Positions 1 to 64,000 of a stretch of 64,000 nucleotides of DNA are shown here, piece after piece. The position numbers were made by a program, and so were the translations under genes. The notes below the pieces were generated by a model, which was not told where the DNA came from, made no database searches, and was given only the letters and a program-made list of their open reading frames with translations. How positions within the stretch are numbered: position 1 is the stretch's first letter; every line of letters begins with the position of its first letter. The DNA is from a virus. The stretch is from the IMG/VR virus record IMGVR_UViG_3300023491_000002. One strand, written 5' to 3'.

Positions 1-497
1 GGGGGATATCTAAAACTATAGATATTTTTCAATCAGGTGTATTATATCCTATTATTGATTTAGGATTTATTATTGATGGTACTATTAGTGGAATGGATTT
101 TGAAAAAAGATATACTGAATCTTCTAAAACTTTAGAAGCTGTATTTAATTATCCTAAGACTGCATTACTCGGATCTAATTATACTTATTTTGGTGTTTTT
201 AATTTAGGTGCATTTAGACCGGAAGTTGTTATAGCTAAAGGTTGGTTTATTGATACTATTGAAATAACAGTAGTTGGTAATTCTCCTAAAACGTTTACTT
301 ATACGTCTGATGGAAGTACTTTTATTAATGACGATTTTACCGGTGGTCAACTGGTATATCAGAATCCTTATAATTATAATTTAGTTAAAACTATGATGAA
401 TGATATTAGATCTTTGGGAGGAGAAATTATTGTTACAATGAAGAGTTCTACTTTAGATCCTACAATTTGTATTTGTGATTGTATTATTAATCCATAA
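1..497 (+). CDS. Hypothetical protein, 5' truncated by the window edge; the reading frame is open from nt 3. Possibly the tail or fibre end of the structural module.
   Basis: The frame of ORF 93..497 has no stop back to the window start. Codon usage matches the neighbouring genes. Confidence 0.55.
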   Translation, partial: GISKTIDIFQSGVLYPIIDLGFIIDGTISGMDFEKRYTESSKTLEAVFNYPKTALLGSNYTYFGVFNLGAFRPEVVIAKGWFIDTIEITVVGNSPKTFTYTSDGSTFINDDFTGGQLVYQNPYNYNLVKTMMNDIRSLGGEIIVTMKSSTLDPTICICDCIINP

Positions 498-728
498 AAT
501 TAATTATGAAAAAAATCATTTGTAACTGTTACTCCTGATGAAGGCATCGGAAATAAAATATTAAGTGTTGGCTGTGATGCTTATAATGATGCTGATGATT
601 AAGAAGAAGATATTATTGTATCAAGAGAAATAACTGAAACTATTAATTTGATTACTAATAATATATGGTAAAGTAATAGTTATTATAAAGATTTTATTTT
701 GTCATTCTTATGTTTTGTATTTAAGAAG

Positions 729-736
729 TAATTCTT
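729..736 (+). promoter_or_regulatory. Candidate Bacteroidetes-type -7 promoter element (TAnnTTTG; here TATATTTG) upstream of the 809 gene.
   Basis: Motif read directly. It sits just 5' of a hairpin and of the ATG at 809. This motif is frequent by chance in AT-rich DNA. Confidence 0.2.
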
Positions 737-742
737 ATATTT

Positions 743-775
743 GCCCGTATCATTAAGTTGGTACGGGCTTTTTTG
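743..775 (+). terminator. Rho-independent terminator-like hairpin: GCCCGTA-N12-TACGGGC followed by TTTTTTG.
   Basis: A 7-bp GC-rich perfect stem plus a T-run, seen in the sequence. It overlaps the TTG-initiated 5' end of ORF 758..1441, which argues that the ORF really starts at ATG 809. Confidence 0.5.
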
Positions 776-808
776 TTGCTCGTAATAAAACAGATAAAAT
801 TATTGATT

Positions 809-1441
809 ATGGCATTACATGTATGGTTAGTTGAAGGTTCTAAAATTATTCTTAATATAGAGCAGATTCTTAAAGTTCCTGTTCTTGCTAAGATATATAA
901 TGATTGGCATAATGATAGAGAGCTTATGTATAAAATATTTAAGTTTATTGATTGTTATGCTGATGAAGACGGATATATTCATCGTAATGGTTTAAAAGAT
1001 CAAAAGGCTTTTGATTATGCTATTGAGGTTGCTCAACTTAATTCAGACTTTAGACCAACTAAAGATATGATTGAAGCTATCAATTGGCTTGTTGAGCATA
1101 ATATCAATTATGTTGGACAGATGTTCTTTGAAACTGTTAATGCTCTTCAAGCTGGTAAAGATCTTATGGCTGTTATGAATAAGAATCTTCGTAATGACCT
1201 AAAGAAAGACTCTTTTACTAAAGAAGAGATCGGTGGTATGCTCGGTTATATGCGTGAGATTACGAAGATGGGTAAAGACTTACCTAAACTTATTGCAGAA
1301 CTTAAAGAAGCAGAAGATAATTACGTTAAGTCTAAACTCAAGAAAATTATCGCTCGTGGTGGTAAAGAGCTTACTGCTTCAATGGATGTGCATAACAATA
1401 TAGATAATGGTGTTGGTGGTGGAATAGATATGATTGATTAA
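809..1441 (+). CDS. Hypothetical protein. The start is moved to ATG 809 because the 758 start in the ORF track is a TTG inside the hairpin. It lies immediately upstream of the putative terminase, so a small-terminase role is possible but unsupported.
   Basis: Long ORF. Position only, no recognisable motif. Confidence 0.6.
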   Translation: MALHVWLVEGSKIILNIEQILKVPVLAKIYNDWHNDRELMYKIFKFIDCYADEDGYIHRNGLKDQKAFDYAIEVAQLNSDFRPTKDMIEAINWLVEHNINYVGQMFFETVNALQAGKDLMAVMNKNLRNDLKKDSFTKEEIGGMLGYMREITKMGKDLPKLIAELKEAEDNYVKSKLKKIIARGGKELTASMDVHNNIDNGVGGGIDMID

Positions 1442-1444
1442 GCT

Positions 1445-4400
1445 ATGAATGGTAAATATGAGTTTTCACAAGATGCTATTGATAACTTTATGTTTATTCA
1501 TGCTTATTGGAAAAATAGTTGTGATGGCATCAATGCTGCTCCTGAGAATAAGTGGGGCTATAAACGTGGAGATATTCCTTTTATAGATTATCTCTGTGAA
1601 GATAAAAGTAAATATCCGAAAGCATCCGAGGGTATTAGTTATATTACTAATAAGCCTTTATATGATCCGGATAATGATTTTCTTATTGGTAACTCTGGTG
1701 GTATTCTTATGAATATTGATTTTATTGTTATTAATATAGAAAGACTTTCTAAAGCTGCTGATACTTTTGATGAATATGGTACGTATTGTGATTATGACCC
1801 TAGTACTCCGGCTTATGAATCATTTTGGCAAAGAGAAACATCTCGTCGTAAGAAAGGTGTTTTTATTAAAGCTAAACTTTATTATAAAGATATTCCTAAG
1901 TTCTTTGATGCTAATACTACTGATGAGGAACGTGAAAGTTTACTTCAACCTTTACGTATAACCGGTGCGCATTATACTTATCTTAATTATGGTCGTATTG
2001 AACGTACACCTAATGATAAAGAACGTGCAAGACTTAAACGTGAAGGTGCTGAACACGTTGAGACTGTTATGGGTTTTCCTCGTTATTGGGATGGTGACTA
2101 TTGGAACTTCAAAATAGATGAGTTTATTGCTAATAATAAGTTTCATCTTACTAAGGCTAAAGCCCGTCGTAAAGGTTTCTCATATAAACGTGGTAGTCAA
2201 GCTGCAAATACAATTAACTTATTTCCGAATGTTACGGTAACTCTTGCTGCTGACCAATTAGCTTATCTTACAGATAAAGGTGCTACTACGTTTATGGCTA
2301 AGAAATGTCTTGACCATTTTGAGGAACATACGTTTTGGAAAAGAGGTTACATTTCAGAAGCTATTGATGATATACTGATGGGTTATCGTGTATCAACTAA
2401 AGGTCTTAAAAACTTTGGTTGGCTTTCTAATCTTTATAGTGTTGCTATTGGTAAGAATGAATCTGCTGCTGTAGGTAAGAAAGCTATTGAGATTGACTTC
2501 GAGGAAGCTGGTAAGTGCTTTGCTAAAGGTACTAGATTTGTGATGTTTGACGGTTCTATTAAGAATGTTGAAGATATTATTATTGGTGATATTCTTATGG
2601 GACCTGATAGTAAACCTAGAACAGTTCTTGCTACTAAACAAGGTAGAGATGAAATGTTTAAGATTACTCCCGGAAATGGAGAATCTCATATTGTTAATAG
2701 TAAACATCCGATTCGTACTATATATCGAAAAGCTTATGGTAATATAGTTAGAGAAGAGTTAGTTACTGCTCCTGATTATATTAAAATGATTCAAGAACAT
2801 CCTCGTTGGAGAGAATGTTATGCTCTTGAAAAGACTGGCGTTGAATTTGAGCATAAAGATGTTCTTATTGATCCTTATATATTTGGTTTATGGATTGGTG
2901 ATGGTGCTTCAGATGATTCATATATTACAAATGAAGATCCTGAAGTTATTGAAACTATTTATAAATATGCAGAAGATCATAATCTTAGAATTACTATTAA
3001 AGATAATAAAAATAGTAAAGCTAAAGATTATAGATTTACTAGACTTGAAACTGAAACTAATAATTGGTTTAGACAAGAACTTAGTCGTTTAGGTGTTCTT
3101 AATAATAAATTTATACCTAAAGATTATATTGTTACAGATAGAAAATCTCGTTTAGAATTTCTTGCTGGTATTATTGATACGGATGGTTCATTTGATTCTC
3201 GTAAAGGTAATTTTGAGATAGCTCAAAAGAATCCTTATATTACTGCTGGTATTGTTTATATAGCTCGTAGTTGTGGTTTAAAAACTACAGTTACTGAAAG
3301 AGTTATTAAAGATACTATTTATTATCGTATAATGATATTAAGTAATGCTTGGGAGATTCCTACTAAAATAACTCGTAAACAATGTAAAGAATATACAACT
3401 TTACAAAAGAATCCTCTTGAATGCAGATTTGATGTTGAATCTATCGGTGTTGATGATTATTATGGTTTTGAAGTTGATGGTGATCAGTTATGTCTTTTAG
3501 AAGATTTTACTATTGTACATAATTGTCCTAATCTCCAAAAAGCTCTTGACGTTACTTTATCTAATACAGAATCTGGTGCTATATCTGTTGGTACTATTCG
3601 TATTTATGGTACGGGTGGTACTAAAGGTGCTAACTGGGCTGCATTTAGTAAAGCCTTTTATAATCCCAAAATGAATAAGATGCTTTGCATGGAAAACGTT
3701 TGGGATATTAATAAACGTCATGAAGTATGTGGTTTCTTCTTTCCACAAGTATGGGATTGTGAACCTTATGTTGAACGTGGTAATTCAATTATATTCACTG
3801 CTTATGCTTGGGATAAACAAGATAAAGAGAATCACTTTCATAATAATGATAGTGAAACTCATATAATCTATAAAGCCCAACGTGCTAATACTCCTGCCGA
3901 AGCGTTCATTAATACAACAGAGAATATGTTCGCTTCTCCTGAACTTAATCTACACGTTTCAGATTTAATTAATGATAATGCTACTAGATTCTTTCAAGAC
4001 GGTTGGATTGTTGTTAATGATTTAGGTAATTCTAATAAAGCTGAATTTATACCAAAAGCTGAATGTATTAAACGTGATATATTTGGTAAAGGTAGATTCC
4101 ATGAGTTTGTTAATCAAGTTCCGCATGGTTCTCGTGATGATACTCATGGTTGCGTTAGAATGTATTATCGTCCGTTCTTAGTAAATGGTGAAGTGCCTAA
4201 AGATTTATATTTTGTTAGTGTGGATGCGTATAAGGTAGATAAGGCTCAAAAAGACGTAACAGATAAACATTCTCTTTATTCTGCACAAGTATGGATGCGT
4301 AGTAATACTATTACTCCATATCCAAATCAAAAACTGCTTGTATGCGAATATATAGGGCGTTTGGACACAATGGAGCAAAATGATATAGTCACTATGGGTA

Positions 4401-4855
4401 TGTGTCTTATGTATAATGCTGAATGTTGTCCGGAAGCTGGTACTGGTGAGACTGTTTCTAACTTTATTAAATATAAACTTAGACGTTACTTAATGCTTGA
4501 CCCAACCAATGCCAATACTCGTAAATTGACTAATCCTAACAATAATGATTATGGTATTGTAATTGGTGATGGTGATAAGAAATATAATGGTCTTCGTATG
4601 CTAAAGGAGTTTATTTATGAACCTCTTTCATATACTGCTGATGGTAAACCTATTCGTAGACTTAAGTCTATTAGTAGTGTTCGATTGCTTCTAGAGTGTC
4701 AGAGATTTACTGCTGAGGGTAACTTCGACCATATTAGTGCTGCTATTGTTGCTATGTATGTCTTTCTTGCAGATTCTTTAAATACTAAGCGTCTTGTTGA
4801 AGGTAATACAGAGAATAATGACAGACGTATTGCAAATCGTTTAAATCGTCGTTAA
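1445..4855 (+). CDS. Intein-containing large protein, probably the large terminase subunit (TerL). It is about 800 aa after splicing.
   Basis: It lies directly upstream of the portal-like and capsid-like genes. The C-extein has RNase-H-like nuclease-type motifs: FVSVDAYK (Asp motif I-like) and a C-terminal FDHISAAIVAMY (motif III-like). Inteins are typical of phage TerL. I could not pick out a Walker A motif by eye. Confidence 0.5.
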   Translation: MNGKYEFSQDAIDNFMFIHAYWKNSCDGINAAPENKWGYKRGDIPFIDYLCEDKSKYPKASEGISYITNKPLYDPDNDFLIGNSGGILMNIDFIVINIERLSKAADTFDEYGTYCDYDPSTPAYESFWQRETSRRKKGVFIKAKLYYKDIPKFFDANTTDEERESLLQPLRITGAHYTYLNYGRIERTPNDKERARLKREGAEHVETVMGFPRYWDGDYWNFKIDEFIANNKFHLTKAKARRKGFSYKRGSQAANTINLFPNVTVTLAADQLAYLTDKGATTFMAKKCLDHFEEHTFWKRGYISEAIDDILMGYRVSTKGLKNFGWLSNLYSVAIGKNESAAVGKKAIEIDFEEAGKCFAKGTRFVMFDGSIKNVEDIIIGDILMGPDSKPRTVLATKQGRDEMFKITPGNGESHIVNSKHPIRTIYRKAYGNIVREELVTAPDYIKMIQEHPRWRECYALEKTGVEFEHKDVLIDPYIFGLWIGDGASDDSYITNEDPEVIETIYKYAEDHNLRITIKDNKNSKAKDYRFTRLETETNNWFRQELSRLGVLNNKFIPKDYIVTDRKSRLEFLAGIIDTDGSFDSRKGNFEIAQKNPYITAGIVYIARSCGLKTTVTERVIKDTIYYRIMILSNAWEIPTKITRKQCKEYTTLQKNPLECRFDVESIGVDDYYGFEVDGDQLCLLEDFTIVHNCPNLQKALDVTLSNTESGAISVGTIRIYGTGGTKGANWAAFSKAFYNPKMNKMLCMENVWDINKRHEVCGFFFPQVWDCEPYVERGNSIIFTAYAWDKQDKENHFHNNDSETHIIYKAQRANTPAEAFINTTENMFASPELNLHVSDLINDNATRFFQDGWIVVNDLGNSNKAEFIPKAECIKRDIFGKGRFHEFVNQVPHGSRDDTHGCVRMYYRPFLVNGEVPKDLYFVSVDAYKVDKAQKDVTDKHSLYSAQVWMRSNTITPYPNQKLLVCEYIGRLDTMEQNDIVTMGMCLMYNAECCPEAGTGETVSNFIKYKLRRYLMLDPTNANTRKLTNPNNNDYGIVIGDGDKKYNGLRMLKEFIYEPLSYTADGKPIRRLKSISSVRLLLECQRFTAEGNFDHISAAIVAMYVFLADSLNTKRLVEGNTENNDRRIANRLNRR
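2516..3523 (+). mobile_element. Intein of 336 aa with an embedded LAGLIDADG homing endonuclease.
   Basis: It starts with Cys1 (CFAKGTRFVMFDG, block A). LAGLIDADG motif 1 is LWIGDGASDDSY (about nt 2884-2910). Motif 2 is FLAGIIDTDGSF (about nt 3158-3193). It ends ...FTIVHN followed by the +1 Cys (CPNLQ), which is the canonical HN/C splice junction. The length is a multiple of 3 inside the host ORF. Confidence 0.85.
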
Positions 4856-7243
4856 ATGGATGCTTCTAAGATTCCTAATTCTTTAGAAAAGCCTGATGTC
4901 TTTGCTTCGGAAGCTACTAAGCGTGGAGCTGTTTGGACTAAGGCTATGTGTGATTGGGTTATTGCTACTGCTCATTCTAATAATGATAAAGCAGATATTA
5001 AAGCCTTTCTTGACGCTGCAAATGGAATTGTAGATGAATCTACTTACAAGTATGTAATGGCGACCTACAACTCCGTTAATGGTAGAAAAGAAGATTTGCC
5101 TGGTAAGATTAGAGATGTTGATTTTATTACTCCTATTAAAGAGAAATATATAGGAGAGTTCATTAACACCTATAATAACTACCAAGTTTATAATGCTGAT
5201 ATTGATGTTGTCACTAGACGTAACGCTGATCTTCGTGTTGCTCTTGATGGTCTTCTTCGTCAGCAATTTATAAACATCATGAATGCTAACGGTGTTCAAA
5301 CCGGTGAGCCTTCTAAAGATCTTCCATCTGCTGAAGACTTTATGAAACAAGCCGCTAAGGATTGGATTGATGAAGAAGCTGATCGTGGTCAGAAAACTCT
5401 TAATCTTCTTAATTCCCTTATTAAAGCTAATGAGAAATATATTCAAGCTTTCTATTATTGGTTCTGTACTGAAAGCGTTTATTCTTATCGTGATGTAAGA
5501 TACAATGATGTTATTTTTGAAATTATTTCTCCTCTTGAGTATTATCGAATTGATAGTGGTAATCTTTTTGTTGAAGATGATGATTATGGGATGCGAGAGT
5601 TTGATATTAACATCAATGATATAATTGGTGAATATCAAGAAGTTCTTTCTAAAAGAGATATCGCTTATATCAAAGATATAATTCATAATCATGAAAGTAC
5701 GGGTGAATATACAGTTACTCCTGTTATGCTTCGTTCTCGTGAGATTGCTTTTAATCCTACGATTGATACGCAGAATGCTGCTCCGTACCACTCCTTGCCC
5801 TCTACCGGGGTCCTCAAAGCTCGTCATTGTGTTTTTAAGGTTCCTATGAAGCGTGGTGTTCTTACTTACACTAATGCTTATGGTGAGATTGAGCAAAAGA
5901 TTGTTGATGAAGATTATGTCTTAGATACTACTCTTGGTGATATTGATATTGAATATACTTGGGTTCTTCAATGTTGGGAAGCTTATCGTTTTGGTGATAA
6001 AGATTGGGGTGTATATACTAAATCTCAACCTATCATTGTTCAACGTGAAGAAGTGAATAATCTTAATCATTGTAAATTACCTTATAATGGTTTAAGTCGT
6101 TTAATGCTTTTTAATAATCCTAAACCTATTCCTTATCGCTTATTACCTTATCTTGCTCTTTATCGTCTTTATACTTTAGTTGAGGAACGCACTATTAGTA
6201 AATTCCGATCATGGCTATTGATACCTGAAAGTTTCTTAGCTGATACTAAAGATATGACTATGGAAGAGCGTCTTGATGCAGCTAATCGAGATGGTACTCT
6301 TGTATTTGATGATAGTGAAATAGCTAAGCAACAAGCATCACTTCAAGCTATTAAAGAGATTGCTAATACTACAATGATTAATTATCTTACGACTATTAAT
6401 CAAATTAAGCAGTCTATTAAGCAAGAAGCATATGAACTTGCTAATATGAACGATCAGCGTGCAGGAGATATTCAAGCTCGTGCCGGTAAAGCTGTTACTG
6501 AGATGGGACTTAATCAGGCTCTAATGGGATCTGTGTGGTCACTTAAAATCTTTGATTGCTTCCGCTCTCGTGATATGATGGCTAATCTTGATGCTGCTAA
6601 AATTGCTTGGATTGATGGCTATGAAGGTTCTTATGTAGATCCTAATACCAATGAGATTGTTCAAGTTCGTGTAGATGGTACTGACTTTGTTAATTCTAAT
6701 TTAGGTATCTTTGTTGGTAACTCTGCTGAACTTAATGAACAAGTACGTAAGCTTGAGGAAATTGCTTTTGGTGCTGCTCAAAATGGAAATTACGATGTAG
6801 CTGCTGAGGCTGTTTGTAATCATAACATTGCTTCTTTACGCAAATATATTAAAGAAGCTGCCGAAGCTCAACGTCAATTTGAACTTCAAAAAGAAGAGAT
6901 TCAAAAGAAGTGGGATGCTGAGATTGAACAAACTCGTGCTGCTAATGCGGAAGCTCAACGTAAATTTGAAGCTGAACAAGCTCAACTTGATCGCGATTCT
7001 AAGGAAGCTATTGCTGCTGATACTAATCTTACTAATATTATTATTACTGATGCTAAGCTTCAAGTAGATAAGAATGGTAATGATTATATTAGTGAAGATG
7101 AATCTAATAGTGGTACTCTTGATGATTATCTTAAAATGACTAAGTTAAACTTAGATATTGATAGAGTTAATCTGGAACGTGCCAAGTTTGAGGAACAAAA
7201 GCGCATGAATCGTATTAACGCCAATAAGCCACGGAAGTCTTAA
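4856..7243 (+). CDS. Putative portal protein, 795 aa.
   Basis: Its size, its place between the TerL-like and scaffold/MCP-like genes, and an acidic/basic coiled-coil C-terminus (QRQFELQKEEIQKKWDAEIEQ...). One copy of the GC-rich repeat (element E) is embedded at 5777-5822. Confidence 0.45.
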   Translation: MDASKIPNSLEKPDVFASEATKRGAVWTKAMCDWVIATAHSNNDKADIKAFLDAANGIVDESTYKYVMATYNSVNGRKEDLPGKIRDVDFITPIKEKYIGEFINTYNNYQVYNADIDVVTRRNADLRVALDGLLRQQFINIMNANGVQTGEPSKDLPSAEDFMKQAAKDWIDEEADRGQKTLNLLNSLIKANEKYIQAFYYWFCTESVYSYRDVRYNDVIFEIISPLEYYRIDSGNLFVEDDDYGMREFDININDIIGEYQEVLSKRDIAYIKDIIHNHESTGEYTVTPVMLRSREIAFNPTIDTQNAAPYHSLPSTGVLKARHCVFKVPMKRGVLTYTNAYGEIEQKIVDEDYVLDTTLGDIDIEYTWVLQCWEAYRFGDKDWGVYTKSQPIIVQREEVNNLNHCKLPYNGLSRLMLFNNPKPIPYRLLPYLALYRLYTLVEERTISKFRSWLLIPESFLADTKDMTMEERLDAANRDGTLVFDDSEIAKQQASLQAIKEIANTTMINYLTTINQIKQSIKQEAYELANMNDQRAGDIQARAGKAVTEMGLNQALMGSVWSLKIFDCFRSRDMMANLDAAKIAWIDGYEGSYVDPNTNEIVQVRVDGTDFVNSNLGIFVGNSAELNEQVRKLEEIAFGAAQNGNYDVAAEAVCNHNIASLRKYIKEAAEAQRQFELQKEEIQKKWDAEIEQTRAANAEAQRKFEAEQAQLDRDSKEAIAADTNLTNIIITDAKLQVDKNGNDYISEDESNSGTLDDYLKMTKLNLDIDRVNLERAKFEEQKRMNRINANKPRKS
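5777..5822 (-). repeat. GC-rich conserved element, copy E. It is in reverse orientation, embedded in-frame in the portal-like gene.
   Basis: Its reverse complement GAGCTTTGAGGACCCCGGTAGAGGGCAAGGAGTGGTACGGAGCAGC aligns with copies A-D and F. It is a local GC island in AT-rich coding DNA and translates as AAPYHSLPSTGVLKA. Confidence 0.55.
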
Positions 7244-7472
7244 TGTAGGCTCTTATTTTTGTTGAATTGAACAACTATATCGATTGAAATTTGGGTTCGT
7301 CAGAGGTCTTCATTTAAGCCTTAAAATGGCATAAATTAATTGGAATTTCAGAGAGCCGTGTGATAGGCGGTACTAATGCTGTTTCTAATAATATTTCTAA
7401 TGCCATTTTTAATACATATATTATTATTACATTTGTCACTGTTATAACTTAATTTATAAAAGATAAAACATT

Positions 7473-8810
7473 ATGCCAAATCCTATTGTTCCCGGTGGTG
7501 TTACTGATAGTAATATTACTAAAACTGCGGAAGAGATAGCTGCTGAACAAGCGGCTAAAGCTGCTAAAGAAGCAGAAGAAGCTGCTAAAGCAGAAGAAGA
7601 ACGTAAGAAAGCAGAAGAAGAAGAAGCTAAACGTAAAGCTGAAGAAGAAGCTGCTAAAACTGCTACTCAAAAAACTGAAACTGAAACTGAAACTCCTACT
7701 AAGATTGTTCTTACTACCGATGACGGTGATGTTGAGTATGATCTTGATGCTGACGGTAATGCCGTTAAAGATGGAGAGATTGTTTACACTAAAGCTCAGT
7801 TAGATGAGTTTGCTGCTGCTGAAACTCAAGAAGAAACTATAGATGTTTCTGCTATTTCTGCTATTTCTGGTTTAACTCCGGTAAATGCTGATGGTACTCC
7901 TAAGAAATATGAAATGACCGTTGAAGGTCTTGCTCAACGTGATGCTGATATTGCAGAGCTTGCTAAACGTCAAGCTGAAAGTGAAGCTATCAACAATTTC
8001 TTCCGTACTAATCCGGATATTTATCAAGCTGCTCTTTACAAACAAACGTATGGTTCTCTTGAGGGTTTTGCTAATCATGTTGATTGGACTACAATGACCC
8101 TCGAAGATAAATCAGATGATCAGTTAGAAGCTGTTATTCGTTCTGCTGAAAAACGTAAAGGTACTTCTGATGCTCAAATCGAACGTATTATTCGTTTTTC
8201 TAAAGCTGATAAAGTATTAGCTGAAACTGCTAAAGAGAGTCTTGATTATCTTGCCAATGCCCAGAGACGTGAGATTGAAGCTGCAAATGCTAGGCAAGAA
8301 GCCGAATATCAAGCTGCTCAAGAAGCTCTTGATAAAGCCTACGGTATTACCTATGATGAGAATGGTAAAGCTAAAGTGCTTAACGTTCCTGATTCTTTAT
8401 ACGATAAGATCGTTAATAAAGGTACTATCGGAGGTCTTGCAATTCCAACAGCAGGTGTTAAAAGAATTGTTAATGGTAACGAACAAATTCTTTCTCGTAA
8501 AGATATTGTTAAGTATCTGACAGCTCCTGTTGTTGAAGTTAATGGTGATTTCTATACTCAAGCTCAGAAAGATGTTTTTGATATGCTTGCTGATAATGAA
8601 ACGTTCGCTATGGTAGCACTTCGTAACTTGTTAGGTGCTGATATTAGTCAGTTAGCTGCTGCATCTATACGACAAGAAGCTGTTCGTCGTTTGAACATTA
8701 CTTCTAGTGGTAAACCTAAAGTTAAGGTATCCACTCAAGGTGGCGGTACTAAAGTTAATTCTAATAGACGTCCTATTGTTCCGGGTGGTATTATTGATTC
8801 AAATAAATAA
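7473..8810 (+). CDS. Scaffold-like or head-decoration-like protein. It has an Ala/Glu/Lys-rich coiled-coil N-terminal region, and a PIVPGG(V/I)(T/I)DSN motif at both termini.
   Basis: Low-complexity AEEAAKAEEERKKAEEEEAKRK segment followed by a TETETETP linker. It sits between the portal-like and MCP-like genes. MPNPIVPGGVTDSN at the N-terminus matches RRPIVPGGIIDSNK at the C-terminus. Confidence 0.35.
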   Translation: MPNPIVPGGVTDSNITKTAEEIAAEQAAKAAKEAEEAAKAEEERKKAEEEEAKRKAEEEAAKTATQKTETETETPTKIVLTTDDGDVEYDLDADGNAVKDGEIVYTKAQLDEFAAAETQEETIDVSAISAISGLTPVNADGTPKKYEMTVEGLAQRDADIAELAKRQAESEAINNFFRTNPDIYQAALYKQTYGSLEGFANHVDWTTMTLEDKSDDQLEAVIRSAEKRKGTSDAQIERIIRFSKADKVLAETAKESLDYLANAQRREIEAANARQEAEYQAAQEALDKAYGITYDENGKAKVLNVPDSLYDKIVNKGTIGGLAIPTAGVKRIVNGNEQILSRKDIVKYLTAPVVEVNGDFYTQAQKDVFDMLADNETFAMVALRNLLGADISQLAAASIRQEAVRRLNITSSGKPKVKVSTQGGGTKVNSNRRPIVPGGIIDSNK

Positions 8811-8821
8811 TTATCGTAACT

Positions 8822-10306
8822 ATGCTTAGAGAAATTGGAAAAAAACAGTATTCCAAAGAGGTTTATTCTGATGCCGATATGCTATTGAACTTTAATGTTC
8901 TTGGTGCTGTCGATTTGAATAAGTCTCTTACTTATCTTTGGGGTAGGAACAGTAATCAATTCCCTCTTCTTTCTCTTACAGAAGGTCAAGGGAATATCTC
9001 TCGTAAGAAACCTATTAATGCTGGTGATACTCAGTATAAGTGGAAGATTATGGGGAAACCTACTGTCACTTCCCCGATTGTGCGTTTGATTACGCCTACT
9101 CAAACTCCCGGTAAAGGGTTTATGTCTTTCAAAGCGGAGTTCCAAGATAACTGGATTCCTTATCAGTATTCTGCTATTACTCCTGACGGAAAGCACATGG
9201 TTCGTATGCAGACCGATGGTGAGCAGACTGCTTCCGGTGGATATATCTATGAAATGATTATCCTTGGTGGTAATCCTGATGAGTTTATTGATCTCAGCAA
9301 TTTTGAGAGAGGTAAATATTGGGGTATGGGTGCTCCTACGATTGCCGGTGAATTATCTACTGGTTCTCGTTCTACTGCTGAATCTTGGAGTGAAATGACT
9401 AACCAATTTGGTTTCCATAGATTCTCCAAAATTATTACCGGTAACATTGCTAATATCGTAACCGAGTTTGAACTTGATTATGATGATGGTTCTAAAGGTA
9501 CTCTTTGGATGCCTTATGAAATGCGTCAGTTTGAGTTCATGCGTAGACGTTTGTTAGAAGAGGATTTGTGGTTCTCTGCTTACAACCGTGATATTAACGG
9601 TGTTATTCACAATCAAGAAAAACATTCAAACAAACCTATTCCTCGTGGTGCTGGTGTTCGTGATATTCTTATCGCATTCGGTAACTACTTCGAATACTCA
9701 TTCATGACTATCGAGCTTATTGATATGATTCTTTCTCGTATCTTTGAAGTTCGTAATGATATTGATTTGAGTAATAAGAATATTGTTCTTTATACCGGTA
9801 AAGGTGGTTCTAAAATGTTCCAACAGTGTATTAAGAATGAAGCTATCGGAAATGGTTACTTTGATAAACTTGGTGCAGAGGAGATTCAAAGTCGTGGTGG
9901 TATTTTGAGTTATGGTGCTTACTTTAATCAATATAAGCATTACTCTGGAGCTACCGTTTCAGTTAAAGTTGTTGACTTGTTCGATAGCGGTTCTCGTGCT
10001 GAGATGGATCGTAAGAACGGTCGTATGTATGGAGGTTTCCCTGTTACTTCATACACTATGGTATTCTTGGATCACTCTGTTGATAATACTTCAGGTGAAC
10101 CTAATATCCAACTTGTTTGTGAAGAAGGTCGTGAATACTTATATGGTATTTACCAAGGTATTACTCCTCTTCCTAAAGAATGGGGTGCTTACAATAAGAT
10201 GTTAAGTACACGTGAGGATATTGCTACCTATGAAGTTATATCTTCTCAAGGTATTAATATGCTTAATGGTACTACTTCTTTCTGGGCTGAAATGATTTTT
10301 GAATAA
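8822..10306 (+). CDS. Putative major capsid protein, 494 aa.
   Basis: Its size and its position right after a scaffold-like gene, in the order terminase, portal, scaffold, capsid. No motif-level confirmation is possible by eye. Confidence 0.45.
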   Translation: MLREIGKKQYSKEVYSDADMLLNFNVLGAVDLNKSLTYLWGRNSNQFPLLSLTEGQGNISRKKPINAGDTQYKWKIMGKPTVTSPIVRLITPTQTPGKGFMSFKAEFQDNWIPYQYSAITPDGKHMVRMQTDGEQTASGGYIYEMIILGGNPDEFIDLSNFERGKYWGMGAPTIAGELSTGSRSTAESWSEMTNQFGFHRFSKIITGNIANIVTEFELDYDDGSKGTLWMPYEMRQFEFMRRRLLEEDLWFSAYNRDINGVIHNQEKHSNKPIPRGAGVRDILIAFGNYFEYSFMTIELIDMILSRIFEVRNDIDLSNKNIVLYTGKGGSKMFQQCIKNEAIGNGYFDKLGAEEIQSRGGILSYGAYFNQYKHYSGATVSVKVVDLFDSGSRAEMDRKNGRMYGGFPVTSYTMVFLDHSVDNTSGEPNIQLVCEEGREYLYGIYQGITPLPKEWGAYNKMLSTREDIATYEVISSQGINMLNGTTSFWAEMIFE

Positions 10307-10356
10307 GCGTACATTACGATTATTGTAAAGTATAAACTTACTAAAGTATAAACTAT

Positions 10357-11373
10357 ATGATATACTCACGCAAAATAACCTTAGCTTTAAAGCTGAATCC
10401 GACTATGTTTCAAGTCGTGAATCAGAAAAGTATTGGTGCTTTCAATACTATTTTCGGTCCAAGCATTAAAGCAGTTCTTACTCTATCTAGTAAAACTGCT
10501 GAAATGGCTTCTATACTTCCTACGATCATTGGAGCTTCTGCTGATAGTCGCAATGTAAACTTTCAAGACCTCGTTTTGAAGCATCTTAAAAACTCAACTG
10601 TTGAAGTTCCCGCTCAAGGTTATGAGCTTGAAACTGGTTGGGAATTTTCTCTTAACGATCCTGTTAAACGTGATGCTATTCTTGATTGGGCTAAAAAGAA
10701 CAGTATTAATACTGAGGTTGCTCCGAATAAATTAGAGAAAGCTATCTTTGATGCTATGCTATTTGGTGAAGGTACTGCGGTTCATGAAGAGAATCTGTAT
10801 ATGTATATGACTCCTATTAAGCCGCAAGATTATATTCTTTGGCGTCTTGCTCTACTTACTTCTACTGTTGCTAATAAACCGGAAGATGTTGAGAAATCTA
10901 CTAATATTCGGTTTTACTTACATAGCATTGAAGATGTTAAGCGTATGAAAGATGCTAAGACTAAAGCCGTTGTTAATACTGCTACTAAGTTGGCTCAGTT
11001 GTTCACAGGTGATGAGTCTTCTTATAAACGTATTAGAAATATGCTTATCTGTAATGCTCCTGCCGATACTCTACAGATTATTAAAATGGAGCATGGAGAT
11101 TTGCAGACAGCTGTGGCTGAACTTTCTCAAACGAATGCAGATGCGTTTATTTCTCTGTTTGATAACAAGAATGTAGAAGCAATGGCACAAGTCTATAAGT
11201 TACTCGCTGCTCAAGTCATTACGAAAGACGGTGATAATTACTTTGATACTGTGCGTCCGGAAGTAGTTCTTGGTTCTTCCATTGAGGGGGTTATGGCTTT
11301 CTTAGCTGCTCCTGAAAATGTTGAATATAAAGCACAACTTTTCACTGCTTATAAAGCTTCGGTTATAAACTAA
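10357..11373 (+). CDS. Hypothetical structural protein.
   Basis: Long ORF in the head module. No recognisable motif. Confidence 0.65.
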   Translation: MIYSRKITLALKLNPTMFQVVNQKSIGAFNTIFGPSIKAVLTLSSKTAEMASILPTIIGASADSRNVNFQDLVLKHLKNSTVEVPAQGYELETGWEFSLNDPVKRDAILDWAKKNSINTEVAPNKLEKAIFDAMLFGEGTAVHEENLYMYMTPIKPQDYILWRLALLTSTVANKPEDVEKSTNIRFYLHSIEDVKRMKDAKTKAVVNTATKLAQLFTGDESSYKRIRNMLICNAPADTLQIIKMEHGDLQTAVAELSQTNADAFISLFDNKNVEAMAQVYKLLAAQVITKDGDNYFDTVRPEVVLGSSIEGVMAFLAAPENVEYKAQLFTAYKASVIN

Positions 11374-11388
11374 TAAAATAGTGTCAGT

Positions 11389-12429
11389 ATGTATAGTAGT
11401 TGTAAAGAAGCACATATTGCTGTAAACGATAAGATTCAGCAGATTAATGCTAATAGGCAAGAATCTATTCGTCCGCAGTATATTGATATTGCTCTTAATG
11501 AAGCTATTGACGTACTGCTTACGCAAAAGATTAAAGCCTTTGAAGAGACTGGTCGTTATTACGATGATTTGCAGGTGCTAAAGACTACATATAGAAGTCC
11601 TCTTTACCTTCTAGCAAATGAGGGTAATAGAGGCTTCGCTTTTTTGCCTGCGAATTACCTACATGGCGTCTCTTATAATGCAAGTGTTATATATGATAAG
11701 TTTAAACGTTATCGAGCAATTGAATCTGTTACTACTAGGATTTACGTTGTTAATATCAGTGAGCTATTTAAAACTATTCCCGGTTATATAGAAGATTTCG
11801 TTATTCAAATTGGTAATGATACCGTTATGTTTCATTATCCTGCTAAGATCTATCGTAAAGAGGGTCTATTTGAATATATCAACTATATGCTCTCCATATT
11901 GCTGCGAAAAGGTTACAATGTGACTTATGAACGCTACAATAACGAGTATTACCCCGAATCACTAGTGTTTTACTTCGATACGCCACAGCTAATTGTAGTT
12001 GGAGATAAATATACTATTAAGTTAGTACAATTTAACTACAAGCGTTATTCGGGCTTATACGAGGTTATCACTTCTGACGGAGTGGTTACAAAGGTACAAA
12101 AGAGTAAACCTGCTGGTATGGATTTAGTTTCTGATGTTCAGCGTAGAGATATGCTTCAAACGTATCACAATCGTCTTAATAGACACATTCATCCTATATG
12201 TACGATAGAAAGTAATAGGGTTTTAGTAGATATGGATGATACATTCGTGATTACTGATGTTGCTATTACATATCTTAGGCAACCTACTAGGTTTGATATT
12301 GTAACTGATACTGCTACTGAACTTCCATTTAAAACCGAGATTATTAACCTTGCTACACAGAAGCTTCTTGGTAAACTTAAAGATGAAGGTTATCAAATTG
12401 CTATAAATGAAAGTAATTCTTTAAAATAA
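11389..12429 (+). CDS. Hypothetical structural protein.
   Basis: Long ORF, tightly spaced with its neighbours. Confidence 0.65.
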   Translation: MYSSCKEAHIAVNDKIQQINANRQESIRPQYIDIALNEAIDVLLTQKIKAFEETGRYYDDLQVLKTTYRSPLYLLANEGNRGFAFLPANYLHGVSYNASVIYDKFKRYRAIESVTTRIYVVNISELFKTIPGYIEDFVIQIGNDTVMFHYPAKIYRKEGLFEYINYMLSILLRKGYNVTYERYNNEYYPESLVFYFDTPQLIVVGDKYTIKLVQFNYKRYSGLYEVITSDGVVTKVQKSKPAGMDLVSDVQRRDMLQTYHNRLNRHIHPICTIESNRVLVDMDDTFVITDVAITYLRQPTRFDIVTDTATELPFKTEIINLATQKLLGKLKDEGYQIAINESNSLK

Positions 12430-12438
12430 AACGTTACT

Positions 12439-13416
12439 ATGAGAATTGTAAGTTACGGAAAAACATTTGTCGATAATGTTACTGTTGATACTAAGTTATC
12501 TAACGGTCAACTCGGCATTTGTACTGCTTATGGTACTGCTTTGCCTACTACTGGTAGACCTGAGCCGTTTGTAATTATGTCTGCAATTCCTACTAAGGAC
12601 GGTGGATTTATGAATCAACGTGGAGTGGATATTAATCCTTTTAACTTCACTTATAACGTTCGTAAATATACGGAGAAAGATCAGAAAGAAACTATTATTC
12701 TTAAAGGTCTTACGAATCCGGCACTTAAGCCTGCTGAAGGTATTGTATATAATGCAGATGCTGAGTTCTGTGGTGCTATTGAAATTTGTTCTTCTGAGGA
12801 GTATCGTCATGGTCTGACAGTTAATTCTAATCCTCAGATTGTTCAAATACCTGTTCGGATTCATGCTACTGATACCGTTGATCGGTTGGTAGAAAAGATT
12901 AAGAAGAACCTTAGTCTTACTGCTTATAACAAAGAGTTATTTGATATTACTATCGAGAAAGCTGATGGTGCTGTTCAGATAACTGTTGTTGCTAAAAAGC
13001 CTACTAAATTGACGATGAACGTATTCGGTATTCTTGCCGATCAAAAAGCCAATGGTACTATTACCGTTGAACATACAAAGTTATCCGGTTTCTTAGCTGA
13101 TGTTGCTCTTAGTGATGAAGACCTTCGTTATTCTCTGATTAACATGGGTTGGAATCCTCATGATGAGTGGCAGAAAGCTTGGGGTATTGGTGATCCGAAA
13201 GTTGGTTTTGATAAAGTCGCTTATCTTGTTATTTCTACGGCTGAGTTTAATCAATTCCCTGAGATTGCCGCTGATAACAATAGTCCTCGCAAATTCCAAA
13301 TTATTGTTGGTACGGAAGCTGTGATCGATGATGTTGTAAATAAACTTGAAGCTATTAAGACTTTAGCTAAAGGTTCCGGCGATAATGCCATTTCTCTGAA
13401 TACTGCAACTGACTAA
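12439..13416 (+). CDS. Hypothetical structural protein.
   Basis: Long ORF. It is followed by a strong terminator hairpin. Confidence 0.65.
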   Translation: MRIVSYGKTFVDNVTVDTKLSNGQLGICTAYGTALPTTGRPEPFVIMSAIPTKDGGFMNQRGVDINPFNFTYNVRKYTEKDQKETIILKGLTNPALKPAEGIVYNADAEFCGAIEICSSEEYRHGLTVNSNPQIVQIPVRIHATDTVDRLVEKIKKNLSLTAYNKELFDITIEKADGAVQITVVAKKPTKLTMNVFGILADQKANGTITVEHTKLSGFLADVALSDEDLRYSLINMGWNPHDEWQKAWGIGDPKVGFDKVAYLVISTAEFNQFPEIAADNNSPRKFQIIVGTEAVIDDVVNKLEAIKTLAKGSGDNAISLNTATD

Positions 13417-13428
13417 AGTTGCTTGGAA

Positions 13429-13470
13429 AACTACGCAGTGCTTAATGGTTCTGCGTAGTTATATTTGTTT
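13429..13470 (+). terminator. Rho-independent terminator: AACTACGCAG-N12-CTGCGTAGTT followed by ATATTTGTTT.
   Basis: A perfect 10-bp stem seen in the sequence, 13 nt after the stop at 13416, with a T-rich tail. The tail overlaps a TATATTTG motif (13460-13467), a possible -7 promoter element for the next gene. Confidence 0.6.
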
Positions 13471-13485
13471 AAACTTAATGCTATG

Positions 13486-16257
13486 GAATGTAATATTAAA
13501 ATTGTCAAGTTAAAACAAGTTCTTCCTCTTGGTACATTTCCTAAGCGTGAGCATAACGTTCGATTCTTCTATCATCGTACTGATGGTTGTTACTATATGT
13601 ATGATGAAAAAGGTTGCGAAATTAATCTAACTACTGATGGTAATATTATTGCTATTGATAGAGAGTTGATTGTTGGTAGTGAGTCTTTGACTGATGACGC
13701 TCTTGTTTGCATTGGTCTTAAAGCTAATTATGTGCATCCTAGTCGTGGTATTAGAAATAATACTTGTGGTTGTCAAGATACATATATTCGTGCTTGGACT
13801 TACATCAAAGATCTTCAAGATTTTATGCAGTCTGGTCATATCGAACGTGATTACTATAGAGTTACTTTAGTTCCTTCTCCTGAAGAGGGTGGTATTGTTG
13901 GATGTAGTGGTTCTGCTATTGTTCCTGATGAAAACTCAGATGGCTTCCGTTTCCAATTTGAAGCTGGTAGTCGTGTTGAACTTTATGCTAAACCTGTTCA
14001 AGGTTATCACTTTAAAGGTTGGAAAGAGTTCCATACTAATGAGATTATGTCTATTAGTCCTAATTGGTCTTTTACTATTAAGAAAGATATGGATTTGATA
14101 GGCGTATTTGAAAAGGATGAAGCTCCTATTGAACAATTCTATATTAATGTCAATGCTGATCCGGCTAATGCAGGATATGTAGTTGGTGCCGGAACATTCC
14201 CAAAAGGTACAAGGCATTCTATAACAGCTGCGGCAATTCAAGGGTATCATTTTACTCATTGGACTGATAGTTTAAATCGTATTGTTTCTACTAATCTTCA
14301 ATATGATCTTGTTGTTGAGAAAGATGAAACTTATACTGCACACTTCGAGCTTGATGCTCCTGTTATTGAGGAGTACAATGTAACTATTATAACTAATCCT
14401 GCTGATAAAGGTTCAGTTAGCGGTGGCGGTACTTATAAGTCCGGTCAAACTGCAATAATTGTTCCTAGTCCAGTTGAGGGTTGGGCTGTTGATACAGTTA
14501 CTGCTTCTGGTGGTAATCTTGTAGATAATGGTAATGGTACATATAGCATCGTTGTTACACGAGATCTTACGATTACGGTAAACTTTAAAGAAGCTATTCG
14601 TTATTTCACGTTTAGTATCGTGGCAGATGCGAATGGTTTAGTTCGATATAAAGATATTAATGATGCTTGGTCTCAATGGGCAGAAAGACACGAAGTCACT
14701 GCTCCGGAAAAGACTATTGTCACTATCGCTGGTAAAGCTAACGGCAGTTATGAATTTGAAAAGTGGGTAACGCCTACTGGTGCTAATCTTCCTAATAATG
14801 AAAACAATATCATTGTTGAAGAAGGTCTGCATCGCAAAGTTTATACTGCCTATTTCAAGGAAACTTACATTCCACCTGAAACTCATATTGTTAATATCAC
14901 TGCTGGTTCTAATGGTAAATGCAAATATAAGATTGGCTCTGGTGAATATTCAGAAGCTGCATCTTTGTATTCTAACATTAGTATTACTGACGGTGAGACA
15001 ATTGAAGTATTAGGTGTTCCCGATAGCGGTTATTCTTTTGAACAATGGAATATTGGTGGAACTACTTCTAACTCTAATCCTTATTCAAAGGTTATTACTG
15101 AAAATGTAGATTTCTCTTGTACGTTCGTAGAGATTCCACCGGAAGAAGTTACTATTACGGTAGGTTCTGATGGAACTAATGAAACTCGTTATCGTATAGG
15201 TGATGGTTCTTGGTCTAATTGGTCTACTTCCGAACATACGTTTAAAACTGCTGTAGGTTCGATTTATTTAGTTGAAGCTCGTGCGGTTGGTAACTACAAA
15301 TTTAGAGAGTGGAATACAAGCGGTGCAAAGGTTTCAGATAATCCTGCAACATTCACTGCTAAAACCGGAACAAATGCAACGCATATTGCTACGTTTGATC
15401 AAGTAATCATGCGAACGCTAACTCTTACTGCTGGAACGGGTGGTAAATGTCGTGCAAAGATCAATGGAAGTTGGAGCGACTATTATAGTGGCACAAAGAC
15501 TTACTCTGATATTGTTGACGGAACTACCGTTTCTGTAGAAGCATTAGCAGATAGCGGCTATCATTTTAAGGAATGGACTGATTCGGGTGCTCCCTCGATT
15601 ACTTCGCGTGATATTGTCATGAATGACTCTAAATCTATTGAAGCTCGTTTTGAGGTTGATGCTTCTGATAAATTCCAAGTCACCTATGAAGCTATTCCTA
15701 ACGGAAGTGCTACAATGGAAGGTGCTGGTACTTATGATGATGGTGATACTTGTACGATTAAAGTTAATGTAAGTCCGGGTTATACTTTGAATAAAGTGCT
15801 TGTTGATGGTGTTAAAATCACTCTTAACAGTAATAATCAGTATAGCTTTGTGGTTGAGAAAAACATTAAGGTTACTATTGAATGCGATCTTATTCCTGAA
15901 CCCACACATTATACACTTACAGTTAAAACTGAAGATGAAGGTGTAGTTCAAGGTGGTGTTGGTATCAATAAAGAATCTAATTTAGGAGTTGAAACTGCTG
16001 AATTTGAGGATGGTACTGTTGCTACTATTCATGCTACAGCTGCTGAAGGTTATAGCTTTGGTGGTTGGTGGAAAGATGGAGTTAAGGTTTCTGATGATGT
16101 AACTCTAAGTGTTACTGTTGATGCTAATAAGACTTATATTGCTAAGTTTACTCAAGATCCATATCTCGAATTAGATAAGACTTCTCTTATTTTCGAGGCT
16201 GCTGGTGGAACTCAAACTGTTAATGTTACTTCTAACGTCGAATGGACGGTTTCATAA
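13486..16257 (+). CDS. Fibre or receptor-binding-type protein. It has about 5 tandem Ig-like repeats with a G-Y-(H/S)-F-x-x-W signature, and ends with the N-terminal half of a BACON domain.
   Basis: Repeats GYHFKGW, GYHFTHW, GYSFEQW, GYHFKEW and GYSFGGW. The C-terminus is QDPYLELDKTSLIFEAAGGTQTVNVTSNVEWTVS. The ORF-track start at 13465 is a TTG, so ATG 13486 is preferred. Confidence 0.7.
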   Translation, partial: ECNIKIVKLKQVLPLGTFPKREHNVRFFYHRTDGCYYMYDEKGCEINLTTDGNIIAIDRELIVGSESLTDDALVCIGLKANYVHPSRGIRNNTCGCQDTYIRAWTYIKDLQDFMQSGHIERDYYRVTLVPSPEEGGIVGCSGSAIVPDENSDGFRFQFEAGSRVELYAKPVQGYHFKGWKEFHTNEIMSISPNWSFTIKKDMDLIGVFEKDEAPIEQFYINVNADPANAGYVVGAGTFPKGTRHSITAAAIQGYHFTHWTDSLNRIVSTNLQYDLVVEKDETYTAHFELDAPVIEEYNVTIITNPADKGSVSGGGTYKSGQTAIIVPSPVEGWAVDTVTASGGNLVDNGNGTYSIVVTRDLTITVNFKEAIRYFTFSIVADANGLVRYKDINDAWSQWAERHEVTAPEKTIVTIAGKANGSYEFEKWVTPTGANLPNNENNIIVEEGLHRKVYTAYFKETYIPPETHIVNITAGSNGKCKYKIGSGEYSEAASLYSNISITDGETIEVLGVPDSGYSFEQWNIGGTTSNSNPYSKVITENVDFSCTFVEIPPEEVTITVGSDGTNETRYRIGDGSWSNWSTSEHTFKTAVGSIYLVEARAVGNYKFREWNTSGAKVSDNPATFTAKTGTNATHIATFDQVIMRTLTLTAGTGGKCRAKINGSWSDYYSGTKTYSDIVDGTTVSVEALADSGYHFKEWTDSGAPSITSRDIVMNDSKSIEARFEVDASDKFQVTYEAIPNGSATMEGAGTYDDGDTCTIKVNVSPGYTLNKVLVDGVKITLNSNNQYSFVVEKNIKVTIECDLIPEPTHYTLTVKTEDEGVVQGGVGINKESNLGVETAEFEDGTVATIHATAAEGYSFGGWWKDGVKVSDDVTLSVTVDANKTYIAKFTQDPYLELDKTSLIFEAAGGTQTVNVTSNVEWTVS

Positions 16258-16276
16258 TTAGGGAGGGGGTACTAAG

Positions 16277-18625
16277 ATGGCTATTGCTTCTTGGCTTACC
16301 CCTGCCGCTAAGAGTGGTACGGGTAATAAAACGGTTGGTTTAACTGCAAGTAAGAATACCGGTGCAAGCAGAACAACTATTGTTACTGTTTCAGTCAGCG
16401 GTATTACGAAAACTATTAATTGTACTCAAACGGAAGCTGATAAGTTTACTATTAAGATTTCAGCTTTAACTACTAATAGTTCAGGAACTACTATTACAAA
16501 TGTTGGCGATTGTTCTATTGGTTCATCTGCTACAGGTGGAGTTAAAGAAGGAACTTATTATCGTGATACTAGTGTCACATTAACTGCTAAAGCTGCTCCA
16601 ACTGGGTATGATTTTGTTGGTTGGTATGAAGGTTCTAATCTTGTTTCTACAAGTCTTTCTTTTGCTGTTACTTTAACGGCTAATAGAACTCTTGTTGCTA
16701 AATATAAGATTAAGAGCTACACTGTTAATGCAACTTCTGAGGATACAAACAAAGGTACTGTAAGTCCTGCAGGTCAAACTGTAGAACACGGTGCTAATGC
16801 TACTGTAGTTGCAACTCCTAAGGCTGCTTATAATTTTGCTGGTTGGTACAATGGAACAACTAAAGTATCTAGCAATGCTTCATATACATTTGCTGTTACT
16901 GCCAATATCAGCTTAACTGCTAAGTTTACAATTAAGACTTTCACAACTACTACTGCTAATTCAACTGGTGGTACAGCGAGCGTTAATAAGTCTAGTGTAG
17001 AATACGGTGGTTCTGCTATTTGGACGGCTACTCCGAGTACTGGCTATAACTTTAGTAAGTGGTCTAATGGTTCTACAACTAATCCTCTGACAGTTTCTAA
17101 CATTACTGCCAATACTCATATTACTCCGGTATTTGTTCTCAAGTCATATACTGTAACTTGGAATCCTAATGGTGGTACTGTAGATCCTACGTCAACTACT
17201 AAGACTCATGGTTCTACTTTAGGCCCATTGCCTACTCCGACAAGAGCTGCTGATACCCAATACACTTATACATTTAAGGGTTGGTTTACAGCTGCAACAG
17301 GTGGTACTCAAGTATCTGCATCTACTATTGTAACAGGAAACGTTACTTATTATGTTCAGTGGACTGCTACTCCTAGAAGTTACACTGCAACATTCAATGG
17401 TAACGGTGGTGGTACTCCTAGCCCATCAACTATTACTAAAACGTATGGTTCAGAATTAGGTACTCTTCCGACTTGTTCTAGGACAGGTTATACATTCCTC
17501 GGTTGGTACACAGCGTCTAGTGGCGGTACGAAAATTTCATCTGCTACTAAGATAACTGGTACTGTTACCTATTATGCTCAATGGTCTATTAATAGTTATA
17601 CTTTAACCTATAATGTTAATGGTGGTAATGCAGTAAGTCCTGCTTCTAAGAAGGTTCAATATGGAAGTGCTTATGGTACTTTGCCGACGCCTACGAAGTC
17701 TTCTAATGCTGAATACACCTATGTATTCGCAGGTTGGTACACTGCTGCTAGTGGTGGAACGCAAGTTACTGCTAATACGACAATGGGGGCAAGTAATACT
17801 ACAATATATGCACATTGGACTGCAACTAGACGGAGTTATACAATAGGTTATCAAACAACATACGGGTCTTTGAATAGGGCTAGTCAATCTGTTGCTTATG
17901 GGTCGAAAGGCTCTTGTACGTTGACTATGCCTTCAAACGATGCTCAGTACACTTATACTTTCCAAGGTTGGTATACTGCTGCCAACGGTGGTGGAACTAA
18001 GGTTGGTTCTTCATTAACTTTAGAAACACCGAGTGTAACAGGTGCTGCTACTTATTATGCTTATGTGACCAGAGCTGTTAATAGGTACACCTTTACATTT
18101 AACGCTAATGGTGGTAGTACTCCTTCTTCTTCATCTATAACTAAAGATTATAATGAAGCTATTGGAACGTTACCTACTTGTTCAAGAGCTGCGGATAATA
18201 CTTATACGTATGCATTCGCAGGTTGGTTCGATACTGCTGCCGCTACTGGTGGTACTCAATTAACTACGACAACTAAGGTTACTTCTAATAAGACTTGGTA
18301 CGCTAGATGGACTATATCTACTAGACAGTATAAATTGACAGTTACTGCTGGTACAGGAGGTACAGTTAGTGGTGGAGGTACTTATAATTACAATGCGTCA
18401 GTTACACTAAAAGCTACAGCTAATTCTGGTTATCACTTTGTTAAATGGAGTGATGGTAATACAAATGCTACAAGGACAGTCACTGTAACTAAAGATGCTA
18501 CTTATACCGCTACATTTGAACAAGATCCTTATTTGAATCTTGATAAAACTAGTCTAACGTTTGAAGCTGCTGGTGGTACACAAACTATCAAAGTAACTTC
18601 TAATGTTAATTGGACTGTTTCTTAA
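16277..18625 (+). CDS. Fibre protein with Listeria-Bacteroides (Flg_new-type) repeats. The N-terminus is the C-terminal half of a BACON domain and the C-terminus is the N-terminal half of a BACON domain.
   Basis: The N-terminus is MAIASWLTPAAKSGTGNKTV...NTGASRTTIVTVSVSG...CTQ. There are about 7 repeats of ...T(Y/F)xF(K/A)GW(Y/F)TAAxGGTQV, for example YTYTFKGWFTAATGGTQV, GYTFLGWYTASSGGTKI and YTYVFAGWYTAASGGTQV. The C-terminus QDPYLNLDKTSLTFEAAGGTQTIKVTSNVNWTVS is nearly identical at the protein level, but not the DNA level, to the C-terminus of the preceding gene. Confidence 0.75.
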   Translation: MAIASWLTPAAKSGTGNKTVGLTASKNTGASRTTIVTVSVSGITKTINCTQTEADKFTIKISALTTNSSGTTITNVGDCSIGSSATGGVKEGTYYRDTSVTLTAKAAPTGYDFVGWYEGSNLVSTSLSFAVTLTANRTLVAKYKIKSYTVNATSEDTNKGTVSPAGQTVEHGANATVVATPKAAYNFAGWYNGTTKVSSNASYTFAVTANISLTAKFTIKTFTTTTANSTGGTASVNKSSVEYGGSAIWTATPSTGYNFSKWSNGSTTNPLTVSNITANTHITPVFVLKSYTVTWNPNGGTVDPTSTTKTHGSTLGPLPTPTRAADTQYTYTFKGWFTAATGGTQVSASTIVTGNVTYYVQWTATPRSYTATFNGNGGGTPSPSTITKTYGSELGTLPTCSRTGYTFLGWYTASSGGTKISSATKITGTVTYYAQWSINSYTLTYNVNGGNAVSPASKKVQYGSAYGTLPTPTKSSNAEYTYVFAGWYTAASGGTQVTANTTMGASNTTIYAHWTATRRSYTIGYQTTYGSLNRASQSVAYGSKGSCTLTMPSNDAQYTYTFQGWYTAANGGGTKVGSSLTLETPSVTGAATYYAYVTRAVNRYTFTFNANGGSTPSSSSITKDYNEAIGTLPTCSRAADNTYTYAFAGWFDTAAATGGTQLTTTTKVTSNKTWYARWTISTRQYKLTVTAGTGGTVSGGGTYNYNASVTLKATANSGYHFVKWSDGNTNATRTVTVTKDATYTATFEQDPYLNLDKTSLTFEAAGGTQTIKVTSNVNWTVS

Positions 18626-18635
18626 ACTTTTAAAT

Positions 18636-18703
18636 GTTCCGCTACGCTTTGCAGACCCCAGTAGGGGAATAGCTTGTGGGGCGTGCGGAACTTCAAACTT
18701 TTT
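18636..18703 (+). terminator. GC-rich conserved element, copy A, in forward orientation. It is enclosed by the inverted repeat GTTCCGCTACGC...GCGTGCGGAAC and followed by CTTTTTT, so it behaves like a terminator for the 782-aa gene.
   Basis: The core GCAGACCCCAGTAGGGGAATAGCTTGTGGGGCGTGCGGAAC lies at 18651-18691, with a T-run at 18698-18703, 11 nt after the stop at 18625. Confidence 0.55.
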
Positions 18704-18728
18704 TACGAATAATTAAATTATTACTGTT

Positions 18729-19412
18729 ATGGTTAAAGATTCTGCTTTGAATGAAAGAGCAACTGCTGTTGAAATTGGTGGTTTAGTTGATGGAGTTGGT
18801 GCACCTGTTATGCGCGCCGGATATGCTTTGAAAGCTAAACCGAGTTGGATCACTTTAAGTGCTGTTGAGGGAACTGGTAACTCTCAAGTAGATGTTACTG
18901 CTCCGGTTTATAAAGGTCGTAACGGGCGTTCTGGTTTGATTACCGTTGCTGTTGAAGATTTGACTGAAGACGTTACTTTGCAGCAGGAAGGTTCTACGAT
19001 TTGGGATGTTACTACTCAATCGTTGGCTTTCGTTAAAACCGGTGAAACTAAGAAGTTCACTGGTAATTCCAATTTAGCTTCTATCACGTTTGCTGTTGAT
19101 TCTGACGCTTCTTCTTGGTTGACTGCCGGTAAATTGGTCGTAAATAAGAAAGAATATAATTCTGGTGCTGAGATTGAAGGTGATCCGGGAGCAGATGATG
19201 TTTACGCTTTTGAAATTACGTTTACCGCTGCTGCTAACCCGACGATTAACACTCGTACCGGTAATATTATCGTAAATGGTCAGAAATACATTGTAACTCA
19301 AGCTGCTGGTGATGCTACTTTGACTGTATCTCCGACTGCATTGACTTTCGCTGCTGCGGGAGAAACTAAACAGATAACGATTACTACGAATACCGCTTGG
19401 ACTATTTCGTAA
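18729..19412 (+). CDS. BACON-domain protein, 227 aa, with layout: BACON C-terminal half, a full BACON-like unit, then BACON N-terminal half at the C-terminus.
   Basis: SWITLSAVEGTGNSQVDV...NGRSGLITVAV...VTLQQ near the N-terminus. Internal ...SSWLTAG...RTGNIIVNGQKYIVTQ. C-terminus TLTVSPTALTFAAAGETKQITITTNTAWTIS. Confidence 0.7.
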   Translation: MVKDSALNERATAVEIGGLVDGVGAPVMRAGYALKAKPSWITLSAVEGTGNSQVDVTAPVYKGRNGRSGLITVAVEDLTEDVTLQQEGSTIWDVTTQSLAFVKTGETKKFTGNSNLASITFAVDSDASSWLTAGKLVVNKKEYNSGAEIEGDPGADDVYAFEITFTAAANPTINTRTGNIIVNGQKYIVTQAAGDATLTVSPTALTFAAAGETKQITITTNTAWTIS

Positions 19413-19433
19413 GTCGTCTGTTAATTTGATTAT

Positions 19434-19472
19434 AGGTCTAATAGGTACTAATGTGCTTATTAGACCTTTTGT
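19434..19472 (+). terminator. Rho-independent terminator: AGGTCTAATA-N14-TATTAGACCT followed by TTTTG.
   Basis: A perfect 10-bp stem 22 nt after the stop at 19412, with a T-run. Confidence 0.6.
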
Positions 19473-19494
19473 TGTATATACAGATATTTAAACT

Positions 19495-19806
19495 ATGGAA
19501 GAAACAATTATTTTTAATCTTTTTAATTCTATAAGTTTTGCGTTTATTGCCATTGTGCTTTTAACTACTTATGGCATTAATGAGATTATCACTAAGATTA
19601 CTAAAAAGAAACTACCGAGATACTTCAAGTCTCTTGTTAGCTTAATCGTAGGTATTGCAACTATGGTGCTTTACTTATACAAATTAGATGCTTCATTGGA
19701 AACGGTGCTGCTATCTTTTCTGATATGTACCTTTGGGTATGATTTAATTATCAAACCTATACTCAAAGCTATAAAACGGCATTTTGCTGATTCTAAAAGC
19801 GTATGA
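19495..19806 (+). CDS. Small membrane protein of 103 aa with three predicted transmembrane helices; holin-like.
   Basis: Three hydrophobic stretches (FNSISFAFIAIVLLTTYGI; SLVSLIVGIATMVLYLY; TVLLSFLICTFGYDLII) with a charged C-terminus. It sits between terminators in a small-gene cluster. There is no catalytic motif, so this is a topology-only call. Confidence 0.4.
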   Translation: MEETIIFNLFNSISFAFIAIVLLTTYGINEIITKITKKKLPRYFKSLVSLIVGIATMVLYLYKLDASLETVLLSFLICTFGYDLIIKPILKAIKRHFADSKSV

Positions 19807-19818
19807 TCGCGGACTAAA

Positions 19819-19856
19819 GGAGTGCTACTGCTAAATTGCGTAGTACTCCCTTTTGT
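19819..19856 (+). terminator. Terminator-like hairpin: GGAGTGCTAC...GTAGTACTCC (one G-U pair) followed by CTTTTG.
   Basis: Seen in the sequence 13 nt after the stop at 19806. Confidence 0.45.
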
Positions 19857-19929
19857 CATATCAAGGAAAATCATTGCTCGCTTAAATCATCGACTAAACG
19901 TTCTATTAATGATTTAAATTCCTTTAGGT

Positions 19930-20151
19930 ATGACACCTGTGACTTATACTAATTTGAATAAATTCTTATTAATTAGAGATATTCAAGAGATTGCTAAAAC
20001 TTATATCAATGATGATAGAAGTTATCGTTGGATTTGGAAGAACAAAATTGCTGACGTATATCATATTGGTTATGTAACTTTTATGAATTACATTAGTGTT
20101 CCCTCTATTAATGCAAAGATTGACGAAGCTATCGCTAAGAAGAAACGTTGA
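19930..20151 (+). CDS. Small hypothetical protein, 73 aa.
   Basis: Isolated short ORF between intergenic hairpins. Its coding status is uncertain. Confidence 0.35.
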   Translation: MTPVTYTNLNKFLLIRDIQEIAKTYINDDRSYRWIWKNKIADVYHIGYVTFMNYISVPSINAKIDEAIAKKKR

Positions 20152-20223
20152 ATATAATGTTCAACTATTGAGTATTAATGTTCATGTTATAAATCATTTC
20201 ATTGTTATCAGTACTAATAGTAA

Positions 20224-20231
20224 TATATTTG
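20224..20231 (+). promoter_or_regulatory. Candidate -7 promoter element TATATTTG upstream of the 20275 gene.
   Basis: Motif read directly 44 nt upstream of the ATG. It is followed by an imperfect hairpin (GTGCATCTC...GAGGTGCAT). The motif is frequent by chance. Confidence 0.2.
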
Positions 20232-20274
20232 TTGTGCATCTCAATGTCGAGGTGCATTAAAATAAATTAATGCT

Positions 20275-20895
20275 ATGAATACTGAAAACGAAACTGGTGT
20301 TAAAGTTCCGAAAGGACAAATTAATTACAACACTGTTGCAGGTTCTTTAGGTCTTGCTGCTTTTGCAGGACTTGGATTGAGAAATTGGTTAGGTAACGGT
20401 AATGGTTCGGTTGCTGCCGGAGCTACTGCTGTTGCTGAAACTCAATTAGTTTCTGGTCTTATGGCTGAACTTGCTAAAGAGAAGTCTGAACGTTATGCCG
20501 ATAATGTAGGTATAAACACGTTTAAAGAGGCTTTAGCTTTAATCAAAGAAGAACGTGAAACTCGTCAAGCTAACGACAAGATTATATTTGAAACTCTTGC
20601 TCGTTTGGATAAGGAATCTGCACTTAACAAACAGGATATTGAAAACTTCAAGAAAGAAGTCGCTCGTGAGTTCAGTGATGTTCGTCACGATTTCAAAGCT
20701 GCTATTGCTATTGAAGCTGAACGTAGAGAATCTGCTGATGAACGTATTTTCGATTATGCAAATTGCAATTTCGTTAAGTACATCAAAAAGATCAATGCTG
20801 CGGAGATTTGTCCGGTTGTTGAGTTAGCGGCTCGTACTGCTGGTCCGGCTGTACCTGATCCTAACGCTCCTATCACTTCTACAGCAAACGCTTAA
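20275..20895 (+). CDS. Hypothetical protein with an N-terminal hydrophobic Gly/Ala-rich segment and a coiled-coil region.
   Basis: VAGSLGLAAFAGLGL segment, then a charged helical region. Confidence 0.55.
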   Translation: MNTENETGVKVPKGQINYNTVAGSLGLAAFAGLGLRNWLGNGNGSVAAGATAVAETQLVSGLMAELAKEKSERYADNVGINTFKEALALIKEERETRQANDKIIFETLARLDKESALNKQDIENFKKEVAREFSDVRHDFKAAIAIEAERRESADERIFDYANCNFVKYIKKINAAEICPVVELAARTAGPAVPDPNAPITSTANA

Positions 20896-20907
20896 TCTTG
20901 AAGTGGT

Positions 20908-21324
20908 ATGACTAACGCAGAACTTGTTGCAGTAGCTGTTGGTAAATGGCTAACACCAATCGTTAAAACTATTGGAGGTGGGATTAAGATTCCTGTTACT
21001 TCTGGTATCGGAAAGTTTATGGGTAGTGTTTTTGGTTTAGACCTTTCTACTTATAATCTTCTGAATGAATTAGATTTTATTATAGAGCCTACACTTGATT
21101 ATATTATTAAGCCTCAGTTGGCTAAGTTATCTAAGTTCATACCTGATGAGCAGATTCCTAAAGTAGTTAATAGCTATCTTGATGCAGCTATTTCTAAAGC
21201 TACTGCTAAAGGTTCTGTGAATCTATTTGGTTTTGAGTTCGAAGCTACTGCTTTTCAAAATCTTAAACGTGAAATTGATAACTCTCTTAAAAATAATGTA
21301 AGTCATGATAAAAGCCCCGCATGA
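20908..21324 (+). CDS. Hypothetical protein.
   Basis: ORF of 138 aa. Confidence 0.55.
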   Translation: MTNAELVAVAVGKWLTPIVKTIGGGIKIPVTSGIGKFMGSVFGLDLSTYNLLNELDFIIEPTLDYIIKPQLAKLSKFIPDEQIPKVVNSYLDAAISKATAKGSVNLFGFEFEATAFQNLKREIDNSLKNNVSHDKSPA

Positions 21325-21733
21325 GCATAGTGATATGCCACACGAAAATGAAGATGTAAGAAAGAGGGATTGTCGAAAGTATAAAGAACTCTACGGAAAA
21401 CATTTTACTAAAGACCTATGTGAATGGGCTGTTGAACGTATGGAGAATCGTAATGGTACTACTCATCATTATAATCTTGATGAAGTCAAATCTATTTGGC
21501 ACAAATACAAGATGAATGATCTCCATAATGCTAACTGGTATGATGTTATGTATGTAATGAATATGGCTTACGCAGATTTCTATGGTCGTTTGTTTACCGA
21601 ACATCATGAATGTGCTATGTATGCTTATCTTTACATTAGTGATCCCGACGGTTACGAAGGTATTGCTTTCCAAAGATGGTTAGCTGATATTAAAGCTCAA
21701 GACGATGAAGTGCCTTGGCAGAGATTCATCTAA
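21305..21733 (+). CDS. Hypothetical His/Trp/Tyr-rich protein. The real start may be Met at 21335.
   Basis: ORF of 142 aa. It overlaps the previous gene by 20 nt if started at 21305. Confidence 0.55.
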   Translation: MIKAPHEHSDMPHENEDVRKRDCRKYKELYGKHFTKDLCEWAVERMENRNGTTHHYNLDEVKSIWHKYKMNDLHNANWYDVMYVMNMAYADFYGRLFTEHHECAMYAYLYISDPDGYEGIAFQRWLADIKAQDDEVPWQRFI

Positions 21734-21784
21734 TTAGTTTTGGTCGCAGGTGTTATTTATATCAAGGCAATTTTAATTATTCCT

Positions 21785-21825
21785 AATCCGACTACTGGTT
21801 CCGCTGATAGTCGGATTTTTTTGTT
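21785..21825 (+). terminator. Rho-independent terminator: AATCCGACTA-N13-TAGTCGGATT followed by TTTTTTGTTT.
   Basis: A perfect 10-bp stem plus a strong T-run, 52 nt after the stop at 21733. Confidence 0.65.
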
Positions 21826-21852
21826 TATAGCAACTTATTCAAACACGCAAGT

Positions 21853-22515
21853 ATGAATTATAAAACACGTTGTGTAATGAGTGGTATTTTTATTGCTATA
21901 TTGAACTTGATTGGTGTTATTGTTTCATCTATTGGTGTTGTCTTCGTAAAAGAATGGATTGCTAAGAAGAGACGTAAGGTTGTTACTAATCTTCTTGCAT
22001 CTAAAGCAGAATGTTGGATGCAACTCGATAAAATAGCCTCAAACATTAGAGAATCTCTTAATGCTAAAGGTGTTTACGTTGCATACTTTCATAATGGTGG
22101 TAAGTTCTGTAATGGTATTAATATGGATAAGTTTACTGTTATCGCAGAAGATTACGATATTAGTATTACAGATCCTTATAAGAATCGTTATAAGAATGTT
22201 CTTACTTCTATTATGCCTTATACTATTCTACGCTTATACAGAGATAGTAAGTATATTTTCCGTATGAGTGCTTTGACAAAGTATCATTCTAATATGTATG
22301 TTGGAGATCTTCGTTCACGTGGATGTAATACTGCTATTAGCATTCTTATTCGTGACTTGAAAACTGATATGCCTATTGGCTTTCTTAGTGCTGAGTTCGA
22401 GCTTGACTTTGAACCTGACGCTGAAATGATGCAAACATTCTGGAAAAATCACAATCGTATTTCTCGCAATATGACTATGGTTATAGATGCGACAGAAGAT
22501 ACCATTAAAAACTAA
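21853..22515 (+). CDS. Membrane-anchored protein of 220 aa with an N-terminal signal-anchor or transmembrane helix. It could be a lysis-module component, but function is unknown.
   Basis: The N-terminus is MNYKTRCVMSGIFIAILNLIGVIVSSIGVVFV followed by KKRRK. No recognisable catalytic motif. Confidence 0.55.
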   Translation: MNYKTRCVMSGIFIAILNLIGVIVSSIGVVFVKEWIAKKRRKVVTNLLASKAECWMQLDKIASNIRESLNAKGVYVAYFHNGGKFCNGINMDKFTVIAEDYDISITDPYKNRYKNVLTSIMPYTILRLYRDSKYIFRMSALTKYHSNMYVGDLRSRGCNTAISILIRDLKTDMPIGFLSAEFELDFEPDAEMMQTFWKNHNRISRNMTMVIDATEDTIKN

Positions 22516-22521
22516 AATACC

Positions 22522-22788
22522 ATGACTGTTATTTACGCAAGAACTAGTCTGCCATCAAGGTGTGGTAGAGGTTTCAAAAATCAAAAGAACGTTATTAGAG
22601 TTACTAACCGGTATACTAATGCTGGTCCGTGGCACGGGGTTGTTCCAGTTAAGAATCGTCCTATTATGATCATAGGTGGTTCTGATACTCCTGAACTTGA
22701 ATTGTCTACTAATCTTCTTAAATTTATCCCTAGAGGTGAAACTAAGGAGCTTGGTATTACTACTAATAAATCTTGGCGAATTGTTTAA
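22522..22788 (+). CDS. Small protein of 88 aa ending in a BACON-N-half-like segment.
   Basis: The C-terminus ELELSTNLLKFIPRGETKELGITTNKSWRIV resembles the ...TSNVxWTVS C-termini of the fibre genes. Confidence 0.45.
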   Translation: MTVIYARTSLPSRCGRGFKNQKNVIRVTNRYTNAGPWHGVVPVKNRPIMIIGGSDTPELELSTNLLKFIPRGETKELGITTNKSWRIV

Positions 22789-22797
22789 TGTATTATT

Positions 22798-23538
22798 ATG
22801 GCAACACTTAATCAATTAGGAAGTAAGATTTCTAATATATTAGGTAAGCCCGGTGATCATAGCATTCAAGAGAGAGCTAAAGATGCTTGTAAGGCACTCT
22901 TTGCTACTTTTATTCGTCAGAGTATTGAGCGCAATGGTGTAGATGAGGTGCTTAAAGTTAGCTTTAATGTTCCTCTTATCTGCGTTCCGCTTACCGATAT
23001 AGAAAACACATATGCGGGAATTGGTGCTAAAGATATGGTTCTTACTACTGAGCATCGAGTTCCTACACCTTTACGTATGCCTAATGATGCACCTTTTCTT
23101 CATGTTTATACTCAACATGATGATGGGAGTCTTATTACATATAAGTACGCTAATAATAGCGTAGTTCCGCTCCTTACCACAGTCTATTCCCCTACTGGGG
23201 TTTGGGGAGTGTATCAAATCGTTAATGGTAAACTTAAAATTATTATCAAAAATACTCTCAAAAACTTTGAGATTGATGCTAAAAATTATAAGTTTGTAAC
23301 AATCGTGTATGTAGCTGAAAATCCTGCTGAGGTTATCACTATGTATATGGAAGATGATGGCCAAGATATTGAACTTCCGCTTCCTGCTGATATGATAGAA
23401 CGTATAACTTATGAGGTTCTTAGAACTGAATTTGGTATTAAGCCTACAGAACACGAAGTTAAGATTATTAGTGATGCAACTTATGCTCCTAATGATCCTA
23501 ATGGTACTCAACGTTTAATCCATAATAAAGTAGAATAA
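22798..23538 (+). CDS. Hypothetical structural protein.
   Basis: ORF of 246 aa. Confidence 0.6.
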   Translation: MATLNQLGSKISNILGKPGDHSIQERAKDACKALFATFIRQSIERNGVDEVLKVSFNVPLICVPLTDIENTYAGIGAKDMVLTTEHRVPTPLRMPNDAPFLHVYTQHDDGSLITYKYANNSVVPLLTTVYSPTGVWGVYQIVNGKLKIIIKNTLKNFEIDAKNYKFVTIVYVAENPAEVITMYMEDDGQDIELPLPADMIERITYEVLRTEFGIKPTEHEVKIISDATYAPNDPNGTQRLIHNKVE

Positions 23539-23543
23539 ACTAT

Positions 23544-24440
23544 ATGGAATCCATGCACTATTACCACGACTATCTCGAACAATGTTATAACACTATCGAG
23601 AAATTAAGTACTGATCTTCATAACATTTATATTAGACGTAATAATCTAGCTAATATCTGTTATGCTAATCTGAATCTTCTTGAATCGAATGGAATAACTA
23701 AAGAGATTATTGATGATCTTATTTTAGGTAAACGAGTTAAAGGTGTTAAGCTCTTACGTAAACTTAATTGGAGTGACGAAGCTAAAGCAGTATCTCTTCG
23801 TATTACGTTTAATCGTTTTGTTTATCTATCTACTATTCGTATTCCTAAACTTCTTGCTATTATTAGATATTACGATTGGATGTGTCGTATTCCTTATCCA
23901 ATATTTAATCAAATACAAAGAGGTCTTAATAAGTCTCTAATTGAGAATCTTATTCGTGGTGATAGTGTTTCTTTAGGTACTTACATTGGTAAGTTTCAAG
24001 TTCAACGTGCTGTTGCTAGAGAATCTGTTGATTGGGCTGCTTCATTTCGTCTTAGGGATGAAATGATTGCTGCTGGTATCGAAGTTAAGAGTTTTCTTAA
24101 TCCTTATGGTAAGAATTGGCACGTTAAATCTGATAATCCGTATTATTGGTTCTGTAAATGGATACGTCATAATATGGGTGTTGATGTTGTACCTAATCAA
24201 ATATTCTATAAATTTAAACCTAATCATTGTCATGTAAACATTATGACTAGCGATAAGGTGCTTAGGCATAAATCTATAGAAGAAGTTATTAAAGCGGATA
24301 ATCTTGCATTTGATGCTAAACTCAAATACATGATTGAACATGATAAAACTATTATGGATAGGTATCCGCCTACTAAAAGCAAAAGAGAACGTATTAAAAA
24401 CAATGAAGTAGATGAATACATTAGACCAAAACTTGATTAG
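23544..24440 (+). CDS. Hypothetical protein.
   Basis: ORF of 298 aa. Confidence 0.6.
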   Translation: MESMHYYHDYLEQCYNTIEKLSTDLHNIYIRRNNLANICYANLNLLESNGITKEIIDDLILGKRVKGVKLLRKLNWSDEAKAVSLRITFNRFVYLSTIRIPKLLAIIRYYDWMCRIPYPIFNQIQRGLNKSLIENLIRGDSVSLGTYIGKFQVQRAVARESVDWAASFRLRDEMIAAGIEVKSFLNPYGKNWHVKSDNPYYWFCKWIRHNMGVDVVPNQIFYKFKPNHCHVNIMTSDKVLRHKSIEEVIKADNLAFDAKLKYMIEHDKTIMDRYPPTKSKRERIKNNEVDEYIRPKLD

Positions 24441-25194
24441 TTCTAGTGTTGTTATTCATAGGATTATAGAAGATTATGATGTTCATTCTATGGACTTTAT
24501 GACTCGTATTCCTACTTGGATATGTGAAGCTCTTGCTGATTTAAATATTCAACAGCATCTTATTAATGTTGGTAAAGTTATCGACTTTGATGAGTATCGT
24601 TGTGAGATTCCAGAGGGTTGTGAGAATATACGTCTTGTTACAATTAATGGTAAACGTGCGGATTTTACTACTAATCCTGCTCCATTTGAGCATGATGATG
24701 GAAATTATATACCGCTCGCCATTTCATTCCCGATAGGAGTAAACCTTACAGAGAATGTCGTTTTTGACTTCATACAGACGATTTCCGGCAGTTTATATAC
24801 GTATTCGATTAATGGGTCGTATTTGCATTTGAATGTCAGAAAAGGCACGCTAGGTGTCTTATTTCACGGGTTGCCAATGACACTTGACGAGATTCTTAAA
24901 ATCAATGTTCCTCTTATACCTAATAATGATGTTCTTATTGATGCTCTAAAGAACTTTGTTATGATGCGTATTCTTCAACGTAATTACAGGCATCCTGTTT
25001 TAAATCTTAGAGATAGTAATCCTTATACTAATCCGGCACTTGCTTACGATAATGCTAAAATTAAAGTTCGTAATGCTTGTAATAGGCTTACTAAAGATAA
25101 ACGTGATGATTGTAGTAGGTCGTTATTAAACTTCTTAAATATGAAAAATCATTATGTGAACGGCTATGAAAGTAAACGCAGGTCTTTACCCTAA
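24412..25194 (+). CDS. Hypothetical protein.
   Basis: ORF of 260 aa, overlapping both neighbours. Confidence 0.6.
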   Translation: MNTLDQNLISSSVVIHRIIEDYDVHSMDFMTRIPTWICEALADLNIQQHLINVGKVIDFDEYRCEIPEGCENIRLVTINGKRADFTTNPAPFEHDDGNYIPLAISFPIGVNLTENVVFDFIQTISGSLYTYSINGSYLHLNVRKGTLGVLFHGLPMTLDEILKINVPLIPNNDVLIDALKNFVMMRILQRNYRHPVLNLRDSNPYTNPALAYDNAKIKVRNACNRLTKDKRDDCSRSLLNFLNMKNHYVNGYESKRRSLP

Positions 25195-28100
25195 CGCGAA
25201 TCCGTCATTAGTCAATAGTGATACTAAGTCTTATGCACTTAATGTTCTATATAACGAGGATGGTGAGACTCTTATCAATGAAAATGGATTTGAGAAACAT
25301 CATGATTATTCTGATTATGGTCAGTGTATTGGCACCATTCCGATTCCCGTTGGAGTGGTGCTTTTTTTCGTTAATAGAAACGGTGCTAATCCTAGTGTAC
25401 CTGACGGAGATTACATTATATGGCATAGTGATGAAACTATTGAAGGTGATATAAAGTATTCAGATGTTATTTATAAAGCTCCTCTAGTTGGCGATAGTAC
25501 AGTTTTAAATTTCAGTGAAGATCGTCCTATCACTGGTGCTTATTCTTATAATAAAAATAATCATCTGATTATTACTTTTACAGAAGGTAATTCAACTGCT
25601 GCTAATGAAACTCGTTTGATGAATCTTAATACCTTTTGTGATGACTATAATCTTGCAAAAGACTATTCTGATAATACTACGACTATTTACAGCTTAGGTA
25701 TTGATTTAACTAAAGAGAAACTATTGAATCTTATACCTGATGTTGAATATCCTACATTAACAGTTCAGTCTATTGATGGGGGTGGTTTACTTGCAGGCTC
25801 ATATCAATTTGCTATTGCATATAAACTTAAAACCGGAGATTATACTGATTATTCTCTGTTATCTCCTACATACTTTGCTGCACCTAAATACAATGAAAGT
25901 ATTAAAGCTGGTCAGCTTACTTCTCGTAAGTTTCAAATTGATATTACTAATATAGATTCTCAGTTTGATGAATGTAAACTTGGTATTATCTATAAAGGTG
26001 AAGATGAAGAGAAAGCTTACGAGTATGAAAATATTGATATTAAAGGTAAAAATAGTACAACTGTTTATATCAGTGGTATCAATAGTTTGAATATAGTTAC
26101 TCTCAATGATATTGTAATTGGTAATATTTCATATATTAAAGATCAAGCTCATACTAATTTTAATTCACAGCTTATTCGAGCTAATGTTAGTATGAATGAT
26201 ATTACTGGTCTTGACAAGCATATCAAAGATAAAAATCTATGTACTGCTAATGGTCTTAATGGTACTGGTAATATTAAAATTAAAGAAGAATTATTCAAAT
26301 CTGTTGGTGATAAAGGTGACTTTGAAAAGAAAGATCTTTCTAATGATACTTGTATCAAAGATAATGAATACTACTTCTTATATTTAGGTCTTATTGATTA
26401 TAAAGGTAAACTTATTAATGTTTATCCTATTTATAATACTCAAAAGAGTAGTTATTACTTCAAGACTTCTAACTTCAATATGATCGGTAGTGATGGTGCT
26501 GTTAAACATCGTATGTTTAGATTTAAATTCAATCCTACAGATTTCTTTTCTAAACTCTTTAAAGATACTACTAAAATTGAAACTGCTGATGGTCTTGAAG
26601 AAGTTGGAGTTGTTGCTCGTAAACAAATCAAATCTTGGGTTGTTTACATGGCTCAACCTAATAGCTCTAATAGTAATTGGTGTTGTCAATCACTTGTTGT
26701 TCGAGATTTAGCTTATTCTAATGTAGTTGGTAATAACTATAAAGGAGCTTTTGCTTCTCGTGATAGATATAGATTATATCCTCTTGAATATCTGATTGAA
26801 AAGAAGACTATGCCACAAGTTAAAGCTTATAGCGTTCGTAGTGCTTATGAACGTATGACTTGGAGGCATTGTTTCAATCGTCAGAAAAATGATACTAAAA
26901 ATGAAAAAGGAGATGGTTTTGATTTATGGGATGAAGGTGGTGATTTGATTCAATCAGTTCTTCTTTCTGATTCACTTATTGTTAATAGTAGACTTAATGG
27001 ACCTACTATTAAACCTGAATTTATTGCTAATAATAATTCAGCTGTTTCAAATATAGCTGCTGATTCTAGTTATAAATTTAGTAAAAATAATGGTCTCGAT
27101 GATAACGCTATGTTTGATAGTAAATACTATCCGAATGCATGGAATAATAAAAGTTATCAACGTGTTACTATTACTTATAGCAATGGTGACTTACTAGATC
27201 CCGGATTTGAATATAACAAGATATGTAAAGATTATTCTGCTGCTGGTGAGTGGAAAGGTGATGATAATCCAAATAGTCATAGAGATGATAGAACTGTTGC
27301 AAAATTTCAATGGTATTCTATTATTGAAAATAACCGTGCTATTATAGATTGTTACTATCATGATCGTAATGCAGATGATATATTCAAGACTATTGACGTT
27401 TATGCTCAGAATCTTTCTTGTATATCTTCCATTGTTAGAGTTGAATATCATCCCGTAACATATATTGCTACTACAAAAGCTCAATATCTCAAAGGTGATA
27501 CATTTGTTGCATTTATAACTCAACGCTGTGTTGCTCCTGCTGCTGGTTTCCAACATGAAGGGGTTAGTGCTACTATTGCTAATTGTCATAGAATTATCAT
27601 TAGTTATTTTATATTTAGTCGTATGAATCTTCAATGTCGTCATGATGGACTTGGAGTTAATAGTAGTGCTTATAAGATATTCGAACGTAATATTTCTAAT
27701 ACTGCTGAGAATGATATTGAGAAAGCTATTCGTTGGGCTCCTAAGAATAATTACTATCAAGAAGCTGATAACTTAGGTCATGTTAGTTATCCTATTGATA
27801 ATTTTTGGAATACTGAGGATGGTAAGTGTTATGAGACTTCTATGAATTGGGATGGTTTTAAAGACGCTGTTATTATTAAAAAGATTGACGATATTAAAAC
27901 CTTTCCTTCTCGCATTATACGTTCAGATGTTAATCCTAGTGAATCTACTGATATTGGTTGGCGTCGATATAAAGCTGATGCTTATAAAGATGTTTCAATT
28001 CAAAAAGGTGCTATCGAGAATGTTTTATCTGATGATATTGCTTTATATATTCAACAACGATACACATTACTTGTAGCCGCCATTAAAGATACTCTAGATA

Positions 28101-29191
28101 ACAATGATGAAAATACAACTTATGTAGGTACTTCTGATTTGTTTCAACGTGAACCTAAAGAAATTATTTATAGCACTACTGGTAAAATTGGTTGTAACAA
28201 TCGTTTTAGTGCTATTATTACGCATCGTGGTTATCTTGTTTGTGATGTCGAAAAAGGTGAGATTTATCTTGTTAAGAACGATCAAAACGTAAGTGAGTTA
28301 TCCGATTTAGGCTTCAAAGAGTGGTTTAAAGAGCATATTTACGCTAATGCTACTAATCCATTGTCGCATAGTGGATGTTTCTTTACATACGATGAAATGC
28401 ACCAAAGATTTATATTCACTAATAAAATTATAGATAAAAACGGTGTTATTGACTTATATAAGTCTTATTCTATTTCTTACTCATTAAAGACTAACTTATG
28501 GACGTCTTTTCACTCGTATATCGGAGATTATTCATACATTAACCGGCATGGAATCTTCTATATAACTAAAGGTTCTCTTTTTAAGACTGATGCTAAGAAT
28601 AAAGGTATTTACTTTGATGATGTTATTCATCCTAGTGTTGTTCAATTCATTTATGCTACCGAGCCTATTATAAGTAAACTCTTTAAGCATATTGAATGGC
28701 GTAGTCAGCTTATTAATGGTCTTATGAATAATGAAGATAATATACGTTATCTCTATAATAAAACTATTGATTGGTTGATGTTTCATACTGATGTTCAATG
28801 TACAGGTCTTATGCCTATGAGTGTTAGTCCTATTTGGTGGGATAATGAAACTCTTAAATATAAAGCTGGTCGTTATCTTTGGAATCGTATTGAAGATTTC
28901 GTTGAAAATGATCATGGTCAATGGAATCCTAATCCTAATCTTATTAATTTTATGGATAAAGATGCTATTGACACTCTTATTGAACTTTCAGCTAAATATC
29001 AAAAGCCTTGGTATGATATTGCTAAGTTCCATAATGCTTGGACTTATATAACTATGATATATGAGAATAAGTTCTTTAGTCAAGAAGCGGATGATTATGT
29101 AGATAATATTACTAAATATCCTGACGCTACTCAGCTTGATTTAAGACTTACTAATATTGAAGTTATGATTGATAAAGATACTCGTTTATAA
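25166..29191 (+). CDS. Large tail protein of 1341 aa; a tail-fibre or host-recognition candidate.
   Basis: Its size, its position after the small structural genes, and its Asn/Tyr/Ser-rich composition typical of tail fibres. No motif support. Confidence 0.65.
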   Translation: MKVNAGLYPNANPSLVNSDTKSYALNVLYNEDGETLINENGFEKHHDYSDYGQCIGTIPIPVGVVLFFVNRNGANPSVPDGDYIIWHSDETIEGDIKYSDVIYKAPLVGDSTVLNFSEDRPITGAYSYNKNNHLIITFTEGNSTAANETRLMNLNTFCDDYNLAKDYSDNTTTIYSLGIDLTKEKLLNLIPDVEYPTLTVQSIDGGGLLAGSYQFAIAYKLKTGDYTDYSLLSPTYFAAPKYNESIKAGQLTSRKFQIDITNIDSQFDECKLGIIYKGEDEEKAYEYENIDIKGKNSTTVYISGINSLNIVTLNDIVIGNISYIKDQAHTNFNSQLIRANVSMNDITGLDKHIKDKNLCTANGLNGTGNIKIKEELFKSVGDKGDFEKKDLSNDTCIKDNEYYFLYLGLIDYKGKLINVYPIYNTQKSSYYFKTSNFNMIGSDGAVKHRMFRFKFNPTDFFSKLFKDTTKIETADGLEEVGVVARKQIKSWVVYMAQPNSSNSNWCCQSLVVRDLAYSNVVGNNYKGAFASRDRYRLYPLEYLIEKKTMPQVKAYSVRSAYERMTWRHCFNRQKNDTKNEKGDGFDLWDEGGDLIQSVLLSDSLIVNSRLNGPTIKPEFIANNNSAVSNIAADSSYKFSKNNGLDDNAMFDSKYYPNAWNNKSYQRVTITYSNGDLLDPGFEYNKICKDYSAAGEWKGDDNPNSHRDDRTVAKFQWYSIIENNRAIIDCYYHDRNADDIFKTIDVYAQNLSCISSIVRVEYHPVTYIATTKAQYLKGDTFVAFITQRCVAPAAGFQHEGVSATIANCHRIIISYFIFSRMNLQCRHDGLGVNSSAYKIFERNISNTAENDIEKAIRWAPKNNYYQEADNLGHVSYPIDNFWNTEDGKCYETSMNWDGFKDAVIIKKIDDIKTFPSRIIRSDVNPSESTDIGWRRYKADAYKDVSIQKGAIENVLSDDIALYIQQRYTLLVAAIKDTLDNNDENTTYVGTSDLFQREPKEIIYSTTGKIGCNNRFSAIITHRGYLVCDVEKGEIYLVKNDQNVSELSDLGFKEWFKEHIYANATNPLSHSGCFFTYDEMHQRFIFTNKIIDKNGVIDLYKSYSISYSLKTNLWTSFHSYIGDYSYINRHGIFYITKGSLFKTDAKNKGIYFDDVIHPSVVQFIYATEPIISKLFKHIEWRSQLINGLMNNEDNIRYLYNKTIDWLMFHTDVQCTGLMPMSVSPIWWDNETLKYKAGRYLWNRIEDFVENDHGQWNPNPNLINFMDKDAIDTLIELSAKYQKPWYDIAKFHNAWTYITMIYENKFFSQEADDYVDNITKYPDATQLDLRLTNIEVMIDKDTRL

Positions 29192-29196
29192 TTAGT

Positions 29197-29254
29197 GTTG
29201 CTCTTTAACGATCTCCAGACCCCGGTAGGGAAAGAGCTTGTGGTAAGGAGCAAC
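29197..29254 (+). repeat. GC-rich conserved element, copy B, in forward orientation. It is enclosed by the inverted repeat GTTGCTC...GAGCAAC.
   Basis: The core CCAGACCCCGGTAGGGAAAGAGCTTGTGGTAAGGAGCAAC lies at 29216-29254. It is 6 nt after the stop at 29191 and 20 nt before the ATG at 29275. There is no T-run. Confidence 0.55.
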
Positions 29255-29274
29255 ACTCTGCAAATACTATTAGT

Positions 29275-32190
29275 ATGCCAAATAAATATAAACGTACTAA
29301 GGTCGCTGATGATGCTCAAGCTAGACGTCTTCTTATTGATATTTTTACTAAGTATCATCAAAGTAAAGATATTAATAATAGATCTCTAGGTTTAGCTATT
29401 CAAGCTCTTGATAAAGAGAGTAATACTAAAGGTCTTATAGGTCGTCCTGAGATTCATAAGATTGATTCTCTTTATCAAGTCGGTGCACCTGCTCGTGAAA
29501 TTGTTAAGTATATAGCAGAGACTGGTGTTGGTACTAAAGGTTACAATACTAAAGTCTTTACACCTCAACAACTAGCTGATGATGGTGTTATTAAACGTAT
29601 GCGTGATTTTTACAATTATGCTAAGAAGCGTGGTCTTAATCATGCAGCCGCTACTGGTTTAATGTCTATGGTTTATGGTGAGACGTTAAATGATTCGATT
29701 GATGATCTATTTTCATTTAATAAAACTCAAAGAGCTACTGCTAAAGGTGATAATAGAATTGTTAATCATGGTTTATTTAGTTTTGAGAATCTACGTAAAT
29801 GGGATGATAAGAAAGATAAAGGTAAACCTAAAACTAATTGGGTTGAAGATCCTAATTATACTTATGGTAGTTATCAATCTTATCTTAAAGCTAATAAACG
29901 TAAAGATAGTTTAGAATCTCAATTTGATTATTATCTTGATACTTATTTACCTTCTAAAGATAGTAAATTTAGTACAGATAAAGTCAATGCTATGTCGGCT
30001 GAAGATGCTTCTGTTTACTTTATGAAGAATCAAAAACCGGATTTTACTGTTGATTATTCTACAACTAAAACGCTTAGAAGTCGTGCTAACTTCTTATTTA
30101 AATCTGAATTTAATAATGGTGGTATGATTAAAAACATTTCAACTCTTAAAGCTTACCCTCGTCGACGTAAATACGCTGGTGGAGGTGAAGTTGCATTTAA
30201 AGATAGATTCGGGGATGTTCAAGGTCATAGTTATGGAGTCGAGAAAGGTATTCAAGGAGCTTCTACAATGTCTGGTTTAAGTACCGGTGCTACTATTGGC
30301 GGGGGACTTGGGGCTGGAGTTACTGCTGCGGCTGCCGCTGGATCTTCTGCTTTAGCCGGTACAACTCTTGGAGCTTGGGCAGGTCCTATTGGTATGGCAG
30401 CAGGTGCTATTATTGGTGGTATTGTTGGACTGTTTGGAGGTCGTCGTAAGAAACGTAAGGCTAAAAAAGCTGCTGAAGAAGCTGATAGGCAACGTCAGAT
30501 TGTTGCAGGCAATGAACGTATTCTTCAAGATGAACTTAAATTATCCAACACTGCTCAACAAGAAGGTGCTCTTGATATATATGGTGACTCTAATATTACA
30601 GGTGTTACTGGTTATCAAGATGATGCTAGCTTCAATAGTGACTTAGTTCAACCTACTGTTCAAGGTACTCCATTTGGTGATGTTGATCCTAGTTCTGCTT
30701 TTGGTAGAATTGCCGCTCGTTGTGGTGGAAGACTTAAACGTAAACGTTGTGGTGGCAAAGCTAAACGTTATGCTGATGGTGGTATGATTAAAGAAACATC
30801 TTCTAATACCGCAGAAGTTAATGGTCCTTCTCATGAACAAGGTGGTGTTTCTTATGGACCTAATGCAGAAGTAGAAGGTGGTGAAGCTCTTATGACTGAC
30901 GCAGATAATGCTTATGTATTCTCTGATACTTTAAAGTATAATGGAACTACATTTGCTGATCTTGCTAAGCCTCTTATGAAACATAAAGGTTATCTTGAAA
31001 GTTCTCTTCCGGTCAAATCTATGATGCTTGGTAGAATGCTTTCTCTAACTGACCGTAGTACTTATGCAATTGATCGTAATACTAATGGACGTAACGCTGA
31101 GAAAGCTAATGCTGATCTTCAAAGAACTAATGCACAAATTGCTGCAATTCAAAATGAACTCGCACAACTCTATAATCTTCAAGAAAGTATGAAAGCTGAA
31201 TCTGGTATGGAAGCTGAACCTATTGAAGCACGTTGTGGCGGTAAAATTAGAAGATATTATGATGGTGGTCAAATTGTTGATATTCCTATTTCTACTTATG
31301 GTACTCAACGGGATAATAGCGGGAATTATGCTACGGGACAAGAAATAACTTTTACATCTAATGATAAAACTCAAATTCAAAATCCTTTAACTATTATTCA
31401 ACAAGGTTTGCGTTGTGGTGGTAGAACTCGCAAATATGCTGATGGTGGCTTTATAAGTCCGGGATTTGTTTCTGAAGTTGGTGGTAATCTTATTGGTGGT
31501 ATAAGTCAATTTATAACTAATAAAGGTTTAATTGATCGTATGGAAAGTATGCGAGTTCCTGAAATTCCTCTTATGGATCGTGTAGAACTAGAAACTGATA
31601 TAAATACTGACGCTGAAATTGGAGATATTAATAATACTGTTCGTAGTCTTGAAAAATATATTACAAGTAATAGTTCTAATTCTCAAGTTGCTCGTCAGTC
31701 TATATTGCTTGCTAGAACTCAAGGTTCTCGTATGCGTAGTAGAGTTAAACAAGATGAACATAATAAAGAAGTTGAGCTTCGTAATCGTTCTCGTATAGCT
31801 AACGCTGAAATTGCTGCTAGAAATAGTCAAATTAGAGCTGAGAATGAAGCTAATAAATTTAGTCATCAAATGGAAATTATTCAAAAAAGAAGTCAGAATA
31901 GTGCTATTTTATCTAATATGATTTCTAAAATTGGTAGTGCTATTAATTCTACTCAACAACTTAAATTTGATAAAGAAAATCTTCAAAATGAAATGCTTTC
32001 TAATGTAATTAAAGATCAAAATTCTTTATCTTTTGTTGCTCAACATTTTGATGATGAAACTCTAAAAAATTTATTAGGAAGCAATGGTCTAAAAGCTATT
32101 ATTTCTTATCGTAAAAGATTAAATACAAATACCAATCTTACAACAAAAAATAAAACATCTATTAGTAAAAATAGATATAAAGGTATTTGA
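29275..32190 (+). CDS. Virion-associated protein of 971 aa with a Gly-rich transmembrane-like segment and four basic Cys-Gly-Gly/Tyr-Ala-Asp-Gly-Gly repeats. A tape-measure, ejection or cell-wall-acting role is possible.
   Basis: GLSTGATIGGGLGAGVTAAAAAGSSALAGTTLGAWAGPIGMAAGAIIGGIVGLFGG followed by RRKKRKAKK. The repeats are PRRRKYAGGGEV, RCGGRLKRKRCGGKAKRYADGGMI, RCGGKIRRYYDGGQIV and RCGGRTRKYADGGFI. There is a weak SLT-like AATGLM segment near the N-terminus. Confidence 0.65.
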   Translation: MPNKYKRTKVADDAQARRLLIDIFTKYHQSKDINNRSLGLAIQALDKESNTKGLIGRPEIHKIDSLYQVGAPAREIVKYIAETGVGTKGYNTKVFTPQQLADDGVIKRMRDFYNYAKKRGLNHAAATGLMSMVYGETLNDSIDDLFSFNKTQRATAKGDNRIVNHGLFSFENLRKWDDKKDKGKPKTNWVEDPNYTYGSYQSYLKANKRKDSLESQFDYYLDTYLPSKDSKFSTDKVNAMSAEDASVYFMKNQKPDFTVDYSTTKTLRSRANFLFKSEFNNGGMIKNISTLKAYPRRRKYAGGGEVAFKDRFGDVQGHSYGVEKGIQGASTMSGLSTGATIGGGLGAGVTAAAAAGSSALAGTTLGAWAGPIGMAAGAIIGGIVGLFGGRRKKRKAKKAAEEADRQRQIVAGNERILQDELKLSNTAQQEGALDIYGDSNITGVTGYQDDASFNSDLVQPTVQGTPFGDVDPSSAFGRIAARCGGRLKRKRCGGKAKRYADGGMIKETSSNTAEVNGPSHEQGGVSYGPNAEVEGGEALMTDADNAYVFSDTLKYNGTTFADLAKPLMKHKGYLESSLPVKSMMLGRMLSLTDRSTYAIDRNTNGRNAEKANADLQRTNAQIAAIQNELAQLYNLQESMKAESGMEAEPIEARCGGKIRRYYDGGQIVDIPISTYGTQRDNSGNYATGQEITFTSNDKTQIQNPLTIIQQGLRCGGRTRKYADGGFISPGFVSEVGGNLIGGISQFITNKGLIDRMESMRVPEIPLMDRVELETDINTDAEIGDINNTVRSLEKYITSNSSNSQVARQSILLARTQGSRMRSRVKQDEHNKEVELRNRSRIANAEIAARNSQIRAENEANKFSHQMEIIQKRSQNSAILSNMISKIGSAINSTQQLKFDKENLQNEMLSNVIKDQNSLSFVAQHFDDETLKNLLGSNGLKAIISYRKRLNTNTNLTTKNKTSISKNRYKGI

Positions 32191-32246
32191 ATTTAAAATA
32201 ATATAAATCATTATGTTATTGTTAAATGAATTGAGATAATAATTAC

Positions 32247-32285
32247 ACCCTCTATTGTTAATTCAATAGAGGGTATTATTGTTTA
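32247..32285 (+). terminator. Rho-independent terminator: ACCCTCTATTG-TTAATT-CAATAGAGGGT followed by a T-rich tail.
   Basis: A perfect 11-bp stem 57 nt after the stop at 32190. Confidence 0.55.
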
Positions 32286-32301
32286 TATAAATATTTATAT
32301 T

Positions 32302-35244
32302 ATGGCAATTAGATTAAAATATGCAGATCTTACATATGTTTCAATACCTGATGCAAAACAATTAGATTTAAGTTCTTTGCGTTCTTTTGGACAAGCTTTT
32401 ACAGCTACTGCTGATAATCTGCAAGAACGTGCTATTCGTAATGAAAACGCATATAATGAAATGGCTATTAAGATGTCTGAATATAATGCGATTCAAGGTG
32501 CAGATGAAGAAGCTCTTGCAGGTAAAATTAATGAAACTCAAGAACACATTAAAGTTAAAGTTGATGAAGATGGAGGATGGTTCTTTGCTGATACAGCTGT
32601 TAGCGATGGTGCTCGTAGATTTTTAACTGATGAAGGAGTTAAAACTATTCTTGGTAATAAAACTCAATTTGATGCTATGATGCAAGCTAATGAACAATCT
32701 GACGCTTCAGAAGAATATAAAGCATTAAATAGAGCTATGATTCTTAAACGGTTTAATGATGCAGGAGGTAGTTTAGGAGGTAATGGTAAACAATCTATTA
32801 GTTCTTTTGGTACAGCTCTTGGTTCAGGTCATGATAGAGAAGCTTTACGTAAAGAAATGCTTGAATACTTTAAAGCTATGAAATCTGATGAAAAAGTTAT
32901 TTATAGTGAACAATTCCGTAAACAAGCTATAGATTTAATGAATAATCCTACAATTGATGCTGTTACTAAATCTACTCTAAAAACTTTATCTAATCCTACT
33001 CTTCATGGATTTCAAAGTTTTACTAAAACTATCGAAGGTATAGGAGATGATAGATTAATAAATGTTGCTAAAGCCATTGTATCTAACAATAGTAAATTTA
33101 AAAATGCTTTATTAAAAGAAGCAGAATTAAATCTATTTGCTCTAGAACAAAAAGGTATTACACCTAGTAATGCTGTAAAAGACAATATATATTCTACAGC
33201 TTTTACTGATTCTAATATTTTAAAAACTTTAGTAATAAATTCTCCTGAATATAAAAATGCTAATAGTAATGAAAAGATTGTATTGCTTAATGCTATAAAC
33301 AATCCTAATAGTATTTATATAAAAGAATTAATAGATAGAAATTATAGCTTTTTAAATCAAAATCCTAATGAAACTGAATCTGATTATGAAGCTAGATTAT
33401 CTAATTTTTATAAAGCTAATTATATAGATTCTGAAATATCTAATGTGGCTACTTATTTATTGCCTATGAGATATACTAAAGAGAAACTTGATGTAGATAA
33501 TAAATTCTTTGAAAGTCTATTTAATAAGCAACTAGAAAAGTCTGAAGATACTTCTAAAATACTTACTAGAGAAAGAGATGGTTTAGTTGGAACAATAGTT
33601 AATCTTCCTAGTATGACTTCTGAACTAGAAGCAAATCGTAAAACAAGATTACTTAATCAAACTTCTCAACATTCAAGAAATATATCTGAATTAGAAAGAT
33701 TTAATAACTATTTAGCTAAAAAGTCTACTAATGGAGAAAATATAACTAAAGAAGATGAAGATAAATTAAAAGCTCTTAACCTTAGAGTTCAAGAATCTCA
33801 AAGTATAATCAATAACATTCTTTCTGAATATGATGCTTATAAAGGTGGTATTCCAACAAATAAAGAAGATAAAGCAAATTTAAGCTTAGCACTTCAAAAG
33901 AGTATTAAAGAATATTATGATGTATTTAATCGTGTTGGAATTTTTGGAAGTTTAACTAATGTTATCAATGAAGAAACTTCTAACTTAGATGAAAATGGAA
34001 ATCCTATTAAAGGTACAGGCGTTGATCTTAGAGATGATGTTAAATTTAATGCAAATGATAAAACTCAGAAACATATAGATGAATATCTTCATATAAAAGA
34101 TATAAGTTATATATTAAGTAATTCAGATACTCCAGAGGAAGGTATTAAAAAAGCCACAAAGTTTATAAAAAATAGTAGCAAAACTAATCCTTATGTAAAA
34201 GAGTTTGCAGATAATATATCTAAAACATTTGGGGATATTAGTACTGGATTAACTTCTATTCTAATGGGTAATCTGATTGAAAACTATGGTAATGAAACTA
34301 ATATGATTCAGTCTAATCCTGGAGTTGTTATTGGTATATCCAAACCTACAGAAACAGGTATTGTAAGTACTGTTAGAAATAATATAGCTTATAAAATTGA
34401 AAATCATCCTGAAGCATTTACTATTATTGATAATCAATTGTTAGATGATGATGATTTAGAGTTAGATGCTGAATCCGTTGGTGTTCCTATAGATTTGAAT
34501 AATGAATCTCTTAGGAAATTCTTATATACTGAAGATAAAGGTACAGATAAGAACCCTAAATATTCTAAATCAGATATTACTTATGAACTTATGGAATTGA
34601 GTGATGGTCGTAAAGCACTTAATCTTATAAAGAATGTTCAAGGTTTTAATAATGTTAGACAGAAACTCACTATTGTTGCGAATAATGATGCTGATCAGAA
34701 TACTATAGATGAATTTGAATTAGCTATGCGTATGACTTCTGCATTCGATATGGCTGATAGACCTAATGCTGATACAAAATTTATATTTGATGCTATGTCT
34801 ACACATCATGGTGGAAGTTTAACTTTTGGTCCAGATCCTTCCAATGCTATTCAAATGAATGATGCTTCTGCATATAATATTGTTGAATATAATGGAAGAT
34901 ATTATAATAATGTTAAGTCGTTATTAAATGCTTTTGTTAAAAATCCTATAACAAATGTAGATAAAACTATATATCATAATAATTTTAGAATTACATTTAG
35001 TAAAGATTCAAATAATAATTTTACTACTCAAATTGATACGTATGATAGTACAACAAATTCATTTGAGCTTACAGATAAATTTATAAGTGATAATTCTGAA
35101 GACTTTATTAATAATACACAACGTAGATTAAGCGTTATATCATCTATATTAGATTATAAAGATGCTTATAGATTAACTAAAGAACAATTAGATAATCTTA
35201 CTAAGTTTAATGCTAATATGTCTACAGCTAATTTTAATTATTGA
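32302..35244 (+). CDS. Large hypothetical virion protein of 980 aa, Asn/Lys-rich.
   Basis: Long ORF in the tail/ejection block. Confidence 0.65.
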   Translation: MAIRLKYADLTYVSIPDAKQLDLSSLRSFGQAFTATADNLQERAIRNENAYNEMAIKMSEYNAIQGADEEALAGKINETQEHIKVKVDEDGGWFFADTAVSDGARRFLTDEGVKTILGNKTQFDAMMQANEQSDASEEYKALNRAMILKRFNDAGGSLGGNGKQSISSFGTALGSGHDREALRKEMLEYFKAMKSDEKVIYSEQFRKQAIDLMNNPTIDAVTKSTLKTLSNPTLHGFQSFTKTIEGIGDDRLINVAKAIVSNNSKFKNALLKEAELNLFALEQKGITPSNAVKDNIYSTAFTDSNILKTLVINSPEYKNANSNEKIVLLNAINNPNSIYIKELIDRNYSFLNQNPNETESDYEARLSNFYKANYIDSEISNVATYLLPMRYTKEKLDVDNKFFESLFNKQLEKSEDTSKILTRERDGLVGTIVNLPSMTSELEANRKTRLLNQTSQHSRNISELERFNNYLAKKSTNGENITKEDEDKLKALNLRVQESQSIINNILSEYDAYKGGIPTNKEDKANLSLALQKSIKEYYDVFNRVGIFGSLTNVINEETSNLDENGNPIKGTGVDLRDDVKFNANDKTQKHIDEYLHIKDISYILSNSDTPEEGIKKATKFIKNSSKTNPYVKEFADNISKTFGDISTGLTSILMGNLIENYGNETNMIQSNPGVVIGISKPTETGIVSTVRNNIAYKIENHPEAFTIIDNQLLDDDDLELDAESVGVPIDLNNESLRKFLYTEDKGTDKNPKYSKSDITYELMELSDGRKALNLIKNVQGFNNVRQKLTIVANNDADQNTIDEFELAMRMTSAFDMADRPNADTKFIFDAMSTHHGGSLTFGPDPSNAIQMNDASAYNIVEYNGRYYNNVKSLLNAFVKNPITNVDKTIYHNNFRITFSKDSNNNFTTQIDTYDSTTNSFELTDKFISDNSEDFINNTQRRLSVISSILDYKDAYRLTKEQLDNLTKFNANMSTANFNY

Positions 35245-35248
35245 TATT

Positions 35249-38200
35249 ATGCCTATTGATTTTGATAAATTAGAAAGCATACAAAGAAAATCTACTTATG
35301 CCCCTAAAGATAAGTATAAAAGATCTTCTTTTAATCCTAATGCTTATAGTATAGATAATAAATTACTACTCAATTTAAGAAAACATTCTGGAAATAGTCA
35401 AAATATAGTTCCCGGTAATGTTAATGCTTATATTGAAGCTAGAGCTAGAAATCAATCTACTTGGGATCGTATTGGTAACTCTCTTGTTCAAACTGTTGGA
35501 GAAATAATTGGTGGTACAATTGAAAGTGCAGGTTCTATACTTGCACTTCCCTCTAAACTCATAGATAGTGATGAAGCTTATACTCGTAATTTTTTAGAAA
35601 GACTAGGTAATTCCATTAATGAAGGTACTAGAGAAGCATTTCCTATTTATATGACTGAACAAGCTCAAACGGGTAATTTATTAGATCGCATGAAAGGTGG
35701 TGGTTATTGGGCTTCAATAGTTCCATCTATTTTAGGTAGTGCTGCTAGTATAATGCTTCCAGCTCGTGGAGCTTCGTTATTATTAGGTAAAGCTTTTAGA
35801 AGTGCTGTTAATCTAGGAAGTAAATCTAAATATATTAAAGATTTATTTAAGTTGGGTACAAAACTACAAAAAGCTAAAGCTCTAAACAGAGCTAATAAAA
35901 TAGCAGATATTTATGGTTCTGCTGTTATAGGACGTATTCTAGATTCATCTCGTGAAGCTTATGGTACTTATGAACAAGAACGTGAATGGTTTCTTAATAA
36001 TTATAAGAACTATGTTGAACGTGATGAAAATGGTAATGCTATTCTTAAAGCTCCGGGATTAGAAGAAGTTCCTCTAAATGATACTAATATTGAAAGTATT
36101 GCTGATAGATATGCAGATAATGCAGCTTCTAAAGGTTATTGGAGATCTATGTCTAATATAGCTTATGACGTAGTTGAATGGATGAATATCTTAGGTACTG
36201 CTAAAACTCTTACTAAAGCTACTAGAGATAACATTCGTAAAGCTATGGCAACTGGTGATAAATTTGCTATAGTTCGTACATTAAATGCTATACCCAATGC
36301 TGATAAAGGTCAAATTCTTAGAGCTATTGGAGGTTTCGCTGGAGGTTCTCTTGCTGAAATGGCAGATGAAATGACTATGAGTATTGCGATGCAAGAAGGT
36401 ACTCATGCAGCTCGTAAAGATTTTGGTTTACTTTCTGATACTGACGCTCTTACTGATTTTAGCATGAGAGTTAGTAGTTATCTTAAAGATCCTGATATTT
36501 GGACTGAAGGTATTGGAGGTCTTTTAGGTGGTGCTGGTATGCAAGCAATAATGCCATTTATTGAAACTAAGATCAATAAACGTGGTATTGAAAGAGAACA
36601 TGAATATCTTAAAGGTATTGAACGTGCTACAGAAGCTATGCGTTCAGGTCTTGATGGTATTGTTGAATCTCTTGCAGAAGGTGATATTGTTGGTGCTAAA
36701 CTGAAAGAACAAGAAGCTATTCTTAATCAAGTTGCAGCTAATAGTCTTGATGGTTCACTTGAGTTCTATAAAGAGATGCTTAGAAATATGAGTGCTTCTC
36801 TTAAAGAAATTCAATCTATTAAATATAGAAAAGATAGAGGTGAAGCTATTAGTGCCGAAGAACAAATTGCACTTGATAAAGGTGAATCTTTACTTGCAAA
36901 TGCTGATTACTTTGAACAGACTCTTAATAAGATTGAAGCTGTTGAAGATATTTACAATAAACATTTCGATGCAGTCAATGGCACTACCGACAAAAATCTC
37001 TATGAATATCAACGTCGTATTGCTACTCTTGAAGCTCAAAAAAGACTTAATGAACTAGAACTCGAAGCTATTACAGCTAATCCTGCTGAATATCAAAAGC
37101 GTGCTGCTGAATCTAAAGAGTATCTTAGTAATTATGTTGATTCTAAATATACAGACGATAATATTCGTATAGCTAAGAAAGCTGATATAAATACTTATGC
37201 TGAAAATAATGCAACTCTTGAAGATGCTAAAGCTGCATTAAGTGTTTACGATAAAATGATTGCTAGTCTTAAGAAACAAATAAGTGAACTTGAAAATGCA
37301 ATCACTAATGCTCCTAAAGATGCTACTGCTGAACAATTATTAGGTCTTAAAATAGCTCTTAAAGGTGCTAATAGTAAACTTGAATCTTACAATAAAACTC
37401 TTAGTGATATTAGTAATATTCGAGATACAGCGACTAAAAACATTGAAGCTCTTAATTTAAATAAAGATGATAAAGAGGCGGCTCAACAAGCTAGAACTCT
37501 TTTATCTAATCTTACTAATCCGGAAGAAGCTAAACGATTCTATGAAAATAGAAGAACTGCTATTGATGCTGAACTTGATTATTATCGTAATGGTAATGGA
37601 TTTGAAGATATTAAAGATCAAATAAAATTATATGAAGATGAAATCAAAGCTTCTACTGATAAAGATCTAACTGATGAACTTAATACGTATCAAACTTCTG
37701 AAGCTTTACAAGCAGATGAATCAAAGTTCTCTAATTCAGACACAAGAAAAGCCGTATATAATGCCCGTCTTGCTAGACTGCAAAAACAAGAATCTGACAC
37801 TAAAGCTGCTAATGCTCGTAGAGAAGCTGCACTCAAAGCAGAACAAGAACGTCAAGTGAGACAACAAAAAGAACGTGATGCGCTTGCAACAGAAGAAGAT
37901 TCAAATGCTGCACCGATAGGTAGTGGTACATTCGGTAGATCTTATAGAGAATTTGAAGGTGTTAAACCTTTATCCAATGAAGCTTCTAGTCTCTATAATG
38001 CACTTATGTCTGAATCTCAAGTTACAGATTCACCTCTTGCTAACGTTATTGAGAATAGACGTAAAAGCAAATCTCTTACTTCTAAAGATGCAATGCTTCT
38101 TGAAGAAATTAAAGAATTCAATGATGCTACTAATAGAGCTTTAGATAATTCATTTGATACTCTTACGACTACAAATCTTAAATGGATTGTTACTCGTATT

Positions 38201-49800: not shown

Positions 49801-52800
49801 TATTCCTATTAGACTTAATTTCAGTGATATTAAAGGTTATAGTGAAGATATTCCTAATAAAGCTGAATGGGCTAGAAAGCAGATTCTTAAATGCTTTAAA
49901 GATGAAAGATTATCTAATGGTGAACATAGTGTTCAAGTAGATGTAGCTTCTAATAGCGTTACAGTTTGGTGTCGTTCTCTTTATAATAATGATTATGGTA
50001 CTTGGACTGATATAAATGGTGAGCCTATATCTGCACAGCGTTCTGAATTAACATCTCATATTCTTGATGCTGTTAAAGATAATCTTTGGTTTAATATGAA
50101 TACATATACTATTGGTAATACCGCTTTACTTGCTTCATTCCCCATAAGTTGGAATGCTAATCTTAAAGCTAGCAATGCTAAAGTTGAAGGTACTAATAGA
50201 TATATTTATTCTGCTCTTATTGAATCTCAGCAAATCATTACTGATTTTGTTACGAATATTTCAATTAAGTCTATTGAAAACTCTAATAACTTCACTAATG
50301 TTAGTTTCCATAATGTACGCAGTGATTATATGATTGACGCTGTTGCTACTATGAGTAAACTTCTTACTGATAAAGGTAATAGTCTTAAAGCTTTTGCTAA
50401 GAGTTATTTTGAAACTACACAAGATAATGTAGGTCTTAAAGATGTTATTACTAAACTTAGTAAATATCTTGCACAAGAAGATCTTAGTAATATGGCGATT
50501 GCGAAAGCTCACGAACATGGTCATACAATAAACATGAAACAAACTCATGCTATGGCTAGATTTATTGAAGCTCTTGCAAATGAAGTTGGTGTTACTGCAT
50601 ACGAAGTAGATAGTAAGATTCAGAATAAAGCTAAAACTATTACTGAACTTGATTCTCTATTTAAAGAAGATCAAAACTATAAACATACAGTTGAAGATTT
50701 TGAAGCTTATGCTAATTATCTTAATCGACAACTTGAAGTTTTAGATTACTATATGTACGTTGATAAAGCTGTAAATGCTATGAAACGTGCACAAGGATGT
50801 CTTATTACTGAAAAGAAAGGTGCTGGTCCTAAGACTTCTGAAAGTAATAAGCTCTTTGAATCTATTGCAATGCTTGAGCATAATGTTAATACTCTTATTC
50901 AGAATGCTAAAGATGCAGGTATTCCTGAAAGTATGCGCAATGAATTACTCTATAAATACTATAGTGTAAATGCAATTACTGATAAAGGTGAAGTCATTGA
51001 TAATTGGTTGCTTAAAGCTAATGATTATCTTCTTGAAAATAAGGATTCTGATGGTAAAGTAATTCAGCTTGATAAACCTAAATCCCCTTTTAGAATTGGT
51101 GATAAATCAATGATTGAAGCTATATTTCCGTCAATTGTTAATACTAATTGGGAAATTGAAGATAGTGCTTATCCTATTCTTCAACAACAATTGTATTCTA
51201 CTAATGAGATCTCTGTTAATATGTTTCATGATCTCTTCATTAGTGAGAATCCTGCTTTCAAAGATAAAATTAATTATTGTATGGCTAAGCTTAAACAGAT
51301 TAATAATCCTGAACTTAGAGAAGCTCTGATTAATTATGCTATTATTGATAAAGTTAGACAAATGCCTTTCTTTAATGATGACAGTAAAAGTCCGGAAACA
51401 CTTCTTGCTGAACGTGCTAAGTTATTAGGATGTGTTAATATTGTTAAAGACGAACAAACTAATGAATTTAAATTCAAAGGTGCTGTTGATTTAGCTCTTA
51501 CTAATGTTAATCTTAAAAATTGGTACAATGAACTTGAAAGTAGAAATTATACTCATGATGAAAAAATAGCTATGTTTAAAGAATTACCTGTTAGTATTCA
51601 ATTAGCTATGGTTAAGAATACACTTACTGATGGTAGATATGTTACTGTAAATGGTCAATATGTTACTAAAGGTAATCTTAGACTTAATCCTAATCATATT
51701 CTTTCATTGCTTTCTCCTAATACTATGGAGAGTACAATTGTAAGAACTGGATATATTTCTATTTCAACTAAGGAAAGTGATGATATTGATTTTACTAGAG
51801 ACACATTCTTTCAGCTTATTAATAGTCCTGATGAATATTGTCGTATTCTTGGTGAGAACTTAGTTAAATATGCATTCTGGGTTAATAAACTTGATTTTGG
51901 TCGTAATCTTTCTAAGTATATTCCTATTGATCTTTATGGTAAATTCAAAACTAAAGATGGTAACTATGTAAGTGCTTATAAGACTTCATGGGGAGATCAA
52001 TTTGATTCTATTAGTTTTGAATCTATCGACGGTACTAGTGACAGAGATATTAGATTAGCTATGAAAGAACAAGGTATTACTGATGGTGGTAGTAACTTCC
52101 GTTCAGAAAATGCTGCTCTTTATAACTATGCTGAAGCTCTTTATGCTAGTCAAGCGAATAAAGATAATATTCTTCTTAGAACTAACGAAGAACTTGATGT
52201 TTTTATCGAAGCTTTTGTTCGTGCTAATTCTGAGAATACTCGTATCGTTAAATATATGAAACCTGAATATGTTTATGATACTAATTGTAAGAAGAGTAAA
52301 GTTAAAGATCAAACTCCAACTTTTACTAAGATTACTAAGAGTAATTTCTCTAGAGCTGTATTTGATCTTAAAGGTGCAGTAGCTAACGAATGGCATAAAG
52401 ATGTTGATCTTGAAACTCGTAAGTATATAGAAGATGCTCTTAATAGTGTTATTAAAAATGCTATTGGTATTAAACATAATGATATTTGGAACATCGTTGG
52501 TCAAATGATCTTTGAACCTACTAGATATGTAAATAATTCTAGTTATGCTGATGATGTATATCTTAAGACTCGTGAAAAGGTAATTGATAAAGAACTTACT
52601 GGTCTTAAAAAGACTTACAAAGCTCAATTACCTGAGGGTATGCTTTATAAACGTTTTGATATTAATGATTGTACGTTCTATTATCCTATTAATAAAACGT
52701 TTAAATCTGAATATCTTACTACAGCTAATGATTATTATAAATATAACATTGAAGCTCAAGAAATATACGAGAAACTTGCTACTATTTTGAGTAAGTTCTA

Positions 52801-55800
52801 TCGTAGATTTAATTCATCTGTTACTAATGTAGAAACTCATAACAGTCTTACATCAGCTATAGACGCTGCTACAAGTAACGCTGATTATACAATTTATATT
52901 GGTAATGAATCTGATACATATAGAGGTCTTATTGATACTTCTGCTATTACTACTATCCCATTGCAGGCAGCTATCAATGACACTTTTGATACCGATACAC
53001 TGCCCTCGGAAATCCAAAATTTGGCACTTGTCGGCAACGGAGAGACGCTTTCTCAATTGAAACGATTAACAATACAAGGACAACTTTTTAAGGGCTTAGA
53101 CAGGCTTATTCAAAGACTAAATCCAGCTAATGTTAGTGCGATTCAAGCTGATGGTATCAATGATATTATAGTTGATTACATTGGTATTAAAAAAGATCTT
53201 AATACTACTGTTCATACTATTAATAGCTCAACTCCTAAGTTCTCTAAAGTCTTAGATACAGAGTTCATAGCTGATGATAATACTGGAATTAGTATGTCAA
53301 ACCTTGAATTTATTAATACTCTTTATGAAGTTGAAAAGACTGCTATCGGTAATACTAAACTTCTTAGAGATGAAATGAATCTCATGGGTGAACTAAATAC
53401 TAATCTTGATAAGCTTGATGCTAAAGCTCAAAGTGAAATTGCTAGACTTAGTAGAGATATGAATAGTCTTCCTAATTATGTTGAAACATTCAAGTATAAT
53501 GCTAATATACTAGAGAATGTTAAAGATATGATTAAAGCTATTCAAATGCCAATGGATACTGATACTATATTTAAGCTTTGGACTAAAGGTACTGTTGCTG
53601 ATCGTAAACAATGGGTTACTGATCTGAATAAACTCAGTAGTCTTATAAAGTCTCAAGCTTATATTGAAGATCTAAATCCTATTGACGAAGCTAGTTTTGA
53701 AAATGCTTCTCAAAATACTAAAGATAGTATTGCAGAATTTAATGAAGCTCTTCTTAATCTTAAAGGTTTATATGCTGAGATTATGCCTCTTAAACGTAAA
53801 GTTGTTGATGCTTCTAAGATTTACTTTGGTTTCTTAATCAATCAAAGAAGTCATAATCCTGCTTTCAATACTAAGTTTAAGTATATTCAAGATAAGCTTG
53901 TTGAAAACGGTTTTAATGCTGATGAAATTGGCGTTTATACTATAAATGAAAGAGATATTCAAGAGAATATTCGTCGTATGCTCGGTGATAATCTTGATTT
54001 ATCTACTGTTATTAAATGGTTAGATTCTGCTGCTCAAAGTGGTATTCCAATCATTGATACAGTTCTTTCTCAATATGAGTTCCATACTCTTAATGCTACT
54101 GAATTTGCTTTCAATAATAATAAGCGTACATTCGCATTATTTAAGAAGTATGATAGATTCTATAAAGAAAAGTCTAATGGTAAACCTGATATGACTTTTT
54201 CTCAATCTCGTTCTAATGACTTTAGAGCTAGATTCATTAATGAAGCTAATTGTCAACTTGTTACACCGTTTGATATGACTAAAGCCAACTATGATTATCA
54301 AATTGGTAAAGCTCGTGAATACGATGATTATATTAAGAGAAGATCTGAGTTAGAACCTCTATTAGAATCTGACGATTTTGCTACAGTTAAGAAAGCCCAA
54401 GATGCTCTTGCTAAACTTGAGAAAGAACATAAGAAAAGAGTTCATGCTGTAGGTAAAACTATATACTCTACTATGAATGTTTCAATACCTGCTAAAATTA
54501 TTAAAGGTAGACTTGAACTTGATCTTGAAGATGTATATAATAATCCTAAGAAGTATTTTTCTAATCTTAGTGCCGAAGAAGCATACTATTATACTAAGCT
54601 AATTGAACGTGTCTATAAATCTAAGATTCGTAAGAAATTTGCTGAAGCTAATAATATTGAACTTAGTGTTAGAGGTCAAACTACTAATCGAGTTCTTCTT
54701 CAAGTTCAAACTGCAAAAGCTGATTATAGAGACGCTAAGTTTAGTAAACTTACTCATTCTGATATTGATATGATAGTTGAAATGCAAGAGATGTTTGCAG
54801 AACTTAATGATGTTGCAATGCCTAACACTGTTAGATCTGCTAGTTTCTTCCCGACTTTCATATCTGCTAATCATGTGAATGCTCTTAAACAACTTGTTGG
54901 TTATCACGAATTACAAGAAGATGATTATAAAAATACACTTAGTGGAGAGACTCAATACTATCTTAAAGCTACTGCACTTAATCGTCCAGAAGTTATAGGT
55001 CGTATTAAGTATGATCTCTACGCTATTACAAATAAAGAAGCTTATGATGCTCTAATTGAAAAAGCTAATAAAATAACTAAACATAGAGGTTATTATAAAC
55101 CTATTACTTCTATTGCAGATATTATCGAATATAATAAAGAGTTATCTGATAAACAATTAGGTGATGTTAGAGATCGTATGAACTTTGACCCTATGAATGT
55201 TACTCTTAATTATATTAATCAGCTTAAACGTATTAAAGTTAATCGTGACTTTGAGCCCGAACTTAATCTTCTGCAAACTATTCTTGCTATGCCTGAGTTC
55301 CAAGCTCGTGAATATGGTGTTAAGAGTAAGAATGTTATTAATAAGATTCTATCTCTTTATACTCATAAAACTGAAGTTGTTTCTCGTAAAGGTAAAGAAA
55401 CAGAAGCTTTTGATAGATTTAAGAAATTCTATGATGCTTTTGAAGGTAAGAATCGTATTAATACATTAACTGATCAACTTCTTAATATACTTCATACAGT
55501 TAATAGTAAATCTCTTATGTGGATGAACTTAACTGCTGCTTTAAAGAATATTGGTACAGGTCATATCAATATTGTAAGCGAAGCAACTGGTGGTGAATTT
55601 ACTACTAAAGCTACACTTCTTAAAGCTCATGAAATGTATATTAAAGCTCTTCCATCATTATGGGCATCACTTGGTGAATATACTTGTAATAATCTTGATG
55701 CAGCTTTAATGAAGTTAGCTGGTAATATTTTTGAAGATCATATTGAAGCTGGAGTAGATACTAAGACTAATATTGTTTCTCTTGGTATGTCTAAATGGGA

Positions 55801-57112
55801 TAATGTGATGTTTGCTCCTAATACTATTGGTGAGCATTATTTGCAATTCGCTACTTTCTTGTCAGCTATGCAAACTCATCGCATTGTTGCAGGTACTATT
55901 ATGAATTATGATCAATTCGTATTCTCACTTAGAGAACGTCTCTTTAGAGATATGGTTGATGATGAAACTTATACTAAGTATAAAGCATATAAAGATAAAC
56001 AAGAATCTGTTAAAGGCAATAACGTTGAATTTATAGATTATCTTTCTCGATTTATTGCTTATCGTGCTAATAACTTTACTAACGAATGGAAATCTAATTA
56101 CGCTAAGGCTTATAAAGAAGGTCTTAAGAATGCTAGAGTTGAGTTTGAAAAGAATCAAGTTATATATGATGCTTTTGAACTTAAAGATGGTATCGCTTCA
56201 ATTAAAGCTGAAAGTAATATAACTCTTGAAGATTTTGCTAAGTTCTTAGGTAAAGTTAAAGGTATTAATCATAGTTTGCATGGTATTTACAATACTTTCG
56301 ATAAATCTATGTTATCTGGTAAGATGTGGGGAGAGGTGATACTTCAATTCCGTAAATGGCTTCGTCCTAACTTTATTCGATATTGGGGTAAACGTGTAGG
56401 TAAAATTGTATTTGATGAACGTCTTGAATCTTATAGAAGTGGTGCTTACATGGATATGATAAATTTTCTATTATCTAATGGCAAAAGTGCTTATAGAGAA
56501 ACTATTGATAAAGCTATAGAAAATGACGAAGATATTGATTTTGCTACTAAAGCTAAAGCTATATTCAATGGGTTCTGCGGTTTATTATATTGGTTCAAAG
56601 ATATAAACTTTAGATATAATACTCTACCTCAAGCTCAAAAGGCTAATATAAAAAGAGCCATGTTTAATTTTACAACTCTTGTTGGTTTATCTCTTGTAGC
56701 TGCTAGTCTATATGCTGCAAAAGATGATGACGATGAACTTGATGAAAATCGATTCTTTGCTCTTGCTTGTTATACTATTTATGGTGTTCAAACTGAACTT
56801 TATGAAACTTCACCTTGGGGTCTTTATTCATTCTATAAACGTACTATGGAGGCACCTATACCTTTTGAAACAAGTATGTCTAATGTTCTTAATCTTGCTT
56901 ATTGGACACTTATTGCTCCAATGATTGTAGATGATGAAGAAATGCTTTATGATAGAGGTACATATAAAGATGAAGATAAACGTTGGATTGCATTTAAGAA
57001 AACTATTCCGTTATTCAATCAATACAACAAGATGTTCTATTTACCAAAGAACAATACATACTATATGCAACAGAACCCAATATTACAGATGATAGTTGAA
57101 CTAAATAAGTAA
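43862..57112 (+). CDS. Giant virion protein of 4416 aa; a candidate virion-packaged RNA polymerase or cargo protein.
   Basis: It is the last gene of the structural block, where crAss-like phages keep their giant RNAP-containing proteins. HLVTRTGWDYDIDSIYLS (nt about 48940-48965) resembles the RdRP-type xSGxDxDGDxxY catalytic context but has Ile in place of Gly. No other recognisable motif. Confidence 0.7.
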   Translation: MGLDCNIIPQIKVGDSYTDSKCFQDLWDRAKKLYPNNPIKARAVAKANYEALKSTSFVSEYGDWVLLRAVQNAGLTDAQFATFQSVYGNNIERLTKSITVPLNEQGEPEIRSFHKYTVAKKAQVLYDNDYPFIADSEQMYLNRIFAAIAFRLEPQFKNLTYKDFKNGVTIRSLIATVLRQYAQNDNPDVGYLGFAAQYNNRLDELEAAGVADEIIDNDPLLISYESKMNNLLRLADQLDNLDDQGIWQSFINYYKAEFMADINDFDVEDYMTMGEINGASMTDEQNINKSWNRSLQFKVDRKNTASSRFKRMLTEMIYNNQSNLFATLEDSQFNGTASYYNKYGLAMPFDINVLWNSLIDATRYAANKEELINSLKVTSESVYNGQLQPIIDQIEIFPNDDASTIERKEIFYNMYMASVDMATTVVTQSETMSYNMSENDYNLAYSVKESNRQSFATTNIYNQYRNILSDKFQHVGSRAAVQYDINAIYKTGKSITDKVNTLLYKSNNVGINWSPNTIFNYLSIKFSVPFDVIKALYHDGNDDNKVNKLVYQKIETELVNIDGVFDKILNQIKANVTDKQSEKAKDRQSRRIKRLFYEGFKAGDEIDSVVDDMRGRINILATVGGCDPAIKVDLSYINVQGEQEYTPEFYNHITSMLQGIVNRIGEVNVELMKYRFNDFLKSKGTKYHPLIWNLGNGMGGDGKGFFNFRKDENDNAILDENGYRILDAVNPVNVEAVKAFQYARFNGMSNRDQGIRTPYVDMHDYIWTRDVILRQFQGRYSLPSADASRIYEFVTGNTLTEPNATKRSLPFKLINTDGTFVNYRIARTNDLESNYLFQRVKDTFRTEMEMMLEARRLLFDYDANTQILSIKKEYLRPEDDVRQEFNFLDSDERSRMISDHNGDAEAAFRAFYESRAFDKDIFEGLQAPIFWDGKALLKNGKPTGNIFKFGNLNFRYTDANGNTTVRSIIDYIEDAFNELHPNAASSFGKFEPFMICGEDFNTAYGDVIDNAYMRMFVDRINSHLQDAFDYLAPVRDNIQSTLTYKNQLKALNETLPEDYKNDRYWGYVVSNLLCNHYVADIAIQEIFTGYTFEFKNALDWAKRASQGVRPGSTTRSNTTYTQIVVSDVNLKDNMLQKMLEPFANDKATSDELNRRFGSKTITTADAFNVITQDECIRRFKAMGDYDSFTLPSGRTLADIVADEDTPISPSDYARIVEQLKYYFYKRGKSTLNNRFNTDIVFSHQDKNSTLVIFKRMYKGTGYETLYDWMKQEGIDSINFESGHKVGGMPKVQLFDISRDIAVDSKGFPILDANGKYTYTNGTKATLNIQYNEATKRLELKGYPKGIEDFKQTLSHSNLYIQQQVPSHLMDEENKIGTQLQKRILDNLVFNGDYTIGGTVRKGKTGDYSYDGSGAFEYYQMLLSANANDEMYRLLADWGAITNDGNIKYTSIETDGGLRNVIGVDLDLVLADLRRYFNETEIDRNFIKATVVVNGKPFIPFYHPTIKSRIESVLLARITRRVTNLKLKGAHVTIQPDTFLQPAAVTLDKKGIIKGTQANIQRMYLEGQIKFSDDYWQSRAELNEDGTIKRDANGTPIIKKNADFKLQSEYWETKADGTKVFHPAEIILNNWDSRFKLDANGNLDLNSVPENLRTMFGIRIPTEGHQSMFVAKVVGVLNNGASQAIVPEHLVTRTGWDYDIDSIYLSMKEFDVIDGQYVEYTKNDSDTYKRQSLEYVSDVYFSKTKDALKNAYLKEKIPLINELADINAKINAQASIDDSVIRRLKQEYKNLQQQRFYSKNVSERNALAKAMELKSAEIEAYNAANMNPAISDAELKALYDTKASIYSKLKKAKSDYDAKYEKFIKETVTPKWNSLNEYRRMPRAAKDNAIIDTWIGIHSDIKNTLNKEKPNEFDHSKAAAAYINRIAGYDNSMMNQHFLIDQIKIRNINNNIAVLKGQSIAADNALSIMGFTQTMLSDEFAIPIRLNFSDIKGYSEDIPNKAEWARKQILKCFKDERLSNGEHSVQVDVASNSVTVWCRSLYNNDYGTWTDINGEPISAQRSELTSHILDAVKDNLWFNMNTYTIGNTALLASFPISWNANLKASNAKVEGTNRYIYSALIESQQIITDFVTNISIKSIENSNNFTNVSFHNVRSDYMIDAVATMSKLLTDKGNSLKAFAKSYFETTQDNVGLKDVITKLSKYLAQEDLSNMAIAKAHEHGHTINMKQTHAMARFIEALANEVGVTAYEVDSKIQNKAKTITELDSLFKEDQNYKHTVEDFEAYANYLNRQLEVLDYYMYVDKAVNAMKRAQGCLITEKKGAGPKTSESNKLFESIAMLEHNVNTLIQNAKDAGIPESMRNELLYKYYSVNAITDKGEVIDNWLLKANDYLLENKDSDGKVIQLDKPKSPFRIGDKSMIEAIFPSIVNTNWEIEDSAYPILQQQLYSTNEISVNMFHDLFISENPAFKDKINYCMAKLKQINNPELREALINYAIIDKVRQMPFFNDDSKSPETLLAERAKLLGCVNIVKDEQTNEFKFKGAVDLALTNVNLKNWYNELESRNYTHDEKIAMFKELPVSIQLAMVKNTLTDGRYVTVNGQYVTKGNLRLNPNHILSLLSPNTMESTIVRTGYISISTKESDDIDFTRDTFFQLINSPDEYCRILGENLVKYAFWVNKLDFGRNLSKYIPIDLYGKFKTKDGNYVSAYKTSWGDQFDSISFESIDGTSDRDIRLAMKEQGITDGGSNFRSENAALYNYAEALYASQANKDNILLRTNEELDVFIEAFVRANSENTRIVKYMKPEYVYDTNCKKSKVKDQTPTFTKITKSNFSRAVFDLKGAVANEWHKDVDLETRKYIEDALNSVIKNAIGIKHNDIWNIVGQMIFEPTRYVNNSSYADDVYLKTREKVIDKELTGLKKTYKAQLPEGMLYKRFDINDCTFYYPINKTFKSEYLTTANDYYKYNIEAQEIYEKLATILSKFYRRFNSSVTNVETHNSLTSAIDAATSNADYTIYIGNESDTYRGLIDTSAITTIPLQAAINDTFDTDTLPSEIQNLALVGNGETLSQLKRLTIQGQLFKGLDRLIQRLNPANVSAIQADGINDIIVDYIGIKKDLNTTVHTINSSTPKFSKVLDTEFIADDNTGISMSNLEFINTLYEVEKTAIGNTKLLRDEMNLMGELNTNLDKLDAKAQSEIARLSRDMNSLPNYVETFKYNANILENVKDMIKAIQMPMDTDTIFKLWTKGTVADRKQWVTDLNKLSSLIKSQAYIEDLNPIDEASFENASQNTKDSIAEFNEALLNLKGLYAEIMPLKRKVVDASKIYFGFLINQRSHNPAFNTKFKYIQDKLVENGFNADEIGVYTINERDIQENIRRMLGDNLDLSTVIKWLDSAAQSGIPIIDTVLSQYEFHTLNATEFAFNNNKRTFALFKKYDRFYKEKSNGKPDMTFSQSRSNDFRARFINEANCQLVTPFDMTKANYDYQIGKAREYDDYIKRRSELEPLLESDDFATVKKAQDALAKLEKEHKKRVHAVGKTIYSTMNVSIPAKIIKGRLELDLEDVYNNPKKYFSNLSAEEAYYYTKLIERVYKSKIRKKFAEANNIELSVRGQTTNRVLLQVQTAKADYRDAKFSKLTHSDIDMIVEMQEMFAELNDVAMPNTVRSASFFPTFISANHVNALKQLVGYHELQEDDYKNTLSGETQYYLKATALNRPEVIGRIKYDLYAITNKEAYDALIEKANKITKHRGYYKPITSIADIIEYNKELSDKQLGDVRDRMNFDPMNVTLNYINQLKRIKVNRDFEPELNLLQTILAMPEFQAREYGVKSKNVINKILSLYTHKTEVVSRKGKETEAFDRFKKFYDAFEGKNRINTLTDQLLNILHTVNSKSLMWMNLTAALKNIGTGHINIVSEATGGEFTTKATLLKAHEMYIKALPSLWASLGEYTCNNLDAALMKLAGNIFEDHIEAGVDTKTNIVSLGMSKWDNVMFAPNTIGEHYLQFATFLSAMQTHRIVAGTIMNYDQFVFSLRERLFRDMVDDETYTKYKAYKDKQESVKGNNVEFIDYLSRFIAYRANNFTNEWKSNYAKAYKEGLKNARVEFEKNQVIYDAFELKDGIASIKAESNITLEDFAKFLGKVKGINHSLHGIYNTFDKSMLSGKMWGEVILQFRKWLRPNFIRYWGKRVGKIVFDERLESYRSGAYMDMINFLLSNGKSAYRETIDKAIENDEDIDFATKAKAIFNGFCGLLYWFKDINFRYNTLPQAQKANIKRAMFNFTTLVGLSLVAASLYAAKDDDDELDENRFFALACYTIYGVQTELYETSPWGLYSFYKRTMEAPIPFETSMSNVLNLAYWTLIAPMIVDDEEMLYDRGTYKDEDKRWIAFKKTIPLFNQYNKMFYLPKNNTYYMQQNPILQMIVELNK

Positions 57113-57137
57113 GGACTTCTGTTGGACTTAAAAAAAT

Positions 57138-57175
57138 GAGAGAGGGCTTTCAGATAATACTGTCAGTCCTCTCTC
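57138..57175. terminator. Hairpin GAGAGAGG-N22-CCTCTCTC, 26 nt after the stop of the 4416-aa gene. It is preceded by an A-run and followed by TTCTTG, so it could work as a bidirectional terminator.
   Basis: Seen in the sequence. On the - strand the hairpin is followed by TTTTTTT. Confidence 0.45.
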
Positions 57176-57220
57176 TTCTTGTATCTATACTACTCATACT
57201 CCTGCTCGTGTCATTGCAAA

Positions 57221-57269
57221 CGCTCCGCCCCGTTCCACATCTATCCCTCTACCGGGGTCTGCAATGCTC
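57221..57269 (-). repeat. GC-rich conserved element, copy D, in reverse orientation, in the convergent intergenic region.
   Basis: Its reverse complement GAGCATTGCAGACCCCGGTAGAGGGATAGATGTGGAACGGGGCGGAGCG aligns with the other copies. Confidence 0.55.
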
Positions 57270-57458
57270 CACAATGCCATTTTTGCCACCTGCGGGCTTC
57301 ATATATTGATTATCTATTGGCAGACGATAACTAGTTCATATTATAAAAGAAAGTGTCTCTATGAGGCTCTATTGAAGTTATCATTATCAAACATTTGCAT
57401 TATTATCACGGCTTATGATAACGATGCAATTTAATTATAATCATAGTAGCATTAGTAA

Positions 57459-57505
57459 CACTTTCCAGACCCCAGTAGGGAACATGGTGTGGTCAGGAGC
57501 GGAAC
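57459..57505 (+). repeat. GC-rich conserved element, copy C, in forward orientation, in the convergent intergenic region.
   Basis: ACACTTTCCAGACCCCAGTAGGGAACATGGTGTGGTCAGGAGCGGAAC. Confidence 0.55.
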
Positions 57506-57538
57506 TAAGCATAGCACTTGTAACAGCACTATGCTTAG
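57506..57538. terminator. Perfect 10-bp hairpin CTAAGCATAG-N13-CTATGCTTAG, immediately 3' of the - strand gene that ends at 57544.
   Basis: Seen in the sequence and directly abutting copy C. Confidence 0.5.
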
Positions 57539-57543
57539 AAGTA

Positions 57544-57888
57544 TTAATAGTATCCCTCACTTTCACCACATTCACTCAGTCCACCAAAGCTAACTTTATT
57601 CACATTAACAATGAAAGGTAGAATCTTCTTAATTTGAGTAGAAGTAACAACAAAACTATTGTTAGTACCCGGATGCCTCATAACATACTTAATACTACCA
57701 ATATAAAGATTAGGAGATAGACGCTTATGCTTTTGCTTTTCAGCAGCGGTCATAGTAGCGAATCTATACACTTTATGCAAAACAGACCAATTACCAGTAA
57801 ATTCTTGAATAAGAGTTCCATTTGCATCACGAGTAATCACATTCCCATCAACTTCAATATAACACGTATGTGTTTTAGTTTCTTCCAT
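57544..57888 (-). CDS. Hypothetical protein, 114 aa.
   Basis: ORF; its start overlaps the upstream gene's stop by 1 nt (57888). Confidence 0.55.
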   Translation of the reverse strand: MEETKTHTCYIEVDGNVITRDANGTLIQEFTGNWSVLHKVYRFATMTAAEKQKHKRLSPNLYIGSIKYVMRHPGTNNSFVVTSTQIKKILPFIVNVNKVSFGGLSECGESEGYY

Positions 57889-58892
57889 TATGCAGCTCTT
57901 AGTGCCGTTAGGGCAAGATCATAAGCCTTTTGATTTAGCTTATAAGCACCTTTTTTAGTAAGAGCTTCAAAGCGATCTTCAGAAGACTTATAATCAACAA
58001 CATTATTCAGATAACAACTCACACCATTATAAAGCCAAAGCACAGTACCACGATGTAACTCTTGACCAACACCATTCTCGATAGTATCAAGAACAGCTTT
58101 GACTTTATTTTGAGTCTTAGTAGAAATAATATCCTTATCAGCAGCAAAGATATTAGTTCTAAGCTTCATGTGCTCTTGTTGTTCATCATTAAGAAACAGA
58201 TTATACACAAAGCCAGTCATATTATTAGATTTAATATTAATGGCTTTAAGAGCTTGCATAGATTCTTGCATAGCTTCATGATAGATATGCGTAGCACGAA
58301 TACTATTCACAGCACTCATAATAGCGTTGTGAACATTCTTTGTATGTTTAAAAGAAAACTGTTGTGTTGCATTTTTAATAGCTTGATTAAGTATATTATT
58401 ACAAATAATACGAATATTTGTAACAGCACACGTGATTAATCCAGAACCATCATGACTATTGGTAAATAAGAGATACTTATCAATAAGATCTTTATTATCA
58501 ATAGTGATAACATCAGGGAATTTTGCAGTTACAAGCATACTTGCGCCATTCTTATAGCAACCAGCAGTTTCAATACGAACACTCTTATCGTAATCACATA
58601 TTTGATTAATAAAATCAAGAGCTACAGAGTTCTGTACAACTTCGTACTTAGAGCCAACAGCACCAAATACATGATTTGTATCTTCTCTATAAGTAGCAAA
58701 ACTGTTAGGAACTTTATATAACAGAAAGCTACCTGGATTAGCAGGATCTTCAAGACGAACACGAGTCTCTTTAATACCTACTTTATAATCAAGATTTGCT
58801 TCTTTAATAGCATCCTCCATACTCAAATCATTGATAGGTTTACCCATTTCATTAAATACGAGAGGACGTCTTTGATAATTTACAAAAGGCAT
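57888..58892 (-). CDS. Hypothetical protein of 334 aa. It is possibly of the DUF932 / phage-plasmid-like family that accompanies Gp157 in recombination modules.
   Basis: Only its size and context next to a Gp157-like gene. No Walker motifs. Confidence 0.3.
   Translation of the reverse strand: MPFVNYQRRPLVFNEMGKPINDLSMEDAIKEANLDYKVGIKETRVRLEDPANPGSFLLYKVPNSFATYREDTNHVFGAVGSKYEVVQNSVALDFINQICDYDKSVRIETAGCYKNGASMLVTAKFPDVITIDNKDLIDKYLLFTNSHDGSGLITCAVTNIRIICNNILNQAIKNATQQFSFKHTKNVHNAIMSAVNSIRATHIYHEAMQESMQALKAINIKSNNMTGFVYNLFLNDEQQEHMKLRTNIFAADKDIISTKTQNKVKAVLDTIENGVGQELHRGTVLWLYNGVSCYLNNVVDYKSSEDRFEALTKKGAYKLNQKAYDLALTALRAA

Positions 58893-64000: not shown

Follow-up and report, generated by a model that had tools for sequence, protein, structure and literature searches.

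Locating the repeat in the portal gene

The portal gene of this phage raises the question of why a structural gene should contain, in frame and translated, a short GC-rich stretch that recurs elsewhere in the genome, and whether this stretch is an inserted element or a signal carried by the DNA or RNA itself. The stretch of DNA that was analysed (64,000 nt, hereafter the window) contains a 795-aa ORF which could be assigned to the crAss-type portals, as it shares 40% identity with the cr127_1 portal and matches 7qog, the structure of the crAss001 portal gp20. In an earlier note an element copy had been described as lying in frame within this ORF and as being translated, and both its coordinates and its translation were found to be correct. 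The core of the copy lies at 5777-5822, where 5777-5821 reads GCT GCT CCG TAC CAC TCC TTG CCC TCT ACC GGG GTC CTC AAA GCT and translates to AAPYHSLPSTGVLKA, or residues 308-322 of the portal.

4856-7243, + strand: portal gene, 795 aa, host of the copy, which sits in a variable loop just before a nearly invariant His324
5770-5824, + strand: portal-gene copy (profile match; core 5777-5822), read as QNAAPYHSLPSTGVLKAR

The sense strand of the portal copy is the pyrimidine-rich strand of the element (the R strand), with a hairpin CCTC-TACC-GGGG at 5798-5809. The alignment of the portal with 7qog begins only at residue 334, so the loop could not be placed on the structure. Searching shuffled sequence with the 38-nt portal core gave 0 chance matches, and the observation as a whole, that the GC-rich stretch of the portal gene is a real in-frame copy of a dispersed repeat, is upheld.

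Copies of the repeat in this phage

Using a profile built from the copies, 8 copies were detected in the window (E = 7e-14 to 4e-11), and the core CTACYGGGG occurs exactly 7 times where 0.1 occurrences would be expected. In addition to the portal copy these are:

18636-18704 (profile match 18642-18695), - strand: intergenic copy, between a stop at 18625 and a start at 18729
23159-23214, + strand: copy inside the CrAss_Ring_2 gene (22798-23538), R-sense, in the codon phase of the portal copy, read as VPLLTTVYSPTGVWG
29195-29261 (profile match 29207-29261), - strand: intergenic copy, between a stop at 29191 and a start at 29275
38732-38785, + strand: "copy F", in the low-complexity linker of the 2877-aa gp45-like virion protein, R-sense, read as QSSAPDQSLPPTGGYKAQ
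42764-42818, - strand: copy of the opposite sense (F-sense), 340 aa before the C-terminus of the 2877-aa protein, read as TNSLTPDREGAVEGSGTSA
57218-57270, + strand: left member of an inverted pair lying where the structural (+) gene block meets the convergent replication (-) block
57456-57510, - strand: right member of the inverted pair, with an AT-rich spacer of ~185 nt (57271-57455) between the members

Four further copies were found in the remainder of the genome, giving 12 known copies in the ~80 kb mapped (84.7-kb contig), and across relatives the repeat occupies 18 distinct sites. The element measures ~52 nt, with the lineage consensus GCAnAGTTCCGCTCCnnACCACnCCTnnTYCCCTACYGGGGTCTGCAAAGC; the 46-nt repeat described earlier is therefore real, but its conserved block is longer. 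The claim that copy F matches the portal copy in orientation and codon phase was confirmed (38732-38785 reads SSAPDQSLPPTGGYKA). Two copies within genes had been recognised, whereas the copy of the same phase in ORF 22798-23538 and, within the 2877-aa gene itself, the opposite-orientation copy at 42764-42818 had been overlooked; the frame in which the latter is read is the only open frame in that orientation. The label "reverse" or "antisense" given to the portal copy holds only relative to two intergenic copies taken as the reference.

Five of the 12 copies are intragenic (4 in the window and 1 in the UDG gene), all of them in open frames, and coding copies occupy variable loops or linkers in frames lacking stop codons. 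With respect to transcription 8 copies are sense and 4 antisense; in the replication block all three intergenic copies are sense and lie 16-38 nt upstream of start codons.

Gain of the portal copy and the question of insertion

The portal copy is kept in the sister clade (91%) and is recognisable in L211-L213 (74-78% portal identity, E = 4e-11 to 1e-14), and it is missing from the 68% outgroup L214 and from more distant portals. The earlier suggestion of a lineage-specific segment was thus borne out, and from this distribution the portal copy was gained, as a clade-specific feature, by the ancestor of the phages that have at least 74% portal identity. The accompanying proposal of an in-frame insertion did not hold, as no length was added: in outgroup portals the site is occupied by a segment of equal length (cr127_1, P0058/P0059) or by one ~13 residues longer. 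Orthologues with the same peptide in AT-rich codons, which had been named as evidence against an insertion, were not observed.

It had also been proposed that the segment resembles a MITE or a mini-intein. A MITE-like origin was not supported, as no target-site duplication was found (the flanking GCAAAGYTC at both ends belongs to the conserved consensus), no presence/absence polymorphism was seen in 48 portal-spanning strain alignments, and no empty sites were found at the other 7 window sites (1-16 site-spanning strain alignments each). Terminal inverted similarity of the type TTTGCAGA...TCTGCAAA is partial and inconsistent, being present in some copies (the termini at 57218-57270 are CATTGCAAA and CATTGCAGA) and without a match in most. 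Inteins are Hint-fold splicing blocks of at least ~130 aa with nucleophilic junction residues; the portal segment is only 15 aa long and has neither Hint motifs nor such residues, and a mini-intein-like insertion was discarded. The neighbouring terminase carries a genuine intein with Hint and LAGLIDADG domains.

These data bear on the possibility that the repeat is a selfish mobile GC cluster, akin to MITEs, REPINs or the GC clusters of yeast mitochondria, that multiplies by copy-paste or gene conversion and is no more than tolerated in loops and intergenic gaps, its conservation arising from ongoing conversion between copies (molecular drive) without benefit to the phage. New copies do arise, as seen in the portal, and a consensus of ~50 nt cannot evolve de novo; the elements are GC-rich within an AT-rich genome, some have the weak terminal similarity mentioned above, and inverted doublets occur (57218/57456 and ~74.4/74.8 kb). 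However, the portal site has gained neither a target-site duplication nor length, the strain alignments hold no empty sites, and sites and orientations persist over genus- and family-level divergence, which is unexpected for parasitic repeats in a streamlined phage genome. Exchange between copies is suggested by the sister clade, in which the copy at the 57456 site bears the sequence "flavour" of the 18642 copy of the window, and paralogues share genome-specific consensus shifts, for example AACCTC in all L212 copies; yet orthologous copies keep site-specific features, indicating that homogenisation is incomplete. No transposase, RAYT or obvious mobilising gene was noted among the proteins examined (a subset of the ORFs), and PHROG/Pfam annotation of neighbouring proteins gave no candidate binding protein or transposase. 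Taken together, we find a purely selfish origin rather unlikely. Host origin or mimicry of a CRISPR repeat was rejected by a pattern scan of 185,579 species' genomes, in which matches were at chance level, in GC-rich taxa, apart from one mis-binned phage contig.

Constraint on nucleotides and on the peptide

At the portal copy, rare codons are kept in 5 of 5 lineages while the amino acids change, GGG accounting for 2.7% of Gly, TCC for 2.9% of Ser and CCC for 6.0% of Pro codons. Invariant amino acids make up 37% of the element region vs 61% of the rest of the portal, and invariant nucleotides 58% vs 57%; a synonymous-codon test of the portal copy was underpowered and not significant (3/7 vs 36%, p = 0.49). 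In L120, whose nucleotide identity is 63-68% where alignable, both copies of the 2877-aa gene are found at the same sites and in the same orientations and are ~80% identical to those of this phage, their flanks being unalignable, and among strains the 18642 site has an element identity of 0.99 vs a flank identity of 0.92. The related motif of p-crAssphage and cr3_1 is read in five frames (SSTG, LYGG, PLRG, PVE(D/E) and PRGG), which indicates that the nucleotides are constrained and that the peptide is a passenger. As far as such comparisons reach, it is the nucleotide sequence that is constrained and the encoded peptide drifts, although gene conversion, by making copies evolve in concert, could give the appearance of purifying selection. 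The alternative offered in the earlier note, a nucleic-acid signal, fits much better than insertion, but with the supposed constraint reversed, since it is not the peptide that is held.

It might be argued that a peptide motif (…P-S-T-G…) is required by the proteins and that the nucleotide likeness is a by-product. The same nucleotides are nonetheless found between genes and, inside genes, in the opposite orientation as well; in addition, rare GC-rich codons are retained over preferred AT-rich synonyms, and amino-acid conservation in the portal segment falls below that of the remaining protein. That the three sense copies of the window share a frame giving (S/P)(S/P)TG, and that p-crAssphage and cr3_1, too, have SSTG as their most frequent reading, would agree with a peptide requirement, but the use of five frames would not, and we regard this explanation as effectively refuted already and its likelihood as practically nil.

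Positions across crAss-like phages

Related repeats with the core CCTCTAC(N)GGGG are present in 30-37 copies in p-crAssphage and cr3_1, and CCTCTACGGGG at up to 1 mismatch has 32 copies in p-crAssphage and 30 in cr3_1, where ~0 would be expected. Of the 32 p-crAssphage copies 23 are intragenic. Orientation in p-crAssphage is mixed, with 19 sense vs 14 antisense copies, which, like the 8 vs 4 copies of this phage, speaks against a simple promoter or terminator. When residues of p-crAssphage and cr3_1 were put in correspondence through protein alignment, 8 coding copies were located at the identical aligned residue and in the same orientation in proteins that are 24-55% identical; a ninth copy, in gp73, is at residue 32 in both phages but outside the alignment block. 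The gp45 proteins have antisense copies 326 aa (p-crAssphage) and 357 aa (cr3_1) from the C-terminus, to be compared with 340 aa here, as well as sense mid-linker copies comparable to that at 38732-38785.

In cr127_1 a repeat of its own, with 10 copies, is found at syntenic places, namely in the UDG loop, directly upstream of the primase, at the ring-protein-2 boundary, in the linker of the giant protein and at the convergent junction. Its copy at 59333 lies at the end of the homologue of the CrAss_Ring_2 gene, and in the giant protein the 42764-42818 copy begins 21 aa past the block shared with the cr127_1 protein, cr127_1's own repeat lying 20 aa past it. The inverted pair 57218/57456 is kept in the sister clade, and analogous pairs are located beside the convergent junction in cr127_1 (28698/28879) and p-crAssphage (28088/28172). 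Homology of the element of this lineage to the p-crAssphage, cr3_1 and cr127_1 families was not supported by reciprocal profile searches, and relatedness across families rests on the short shared core and on similar behaviour.

Such positions would suit a site on double- or single-stranded DNA that is used in replication, recombination or packaging, a reading that overlaps with our best explanation as one of its possible roles. Examples would be the binding site of an origin or initiator protein (RepL), priming sites, polar fork barriers, a packaging motif resembling an uptake sequence, or linkers for modular exchange. Density is 1 per 2.6-7 kb irrespective of coding status, here and in p-crAssphage, and both orientations are used with excess alternation (permutation p = 0.028 in the window, 0.044 genome-wide and 0.07 in p-crAssphage; none in cr127_1); a strict alternation was rejected. 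The pair 57218/57456, with the AT-rich spacer between its members, sits precisely where the GC skew turns and the gene blocks converge, inverted pairs in p-crAssphage lie just upstream of both RepL genes, and linkers for recombination would need to keep position and orientation across divergent genomes, as is seen; preferred frames, dialects and inverted pairs are also reminiscent of the USS and DUS discussed below. However, orientation is not cleanly sorted by replichore, no binding protein was identified, and mosaic or indel breakpoints of strains near copies (3 observed vs 1.2 expected) are not significantly enriched, with a 787-bp indel lying 165 nt from the nearest copy (42764) and not at its edge. 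We regard a DNA site of this kind as a possible but doubtful explanation. On the same breakpoint data a recombination or indel hotspot was rejected. Invertible segments between inverted copies were rejected as well: no inverted arrangement was seen in related contigs, and no antisense ORF was found across the 4-kb interval of the 2877-aa gene.

The hairpin and RNA structure

The conserved hairpin of this lineage has 4 bp, and the core in p-crAssphage and cr3_1 forms a hairpin with a C(UACG)G-type tetraloop, of 7 bp in cr3_1; UNCG tetraloops are stable and typical of RNA. Variation in the hairpin is confined to its 5' half and to C<->T changes, which are G-U/G-T compatible on one strand only, suggesting a strand-specific hairpin. 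Beyond the 4 bp no covariation was detected by RNAalifold in both orientations or by a mutual-information scan of 34 diverse copies, and for this lineage a structured RNA was rejected on these two grounds. No relevant window match was obtained with the covariance models of Rfam 15 at E <= 1, nor any p-crAssphage match at gathering thresholds, and no tRNA or tmRNA was found.

An element acting at the RNA level would be an mRNA hairpin serving as a 3'-end or processing barrier, as a terminator or attenuator, or as a ribosome-pausing site at domain boundaries. The RNA-typical tetraloop and the one-strand wobble are what such a hairpin would show, coding copies are located in linkers, and a sense copy ends each convergent gene block. 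Two intergenic copies, 18636-18704 and 29195-29261, come directly after stop codons and are closed by an additional stem: a 7-bp stem in the former (GTTCCGC 18636-18642 / GCGGAAC 18685-18691), followed by a T-run at 18699-18704, and a 9-bp stem in the latter (GTGTTGCTC 29195-29203 / GAGCAACAC 29248-29256) that is compensatory relative to the former; intergenic "long forms" in p-crAssphage and cr3_1 similarly have an adjacent GC hairpin with covarying stems. Nevertheless, at least one third of the copies run antisense to the genes around them, termination or processing inside the portal, polymerase or ligase gene would do harm, the conservation of arm and loop sequence exceeds the need of a generic hairpin, and both the 4-bp length in this lineage and the lack of an Rfam match weigh in the same direction, making an RNA-level element improbable.

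Two further ideas can be set aside. A G-quadruplex or i-motif (GGNNN x4 periodicity) is not common to the cr127_1 family, is not predicted to be stable and was dropped as speculative; and a likeness to lambda boxA/boxB (nut-like; CGCTCCTTA plus hairpin) was dropped since the matching bases are at variable positions.

A probable cis-acting signal

We consider it reasonably probable that the element is an ancient, dispersed GC-rich hairpin held at fixed positions in Crassvirales, even within essential genes, most likely acting as a cis-acting nucleic-acid signal. The portal stretch is probably such a signal, undescribed and in DNA or RNA, rather than a decaying inserted element; no prior description of the repeat was found in Rfam or in the searched literature, including by motif strings. 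In the portal gene, the copy would have been written over an existing loop with no net change of length, presumably copied from another copy by short-patch recombination. In its functional form the pyrimidine-rich strand would fold into a short hairpin (YCYC-TACY-GGGG in this phage, 7-bp C(UACG)G in cr3_1), and a phage-encoded factor may recognise this hairpin and co-evolve with it, which would explain the lineage-specific "dialects".

To our knowledge the promoters of the crAss virion RNA polymerase are not known. What the signal does is a guess, and a quite tentative one: it may serve phage transcription or replication as a site of loading, pausing or punctuation while the DNA is transiently single-stranded, comparable to the hairpin promoters of the phage N4 virion RNA polymerase. 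The crAss virion RNA polymerase prefers single-stranded templates; in phi14:2 the regions upstream of early transcripts yielded no shared motif, which counts against our best explanation (10.1101/2020.03.07.982082). On a broader scale it is conceivable, if still some way short of likely, that Crassvirales have a previously unrecognised "hairpin code", in which 10-37 signals per genome, at fixed positions and even in essential genes, would be read in single-stranded form by a phage-encoded machine, with lineage dialects co-evolving. The reader could be, for example, the virion RNA polymerase that is injected, or the machinery of replication and packaging.

No viruses of the human gut are more abundant than the crAss-like phages, and their gene regulation is poorly understood. 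The repeat offers ~12 sites here and at least 30 in the prototypical crAssphage for experiments. That polymerase, ligase, primase, portal and virion proteins of different genera have it at the same residue points to selection, strong and as yet unexplained, on the DNA or RNA itself. Such patches break the assumptions of codon-usage and dN/dS analyses and risk being taken for insertions, and the motif dialects may serve as lineage markers for classifying crAss-like phages.

Comparison with known systems

Like the Rickettsia palindromic elements and other in-ORF MITEs, the repeat is dispersed, lies in frame within genes, is translated and is found at orthologous sites in relatives. Those elements are however 100-150 bp long, lengthen the protein that hosts them and are seen as insertions in decay, whereas here ~52 nt add no length at the portal site and the consensus is kept over deep divergence. 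The GC clusters of yeast mitochondria, among them the optional 46-bp var1 cluster, are also short, GC-rich and partly palindromic within an AT-rich genome, mostly intergenic but occasionally in a coding gene, with a conversion-like spread and some co-opted functions (ori/rep, RNA processing); they are highly polymorphic for presence between strains, while here no such polymorphism was seen and positions are conserved across genera. REP and REPIN sequences likewise form GC-rich hairpins, occur singly or as inverted doublets and have been credited with roles in mRNA stability, termination and DNA topology, but are extragenic by definition and depend on RAYT, in contrast to the many intragenic copies here, the hairpin of 4 bp and the lack of a noticed RAYT-like gene.

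The hairpin promoters of the N4 virion RNA polymerase and T7-like promoter sets resemble the repeat in having a short conserved hairpin or consensus and a phage-specific polymerase, with a consensus that evolves along with the polymerase and lies at syntenic sites in related phages, and crAss-like phages also inject a virion RNA polymerase, one that has a preference for single-stranded DNA (10.1101/2020.03.07.982082). N4, though, has 3 hairpin promoters (5-7-bp hairpin, short loop, recognised on single-stranded template), all upstream of early genes, and T7 promoters all point with transcription, whereas the present copies have both orientations and lie mostly inside late genes, many in mid-gene, unlike a unidirectional promoter set. 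The uptake sequences USS of Haemophilus and DUS of Neisseria likewise are short over-represented motifs in both orientations, frequent in genes at tolerant positions and in preferred frames, with intergenic inverted pairs that sometimes double as terminators and with lineage dialects common to orthologous positions in relatives. They belong to bacterial chromosomes, are read by the competence machinery and occur at ~1 per kb, while here the genome is that of a lytic-type phage with no uptake step, the density is lower and the motif has a hairpin; the likeness to USS and DUS is thus an analogy of behaviour rather than one of membership.

Copies of the element

The window, from a divergent crAss-like phage, takes in the structural half and some of the replication block, with genes for the portal, the major capsid protein, BACON and ring proteins, a 2877-aa gp45-like protein and a 4416-aa virion-RNA-polymerase-like protein. 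Its GC content is 27-40%, and among named relatives cr127_1 (Kahucivirus, Crevaviridae) is nearest, its portal being 40% identical. Portal bases 5777-5821 (AAPYHSLPSTGVLKA), within the 795-aa portal ORF, belong to a GC-rich element whose conserved block is about 52 nt long. A profile built from its copies found exactly eight in the window, four per strand (E = 7e-14 to 4e-11), and the earlier note had described the portal copy correctly in its coordinates, its location in the portal ORF and its membership of the repeat family. The orientation of the portal copy (pyrimidine-rich strand) is called R.

Element copies in the window
5777-5821, R orientation: within the portal ORF
18642: intergenic
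within 22798-23538, R orientation: inside the ring-protein-2 gene
29207: intergenic
38732-38785, R orientation: within the 2877-aa gene
42764-42818, opposite orientation: within the 2877-aa gene
57218 and 57456: intergenic pair

All three R-oriented coding copies are read in a single codon phase, xCT ACY GGG. The R orientation has no stops in any of its three frames and the opposite one has only one open frame, in which the copy at 42764-42818 is read. It was earlier remarked that the portal copy and the first copy in the 2877-aa gene share orientation and frame; the same phase was indeed seen, but it signifies simply a preferred, loop-friendly sense frame. Four further copies lie beyond the window in the minus-strand replication block (sequence from a near-identical contig), three of them intergenic, 16-38 nt upstream of start codons, and one within a family-4 uracil-DNA glycosylase (UDG). 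In 8 of the genome's 12 known copies the R strand is the sense strand. Their orientations (+ - + - + - + - - + - -) alternate in excess, though not strictly (permutation p = 0.044). The eight window copies (5802, 18656, 23192, 29220, 38763, 42778, 57249, 57470) do alternate strictly (permutation p = 0.028); a like tendency was seen among motif copies of prototypical crAssphage (p-crAssphage; p = 0.07) and none in cr127_1.

The only supported hairpin is YCYC-TACY-GGGG, of 4 bp. C and T interchange in its 5' half and the 3' GGGG never varies, which leaves wobble pairing possible on the R strand only. There was no covariation outside this hairpin, and no Rfam match to the element. The two intergenic copies that follow large genes are each enclosed by a further stem (GTTCCGC/GCGGAAC in one, GTGTTGCTC/GAGCAACAC in the other, the latter compensatory), and a T-run comes after one of them. 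The left arm of R-oriented copies (e.g. 23164-23190) has its conserved C's at 5-nt intervals (GTTCC GCTCC TTACC ACACC), the opposite strand reading GGNNN x4 plus GGGG, a periodicity not seen in the cr127_1 repeat.

Other features of the window were recorded. Two gene blocks converge at 57112-57888, the turning point of cumulative GC skew; the inverted element pair there surrounds an AT-rich spacer of ~185 nt, a ~77-nt indel between strains (57378-57455) adjoins its right copy, and the minus-strand ORF that follows (57544-57888, 114 aa) had no family match. The terminase large-subunit ORF (1445-4855, 1136 aa) has an intein (Hom_end_hint, aa 358-411; Hom_end/LAGLIDADG, aa 561-629) that is absent from the L211 and L212 homologues (~800 aa) and present in that of L213 (1138 aa), these being relatives with 74-78% portal identity. 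At 16100-18625, tail-fibre-like genes of 930 and 782 aa carry tandem units of ~220-235 nt (repeat families D3, D5, D9, D11, D12) encoding Y.F.GW(Y/F)TA..GG, and homologues in relatives gave Flg_new/Flg_new_2 and BACON matches; between strains, identity in the 782-aa gene falls to 80-87% over its 3' part and is 95-97% immediately downstream. The 971-aa gene has four copies of ACGTTGTGGTGG..AAACGT (family D4) at 30717-31449, which suggests a repeated peptide module containing Cys-Gly-Gly. Close to its C-terminus the 2877-aa gene has a 787-bp in-frame segment (42982-43768), starting 165 nt downstream of the copy at 42764-42818; the segment is found in the window and in L043 and is missing from many contigs otherwise 95-100% identical (e.g. 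L110 from contig 038738).

Origin of the portal copy

Among 25 portal homologues graded by identity, AP.H(S/T)(L/I)(P/S)(S/P)TG(V/I).KA.H was present in every portal at least 74% identical, whereas the 68% outgroup and most others have an unrelated segment at this site, ~13 residues longer (of equal length in P0058 and P0059). Alignments with cr127_1 and other crAss portals showed no gap at the segment. In DNA, the element lies at the same portal site in the three relatives with 74-78% portal identity (E = 4e-11 to 1e-14), and there was none in the outgroup's 12.8 kb. Since it is present in portals of at least 74% identity, absent from the 68% outgroup and adds no length, the portal copy is a clade-specific gain, probably written over a pre-existing loop. 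The in-frame insertion proposed earlier, of a MITE-like or mini-intein-like kind, was right as to this gain, and the alignment with orthologous portals then called for did find the segment lineage-specific, but it is length-neutral; there was also no target-site duplication, and no empty site among alignments of related metagenomic contigs that span the portal site (48) or the other sites (1-16). Terminal inverted repeats are weak at best.

Constraint on the nucleotides

GTDB record JAAUYS010000080.1 (L120/L122; 94,331 bp, 29% GC), which is assigned to a "Clostridia bacterium" MAG, is syntenic with the window, 63-68% identical in alignable parts, and is a distant crAss-like phage genome; its placement there is probably a binning artefact. 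Both 2877-aa-gene copies are found in it at matching sites and orientations, ~80% identical, amid flanking coding sequence that cannot be aligned. Across five portal lineages, codons seldom used in this genome are retained in the element (GGG, 2.7% of Gly; TCC, 2.9% of Ser; CCC, 6.0% of Pro; ACC, 4.6% of Thr) while amino acids change. Invariant amino acids make up 37% of the element region versus 61% of the rest of the portal, with invariant nucleotides at 58% and 57%. Because copies are kept amid unalignable flanks, rare codons are retained and the protein drifts over conserved nucleotides, the element is constrained at the nucleotide level; a synonymous-codon test on the portal copy, with only 7 usable codons, was not significant (p = 0.49). 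Variable positions coincide between orthologous and paralogous copies, and lineage-specific changes are common to all known copies of one genome (e.g. AACCTC in L212). As the main rival explanation, a selfish GC cluster kept by conversion was considered and is judged unlikely.

Comparable repeats in other crAss-like phages

The element gave nothing beyond chance-level matches in the genomes of 185,579 bacterial and archaeal species, and a profile search did not find it in cr127_1. The latter (MT774393.1; L209 and L210) carries a 10-copy GC-rich repeat of its own, ~TTCGGAACACCTCTCGCCCTTGTGGCC (also given as ~ACGAATTTCGGAACACCTCTCGCCCTTGTGGCCATTA), in both orientations at 1769, 11364, 11912, 19699, 28698, 28879, 42040, 42240, 59333 and 82350. 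Copies lie within the UDG and the giant virion gene, there are three inverted pairs, and all unpaired copies are oriented with the local genes. Five sites correspond to element sites of the window phage.

Repeat sites common to cr127_1 and the window phage
The same UDG loop, in a different reading frame
The gap directly upstream of the primase
The boundary of ring-protein-2 and the next gene
The giant-protein linker, 20-21 residues past a shared block
An inverted pair at the convergent junction

At up to one mismatch, CCTCTACGGGG has 32 copies in p-crAssphage (Carjivirus communis) and 30 in cr3_1, with ~0 expected; this core is close to CCCTCTACCGGGG of the portal copy, and the cr3_1 version folds into a 7-bp C(UACG)G hairpin. 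Mapped via protein alignment, eight coding copies (vRNAP, gp45, gp47, gp50, PolB, SNF2, gp21 and ligase) lie at an identical aligned residue in the same orientation in these two phages, whose proteins concerned are only 24-55% identical; a ninth, in gp73, is at residue 32 in both, outside the alignment block. Three lineages share a two-copy layout in the gp45-like protein: one copy, in sense, lies in a mid-protein linker, and the other, antisense, is 326, 357 and 340 residues from the C-terminus. Since the motif is read as several different peptides, in sense (SSTG, LYGG or PLRG) and antisense (PVE(D/E) or PRGG), the encoded peptide is a passenger. Reciprocal profile searches gave no statistical link between the repeat families; nonetheless, they may share common descent across lineages.

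Long-form copies in p-crAssphage (BK010471.1; L215 and L216), e.g. at 6021, 28088, 28172, 44964, 58738, 93678 and 95864, consist of the motif, then AGCG, a GC hairpin with covarying stem and GTA/GAA/GAAA loop, AGCGGGTC and CTAAT, with no match in Rfam. Both RepL genes (gp43, gp88) are immediately preceded by such copies in inverted pairs.

Possible role

The element is ancient and dispersed, overlaps coding sequence and is constrained in its nucleotides; its copies are positionally conserved and its consensus differs by lineage. No prior description of it or of the motif strings was found in the full-text literature searched (subscription journals being outside reach), and repeat, GC-rich, palindrome and hairpin are all absent from a large crAss genomics survey (PMC7886860). 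The element is apparently an undescribed feature spanning the order Crassvirales, with a role that is directly testable.

Mixed orientations and mid-gene positions fit a simple promoter or terminator poorly, and breakpoints give no support to a recombination hotspot. The element is probably a cis-acting signal read by a co-evolving factor, the form recognised probably being a hairpin on the pyrimidine-rich strand, and new copies would be made by copying existing ones. Our preferred guess, a tentative one, is a single-strand hairpin site for the phage transcription or replication machinery, because the crAss virion RNA polymerase prefers single-stranded DNA and has no known early-promoter motif (10.1101/2020.03.07.982082), and because phage N4 offers a precedent for such a site.

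Follow-up and report, generated by a model that had tools for sequence, protein, structure and literature searches.

Three consecutive fibre genes of a crassvirus are cut within BACON domains: each gene terminates with the first ~32 residues of this β-sandwich (the N-half), and the remaining ~50 residues (the C-half) open the second and third genes. Judging from sequence, the split termini are present in this gut crAss-like phage and in thousands of relatives, and the split most likely lets separate fibre proteins snap together head-to-tail. Crassviruses are the most abundant human gut phages, and in the single virion model available at atomic detail no part is less well resolved than the fibres. 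A conserved split-domain joint, if true, would account for the linkage of separately encoded fibre proteins and for the many ~200-aa open reading frames (ORFs) annotated as a "single BACON domain", would allow tips to be exchanged as cassettes with a change of host range, and would provide natural orthogonal split Ig-like connectors for engineering. Our literature search returned no paper describing phage fibre proteins joined by split BACON domains; annotation with the short PF13004 model hides the half-domains.

Half-domains at the ends of three fibre genes

The window, which is the whole 64,000-nucleotide stretch analysed (IMG/VR record IMGVR_UViG_3300023491_000002), derives from a crassvirus and carries Crass_capsid at 8822–10306. 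Its ORF list places the three fibre genes consecutively on the plus strand. The locus had no megablast match in INPHARED, no PHROGs family was assigned to the fibre genes, and a tRNA scan of the window found none. The sole intein of the window sits in the terminase gene. The fibre genes and their BACON segments are as follows:

13483–16257, + strand: fibre gene 1, 924 aa counted from the ATG
16159–16254, + strand: BACON N-half, gene 1 residues 893–924 (N-half HMM 18.4 bits), stopping at the TAA
16277–18625, + strand: fibre gene 2, 782 aa
16280–16429, + strand: BACON C-half, gene 2 residues 2–51 (PF13004 33.4 bits; C-half HMM 26.4 bits)
18527–18622, + strand: BACON N-half, gene 2 residues 751–782 (N-half HMM 24.8 bits), to the last residue
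18729–19412, + strand: fibre gene 3, 227 aa
18834–18992, + strand: BACON C-half, gene 3 residues 36–88 (PF19190 positions 35–93; C-half HMM 36.7 bits)
18993–19307, + strand: complete internal BACON-like domain, gene 3 residues 89–193 (PF13004 match at residues 123–192; AlphaFold2)
19314–19409, + strand: BACON N-half, gene 3 residues 196–227 (N-half HMM 28.3 bits)
22522–22788, + strand: small ORF, not counted as part of the system (N-half HMM 1.2 bits)

Gene 1 is composed of an N-terminal ~130 aa without a recognised domain, presumed to be the virion anchor, followed by Flg_new_2 repeats and a BACON N-half only. Its start is most likely ATG 13483 rather than TTG 13465, because the "MECNIK" start is common to all relatives. 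Gene 2 carries a C-half at the front, ~13 Flg_new/Flg_new_2 repeats and an N-half at the back, and in gene 3 a 35-aa N-terminal extension predicted to be disordered precedes a C-half, which is followed by a complete BACON-like domain bearing a GDPGA insert and finally by an N-half. This internal domain of gene 3 is the only whole ~90-residue β-sandwich contained within one polypeptide.

Half-domain HMMs, built from distant relatives (30–40% identical) and run on the six-frame ORFs of the window (≥50 aa, ATG start), matched N-halves only at gene 1 residues 893–924, gene 2 residues 751–782 and gene 3 residues 196–227. Each of these matches reaches exactly the last residue of its gene, with model positions 1–32 extending to the final residue of gene 1. 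C-halves were matched only at gene 2 residues 2–51 and gene 3 residues 36–81. The terminal copies cover the 94-position Pfam model BACON_2 (PF19190) only at ~2–34 (C-termini) or 35–93 (N-termini): gene 3 residues 32–88 correspond to positions 35–93 and gene 2 residues 4–52 to positions 41–92, and a chimera in which the C-terminus of gene 2 is joined to the N-terminus of gene 3 spans positions 2–93 (E 8.7e-11). Gene 3 scores 41.8 bits against PF19190, above the gathering score. The 61-position PF13004 covers essentially the C-half, scoring 33.4 bits at the gene 2 N-terminus and 44.8 bits in gene 3 against a cut-off of 25, and taken on its own it makes the C-half resemble an entire domain. The N-half is assigned to the same domain as the C-half on the basis of the longer PF19190 and of the solved BACON domain 3ZMR, in which residues 14–39, then 42–92, correspond to the N-half and C-half.

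The initial annotation had described half-domains at the ends and starts of three consecutive genes, and the ORFs, PF19190 and the half-domain HMMs bear it out for a second gene that begins 19 nt downstream of the first with a C-half and closes with an N-half, and for a 227-aa third gene with a C-half near its start and an N-half at its end. The first gene keeps its N-half ending and is most likely shorter than its reported length of 930 aa. A Pfam check of the half boundaries had been proposed; it exposed the offset by which PF13004 mimics a whole domain in the C-half, and PF19190 with 3ZMR restored the split. The N-half-like end ascribed to ORF 22522–22788 was not upheld, its motif resemblance being at the pattern level only, with no Pfam match. 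Selection on the near-identical N-halves had also been claimed: those of genes 1 and 2 share 28 of 33 residues at 73% nucleotide identity, and 15 of the 28 identical residues are encoded by different codons, so purifying selection on the N-halves holds. Genes 2 and 3 apart, no ORF of the window starts with a C-half, and the gene 3 N-half has no partner encoded downstream.

Conservation of the cut among relatives

The split is kept in all 31 close relatives covering the region and in >3,000 proteins of ~200 aa that are 30–40% identical to gene 3, and the comparison of orthologues called for at the outset found fused forms only as rare versions. Of 120 members of the ~200-aa family, 119 have their termini in a single fixed loop ("MAKxxW..." start, "Wxxx" stop), with the first W at residue 6 and the last W followed by exactly three residues. 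When all loci are taken together, 185 of the 187 matches to the N-half end ≤5 residues from the stop. An N-half stop adjoins a C-half start in the window, in the 31 close relatives and in 18 distinct lineages among 80 IMG/VR loci, as well as at gp003|gp004|gp005 of crassvirus cr111_1 (Steigviridae) and at locus L035. Loci L034 and L107 carry one half without a visible partner, and the module represented by gene 3 is absent from every cultured crassvirus in the phage collection examined.

Many relatives possess a fourth gene, the tip, which sits 3' of the hairpin after gene 3 and whose sole half-domain is a C-half at the front ("MAKPSWISVSP.."). At least four tip types have this C-half in common and differ in their distal parts. 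The tip gene is absent from the window and from about 9 relatives, leaving the gene 3 N-half unpaired.

Only three fused versions were present among the best 120 matches to a profile of a chimera that combined the upstream tail, the middle module and the downstream head. The natural fusions are of module to module (P0184, P0386, P0387), module to downstream protein (P0231) and upstream protein to module (P0388). At the level of sequence, an upstream N-half and a downstream C-half make one domain when fused: the fusion junctions read as a normal contiguous BACON domain with W-3-5-W spacing as elsewhere, and the spacing across the cut is that of uncut domains. The module aligns to ordinary contiguous tandem BACON arrays in a shifted register, so that in sequence the ~200-aa family is a circular permutation of two BACON domains. 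Gene fission, suggested early on as the origin of the split, is supported by this shifted register, by the W-3-5-W spacing and by the rare fused versions.

Proposed fold complementation and alternative readings

We lean towards non-covalent fold complementation of split BACON domains as the joint that connects separate fibre proteins into a segmented, modular fibre. Each joint would consist of a BACON domain, an Ig-like β-sandwich, rebuilt from the C-terminus of the upstream protein and the N-terminus of the downstream one. Based on the model of the gene 3 internal domain, the donated C-terminal ~32 residues would contribute strands A, A', B and C of nine, and the first ~50 residues of the protein that follows would supply the other five. 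The linear chain would run from an anchor (gene 1) through a rod (gene 2) and an adaptor (gene 3) to a tip (the fourth gene of relatives), and the non-covalent joints would render distal parts exchangeable as cassettes. Trans-complementation is favoured by the distribution of halves among the proteins, the order of the genes, the conservation of the cut site, the interchangeable tips and the naturally fused versions; among the explanations first proposed, it is the best-supported reading of what the split may do.

The half pattern is as expected for a chain, with an N-half only in gene 1, both halves in genes 2 and 3, and a C-half only in the tip. Gene 1 and the tip have one half each, which must therefore be completed in trans or never, and the same follows for gene 2, whose halves stand ~700 residues of repeats apart. 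Carrying both halves, genes 2 and 3 could therefore self-close or homopolymerise. We infer the docking of halves from different proteins in the virion, as well as the assignment of partners. Identity between the gene 1 and gene 2 N-halves is 85%, and the C-halves proposed as their partners are, by eye, much more divergent, which leaves pairing specificity unexplained.

In a pilus-like polymer, an arrangement we consider rather improbable, the N-halves of genes 1 and 2 would both dock the gene 2 C-half, the near identity of the two being the reason for granting gene 2 this ability, and gene 2 would polymerise head-to-tail on gene 1. Gene 3 would cap the polymer and offer a socket for alternative tips. 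How long the fibre grows and which tip it bears would be adjusted through the hypervariable poly-G before gene 2, the hairpin attenuators that follow genes 2 and 3, and a poly-G inside the tip gene that turns this gene on and off by frameshift. If true, the split BACON would be a universal plug-and-socket connector for rebuilding the receptor-binding apparatus of gut crassviruses. 

With a deep alignment, AlphaFold2 modelled gene 3 at pLDDT 86 and pTM 0.70 (pLDDT 38 with a shallow alignment), resolving the internal domain into nine strands (pLDDT >95) and both terminal halves at pLDDT >90. DSSP assigned long B and E strands to the intact internal domain and, to the terminal halves, only ladders explicable within one half (A:B, F:G), without the long B:E and C:F ladders expected of a closed domain. 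The modelled terminal halves are compatible with an open state awaiting a partner, and the monomer pTM of 0.70 could reflect AlphaFold docking both ends onto each other. Mean-field DCA of 249 family members (Meff 71) recovered the internal-domain contacts and was underpowered for the terminal halves; between these it ranked pairs 74–227, 55–213 and 84–207 highly, with no significant overall enrichment (map r 0.05, rank 11/169). Covariation between partner halves across lineages was uninformative: W-to-F changes and C-terminal tail extensions hit both N-half-bearing proteins of a lineage together, and both pairing schemes therefore predict the same pattern.

These data bear on self-closure, in which gene 3-type modules would pair their own two ends into one BACON domain beside the internal domain and trans pairing would be confined to single-half proteins (gene 1, the tip, and the small proteins that lie upstream or downstream in other lineages). 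The circular permutation of the family, the short linkers flanking the gene 3 internal domain, the high confidence of both ends in the monomer model, and the few top DCA pairs that join both ends and are homologous to real internal-domain contacts all speak for it. We nevertheless judge it unlikely, given the missing B:E and C:F ladders, the non-significant DCA map correlation, and a gene 3 model that superposes sequentially, over 177–189 columns, on longer phage proteins. Self-closure is also implausible for gene 2, P0231 and P0184, gives the closed module no visible means of virion attachment, and offers no reason for the constant position of the module gene, which has an N-half stop on one side and a C-half start on the other. 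Somewhat less probable still is a historical fission without complementation, whereby the half-domains would be leftovers or independent β-meanders (for oligomerisation or chaperone recognition), with the proteins associating via other surfaces or not at all. Partnerless halves at gene 3 of the window, L034 and L107 fit such a history, as do the treatment of the C-half by PF13004 as a domain in its own right and the indirect nature of the case for docking. Set against it are the conservation of both halves and of the exact cut over 30–40% identity in >3,000 proteins, the purifying selection on the N-halves, and the retention of the C-half by tips whose remainder varies; moreover, in the modelled internal domain the matching segments supply four and five of the nine strands of a single domain, so that stable folding of a free half would be unlikely.

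The intergenic elements are as follows:

16258–16276, + strand: gene 1–gene 2 spacer, 19 nt between TAA and ATG, containing GGGAGGGGG
18636–18691, + strand: stem-loop between genes 2 and 3 (dG -30.1 kcal/mol, z -3.2)
19434–19467, + strand: intrinsic-terminator-like hairpin after gene 3, a 15-bp stem then a T-run (z -6.8)

Among the upstream regions of 25 gene starts in the window, GGGAGGGGG is the only G-rich, Shine-Dalgarno (SD)-like element, and in relatives the spacer is a hypervariable poly-G with 6–10 uninterrupted G or with G runs broken by a single A. The gene 2–3 stem-loop has a T-run a few bases 3', is largely conserved in relatives with a distinct version in a second clade, and is possibly an attenuator or terminator; base changes on both arms of the hairpin after gene 3 preserve its stem in relatives. 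Recoding by frameshifting, read-through or ribosomal bypassing, which would fuse the genes into one polypeptide, could draw on the unusual G-rich element in the gene 1–gene 2 gap and on a Ser codon before the gene 1 stop, with another Ser codon five codons into gene 2, and SD-like elements assist bypass in T4 gene 60. We reject this reading, which the initial annotation had listed, as very improbable because spacer length (16–21 nt) and frame relation vary among close relatives while the TAA and the domain-fixed ATG are conserved: of 120 distant homologues, 119 have an ATG at the identical point of the domain ("MA.."), and their gaps, which run from an overlap up to ~100 nt, show no sequence relationship. 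The 19-nt spacer was said to hold a stop in every frame; stops lie in the gene 1 frame and the gene 2 frame (TAG), and the third frame is open, so the claim that no simple frameshift joins the genes survives through the TAG. A hop from TCA to TCT would yield a W..W loop shorter than that of any intact domain, and the gene 2–gene 3 gap of 103 nt combines a strong hairpin with stops in all frames. The error-prone homopolymer G runs at or near two junctions might raise the suspicion of an artefact of sequencing or assembly, or of a single long fibre gene that recently became a pseudogene; the probability of this is negligible, the stops being TAA codons rather than frameshifts and the same stops and starts recurring in 31 independent close assemblies, 80 further loci and thousands of protein clusters. 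Trans-splicing by a split intein was considered and dropped, as Pfam gave no Hint or intein match in genes 1–3.

Relation to known fibre, pilus and BACON systems

In chaperone-usher pili (donor-strand complementation and exchange) and Bacteroidia type V pili (strand exchange), a neighbour completes an incomplete Ig-like subunit. The proposed docking would share with them the incomplete Ig-like fold and a head-to-tail, non-covalent fibre with anchor, rod, adaptor and tip. Pili donate one strand, whereas the phage joint would donate four of nine, a third to half of the domain; its assembly would be cytoplasmic, on the virion, and its partners derive from adjacent genes cut out of one domain. No chaperone or usher Pfam families were recognised among the scanned neighbouring genes and the element belongs to a crassvirus, and the split-BACON fibre is therefore an analogue of donor-strand pili, not a member.

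SpyTag/SpyCatcher (split CnaB2) and split GFP are engineered systems that likewise reassemble a β-rich domain, cut in a loop, from two fragments; Spy makes an isopeptide bond, whereas the phage split BACON gives no sign of a covalent bond. The adaptor-based, branched or segmented receptor-binding complexes of other phages (T4 gp34–37; the CBA120 and G7C tailspike adaptors) resemble the crassvirus fibre in that several proteins from separate genes connect in a set sequence and in that their distal parts are exchangeable. To our knowledge, their joints are built from whole folded domains or from trimeric interfaces rather than from a single small domain divided in two.

Tandem crAss-BACON arrays were reported by de Jonge et al. 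2019 (PMC6949934), using the short PF13004 and a derived crAss-BACON profile whose N-terminus was shorter still; a word search of that text turned up no mention of splits, truncation, boundaries or stop codons. Ordinary BACON domains (PF13004/PF19190; BoGH5A, 3ZMR; crAss-BACON arrays) share the family, the fold and the W...N...R...Q core with the split form, and the crAss-BACON arrays are also tied to virion-appendage genes of crAss-like phages. An ordinary BACON domain occupies one polypeptide, whereas in the phage split the chain ends and restarts in the W..W loop.

BACON half-domains at the ends of consecutive fibre genes

The window belongs to a crAss-like phage: the ORF at 8822-10306 matches PF23898, the family of Crassvirus major capsid proteins. 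The ORF at 1445-4855 (1136 aa) is taken to be the large terminase because of its size and its position ahead of a 795-aa portal-sized gene, as in crassvirus cr111_1; it encodes an intein that bears a LAGLIDADG homing endonuclease (Hom_end_hint, residues 358-411; Hom_end, residues 561-620). Downstream lie two giant ORFs, 35210-43843 (2877 aa) and 43862-57112 (4416 aa), typical of the crassvirus virion-packaged type. Genes 1-3 are placed three genes beyond the capsid gene and, because they are made mostly of Listeria-Bacteroides repeats (Flg_new, Flg_new_2), are predicted to be virion fibre proteins, of head or tail. The phage with this locus is very abundant, since a single 90%-identity cluster of gene 3 comprises 9,627 sequences, from contigs of ~94-97 kb; a megablast of the locus against the deposited phages of INPHARED returned no close relative. 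The features are:

13483-16257 (+), gene 1 (924 aa), C-terminus ...LDKTSLIFEAAGGTQTVNVTSNVEWTVS
16261-16269, G-rich run before gene 2
16277-18625 (+), gene 2 (782 aa), 19 nt past gene 1, N-terminus MAIASWLTPAAKSGTGNKTV..., C-terminus ...LDKTSLTFEAAGGTQTIKVTSNVNWTVS
18636-18691, stable stem-loop (z -3.2), conserved, in the 103-nt gap between genes 2 and 3
18729-19412 (+), gene 3 (227 aa), a 35-residue extension followed by KPSWITLSAVEGTGNSQ..., C-terminus ...ALTFAAAGETKQITITTNTAWTIS
18729-18833 (+), the extension of gene 3 ('..ERATAVEIGGLVDGVGAPVMRAGYALKA')
19413-19494, 82-nt gap in place of the tip gene
19434-19467, terminator-like hairpin after gene 3 (z -6.8)
~17300-18150 in IMG/VR loci L003, L005, L013, L017, L020, L027 and L028, tip gene with poly-G run, no window counterpart

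The N-terminal pieces of genes 2 and 3 cover positions 35/41-93 of the 94-position Pfam profile BACON_2, and joining the gene 2 tail to the gene 3 head in a chimera extends the match to positions 2-93. Half-domain HMMs, built from distant relatives and run on all six-frame ATG-start ORFs of at least 50 aa in the 64-kb window, match only three C-termini (N-halves, each to the last residue) and two N-termini (C-halves). Genes 1 and 2 have N-halves identical at 28 of 33 residues, and 15 of these 28 are encoded by different codons. The split of BACON domains at consecutive fibre-gene ends, proposed in the initial annotation, is thus confirmed by half-domain HMMs, BACON_2 and the solved BACON structure 3ZMR (BoGH5A), and extends beyond the window; the small ORF 22522-22788, also put forward as an N-half bearer, fails with both Pfam and the half-domain HMMs.

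An offset Pfam boundary, with each terminus a complete domain, had been named as the refutation of the split. The offset is real: the older PF13004 (61 positions) covers only the second half of the BACON domain, so the C-half alone scores as a domain. The refutation nevertheless fails, as 3ZMR residues 14-39 align to the family's C-terminal piece and residues 42-92 to its N-terminal piece, directly adjacent, and the intact internal domain of gene 3 in the AlphaFold model comprises nine strands, the first four being equivalents of the N-half.

Distant relatives, the tip gene and natural fusions

A search of gene 3 against 1.84 billion representative proteins returned bacterial tandem BACON lipoproteins of the ordinary kind, whose alignment with gene 3 is shifted in register, and a ~200-aa family whose residues 2-201 match gene 3 residues 36-227 at 35-40% identity. 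The 35-residue extension, absent from this family, is conserved in the lineage and predicted to be disordered. The family profile retrieves over 3,000 proteins, 198-217 aa long, with the first Trp at residue 6 ('MAKxxW') and exactly three residues after the last Trp in 119 of the 120 members listed; the W-3-5-W spacing is the same across the cut as in uncut domains. In 18 distinct lineages, represented by 80 further phage loci, this module is preceded by a gene that terminates in an N-half-like tail ('...SN.DW.I') and followed by one that opens with a BACON second half ('M..PW.DG.GD...'), which corresponds to PF13004 positions 4-61 in two of the four examined. The same trio, gp003|gp004|gp005, is present in the deposited crassvirus cr111_1 (Steigviridae), where gp004 is annotated as 'lipocalin-like protein, BACON binding domain'. 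Over all loci, 185 of 187 N-half matches end within five residues of the stop, 155 of them exactly at it.

Many relatives carry a ~190-aa gene after gene 3, the tip gene, which is a C-half from its very start ('MAKPSWISVSPASGTNNGSFDV...'; BACON_2 positions 42-93). Taken with the termini of genes 1-3, this start gives the pattern [anchor-N½] [C½-rod-N½] [C½-BACON-N½] [C½-tip]. The tip gene has at least four types, sharing the C-half and differing in the remainder. The window and about nine relatives have the precise 82-nt gap instead, leaving the gene 3 N-half of the window with no partner C-half. As a cassette, the tip gene varies in presence and type (L016, L018, L021-L023, L029, L031, L007, L027), with at least four unrelated distal domains behind one common C-half.

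A profile joining upstream tail, module and downstream head should rank fused proteins first. Among its best 120 matches, 116 are stand-alone modules of 201-209 aa, another (P0450, 227 aa) is a stand-alone module with an internal duplication, and only three are fused: P0386 and P0387 (module-module) and P0388 (a singleton upstream-module read-through). The earlier gene 3 search adds fusions P0184 and P0231. Because the junction in each fusion is a normal contiguous BACON domain, these proteins show that the upstream N-half and the downstream C-half together make up one domain. The separated state is also shown to be under selection, since loss of one stop codon would be enough to fuse the genes, yet fusions are rare.

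Separate translation of the three genes

Anchoring on a neighbouring 325-aa gene gave 33 IMG/VR loci, which fall into two clades with anchor identities of 97-99% and 87-89%; in every locus that covers the region, the stops and starts of all three genes are retained. Between genes 1 and 2 the spacer, 'TTA' plus a G-rich run of varying length plus 'TAC TAAG', ranges from 16 to 21 nt in close relatives, so the frame relation is not conserved. The initial annotation placed a stop in every frame of the 19-nt gap; a TAG does block the gene 2 frame, but the third frame is open. Base changes in both arms of the hairpin after gene 3 preserve its stem in relatives. The variable spacer and frame, the TAG and the hairpins at the gaps exclude programmed frameshifting or read-through and point to separate translation of genes 1-3; recoding, one proposed explanation of the split, is accordingly rejected. 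An assembly artefact is rejected too. The hairpins after genes 2 and 3 could make expression decrease along the chain. In some relatives (the gene 3 region of L001, L008 and L025; protein P0002), no stop interrupts the gene 3 frame as far back as an ATG overlapping the gene 2 end, which makes a 269-aa ORF that passes through the hairpin; in the window, a TAA four codons ahead of the gene 3 ATG closes it.

The G-rich run before gene 2 is the sole SD-like sequence among 25 gene starts of this AT-rich Bacteroidota-type phage. In L001-L031 the run (~13820-14093) has 6-10 uninterrupted G or is interrupted by A, and may be a contingency tract tuning gene 2 translation. Runs of at least six G occur in relatives almost only here and inside the tip-gene C-half, where 6-10 G encode its 'GGG' turn. 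The frame is broken exactly at this poly-G in about 7 of 16 loci carrying the gene, suggesting on/off phase variation or homopolymer assembly error.

Proposed fold complementation between neighbouring fibre proteins

The most economical reading is that consecutive proteins complement each other's fold. Gene 1 and the tip have just one half each, gene 2 has ~700 residues of repeats separating its own halves, and the exchangeable tips retain the connector; such joints would be the sole link of all four proteins to the virion. The 35-residue extension of gene 3 would emerge exactly at the proposed joint. With the half pattern and the retained connector in its favour, we lean slightly towards trans-complementation, raised in the initial annotation and still unproven, as the best mechanism. 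Among known principles, donor-strand complementation in pili comes closest, and the split-BACON system would be an analogue of it outside that family: a known assembly principle in new form, in dominant phages of the human gut. A study of BACON domains in crAss-like phages relied on PF13004 and on a crAss-BACON profile derived from it, whose N-terminus is shorter still, and reports 'single-domain' ORFs (PMC6949934); a text search of it found no mention of splits, truncation, boundaries or stop codons. Nothing relevant came up in full-text literature searches on phage fibres for strand complementation, fold complementation or split domains, and in the PhicrAss001 structural atlas fibres beyond the gp22 N-terminus could not be resolved (PMC10172136).

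Self-closure, the pairing of a protein's own two ends, is a live rival for the short module gene 3, but not where gene 2 and the proteins with a single half are concerned. For gene 3 the monomer model (AlphaFold, deep alignment) has pLDDT 86 and pTM 0.70, with residues 38-227 above 90 and residues 1-32 below 50. DSSP assigns the terminal halves only A:B and F:G ladders, and their C' and E strands are very short, in contrast to the internal domain. This suggests, in this model, an open state that awaits a partner, although docking of both ends on each other would explain the high pTM equally well. Mean-field DCA (249 family members, Meff 71) picks up the internal domain's B:E and A':G ladders. 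Between the terminal halves it yields a few suggestive pairs, consistent with self-closure, with no significant enrichment, so that self-closure stays live for gene 3.

Under trans-complementation, the proposed partner C-halves look, by eye, far more divergent than the near-identical N-halves of genes 1 and 2, so one possibility is that both N-halves dock the gene 2 C-half, making gene 2 a polymerising subunit.

Recombinants occur as well, L013 and L023 among them, and carry together the gene 2 tail and gene 3 head of the other clade. Lengths differ even between near-identical phages, over 922-1014 aa for gene 1 and 782-1016 aa for gene 2, presumably through gain and loss of Flg_new repeats.

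Follow-up and report, generated by a model that had tools for sequence, protein, structure and literature searches.

A GC-rich element of ~50 nt occurs in ~17 copies per genome in a crAss-like gut phage, and purifying selection acts on its nucleotides themselves, both in intergenic copies and in copies that lie within genes. Eight of the copies are located in the window analyzed here, a stretch of 64,000 nt (Table 1). Our results point to a previously undescribed recognition site. We tentatively favor a predicted function as a cis-acting recognition sequence for a sequence-specific trans-acting factor, probably a DNA-binding protein.

Distribution of the element

Few human gut viruses are as abundant as crAss-like phages, most of which have never been cultured. 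To our knowledge, almost nothing is known of their cis-regulatory DNA, and we know of no temperate lifestyle among them. The window phage is crAss-like (Crassvirales), nearest to the Crevaviridae. A megablast search against deposited phages returned no close relatives, and relatives were obtained only via IMG/VR and a large protein collection. The portal cluster of this lineage has more than 9,000 database members, so the lineage is common. Among 40 ORFs scanned against Pfam there was no obvious DNA-binding regulator and no transposase, reverse transcriptase, integrase or recombinase, and ARAGORN identified 0 tRNA or tmRNA genes. Nothing in Rfam reached the gathering score, with no match at any copy at E<=1, and a motif pattern scan of the genomes of 185,579 bacterial species hit one contig only, a 94-kb phage genome mis-binned into a MAG. 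By the Rfam and bacterial genome searches the motif is restricted to the clade of the window phage.

A profile built from 16 paralogous sites and run against the window with nhmmer (E<=10) recovered exactly eight copies, with E values from 4e-15 to 5e-12. The core 12-mer CCCCRGTAGRGG, allowing at most one mismatch, has seven matches against 0.09 expected, a number reached by 0 of 100 shuffles. The sequence-only reading had listed six copies, all of them correctly placed, but it missed G and H, and the range that it gave (18636-57505) leaves out copy E. Its description of the copies as GC islands in an AT-rich genome was accurate (53-61% GC in the copies, 33% in the window). Extending the search to the rest of the genome and to relatives, as had been suggested, gave the ~17 copies per genome and found the sites again in relatives. 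The copies are not an assembly artefact, as dozens of contigs obtained independently carry them at these sites.

Table 1. Positions of the eight element copies in the 64,000-nt window.
Copy	Coordinates	Strand	nhmmer E	Location
E	5772..5822	-	5e-12	In portal gene 4856-7243 (+)
A	18643..18694	+	1.7e-12	Intergenic, after 782-aa gene
G	23161..23212	-	3.6e-13	In crAss Ring-2 tail gene 22798-23538 (+)
B	29207..29259	+	2.4e-12	Between muzzle gene 25166-29191 and 971-aa gene (29275-)
F	38733..38784	-	7.7e-14	In 2877-aa gene 35210-43843 (+)
H	42766..42816	+	2.7e-12	In 2877-aa gene
D	57219..57269	-	4.1e-12	Intergenic, convergent junction
C	57457..57507	+	3.8e-15	Intergenic, convergent junction

Twelve of the 17 sites are intergenic despite a genome that is 95% coding (enrichment p ~1e-12), and the remaining five are within genes. 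Intergenic copies occupy short gaps, and 15-36 nt separate them from the start codon that follows. Orientation relative to flanking transcription is ~50:50 (five sense and three antisense among single intergenic copies, two sense and three antisense among coding copies). The eight window copies alternate in orientation (-+-+-+-+), but the alternation fails just outside the window (P4-/E-, C+/cl16+, cl1+/cl4+) and is absent in the related phage cr127_1. Inverted doublets or pairs are formed by B-/B+ in L210, D/C, P3/P4 and cl1/cl2, and the similarity network among copies is star-like.

Copy A lies 18 nt after the stop of its upstream gene, which is of the BACON/Flg_new type, and 34 nt before the next start; copy B lies 16 nt after the stop of the 1341-aa gene. 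The sequence-only reading had placed A, B and C just 3' of long genes, which is true of A and B. C is 345 nt beyond the 4416-aa gene, and only 37 nt separate it from the 3' end of 57544-57888, a convergent gene on the minus strand. Copy D lies between the 4416-aa gene and C, 107 nt past the stop of that gene; D and C make up an inverted pair, with 187 nt of spacer between them. This spacer has the same orientation in 15 genomes, with no inversion. The inverted repeats reported around A and B are real and form long hairpins from flanking complementarity (18636-18691, fold z=-3.64, and ~29194-29257, z=-3.43). The T-run after A is also present, although it starts ~8 nt beyond the stem. A separate palindrome with a 10-bp stem (CTAAGCATAG...CTATGCTTAG, 57505..57538, pi 0.011) abuts C; it is outside the repeat family and is probably a true bidirectional hairpin between the convergent gene blocks.

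Selection on the nucleotides and concerted change

Intergenic copies exhibit a pi of 0.012-0.029, compared to 0.10-0.12 in adjacent non-coding DNA, and thus change 4-10 times more slowly (copy A, 0.012 vs 0.10-0.11 in its flanks; copy D, 0.026 vs 0.117 in the spacer; copy C, 0.029 vs 0.117). Substitutions between orthologues fell in 9/125 family-conserved columns as compared to 35/145 variable ones (p=2e-4), and at copy C 0/25 family-conserved columns are variable. A 27-nt core of copy B is identical between module variants that are only ~65% identical.

Within genes the constraint is visible at third codon positions. Copy E is antisense to the portal gene (portal by phrog_6547), where it encodes ..QNAAPYHSLPSTGVLKAR..; its GC3 is 0.61 against 0.20 in the portal gene, and pi at its third positions is 0.22 against 0.41 in the flanks. 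Copy G, antisense to the Ring-2 gene (PF25702), encodes ..VVPLLTTVYSPTGVWGVY.. and has 8/18 variable third positions vs 164/228 (p=0.029), with 18 nt invariant in five lineages. For E and G combined, third codon positions vary at 16/36 as compared to 682/1000 outside the copies in these genes (p=0.0057); codon positions 1 and 2 are slightly more variable than elsewhere, not significantly so for G. At shallow divergence the coding copies exhibited no avoidance of family-conserved columns (12/50 vs 13/58), a result on motif constraint that was overturned by the deeper sampling of third positions in E and G. Codon-based selection tests on these genes would be misled at the motif patches.

The copies that overlie genes add no length to the proteins examined. 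The portal at copy E exhibits no net length change relative to eight other genera (a loop of 74 aa vs 71-80 aa), Ring-2 at copy G aligns gap-free with its cr127_1 homologue, and the UDG segment under a copy is 25 aa vs 26 aa in T. maritima. An origin of the coding copies by simple 45-nt insertion was rejected on these grounds. The same-length overlay on coding sequence is not readily answered by transposition or by ordinary point mutation. We also rejected a peptide-level motif (LPxTG-like), because intergenic copies exist, sense and antisense peptides differ and third positions are constrained. In the 2877-aa protein, copy F (antisense) encodes ..SSAPDQSLPPTGGYKAQ.. and copy H (sense) encodes ..NSLTPDREGAVEGSGT... 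Both sites are occupied in L123, L213, L214 and L215, F at the same protein position (aa ~1140-1175).

The peptide of copy H aligns column for column with the peptide of cr127_1's own repeat family in the orthologous protein; the H-site region was not recovered from other genera, where this protein block is too divergent. The cr127_1 family looks different and its copies are nearly identical to one another; in the giant protein and in UDG they occupy positions that match those of the window family. Two relatives of cr127_1 were found, both occupied. Sequence homology between the window and cr127_1 families is marginal (p ~0.03) and orientation-inconsistent, and we therefore claim only positional coincidence.

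The sites are persistent. Lineages at 65-75% nucleotide identity still carry the element at sites E, A, G, F and H: E in relatives down to 75% portal identity, and A in all relatives including the deep lineages J, K, X and M. A site-by-genome survey yielded one empty site against ~220 occupied, with no lineage-specific new sites in the regions compared. The empty site is in L106, where copy B has been precisely lost (45 nt); its 32-nt core lies between 13-bp direct repeats and the empty site keeps one repeat. At site B, L209 has an AT-only hairpin and no element, L210 carries an inverted doublet and the copy in L212 is decayed. In most relatives site C has site-specific terminal direct repeats (GAAACGCTAAG../GGAAC-TAAG..), which are degenerate at most other copies.

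Copies within one genome also change together. Identity is 70.1% between same-genome paralogues and 66.7% between different-site/different-genome pairs (p=2e-4); orthologues are at 75.7%. In genome X, 7/7 copies alignable at the column read GAGG where the window has GTGG, two of which were predicted beforehand; in genome K the column-specific prediction failed (0/2). In genomes M and K the copies share variants of the CCCC run that are particular to each genome. The change within a lineage is concerted and column-specific. Since orthologues retain site-specific signatures, the copies are not being converted wholesale; gene conversion between them now and then could look like co-evolution.

A proposed trans-acting factor and alternative readings

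A sequence-specific partner had already been proposed by the sequence-only reading, and it is the best reading of motif-level purifying selection combined with concerted change across the copies of a genome. The factor would be encoded by the phage (or the host) and would most probably act on double-stranded DNA. Concerted change would then reflect co-evolution with the specificity of the factor, as for T7-group promoters and their RNA polymerase or Cluster A stoperators and their repressor, and the sites may act at gene junctions by modulating transcription or DNA transactions. A new intergenic copy seems to originate in a duplicative event, with terminal direct repeats of 9-16 bp left behind. 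Several points argue against a trans-acting factor: site B is dispensable (L106 has lost the element, L209 lacks it and in L212 it is decayed), the Pfam scans of the 40 ORFs gave no obvious DNA-binding regulator, the coding copies at shallow divergence did not avoid family-conserved columns, the prediction for genome K failed, gene conversion could resemble co-evolution, and a non-palindromic site of 50 bp is long for a single DNA-binding protein. The LAGLIDADG endonuclease of the terminase intein was rejected as the partner, as intein-less relatives keep the elements. It is possible, although doubtful, that Crevaviridae-type phages in general carry ~10-17 genome-wide sites for a putative factor, in gaps and over essential genes (portal, tail ring, giant virion protein, UDG) at unchanged protein length, the set being rewritten in concert until sister genera differ unrecognizably. 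A new short-patch copy-and-overwrite mechanism might be involved too. If this broad reading is correct, the sites would form a new regulatory or architectural layer in a phage group that ranks among the most abundant of the human gut. The motif is a handle on the putative factor, as bait for pull-down or DAP-seq and through lineage states that can be correlated with protein sequence.

The sequence-only reading had also raised a family of miniature mobile insertions. In its developed form, which we consider unlikely, a non-autonomous element would have spread anciently, leaving terminal target-site duplications, and would persist today mainly as a fixed relic whose copies are kept similar by occasional ectopic gene conversion and not by function. 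The single repeat retained at the L106 empty site and the terminal direct repeats with site-specific bases at C are what target-site duplication in MITEs or GC clusters leaves behind, and a GC-rich sequence that lies chiefly between the genes of an AT-rich genome, pointing either way, with inverted doublets or pairs and a star-like network, fits the same origin, as does the near identity of the cr127_1 copies, which resembles the outcome of a recent burst. Rickettsia palindromic elements are a further analogue named for such a relic. The presence/absence polymorphism and lineage-specific sites of such elements were not found; there is one empty site among ~220 observations, and sites are stable to 65-75% identity. 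The consensus has neither terminal inverted repeats nor a palindromic body, complementarity being confined to the flanks of A and B. A relic should decay, yet the intergenic copies evolve slowly and their family-conserved columns are protected. The coding copies tested (portal, Ring-2, UDG) are not net insertions, site-specific signatures are kept, the 40 ORFs encode no recognizable transposase, reverse transcriptase or integrase, and the bacterial genomes scanned are without the element.

That the sense intergenic copies function at the RNA level, as a terminator, attenuator, RNase processing site or mRNA-stabilizing 3' end, is improbable. A and the window-type B are strong hairpins just after long genes (z ~-3.5), A with its nearby T-run; the hairpin at site B is built in three ways in three lineages (flank complementarity, inverted doublet, AT-only palindrome); and at the convergent junction C and D are each sense to the block that reaches the junction last. 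These features do not extend to the family. RNAalifold predicts 0 pairs for 16 paralogues, and cl13, cl4, cl1, P3, P4 and the variant B fold like shuffled sequence (z ~0), in agreement with the earlier view that primary sequence and not hairpin potential is conserved. The general role in termination, pausing or processing that had been suggested alongside is not supported, given the ~50:50 orientation, with three single intergenic copies antisense to their flanking genes, and the five copies inside genes, among which the sense copies H and cl2 would truncate essential transcripts. A simple terminator scan flagged none of the copies (A, B, C and D included), although the genome has canonical terminators at other places, one of them upstream of cl16 and separate from it; Rfam likewise offers no RNA family at these sites.

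A promoter family for a phage RNA polymerase, such as the giant virion-packaged one, would co-evolve with that enzyme, and its antisense copies would produce regulatory antisense RNAs. The ~17 copies, their similarity within a genome and their lineage-specific concerted change resemble the promoter families of T7, T3 and SP6, some T7 promoters lie within coding sequence, and the intergenic copies here end shortly before start codons. We regard this function as quite improbable, since half of the copies would fire antisense to late structural genes and melting is not favored in a GC-rich element. In the crAss-like phage phi14:2, early transcripts of the virion polymerase have no common upstream motif, and the middle and late promoters belong to the host sigma type (10.1101/2020.03.07.982082). 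This pattern counts against a promoter family for the virion polymerase.

There is very little probability that the copies serve other DNA transactions, as recombination or gene-conversion hotspots or in Chi-like protection, priming or packaging. Their G-rich block GGTGTGG..GGAGCGG resembles Chi sequences such as GCTGGTGG and AGCGG, but Chi sites are 5-8 nt, not 50. The window orientations alternate, and the GC clusters of yeast are recombination hotspots (PMC8811140). The alternation does not hold outside the window or in cr127_1, the copies are not at mosaic boundaries, and no relative has an inversion or deletion between copies.

Four further candidates were rejected: mosaic-boundary linkers (boundaries at ~18.3, 19.5, 20.1/21.6, 25.3 and 32.4 kb are away from the copies), an inverton or shufflon at D/C (constant spacer orientation in the 15 genomes, collinear relatives, no recombinase in the 40 ORFs), a DGR (no reverse transcriptase in the 40 ORFs or in the cr127_1 annotation, variation beyond A positions, A34 invariant) and a host-derived repeat or CRISPR-repeat mimic (motif absent from the bacterial genomes scanned).

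Comparison with known systems

What defines REP/BIME, ERIC, Correia-type repeats and T4-type PeSL cassettes is a palindromic structure or terminal inverted repeats, and we know of none of these families that lies in frame in essential genes with nucleotide-level constraint. Like them, the window element is a dispersed intergenic repeat that can be recruited as a hairpin, terminator or protein-binding site, as A and B seem to have been. The mosaic-boundary position predicted for PeSL was tested, and the window copies do not have it.

T7 promoters span 23 bp, with an AT-rich melting region, and every one is oriented along transcription; some are within genes. The window family shares with T7-group promoters ~10-20 near-identical sites per genome, some in genes, and a whole set that shifts between related phages; it differs in pointing both ways.

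The mobile GC clusters of yeast mitochondria (and 'byp' elements) are short and GC-rich, with terminal repeats read as target-site duplications (PMC8811140). The resemblance lies in the AT-rich genome, the mostly intergenic positions, the occasional in-frame copies in protein genes, and here the 13-bp repeat with its empty site. The yeast clusters form palindromes, vary greatly from strain to strain and lengthen var1, whereas the window element is non-palindromic, almost fixed, under purifying selection and adds no length in portal, Ring-2 or UDG.

Stoperators of Cluster A mycobacteriophages are 13 bp long and predominantly in one orientation relative to transcription, and the motif variant of each lineage tracks its cognate repressor (PMC6550527). 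The window element is ~50 bp, GC-rich and without an orientation rule, lacking the single orientation of stoperators and T7-like promoters alike, and Pfam scans of the 40 ORFs recognized no repressor or lysogeny module. In common with stoperators, it consists of many dispersed asymmetric copies, mostly in short intergenic gaps and also in genes, and the motif at its ~17 sites co-varies with lineage through concerted states.

Distribution and placement of the element

A profile HMM trained on 16 paralogous sites identifies exactly eight copies of a ~50-nt GC-rich element in the window, with nothing weaker up to E=10. They comprise the six copies listed by the sequence-only reading, all found where it had placed them, and two new ones. 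The profile search that it had proposed for the rest of the genome and for relatives gave, with all hits clustered by their flanks, 17 orthologous sites per genome, of which the window contains eight and the other ~30 kb nine. GC content is 53-61% in the copies as compared to 33% in the window, the consensus is approximately GAGCTTTGCAGACCCCAGTAGGGAAnAAGGTGTGGTAnGGAGCGGAAC, and the core CCCCRGTAGRGG with at most one mismatch has 7 matches (0.09 expected by chance).

Copies of the GC-rich element in the window
Copy	Position	Strand	Location and orientation	Remark
E	5772-5822	-	portal gene, antisense	
A	18643-18694	+	intergenic, sense	
G	23161-23212	-	Ring-2 gene, antisense	new; absent from the sequence-only reading
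B	29207-29259	+	intergenic, sense	
F	38733-38784	-	gene for 2877-aa giant protein, antisense	
H	42766-42816	+	gene for 2877-aa giant protein, sense	new; absent from the sequence-only reading
D	57219-57269	-	intergenic, sense to flanking gene	
C	57457-57507	+	intergenic, sense to flanking gene	

Scanning IMG/VR for the exact pattern gave 92 stretches on dozens of 45-95-kb contigs, several on each. The one match among 185,579 bacterial and archaeal species (one genome each) was a 94-kb contig within a MAG, itself a distant relative of the window phage; the element is therefore specific to this phage lineage, and an origin as a host repeat or CRISPR array was rejected. No tRNAs were found, Rfam gave no match to the copies at either the gathering score or E<=1, and literature searches on crAss-like phages turned up no report of such an element. 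The element is real, commoner than at first counted, and confined to this phage clade.

The coding fraction of the window is 95.1%, and 4/8 window copies (p=3.5e-4) and 12/17 genome sites (p ~1e-12) are intergenic, largely filling the short gaps that hold them. Intergenic copies start 0-18 nt past the upstream stop (81 nt for cl16, which is positioned downstream of a separate canonical terminator) and stop 15-36 nt short of the next start. Elsewhere in the genome, single intergenic copies are sense to the flanking genes at cl13, as at A-D, and antisense at cl4, cl1 and cl16; among coding copies cl2 is sense, as is H, and E, F and G are antisense. The strand order of the window copies alternates strictly (-+-+-+-+, 5772-57507; chance probability ~1/128), a pattern that breaks just beyond the window and is not present in the related phage cr127_1; it is possibly due to chance. 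No coincidence of copies with mosaic boundaries was seen, and an inverton at D-C was rejected, since the spacer is inverted in 0/15 genomes and all relatives are collinear.

A ~950-nt non-coding region upstream of the structural block in two related contigs (L079 1745-2691 and L208 700-1100) contains a convergent pair, P3/P4, and possibly serves regulation or replication; the corresponding region of L206 has two copies that are divergent. The ~78 nt immediately left of C (57379-57456) correspond to an unrelated ~68-nt stretch in most near-identical relatives, and this replacement stops at the element edge. In the window lineage 10 nt are missing from the left direct repeat of C.

Host genes were identified from precomputed Pfam hits on the relatives' orthologues: G lies in the crAss tail Ring-2 gene, the 1341-aa gene preceding B encodes the muzzle protein, and A is flanked by genes for BACON/Flg_new fibre-like proteins. 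cl2 lies in a gene for a family-4 UDG. The portal, assigned via phrog_6547, is 40% identical to that of cr127_1 (uncultured phage; Crassvirales, Crevaviridae, Kahucivirus) and shares 22-28% identity with other crAss-like portals. A 798-aa portal homologue, P0011, is a chimera of an N-terminal half of a ~44%-identity genus type and a C-terminal half nearly identical to the window portal; it arose by natural recombination or through chimeric assembly. Together, the muzzle gene and the 971-aa gene after it make up an exchangeable module with sharp boundaries (25294-32420), 65-70% identical between genomes that are otherwise 97-99% identical, which suggests exchange of a host-range cassette. A 101-aa protein (61756-62061, -) has a Tad2-like (Thoeris anti-defence 2) domain (E=1.6e-9) and its gene neighbours MazG, ThyX, DUF3310 and DUF932 genes; in L206 a Sequestin/Tad2-like gene is called upstream of the terminase (6159-6872).

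Selection on the nucleotide sequence

Conservation lies in the primary sequence and not in hairpin potential, as first proposed: RNAalifold found 0 consensus pairs over the 16 paralogues. Good folds occur only in A (z -3.6) and window-type B (z -3.4), because their left flanks became complementary to the right end of the element; these are the two copies first described as enclosed in local inverted repeats. Folding of cl13, cl4, cl1, P3, P4 and variant B was no better than that of shuffled sequence. With no consensus fold and no Rfam match, a structured RNA was rejected. The suggested terminator role was not supported as a general one, as a simple terminator scan flags 0 of A-D and antisense and coding copies exist. 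Classical intrinsic terminators on the + strand, with 14-15-bp stems and a T-run directly after, are present at 19434-19467, downstream of a gene ending at 19412, and at 25331-25362, just within the start of the muzzle gene.

Among close relatives, intergenic pi is 0.012 for A, 0.029 for C and 0.026 for D, as compared to 0.117 for the D-C spacer and 0.101 for the gap right of A. Orthologue substitutions fell in 9/125 family-conserved columns versus 35/145 variable columns (p=2e-4). At shallow depth the coding copies gave no constraint signal (12/50 vs 13/58). With deep sampling, pi at codon positions 1/2/3 was 0.28/0.20/0.22 in E and 0.24/0.16/0.41 in flanking portal codons. Third positions of G were variable at 8/18 vs 164/228 (p=0.029), and 18 nt of G are invariant across all codon positions in five lineages; pooled third positions were variable at 16/36 vs 682/1000 (p=0.0057). 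GC3 is 0.61 in E and 0.20 in the portal. High GC3 in E and the constrained third positions of the coding copies place selection at the level of the DNA or RNA, not of the encoded peptide, and an LPxTG-like peptide motif was rejected.

Across seven genomes, identity was 75.7% between orthologous copies, 70.1% between paralogues of the same genome and 66.7% between copies at different sites in different genomes, the first two exceeding the last (p=5e-12 and p=2e-4, respectively). Site signatures persist, such as CCCCAGTAGGGGAATAGA, kept by G everywhere, and particular columns change genome-wide. Deep relatives N, O, X, J, K, M and L215 (65-75% nucleotide identity) were recovered via a large protein collection. 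The T in GTGG of the window clade is A in 5/6 copies of X (the sixth is gapped there) and in 3/4 copies of J, and in M CCCC has become CTACC or ACAACC in A, G and B. Column states predicted for the then-unseen F and H copies were borne out in X (GAGG, 2/2) and failed in K (GAGG instead of GCG), where F, H and B+, one arm of the doublet at site B, have a common K-specific change, GCTCCCGGTAGG.

Site turnover and a second family in cr127_1

The coding copies tested are not simple insertions, as the portal, Ring-2 and UDG segments show no net length gain. The portal loop holding E spans 74 aa between solid anchors, as compared to 71-80 aa in eight motif-free genera (Intestiviridae portals are longer here, and the internal alignment of the loop is ambiguous). 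The Ring-2 segment aligns to cr127_1 without gaps, and CxxC and the GE.PG-type motif of the cl2 UDG are 25 aa apart versus 26 aa in the T. maritima enzyme. Simple insertion does not account for a 50-nt motif overlying existing coding sequence.

Occupancy extends to N, O and X for E, to J, K, X and M for A and G, and to J, X, K and L215 for F and H; the upstream non-coding pair was found in X and N. The labile site is B, with one copy in X, an inverted doublet in K and a decayed element in M. In J/L209 (16764-16898) the GC-rich element is absent and an AT-only palindrome takes its place, perfect over its 21-bp arms (GTATCTCTATATATAATATAT...ATATATTATATATAGAGATAC), which suggests that some hairpin is favoured at the junction of the muzzle and next genes. 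B is precisely missing in L106, which reads ACTT-AGAGGAACTCTGT-TAATA where the occupied site reads ACTT-AGAGGAACTCTGT-(32-nt core)-AGAGGAACTCTGT-TAATA, the only empty site in ~220 site-by-genome observations. Most copies have degenerate direct repeats (GGAGC/GGAAC-TYTGY), and those of C in most relatives contain site-specific bases; together with the empty site they resemble target-site duplication or repeat-mediated precise deletion. The earlier suggestion of miniature mobile insertions agrees with the direct repeats and the one empty site, and poorly with the near-fixed sites and with the coding copies tested, which are not net insertions. From the terminal direct repeats, the one precise loss and the inverted doublets, a duplicative mechanism can probably both create and remove copies. 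The same features favor a purely selfish relic of a mobile element, which fits the constraint data poorly and which we consider unlikely.

The cr127_1 genome has no match to the window-family profile and carries its own ~40-nt GC-rich element, ACGAATTTCGGAACACCTCTCGCCCTTGTGGCCATTAAAC, in at least 10 copies; the exact 13-mer has 8 matches (0.33 expected). The layout is that of the window phage, with sense single intergenic copies, coding copies, and pairs in inverted orientation separated by 160-190 nt. Of its three coding copies, two lie at equivalent protein positions: the giant-protein peptide aligns column for column with that of H, and in the UDG the copy falls between CxxC and the GE.PG-type motif, as does cl2. 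Similarity of the two consensuses is marginal (p ~0.03) with no single consistent relative orientation, and we therefore claim positional coincidence, not homology. In cr127_1 a ACAACTGTCTTT tandem repeat, of different copy number in the relative L204, follows the intergenic element downstream of the UDG (11940-11975), and the DNA polymerase (12271-15205) is annotated as two CDSs ~620 nt apart, suggesting an intron or other intervening sequence.

Candidate partner and related systems

Fixed sites, intergenic enrichment, orientation independence and the lack of a shared fold, combined with nucleotide selection in coding and intergenic copies, concerted column changes and persistent site signatures, point to a recognition sequence. 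Our tentative reading is that the element is recognized by a co-evolving trans-acting factor, most simply a DNA-binding protein. The sequence-specific partner first suggested is thus the best-supported reading, on the strength of nucleotide selection and concerted column change. The putative factor would read the element and co-evolve with it, and copies would be made and lost duplicatively.

Pfam scans of 40 ORFs, from the minus-strand block of the window and ~30 kb outside it, identified ThyX, MazG, Tad2-like, DUF932, ligase, SF1 helicase and UDG, with a sub-threshold RecT-like match, and no reverse transcriptase, transposase, integrase or Cas1. The large terminase (1445-4855, +; 1136 aa) has an intein that comprises Hint and LAGLIDADG homing-endonuclease domains (aa ~358-629). 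This intein is polymorphic in the clade, present in the L207 orthologue (1138 aa) and missing from those of L206 and L208 (~800 aa). Its endonuclease was rejected as the partner because intein-free relatives keep the elements.

RNA-level, promoter and recombination roles are possible, with lower probability; a study of phi14:2 reports virion-polymerase promoters without a common motif, and middle and late promoters of host type (10.1101/2020.03.07.982082). Constraint and concerted evolution both give strong signals, which makes the proposed recognition directly testable. T7-group promoters change along with their polymerase, the same co-evolution logic as proposed for the element. Stoperators of a repressor, dispersed sites that co-evolve with their cognate factor, follow it too (PMC6550527), and the duplicative traces are reminiscent of mitochondrial GC clusters (PMC8811140). 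The element is akin to known dispersed phage cis-elements, yet differs from each in defining features.

Follow-up and report, generated by a model that had tools for sequence, protein, structure and literature searches.

The window, which is the whole stretch of 64,000 nucleotides analysed, belongs to a crAss-like gut phage with a genome of about 95 kb and shows two convergent gene blocks. The + block is the late one and contains structural and RNAP genes (Table 1). Its last ORF shows blastn matches to genes named 'putative RNAP subunit' in Carjivirus records, and is therefore related to the crAssphage RNAP-subunit fusion protein. The - block, starting at 57544, contains genes of replication and nucleotide metabolism, which encode DUF932, Sipho_Gp157, ThyX, DUF3310, MazG and Tad2-like proteins, and its last gene encodes a protein without PHROG or Pfam match. 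Between the stop codons of both blocks, at 57112 and 57544, there is a gap of 430 nt, which had been pointed out in an earlier note on this DNA and agrees with the ORF list. This gap contains, from left to right, a first hairpin, a copy of a GC-rich element in reverse orientation (D), a spacer, a second copy of the element in forward orientation (C) and a second hairpin.

Table 1. Genes, hairpins, element copies and spacer parts in the window.
Feature	Position	Strand	Description
+ block	1-57112	+	Portal gene near the start, giant ORFs of 2877 and 4416 aa at the end
Portal gene	4856-7243		PHROG 6547
Element copy in the portal gene	5766-5828	-	Translated as ..AAPYHSLPSTGVLKA..; very rare codons kept in relatives
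Intergenic element copy	18637-18699	+	Lies 11 nt past a stop codon; surrounded by an outer stem of 7 bp, with T6 next
Element copy inside the 246-aa ORF 22798-23538	23155-23219	-	The sister group has a copy at the orthologous place
Intergenic element copy	29200-29265	+	Occupies the gap that separates ORF 25166-29191 from ORF 29275-32190
2877-aa ORF	35210-43843		One of the two giant ORFs
Element copy inside the 2877-aa ORF	38727-38791	-	From the final profile set
Element copy inside the 2877-aa ORF	42759-42822	+	Sense orientation
Last gene of the + block, 4416-aa ORF	43862-57112	+	Stop at 57112 (ORF list)
Hairpin 1	57130-57186		A7 run 57130-57136, stem-loop 57138-57175, T-rich tail 57176-57186
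Element copy D	57213-57276 (core 57220-57269)	-	nhmmer E = 1.2e-13
Conserved left half of the spacer	57296-57377		Blocks 57296-57327 (GCTTCATATATTGATTATCTATTGGCAGACGA) and 57346-57377
Variable right half of the spacer	57378-57451		Replaced or deleted in relatives
Element copy C	57452-57513 (core 57457-57507)	+	nhmmer E = 2e-16
Hairpin 2	57505-57538	-	14-bp stem in - strand RNA, starting 6 nt after the stop codon of the - gene
Last gene of the - block, 114 aa	57544-57888	-	Stop at 57544 (ORF list)

Hairpin 1, which the earlier note had located at 57138-57175, begins 26 nt past the stop codon of the + block and shows a stem of 11+3 bp with a stability far beyond chance: -22.9 kcal/mol on the + strand, with z = -4.8 and none of 200 shuffled sequences folding as well. 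On the - strand the fold reaches -20 kcal/mol and is followed by U7. On the + strand, UUCUUGUAUCU is the tail of the window, and relatives show UUUUUGU. The sequence of this hairpin changes among lineages at 62-99% identity, and its pairing is kept by compensatory base changes. Across seven lineages 90.8% of the cells are paired, versus 44-66% in the controls with slid partners; both sides are altered in seven of the 14 pairs, and the covariation score is 0.388 versus 0.211 in shuffled alignments, with 0/500 shuffles reaching the observed values. A consensus terminator scan of the window, limited to loops of 3-8 nt, called no site. Hairpin 1 is a well-supported candidate for a bidirectional intrinsic terminator, which would end the rightward transcripts and, through the U7 of the opposite strand, the leftward ones.

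Hairpin 2 had been described as a perfect 10-bp hairpin at 57506-57538, and it does show perfect arms of this length, at 57505-57514 and 57529-57538. On the - strand, four extra pairs (two of them G.U) lengthen the stem from 10 to 14 bp, and the predicted energy is -20 kcal/mol (z = -4.8) versus -13.3 kcal/mol on the + strand. This asymmetry between strands agrees with a hairpin that acts in the RNA of the preceding gene. Its tail, UUCCGCUCCU, is not a U-tract. Among close relatives the stem is invariant and all variation is confined to the loop. Hairpin 2 is absent in lineage L219, and its position in L011 and L220 is occupied by unrelated, non-homologous hairpins; the one of L220 has a U-tract and was called by the terminator scan. 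Hairpin 2 is listed as a putative terminator, which would end the transcript of the - block.

The equivalent position in Carjivirus communis is the gp43/gp44 junction (BK010471.1, 29273-29357), where the replication block meets the giant RNAP gene. It shows a terminator that shares its build with hairpin 1: an A-run, a GC-rich stem-loop and a T-run. The junction of C. communis has 85 nt and a single classical bidirectional terminator, whereas the one described here has 430 nt, a second hairpin, two elements and a partly conserved spacer. No element was detected in C. communis within the 3.5 kb scanned around this junction. The junction of the window holds conserved, co-varying hairpins of the terminator type, and very probably they act in transcription termination. 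The bidirectional termination zone proposed in the earlier note is in line with the stable hairpin found 6-26 nt after each convergent gene, with the covariation, with the substitution of hairpin 2 by other hairpins and with the C. communis terminator. These terminators, with which the 3' ends of the two gene blocks can be placed in an uncultured crAss-like lineage, are ordinary; of more interest is the element family.

Copies D and C, previously placed at 57221-57269 (reverse) and 57459-57505 (forward), were found in these orientations, facing each other with their CAGACCCC ends inward and with matches far beyond chance; their nhmmer E-values, of about 1e-13 to 1e-16, correspond to a search of 64 kb. 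The inverted pair had been interpreted as a local organised structure. The pair is present, but its two members belong to a genome-wide family and are only 62% identical, each of them being closer to other copies than to its partner. With this identity, and neither being the closest copy of the other, a recent inverted duplication and a pair of co-evolving partners were both discarded. The window contains eight copies of the element, and not four as had been counted before. A search for CAGACCCCRGTAG with up to two mismatches gives eight matches, versus 0.53 expected. A profile built from seven copies recovered the eighth, at 42766-42815, in the first HMM round (E = 7.3e-08), and it was confirmed in the final set. 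Half of the window copies (4/8) are inside ORFs, in frame and translated, three of them in antisense and one in sense orientation. The intergenic copies mostly begin about 0-12 nt from a stop codon and fill short gaps. In GC content all window copies stand out from the genome, exceeding the 99th percentile of 50-nt windows. Relatives show further copies beyond the window: one is about 9 kb into the - block and at least two are further on. A second inverted pair (+,-; about 190 bp apart) is located outside the window, in a non-coding divergent switch region of 2.3 kb. The total is at least 13 copies per genome of about 95 kb, in both orientations. With respect to transcription, nine copies are antisense and four sense, a ratio which is not significant (binomial p of about 0.13) as evidence of a polar roadblock. 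In the window the orientations alternate strictly (-,+,-,+,-,+,-,+; chance 2/256); this alternation breaks with the copies outside and was set aside as unexplained or due to chance.

The element has a length of about 45-55 bp and shows three conserved blocks, CCCCRGTAG, TGTGG and G.GCGGAAC, whose fuller forms are (T)YTGYAG-ACCCC-R-GTAG-RG, TGTGG and G.G(C/A)GGA(A/G)C. Its ends look like a direct repeat, GGAAC-TYTGYAG ... GGAAC-TYTGY. RNAalifold, applied to both strands, predicts only a 4-bp CCCC/GGGG pairing, and no conserved fold was found; the single-sequence folds vary among copies without being significant. The intergenic copies at 18637 and 29200 have long enclosing stems of -30 kcal/mol, which the other copies do not show, and the outer stem at 18637 has a compensatory change (GTTCTGC/GCAGAAC) in one relative, L131. 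A structured-RNA model of the element was rejected because such outer stems are present at some intergenic copies and absent at others. Two further candidates were discarded: a Shine-Dalgarno role for the AAGGAG block, which is 24 nt from the start codon at 29275, and a protein motif in the shared, LPXTG-like peptide ..APxxSLPxTGV.., since the same DNA is also found non-coding, in opposite orientation and in other frames.

The copy in the portal gene encodes the peptide ..PYHSLPSTGVL.. with the codons CCG TAC CAC TCC TTG CCC TCT ACC GGG GTC CTC. Except TCT (46%), each of these codons represents 3-16% of its family in this genome, and the joint probability of the run, given the peptide, is about 2.5e-13. 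The sister group retains the core CCC TCT ACC GGG GT, which is nearly kept in L135, a relative at about 75-80%; synonymous sites elsewhere in the portal gene differ by 21-32%. The count of synonymous changes in the copy is not measurably below that of the rest of the gene, with small numbers, and the argument from rare codons took the place of this count, for which there are too few sites. The peptide varies between lineages, and more distant portals carry a different and longer loop at this place; the lineage with the P0011-type portal has no copy in this gene. As judged from codon use and conservation, the element family is constrained at the nucleotide level inside genes.

IMG/VR contains a sister group and numerous genomes of the species itself, and deeper lineages were obtained from Logan assemblies. 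The sister group shows identities of 77-81% in DUF932, 83-84% in a 298-aa protein and about 91% in the portal, and the deeper lineages have DUF932 identities of 75, 68, 65, 63 and 62%. The relatives, except L222, keep the order of parts: stop of the giant gene; A-run, hairpin 1 and T-run; D-like element (-); spacer; C-like element (+); and end of the - block. D and C are at the same place in every examined relative whose sequence covers the junction. L222 has degenerate copies (E = 0.33 or below threshold), a different part order and an extra small ORF at the junction; L011, L221 and L223 show extra small ORFs between C and the DUF932 operon. The element pair, degenerate in L222, and hairpin 1 are kept down to 62% protein identity. 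In the sister group the positions and orientations of the elements are identical, and among relatives the element edges are the limit of sequence variation. The site between the Tad2-like and MazG genes is filled in L219, L220 and L221, and empty in the window and L218. In L220 this copy is read through in a fused ORF, which shows one route by which an intergenic copy becomes coding. Some variants of the element are genome-specific: GGAGCGACAY in L219 and L220, and GCGGTCAAGAGCG in L221. Paralogous copies within L219, L220 and L221 are 75% alike, versus 59.5% for orthologues across the deep split; this greater likeness within a genome suggests either gene conversion or a trans-acting reader with which the copies co-evolve. 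In pattern scans of IMG/VR and GTDB genomes the element did not occur outside this phage lineage, which leaves no host-derived source. Sequence comparison thus shows D and C as members of a dispersed, positionally conserved and nucleotide-constrained family, and the elements and the spacer as additions specific to this lineage, of which the elements are a practical marker.

The spacer between D and C had been described as AT-rich and devoid of ORFs. Its GC content is 27-38%, and the mean of the window is 33%, with an sd of 7% among 50-nt windows, so the spacer is AT-rich only when set against the two elements and not AT-richer than the genome, and it contains an ATG ORF of 56 aa at 57264-57434. 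This ORF is not kept: the equivalent frame of L219 shows stops (by eye), and there are indels between relatives. The left half of the spacer is recognisably conserved in the alignment down to the lineages at 62% protein identity, and for this reason the idea of a wholly unconstrained spacer was wrong. The right half shows three length variants among close relatives and a different sequence in the deeper ones. Inside the conserved part there is a sigma-70-like match, TTGGCA-16-TATTAT, at 57317-57344 (+), with 10 of 12 positions. This match was rejected as a promoter, as such matches are no commoner than in shuffled sequences and it is weak, shifted or missing in L219 and L223. By eye, no convincing match to Bacteroidota-type, sigma-54 or dif-like (XerC/D) motifs was seen in the spacer.

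From a promoter in the spacer, a short RNA, non-coding or antisense, would be transcribed rightward across the variable region and C as far as hairpin 2, antisense to the 3' end of the - block; its mirror image might cross D and reach hairpin 1 and its U7, with the elements as RNA domains. This is the small non-coding RNA locus among the options of the earlier note. It would account for the conservation, across lineages, of the block surrounding the sigma-70-like match and for the place of the hairpins, since in element orientation hairpin 2 is directly after C, and hairpin 1 with U7 after D on the - strand; the -30 kcal/mol stems of copies 18637 and 29200 also agree with it. Nevertheless, beyond the frequency of such matches in shuffles and the loss or shift of this one in two lineages, the promoter consensus of the Bacteroidota hosts differs from the sigma-70 type, and the body of the supposed RNA, 57378-57451, is the least conserved part of the junction. 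Four copies are inside genes in mixed orientation, and the element has neither a consistent nor a significant fold. Rfam 15 at gathering scores gave no match in the window, with only chance-level miRNA and snoRNA matches in 57100-57560, and ARAGORN found no tRNA or tmRNA in the window. An RNA of this kind is improbable. The conserved left block of the spacer is left unexplained by the model of terminators and elements.

GC skew is positive across the + block and negative across the - block, with a maximum of the cumulative skew at about 57 kb. The inversion of sign at the junction, which the earlier note had suggested as a check, is therefore present, but the switch of coding strand falls there too, so the skew cannot separate replication from transcription and the check is uninformative. 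The same caveat was made for C. communis (PMC10983915). The skew peak and the inverted pair of asymmetric sites would suit a replication terminus, with D and C as Ter-like polar fork barriers or as a multimer-resolution site of a circular, plasmid-like form, and so would the C. communis origin, which is predicted at the other, divergent end, with coverage falling away from there (PMC10983915). A fork trap, however, needs one orientation per arm, and the + arm contains five minus and three plus copies; a second element pair is located at the presumed origin end, the skew change is exactly the coding-strand switch, and the spacer shows no dif-like XerC/D site by eye. With these orientations the terminus is a very improbable reading.

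A replication origin or a packaging (pac/cos) site, also raised in the earlier note, is suggested by the general look of the junction, a non-coding stretch with repeats between gene blocks. The GC content of the spacer is that of the genome, no iterons were found at the junction, close relatives have lost or exchanged the right half of the spacer, and C. communis has only its 85-nt terminator at the equivalent junction. The divergent region of 2.3 kb looks much more like an origin or terminus, since it contains many repeat families and a polypurine tract; it is the better origin candidate, in agreement with the origin prediction of C. communis (PMC10983915). We give hardly any credit to an origin or packaging site at this junction.

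The reading we prefer, with a probability of about one half, is that the 430-nt gap is a termination zone between hairpin terminators, with D and C as factor-bound sites. The conservation of sequence and not of fold, the mixed orientation and the presence of copies in coding and non-coding DNA suggest that the elements are most likely double-stranded DNA sites, and a role as boundaries or roadblocks is suggested by their placement at gene boundaries and, in inverted pairs, at the two strand-switch regions. The elements would be recognised by a trans-acting factor, probably a phage protein, and the bound elements would mark the boundaries of genes and blocks as roadblocks or insulators against transcription entering the opposing block, the inverted pair at each strand-switch region blocking traffic from both sides. 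For the elements themselves, this assignment as sites of such a factor with a boundary or roadblock role is tentative. A wider version, with the elements as cis sites of a genome-wide control or architecture system and a lineage-specific DNA-binding factor co-evolving with at least 13 sites, is rather doubtful. Equally doubtful is that such a factor could insulate or silence whole transcription blocks as a long-site analogue of stoperators, possibly tied to the persistent or plasmid-like lifestyle that has been proposed for crAssphage. If the elements are protein-binding sites, they would give a direct handle on the partitioning or silencing of the early and late programmes in abundant gut phages.

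The elements could also be a selfish, non-autonomous mini-repeat similar to REP, MITE, RPE or GC clusters, the junction then consisting of two terminators and two passengers. The flanks GGAAC-TYTGYAG ... GGAAC-TYTGY resemble a target duplication, the Tad2-like/MazG copy is present in three lineages and absent from the window and L218, the portal copy is in a clade-specific variable loop, the family is confined to one lineage and its GC-rich copies are in an AT-rich genome, as in the case of yeast mitochondrial GC clusters. Against insertion by a selfish repeat, neither terminal inverted repeats nor a consistent palindrome were found in the element, no transposase was noticed, and positions are stable in the sister group, with the junction pair kept down to 62% protein identity. 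Moreover, the core blocks and rare codons are undecayed despite the 21-32% synonymous divergence around them, and pairs at both strand-switch regions are unexpected of random insertion. No empty/filled site pair with a clean target duplication was recovered, and assignment to the MITE class was rejected on the lack of terminal inverted repeats, the ends resembling direct repeats, and of a clean duplication. We regard the selfish repeat as unlikely, and the termination zone with factor-bound elements is retained.

Several known systems resemble the family in part. REP/BIME sequences of enterobacteria are short, GC-rich, dispersed repeats in both orientations, often as inverted pairs at operon ends or between convergent genes, with proposed roles in mRNA 3'-end protection, attenuation and binding of gyrase or IHF. 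The phage elements are also short, GC-rich and dispersed, in both orientations and with inverted pairs, but they are not palindromic, have no conserved fold and half of the window copies are translated in genes; a RAYT-like gene was not noticed. Stoperators of cluster A mycobacteriophages, the sites of the L5 gp71 repressor, are asymmetric sites in short intergenic gaps and coding sequence which act as protein roadblocks. Many copies of an asymmetric site across a phage genome, intergenic and coding, are common to both, but stoperators have 13 bp and are strictly oriented with transcription, whereas the phage elements have about 45-55 bp, three blocks and a 9:4 orientation. Rickettsia palindromic elements and yeast mitochondrial GC clusters are GC-rich mini-elements of AT-rich genomes, found between genes and in frame; they are palindromic or mobile, with variable occupancy, whereas the phage elements are positionally stable in the sister lineage. 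None of these classes has all its defining features clearly shown by the phage element. No report of such a repeat family was found in the literature on crAss-like phages, and in the early transcripts of phi14:2 no common motif was found. The family consists of dispersed repeats with conservation at the nucleotide level, inside genes as well as between them, and its copies bracket the two strand-switch regions. As a minor observation, the element pattern picked out phage genomes that were mis-binned into bacterial MAGs.

The divergent switch region, the other strand-switch region of the genome, consists of 2.3 kb of non-coding DNA in L185, a related phage sequence, and contains a second inverted pair of the lineage-specific GC-rich element, with a spacing of ~190 bp and the 3' ends inward. 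This region also shows several further repeat families, such as GTTACTCTAAGTATTAC (3-4 copies), and a polypurine tract of ~60 nt. The divergent region is a better candidate than the reported convergent junction for the site of the replication origin, of the genome termini or of the promoters that drive the gene blocks. In the part of this region present in L149, another relative, a single frame is open for ~190 codons apart from one in-frame TAG, which coincides exactly with the invariant GTAG in one copy of the element; this could be due to chance, or could reflect a small gene or a recoding event.

Coordinates of the features in the window and in related phage sequences
Feature	Sequence	Position	Strand
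Divergent switch region (outside the window, ~5 kb left of position 1)	L185	7704-10001	
Second inverted element pair, first copy	L185	8687-8750	+
Second inverted element pair, second copy	L185	8871-8935	-
Polypurine tract	L185	9173-9235	
Open frame, divergent region	L149	1-577	
Conserved left half of junction spacer	window	57296-57377	
Junction insertion	L011	11354-11998	
ORF of 81 aa in insertion	L011	11747-11992	
29200 element	window	29200-29265	
Orthologs of 29200 element (near)	L108, L116, L119	16077-16141	
Tad2-like/MazG fused ORF	L220	6939-7583	
Element copy in fused ORF	L220	7196-7250	
Tad2-like/MazG gap	window	61741-61755	
ORF of 2877 aa	window	35210-43843	
Element copies in 2877-aa ORF (opposite orientations)	window	38727-38791, 42759-42822	
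ORF of 4416 aa	window	43862-57112	

At the reported junction, conservation of the spacer's left half extends to lineages with 62% protein identity, and no ORF, convincing promoter or known motif was found in this half. The close relative L011 has an insertion of ~640 nt where hairpin 2 would be, which carries a terminator-like hairpin distinct from hairpin 2, together with an ORF of 81 aa whose stop codon lies directly next to element C. In L221 and L223, too, additional small ORFs are located between C and the DUF932 operon, and L222 shows one additional small ORF at its junction, where the parts are arranged differently.

All eight element copies of the window (5766-57513) strictly alternate in orientation (-,+,-,+,-,+,-,+; chance 2/256), and strict alternation is lost when copies from beyond the window are added. 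At the locus orthologous to the 29200 element, some genomes whose adjoining 298-aa protein shares 99-100% identity with its counterpart in the window (L108, L116 and L119) have the element and downstream flank of the sister group, which suggests recombination breakpoints at or adjacent to elements.

In L220, the Tad2-like and MazG genes are a single fused ORF that reads through an element copy; in L219 they are separate, with an element copy in between, and in the window they are separated by 15 nt without an element. The window contains two neighbouring giant ORFs, the first of 2877 aa and the second of 4416 aa, and the two oppositely oriented element copies in the first might mark former gene boundaries in a fusion protein.

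Two contigs of ~94 kb, JAAUYS010000080.1 (L135; 94,331 bp) and CAJUAL010000008.1 (L136-L138; 94,313 bp), are assigned to GTDB genomes labelled 'Clostridia bacterium' and 'uncultured Vampirovibrio sp.'; both are crAss-like phage genomes of the same lineage as the window, binned into bacterial MAGs.
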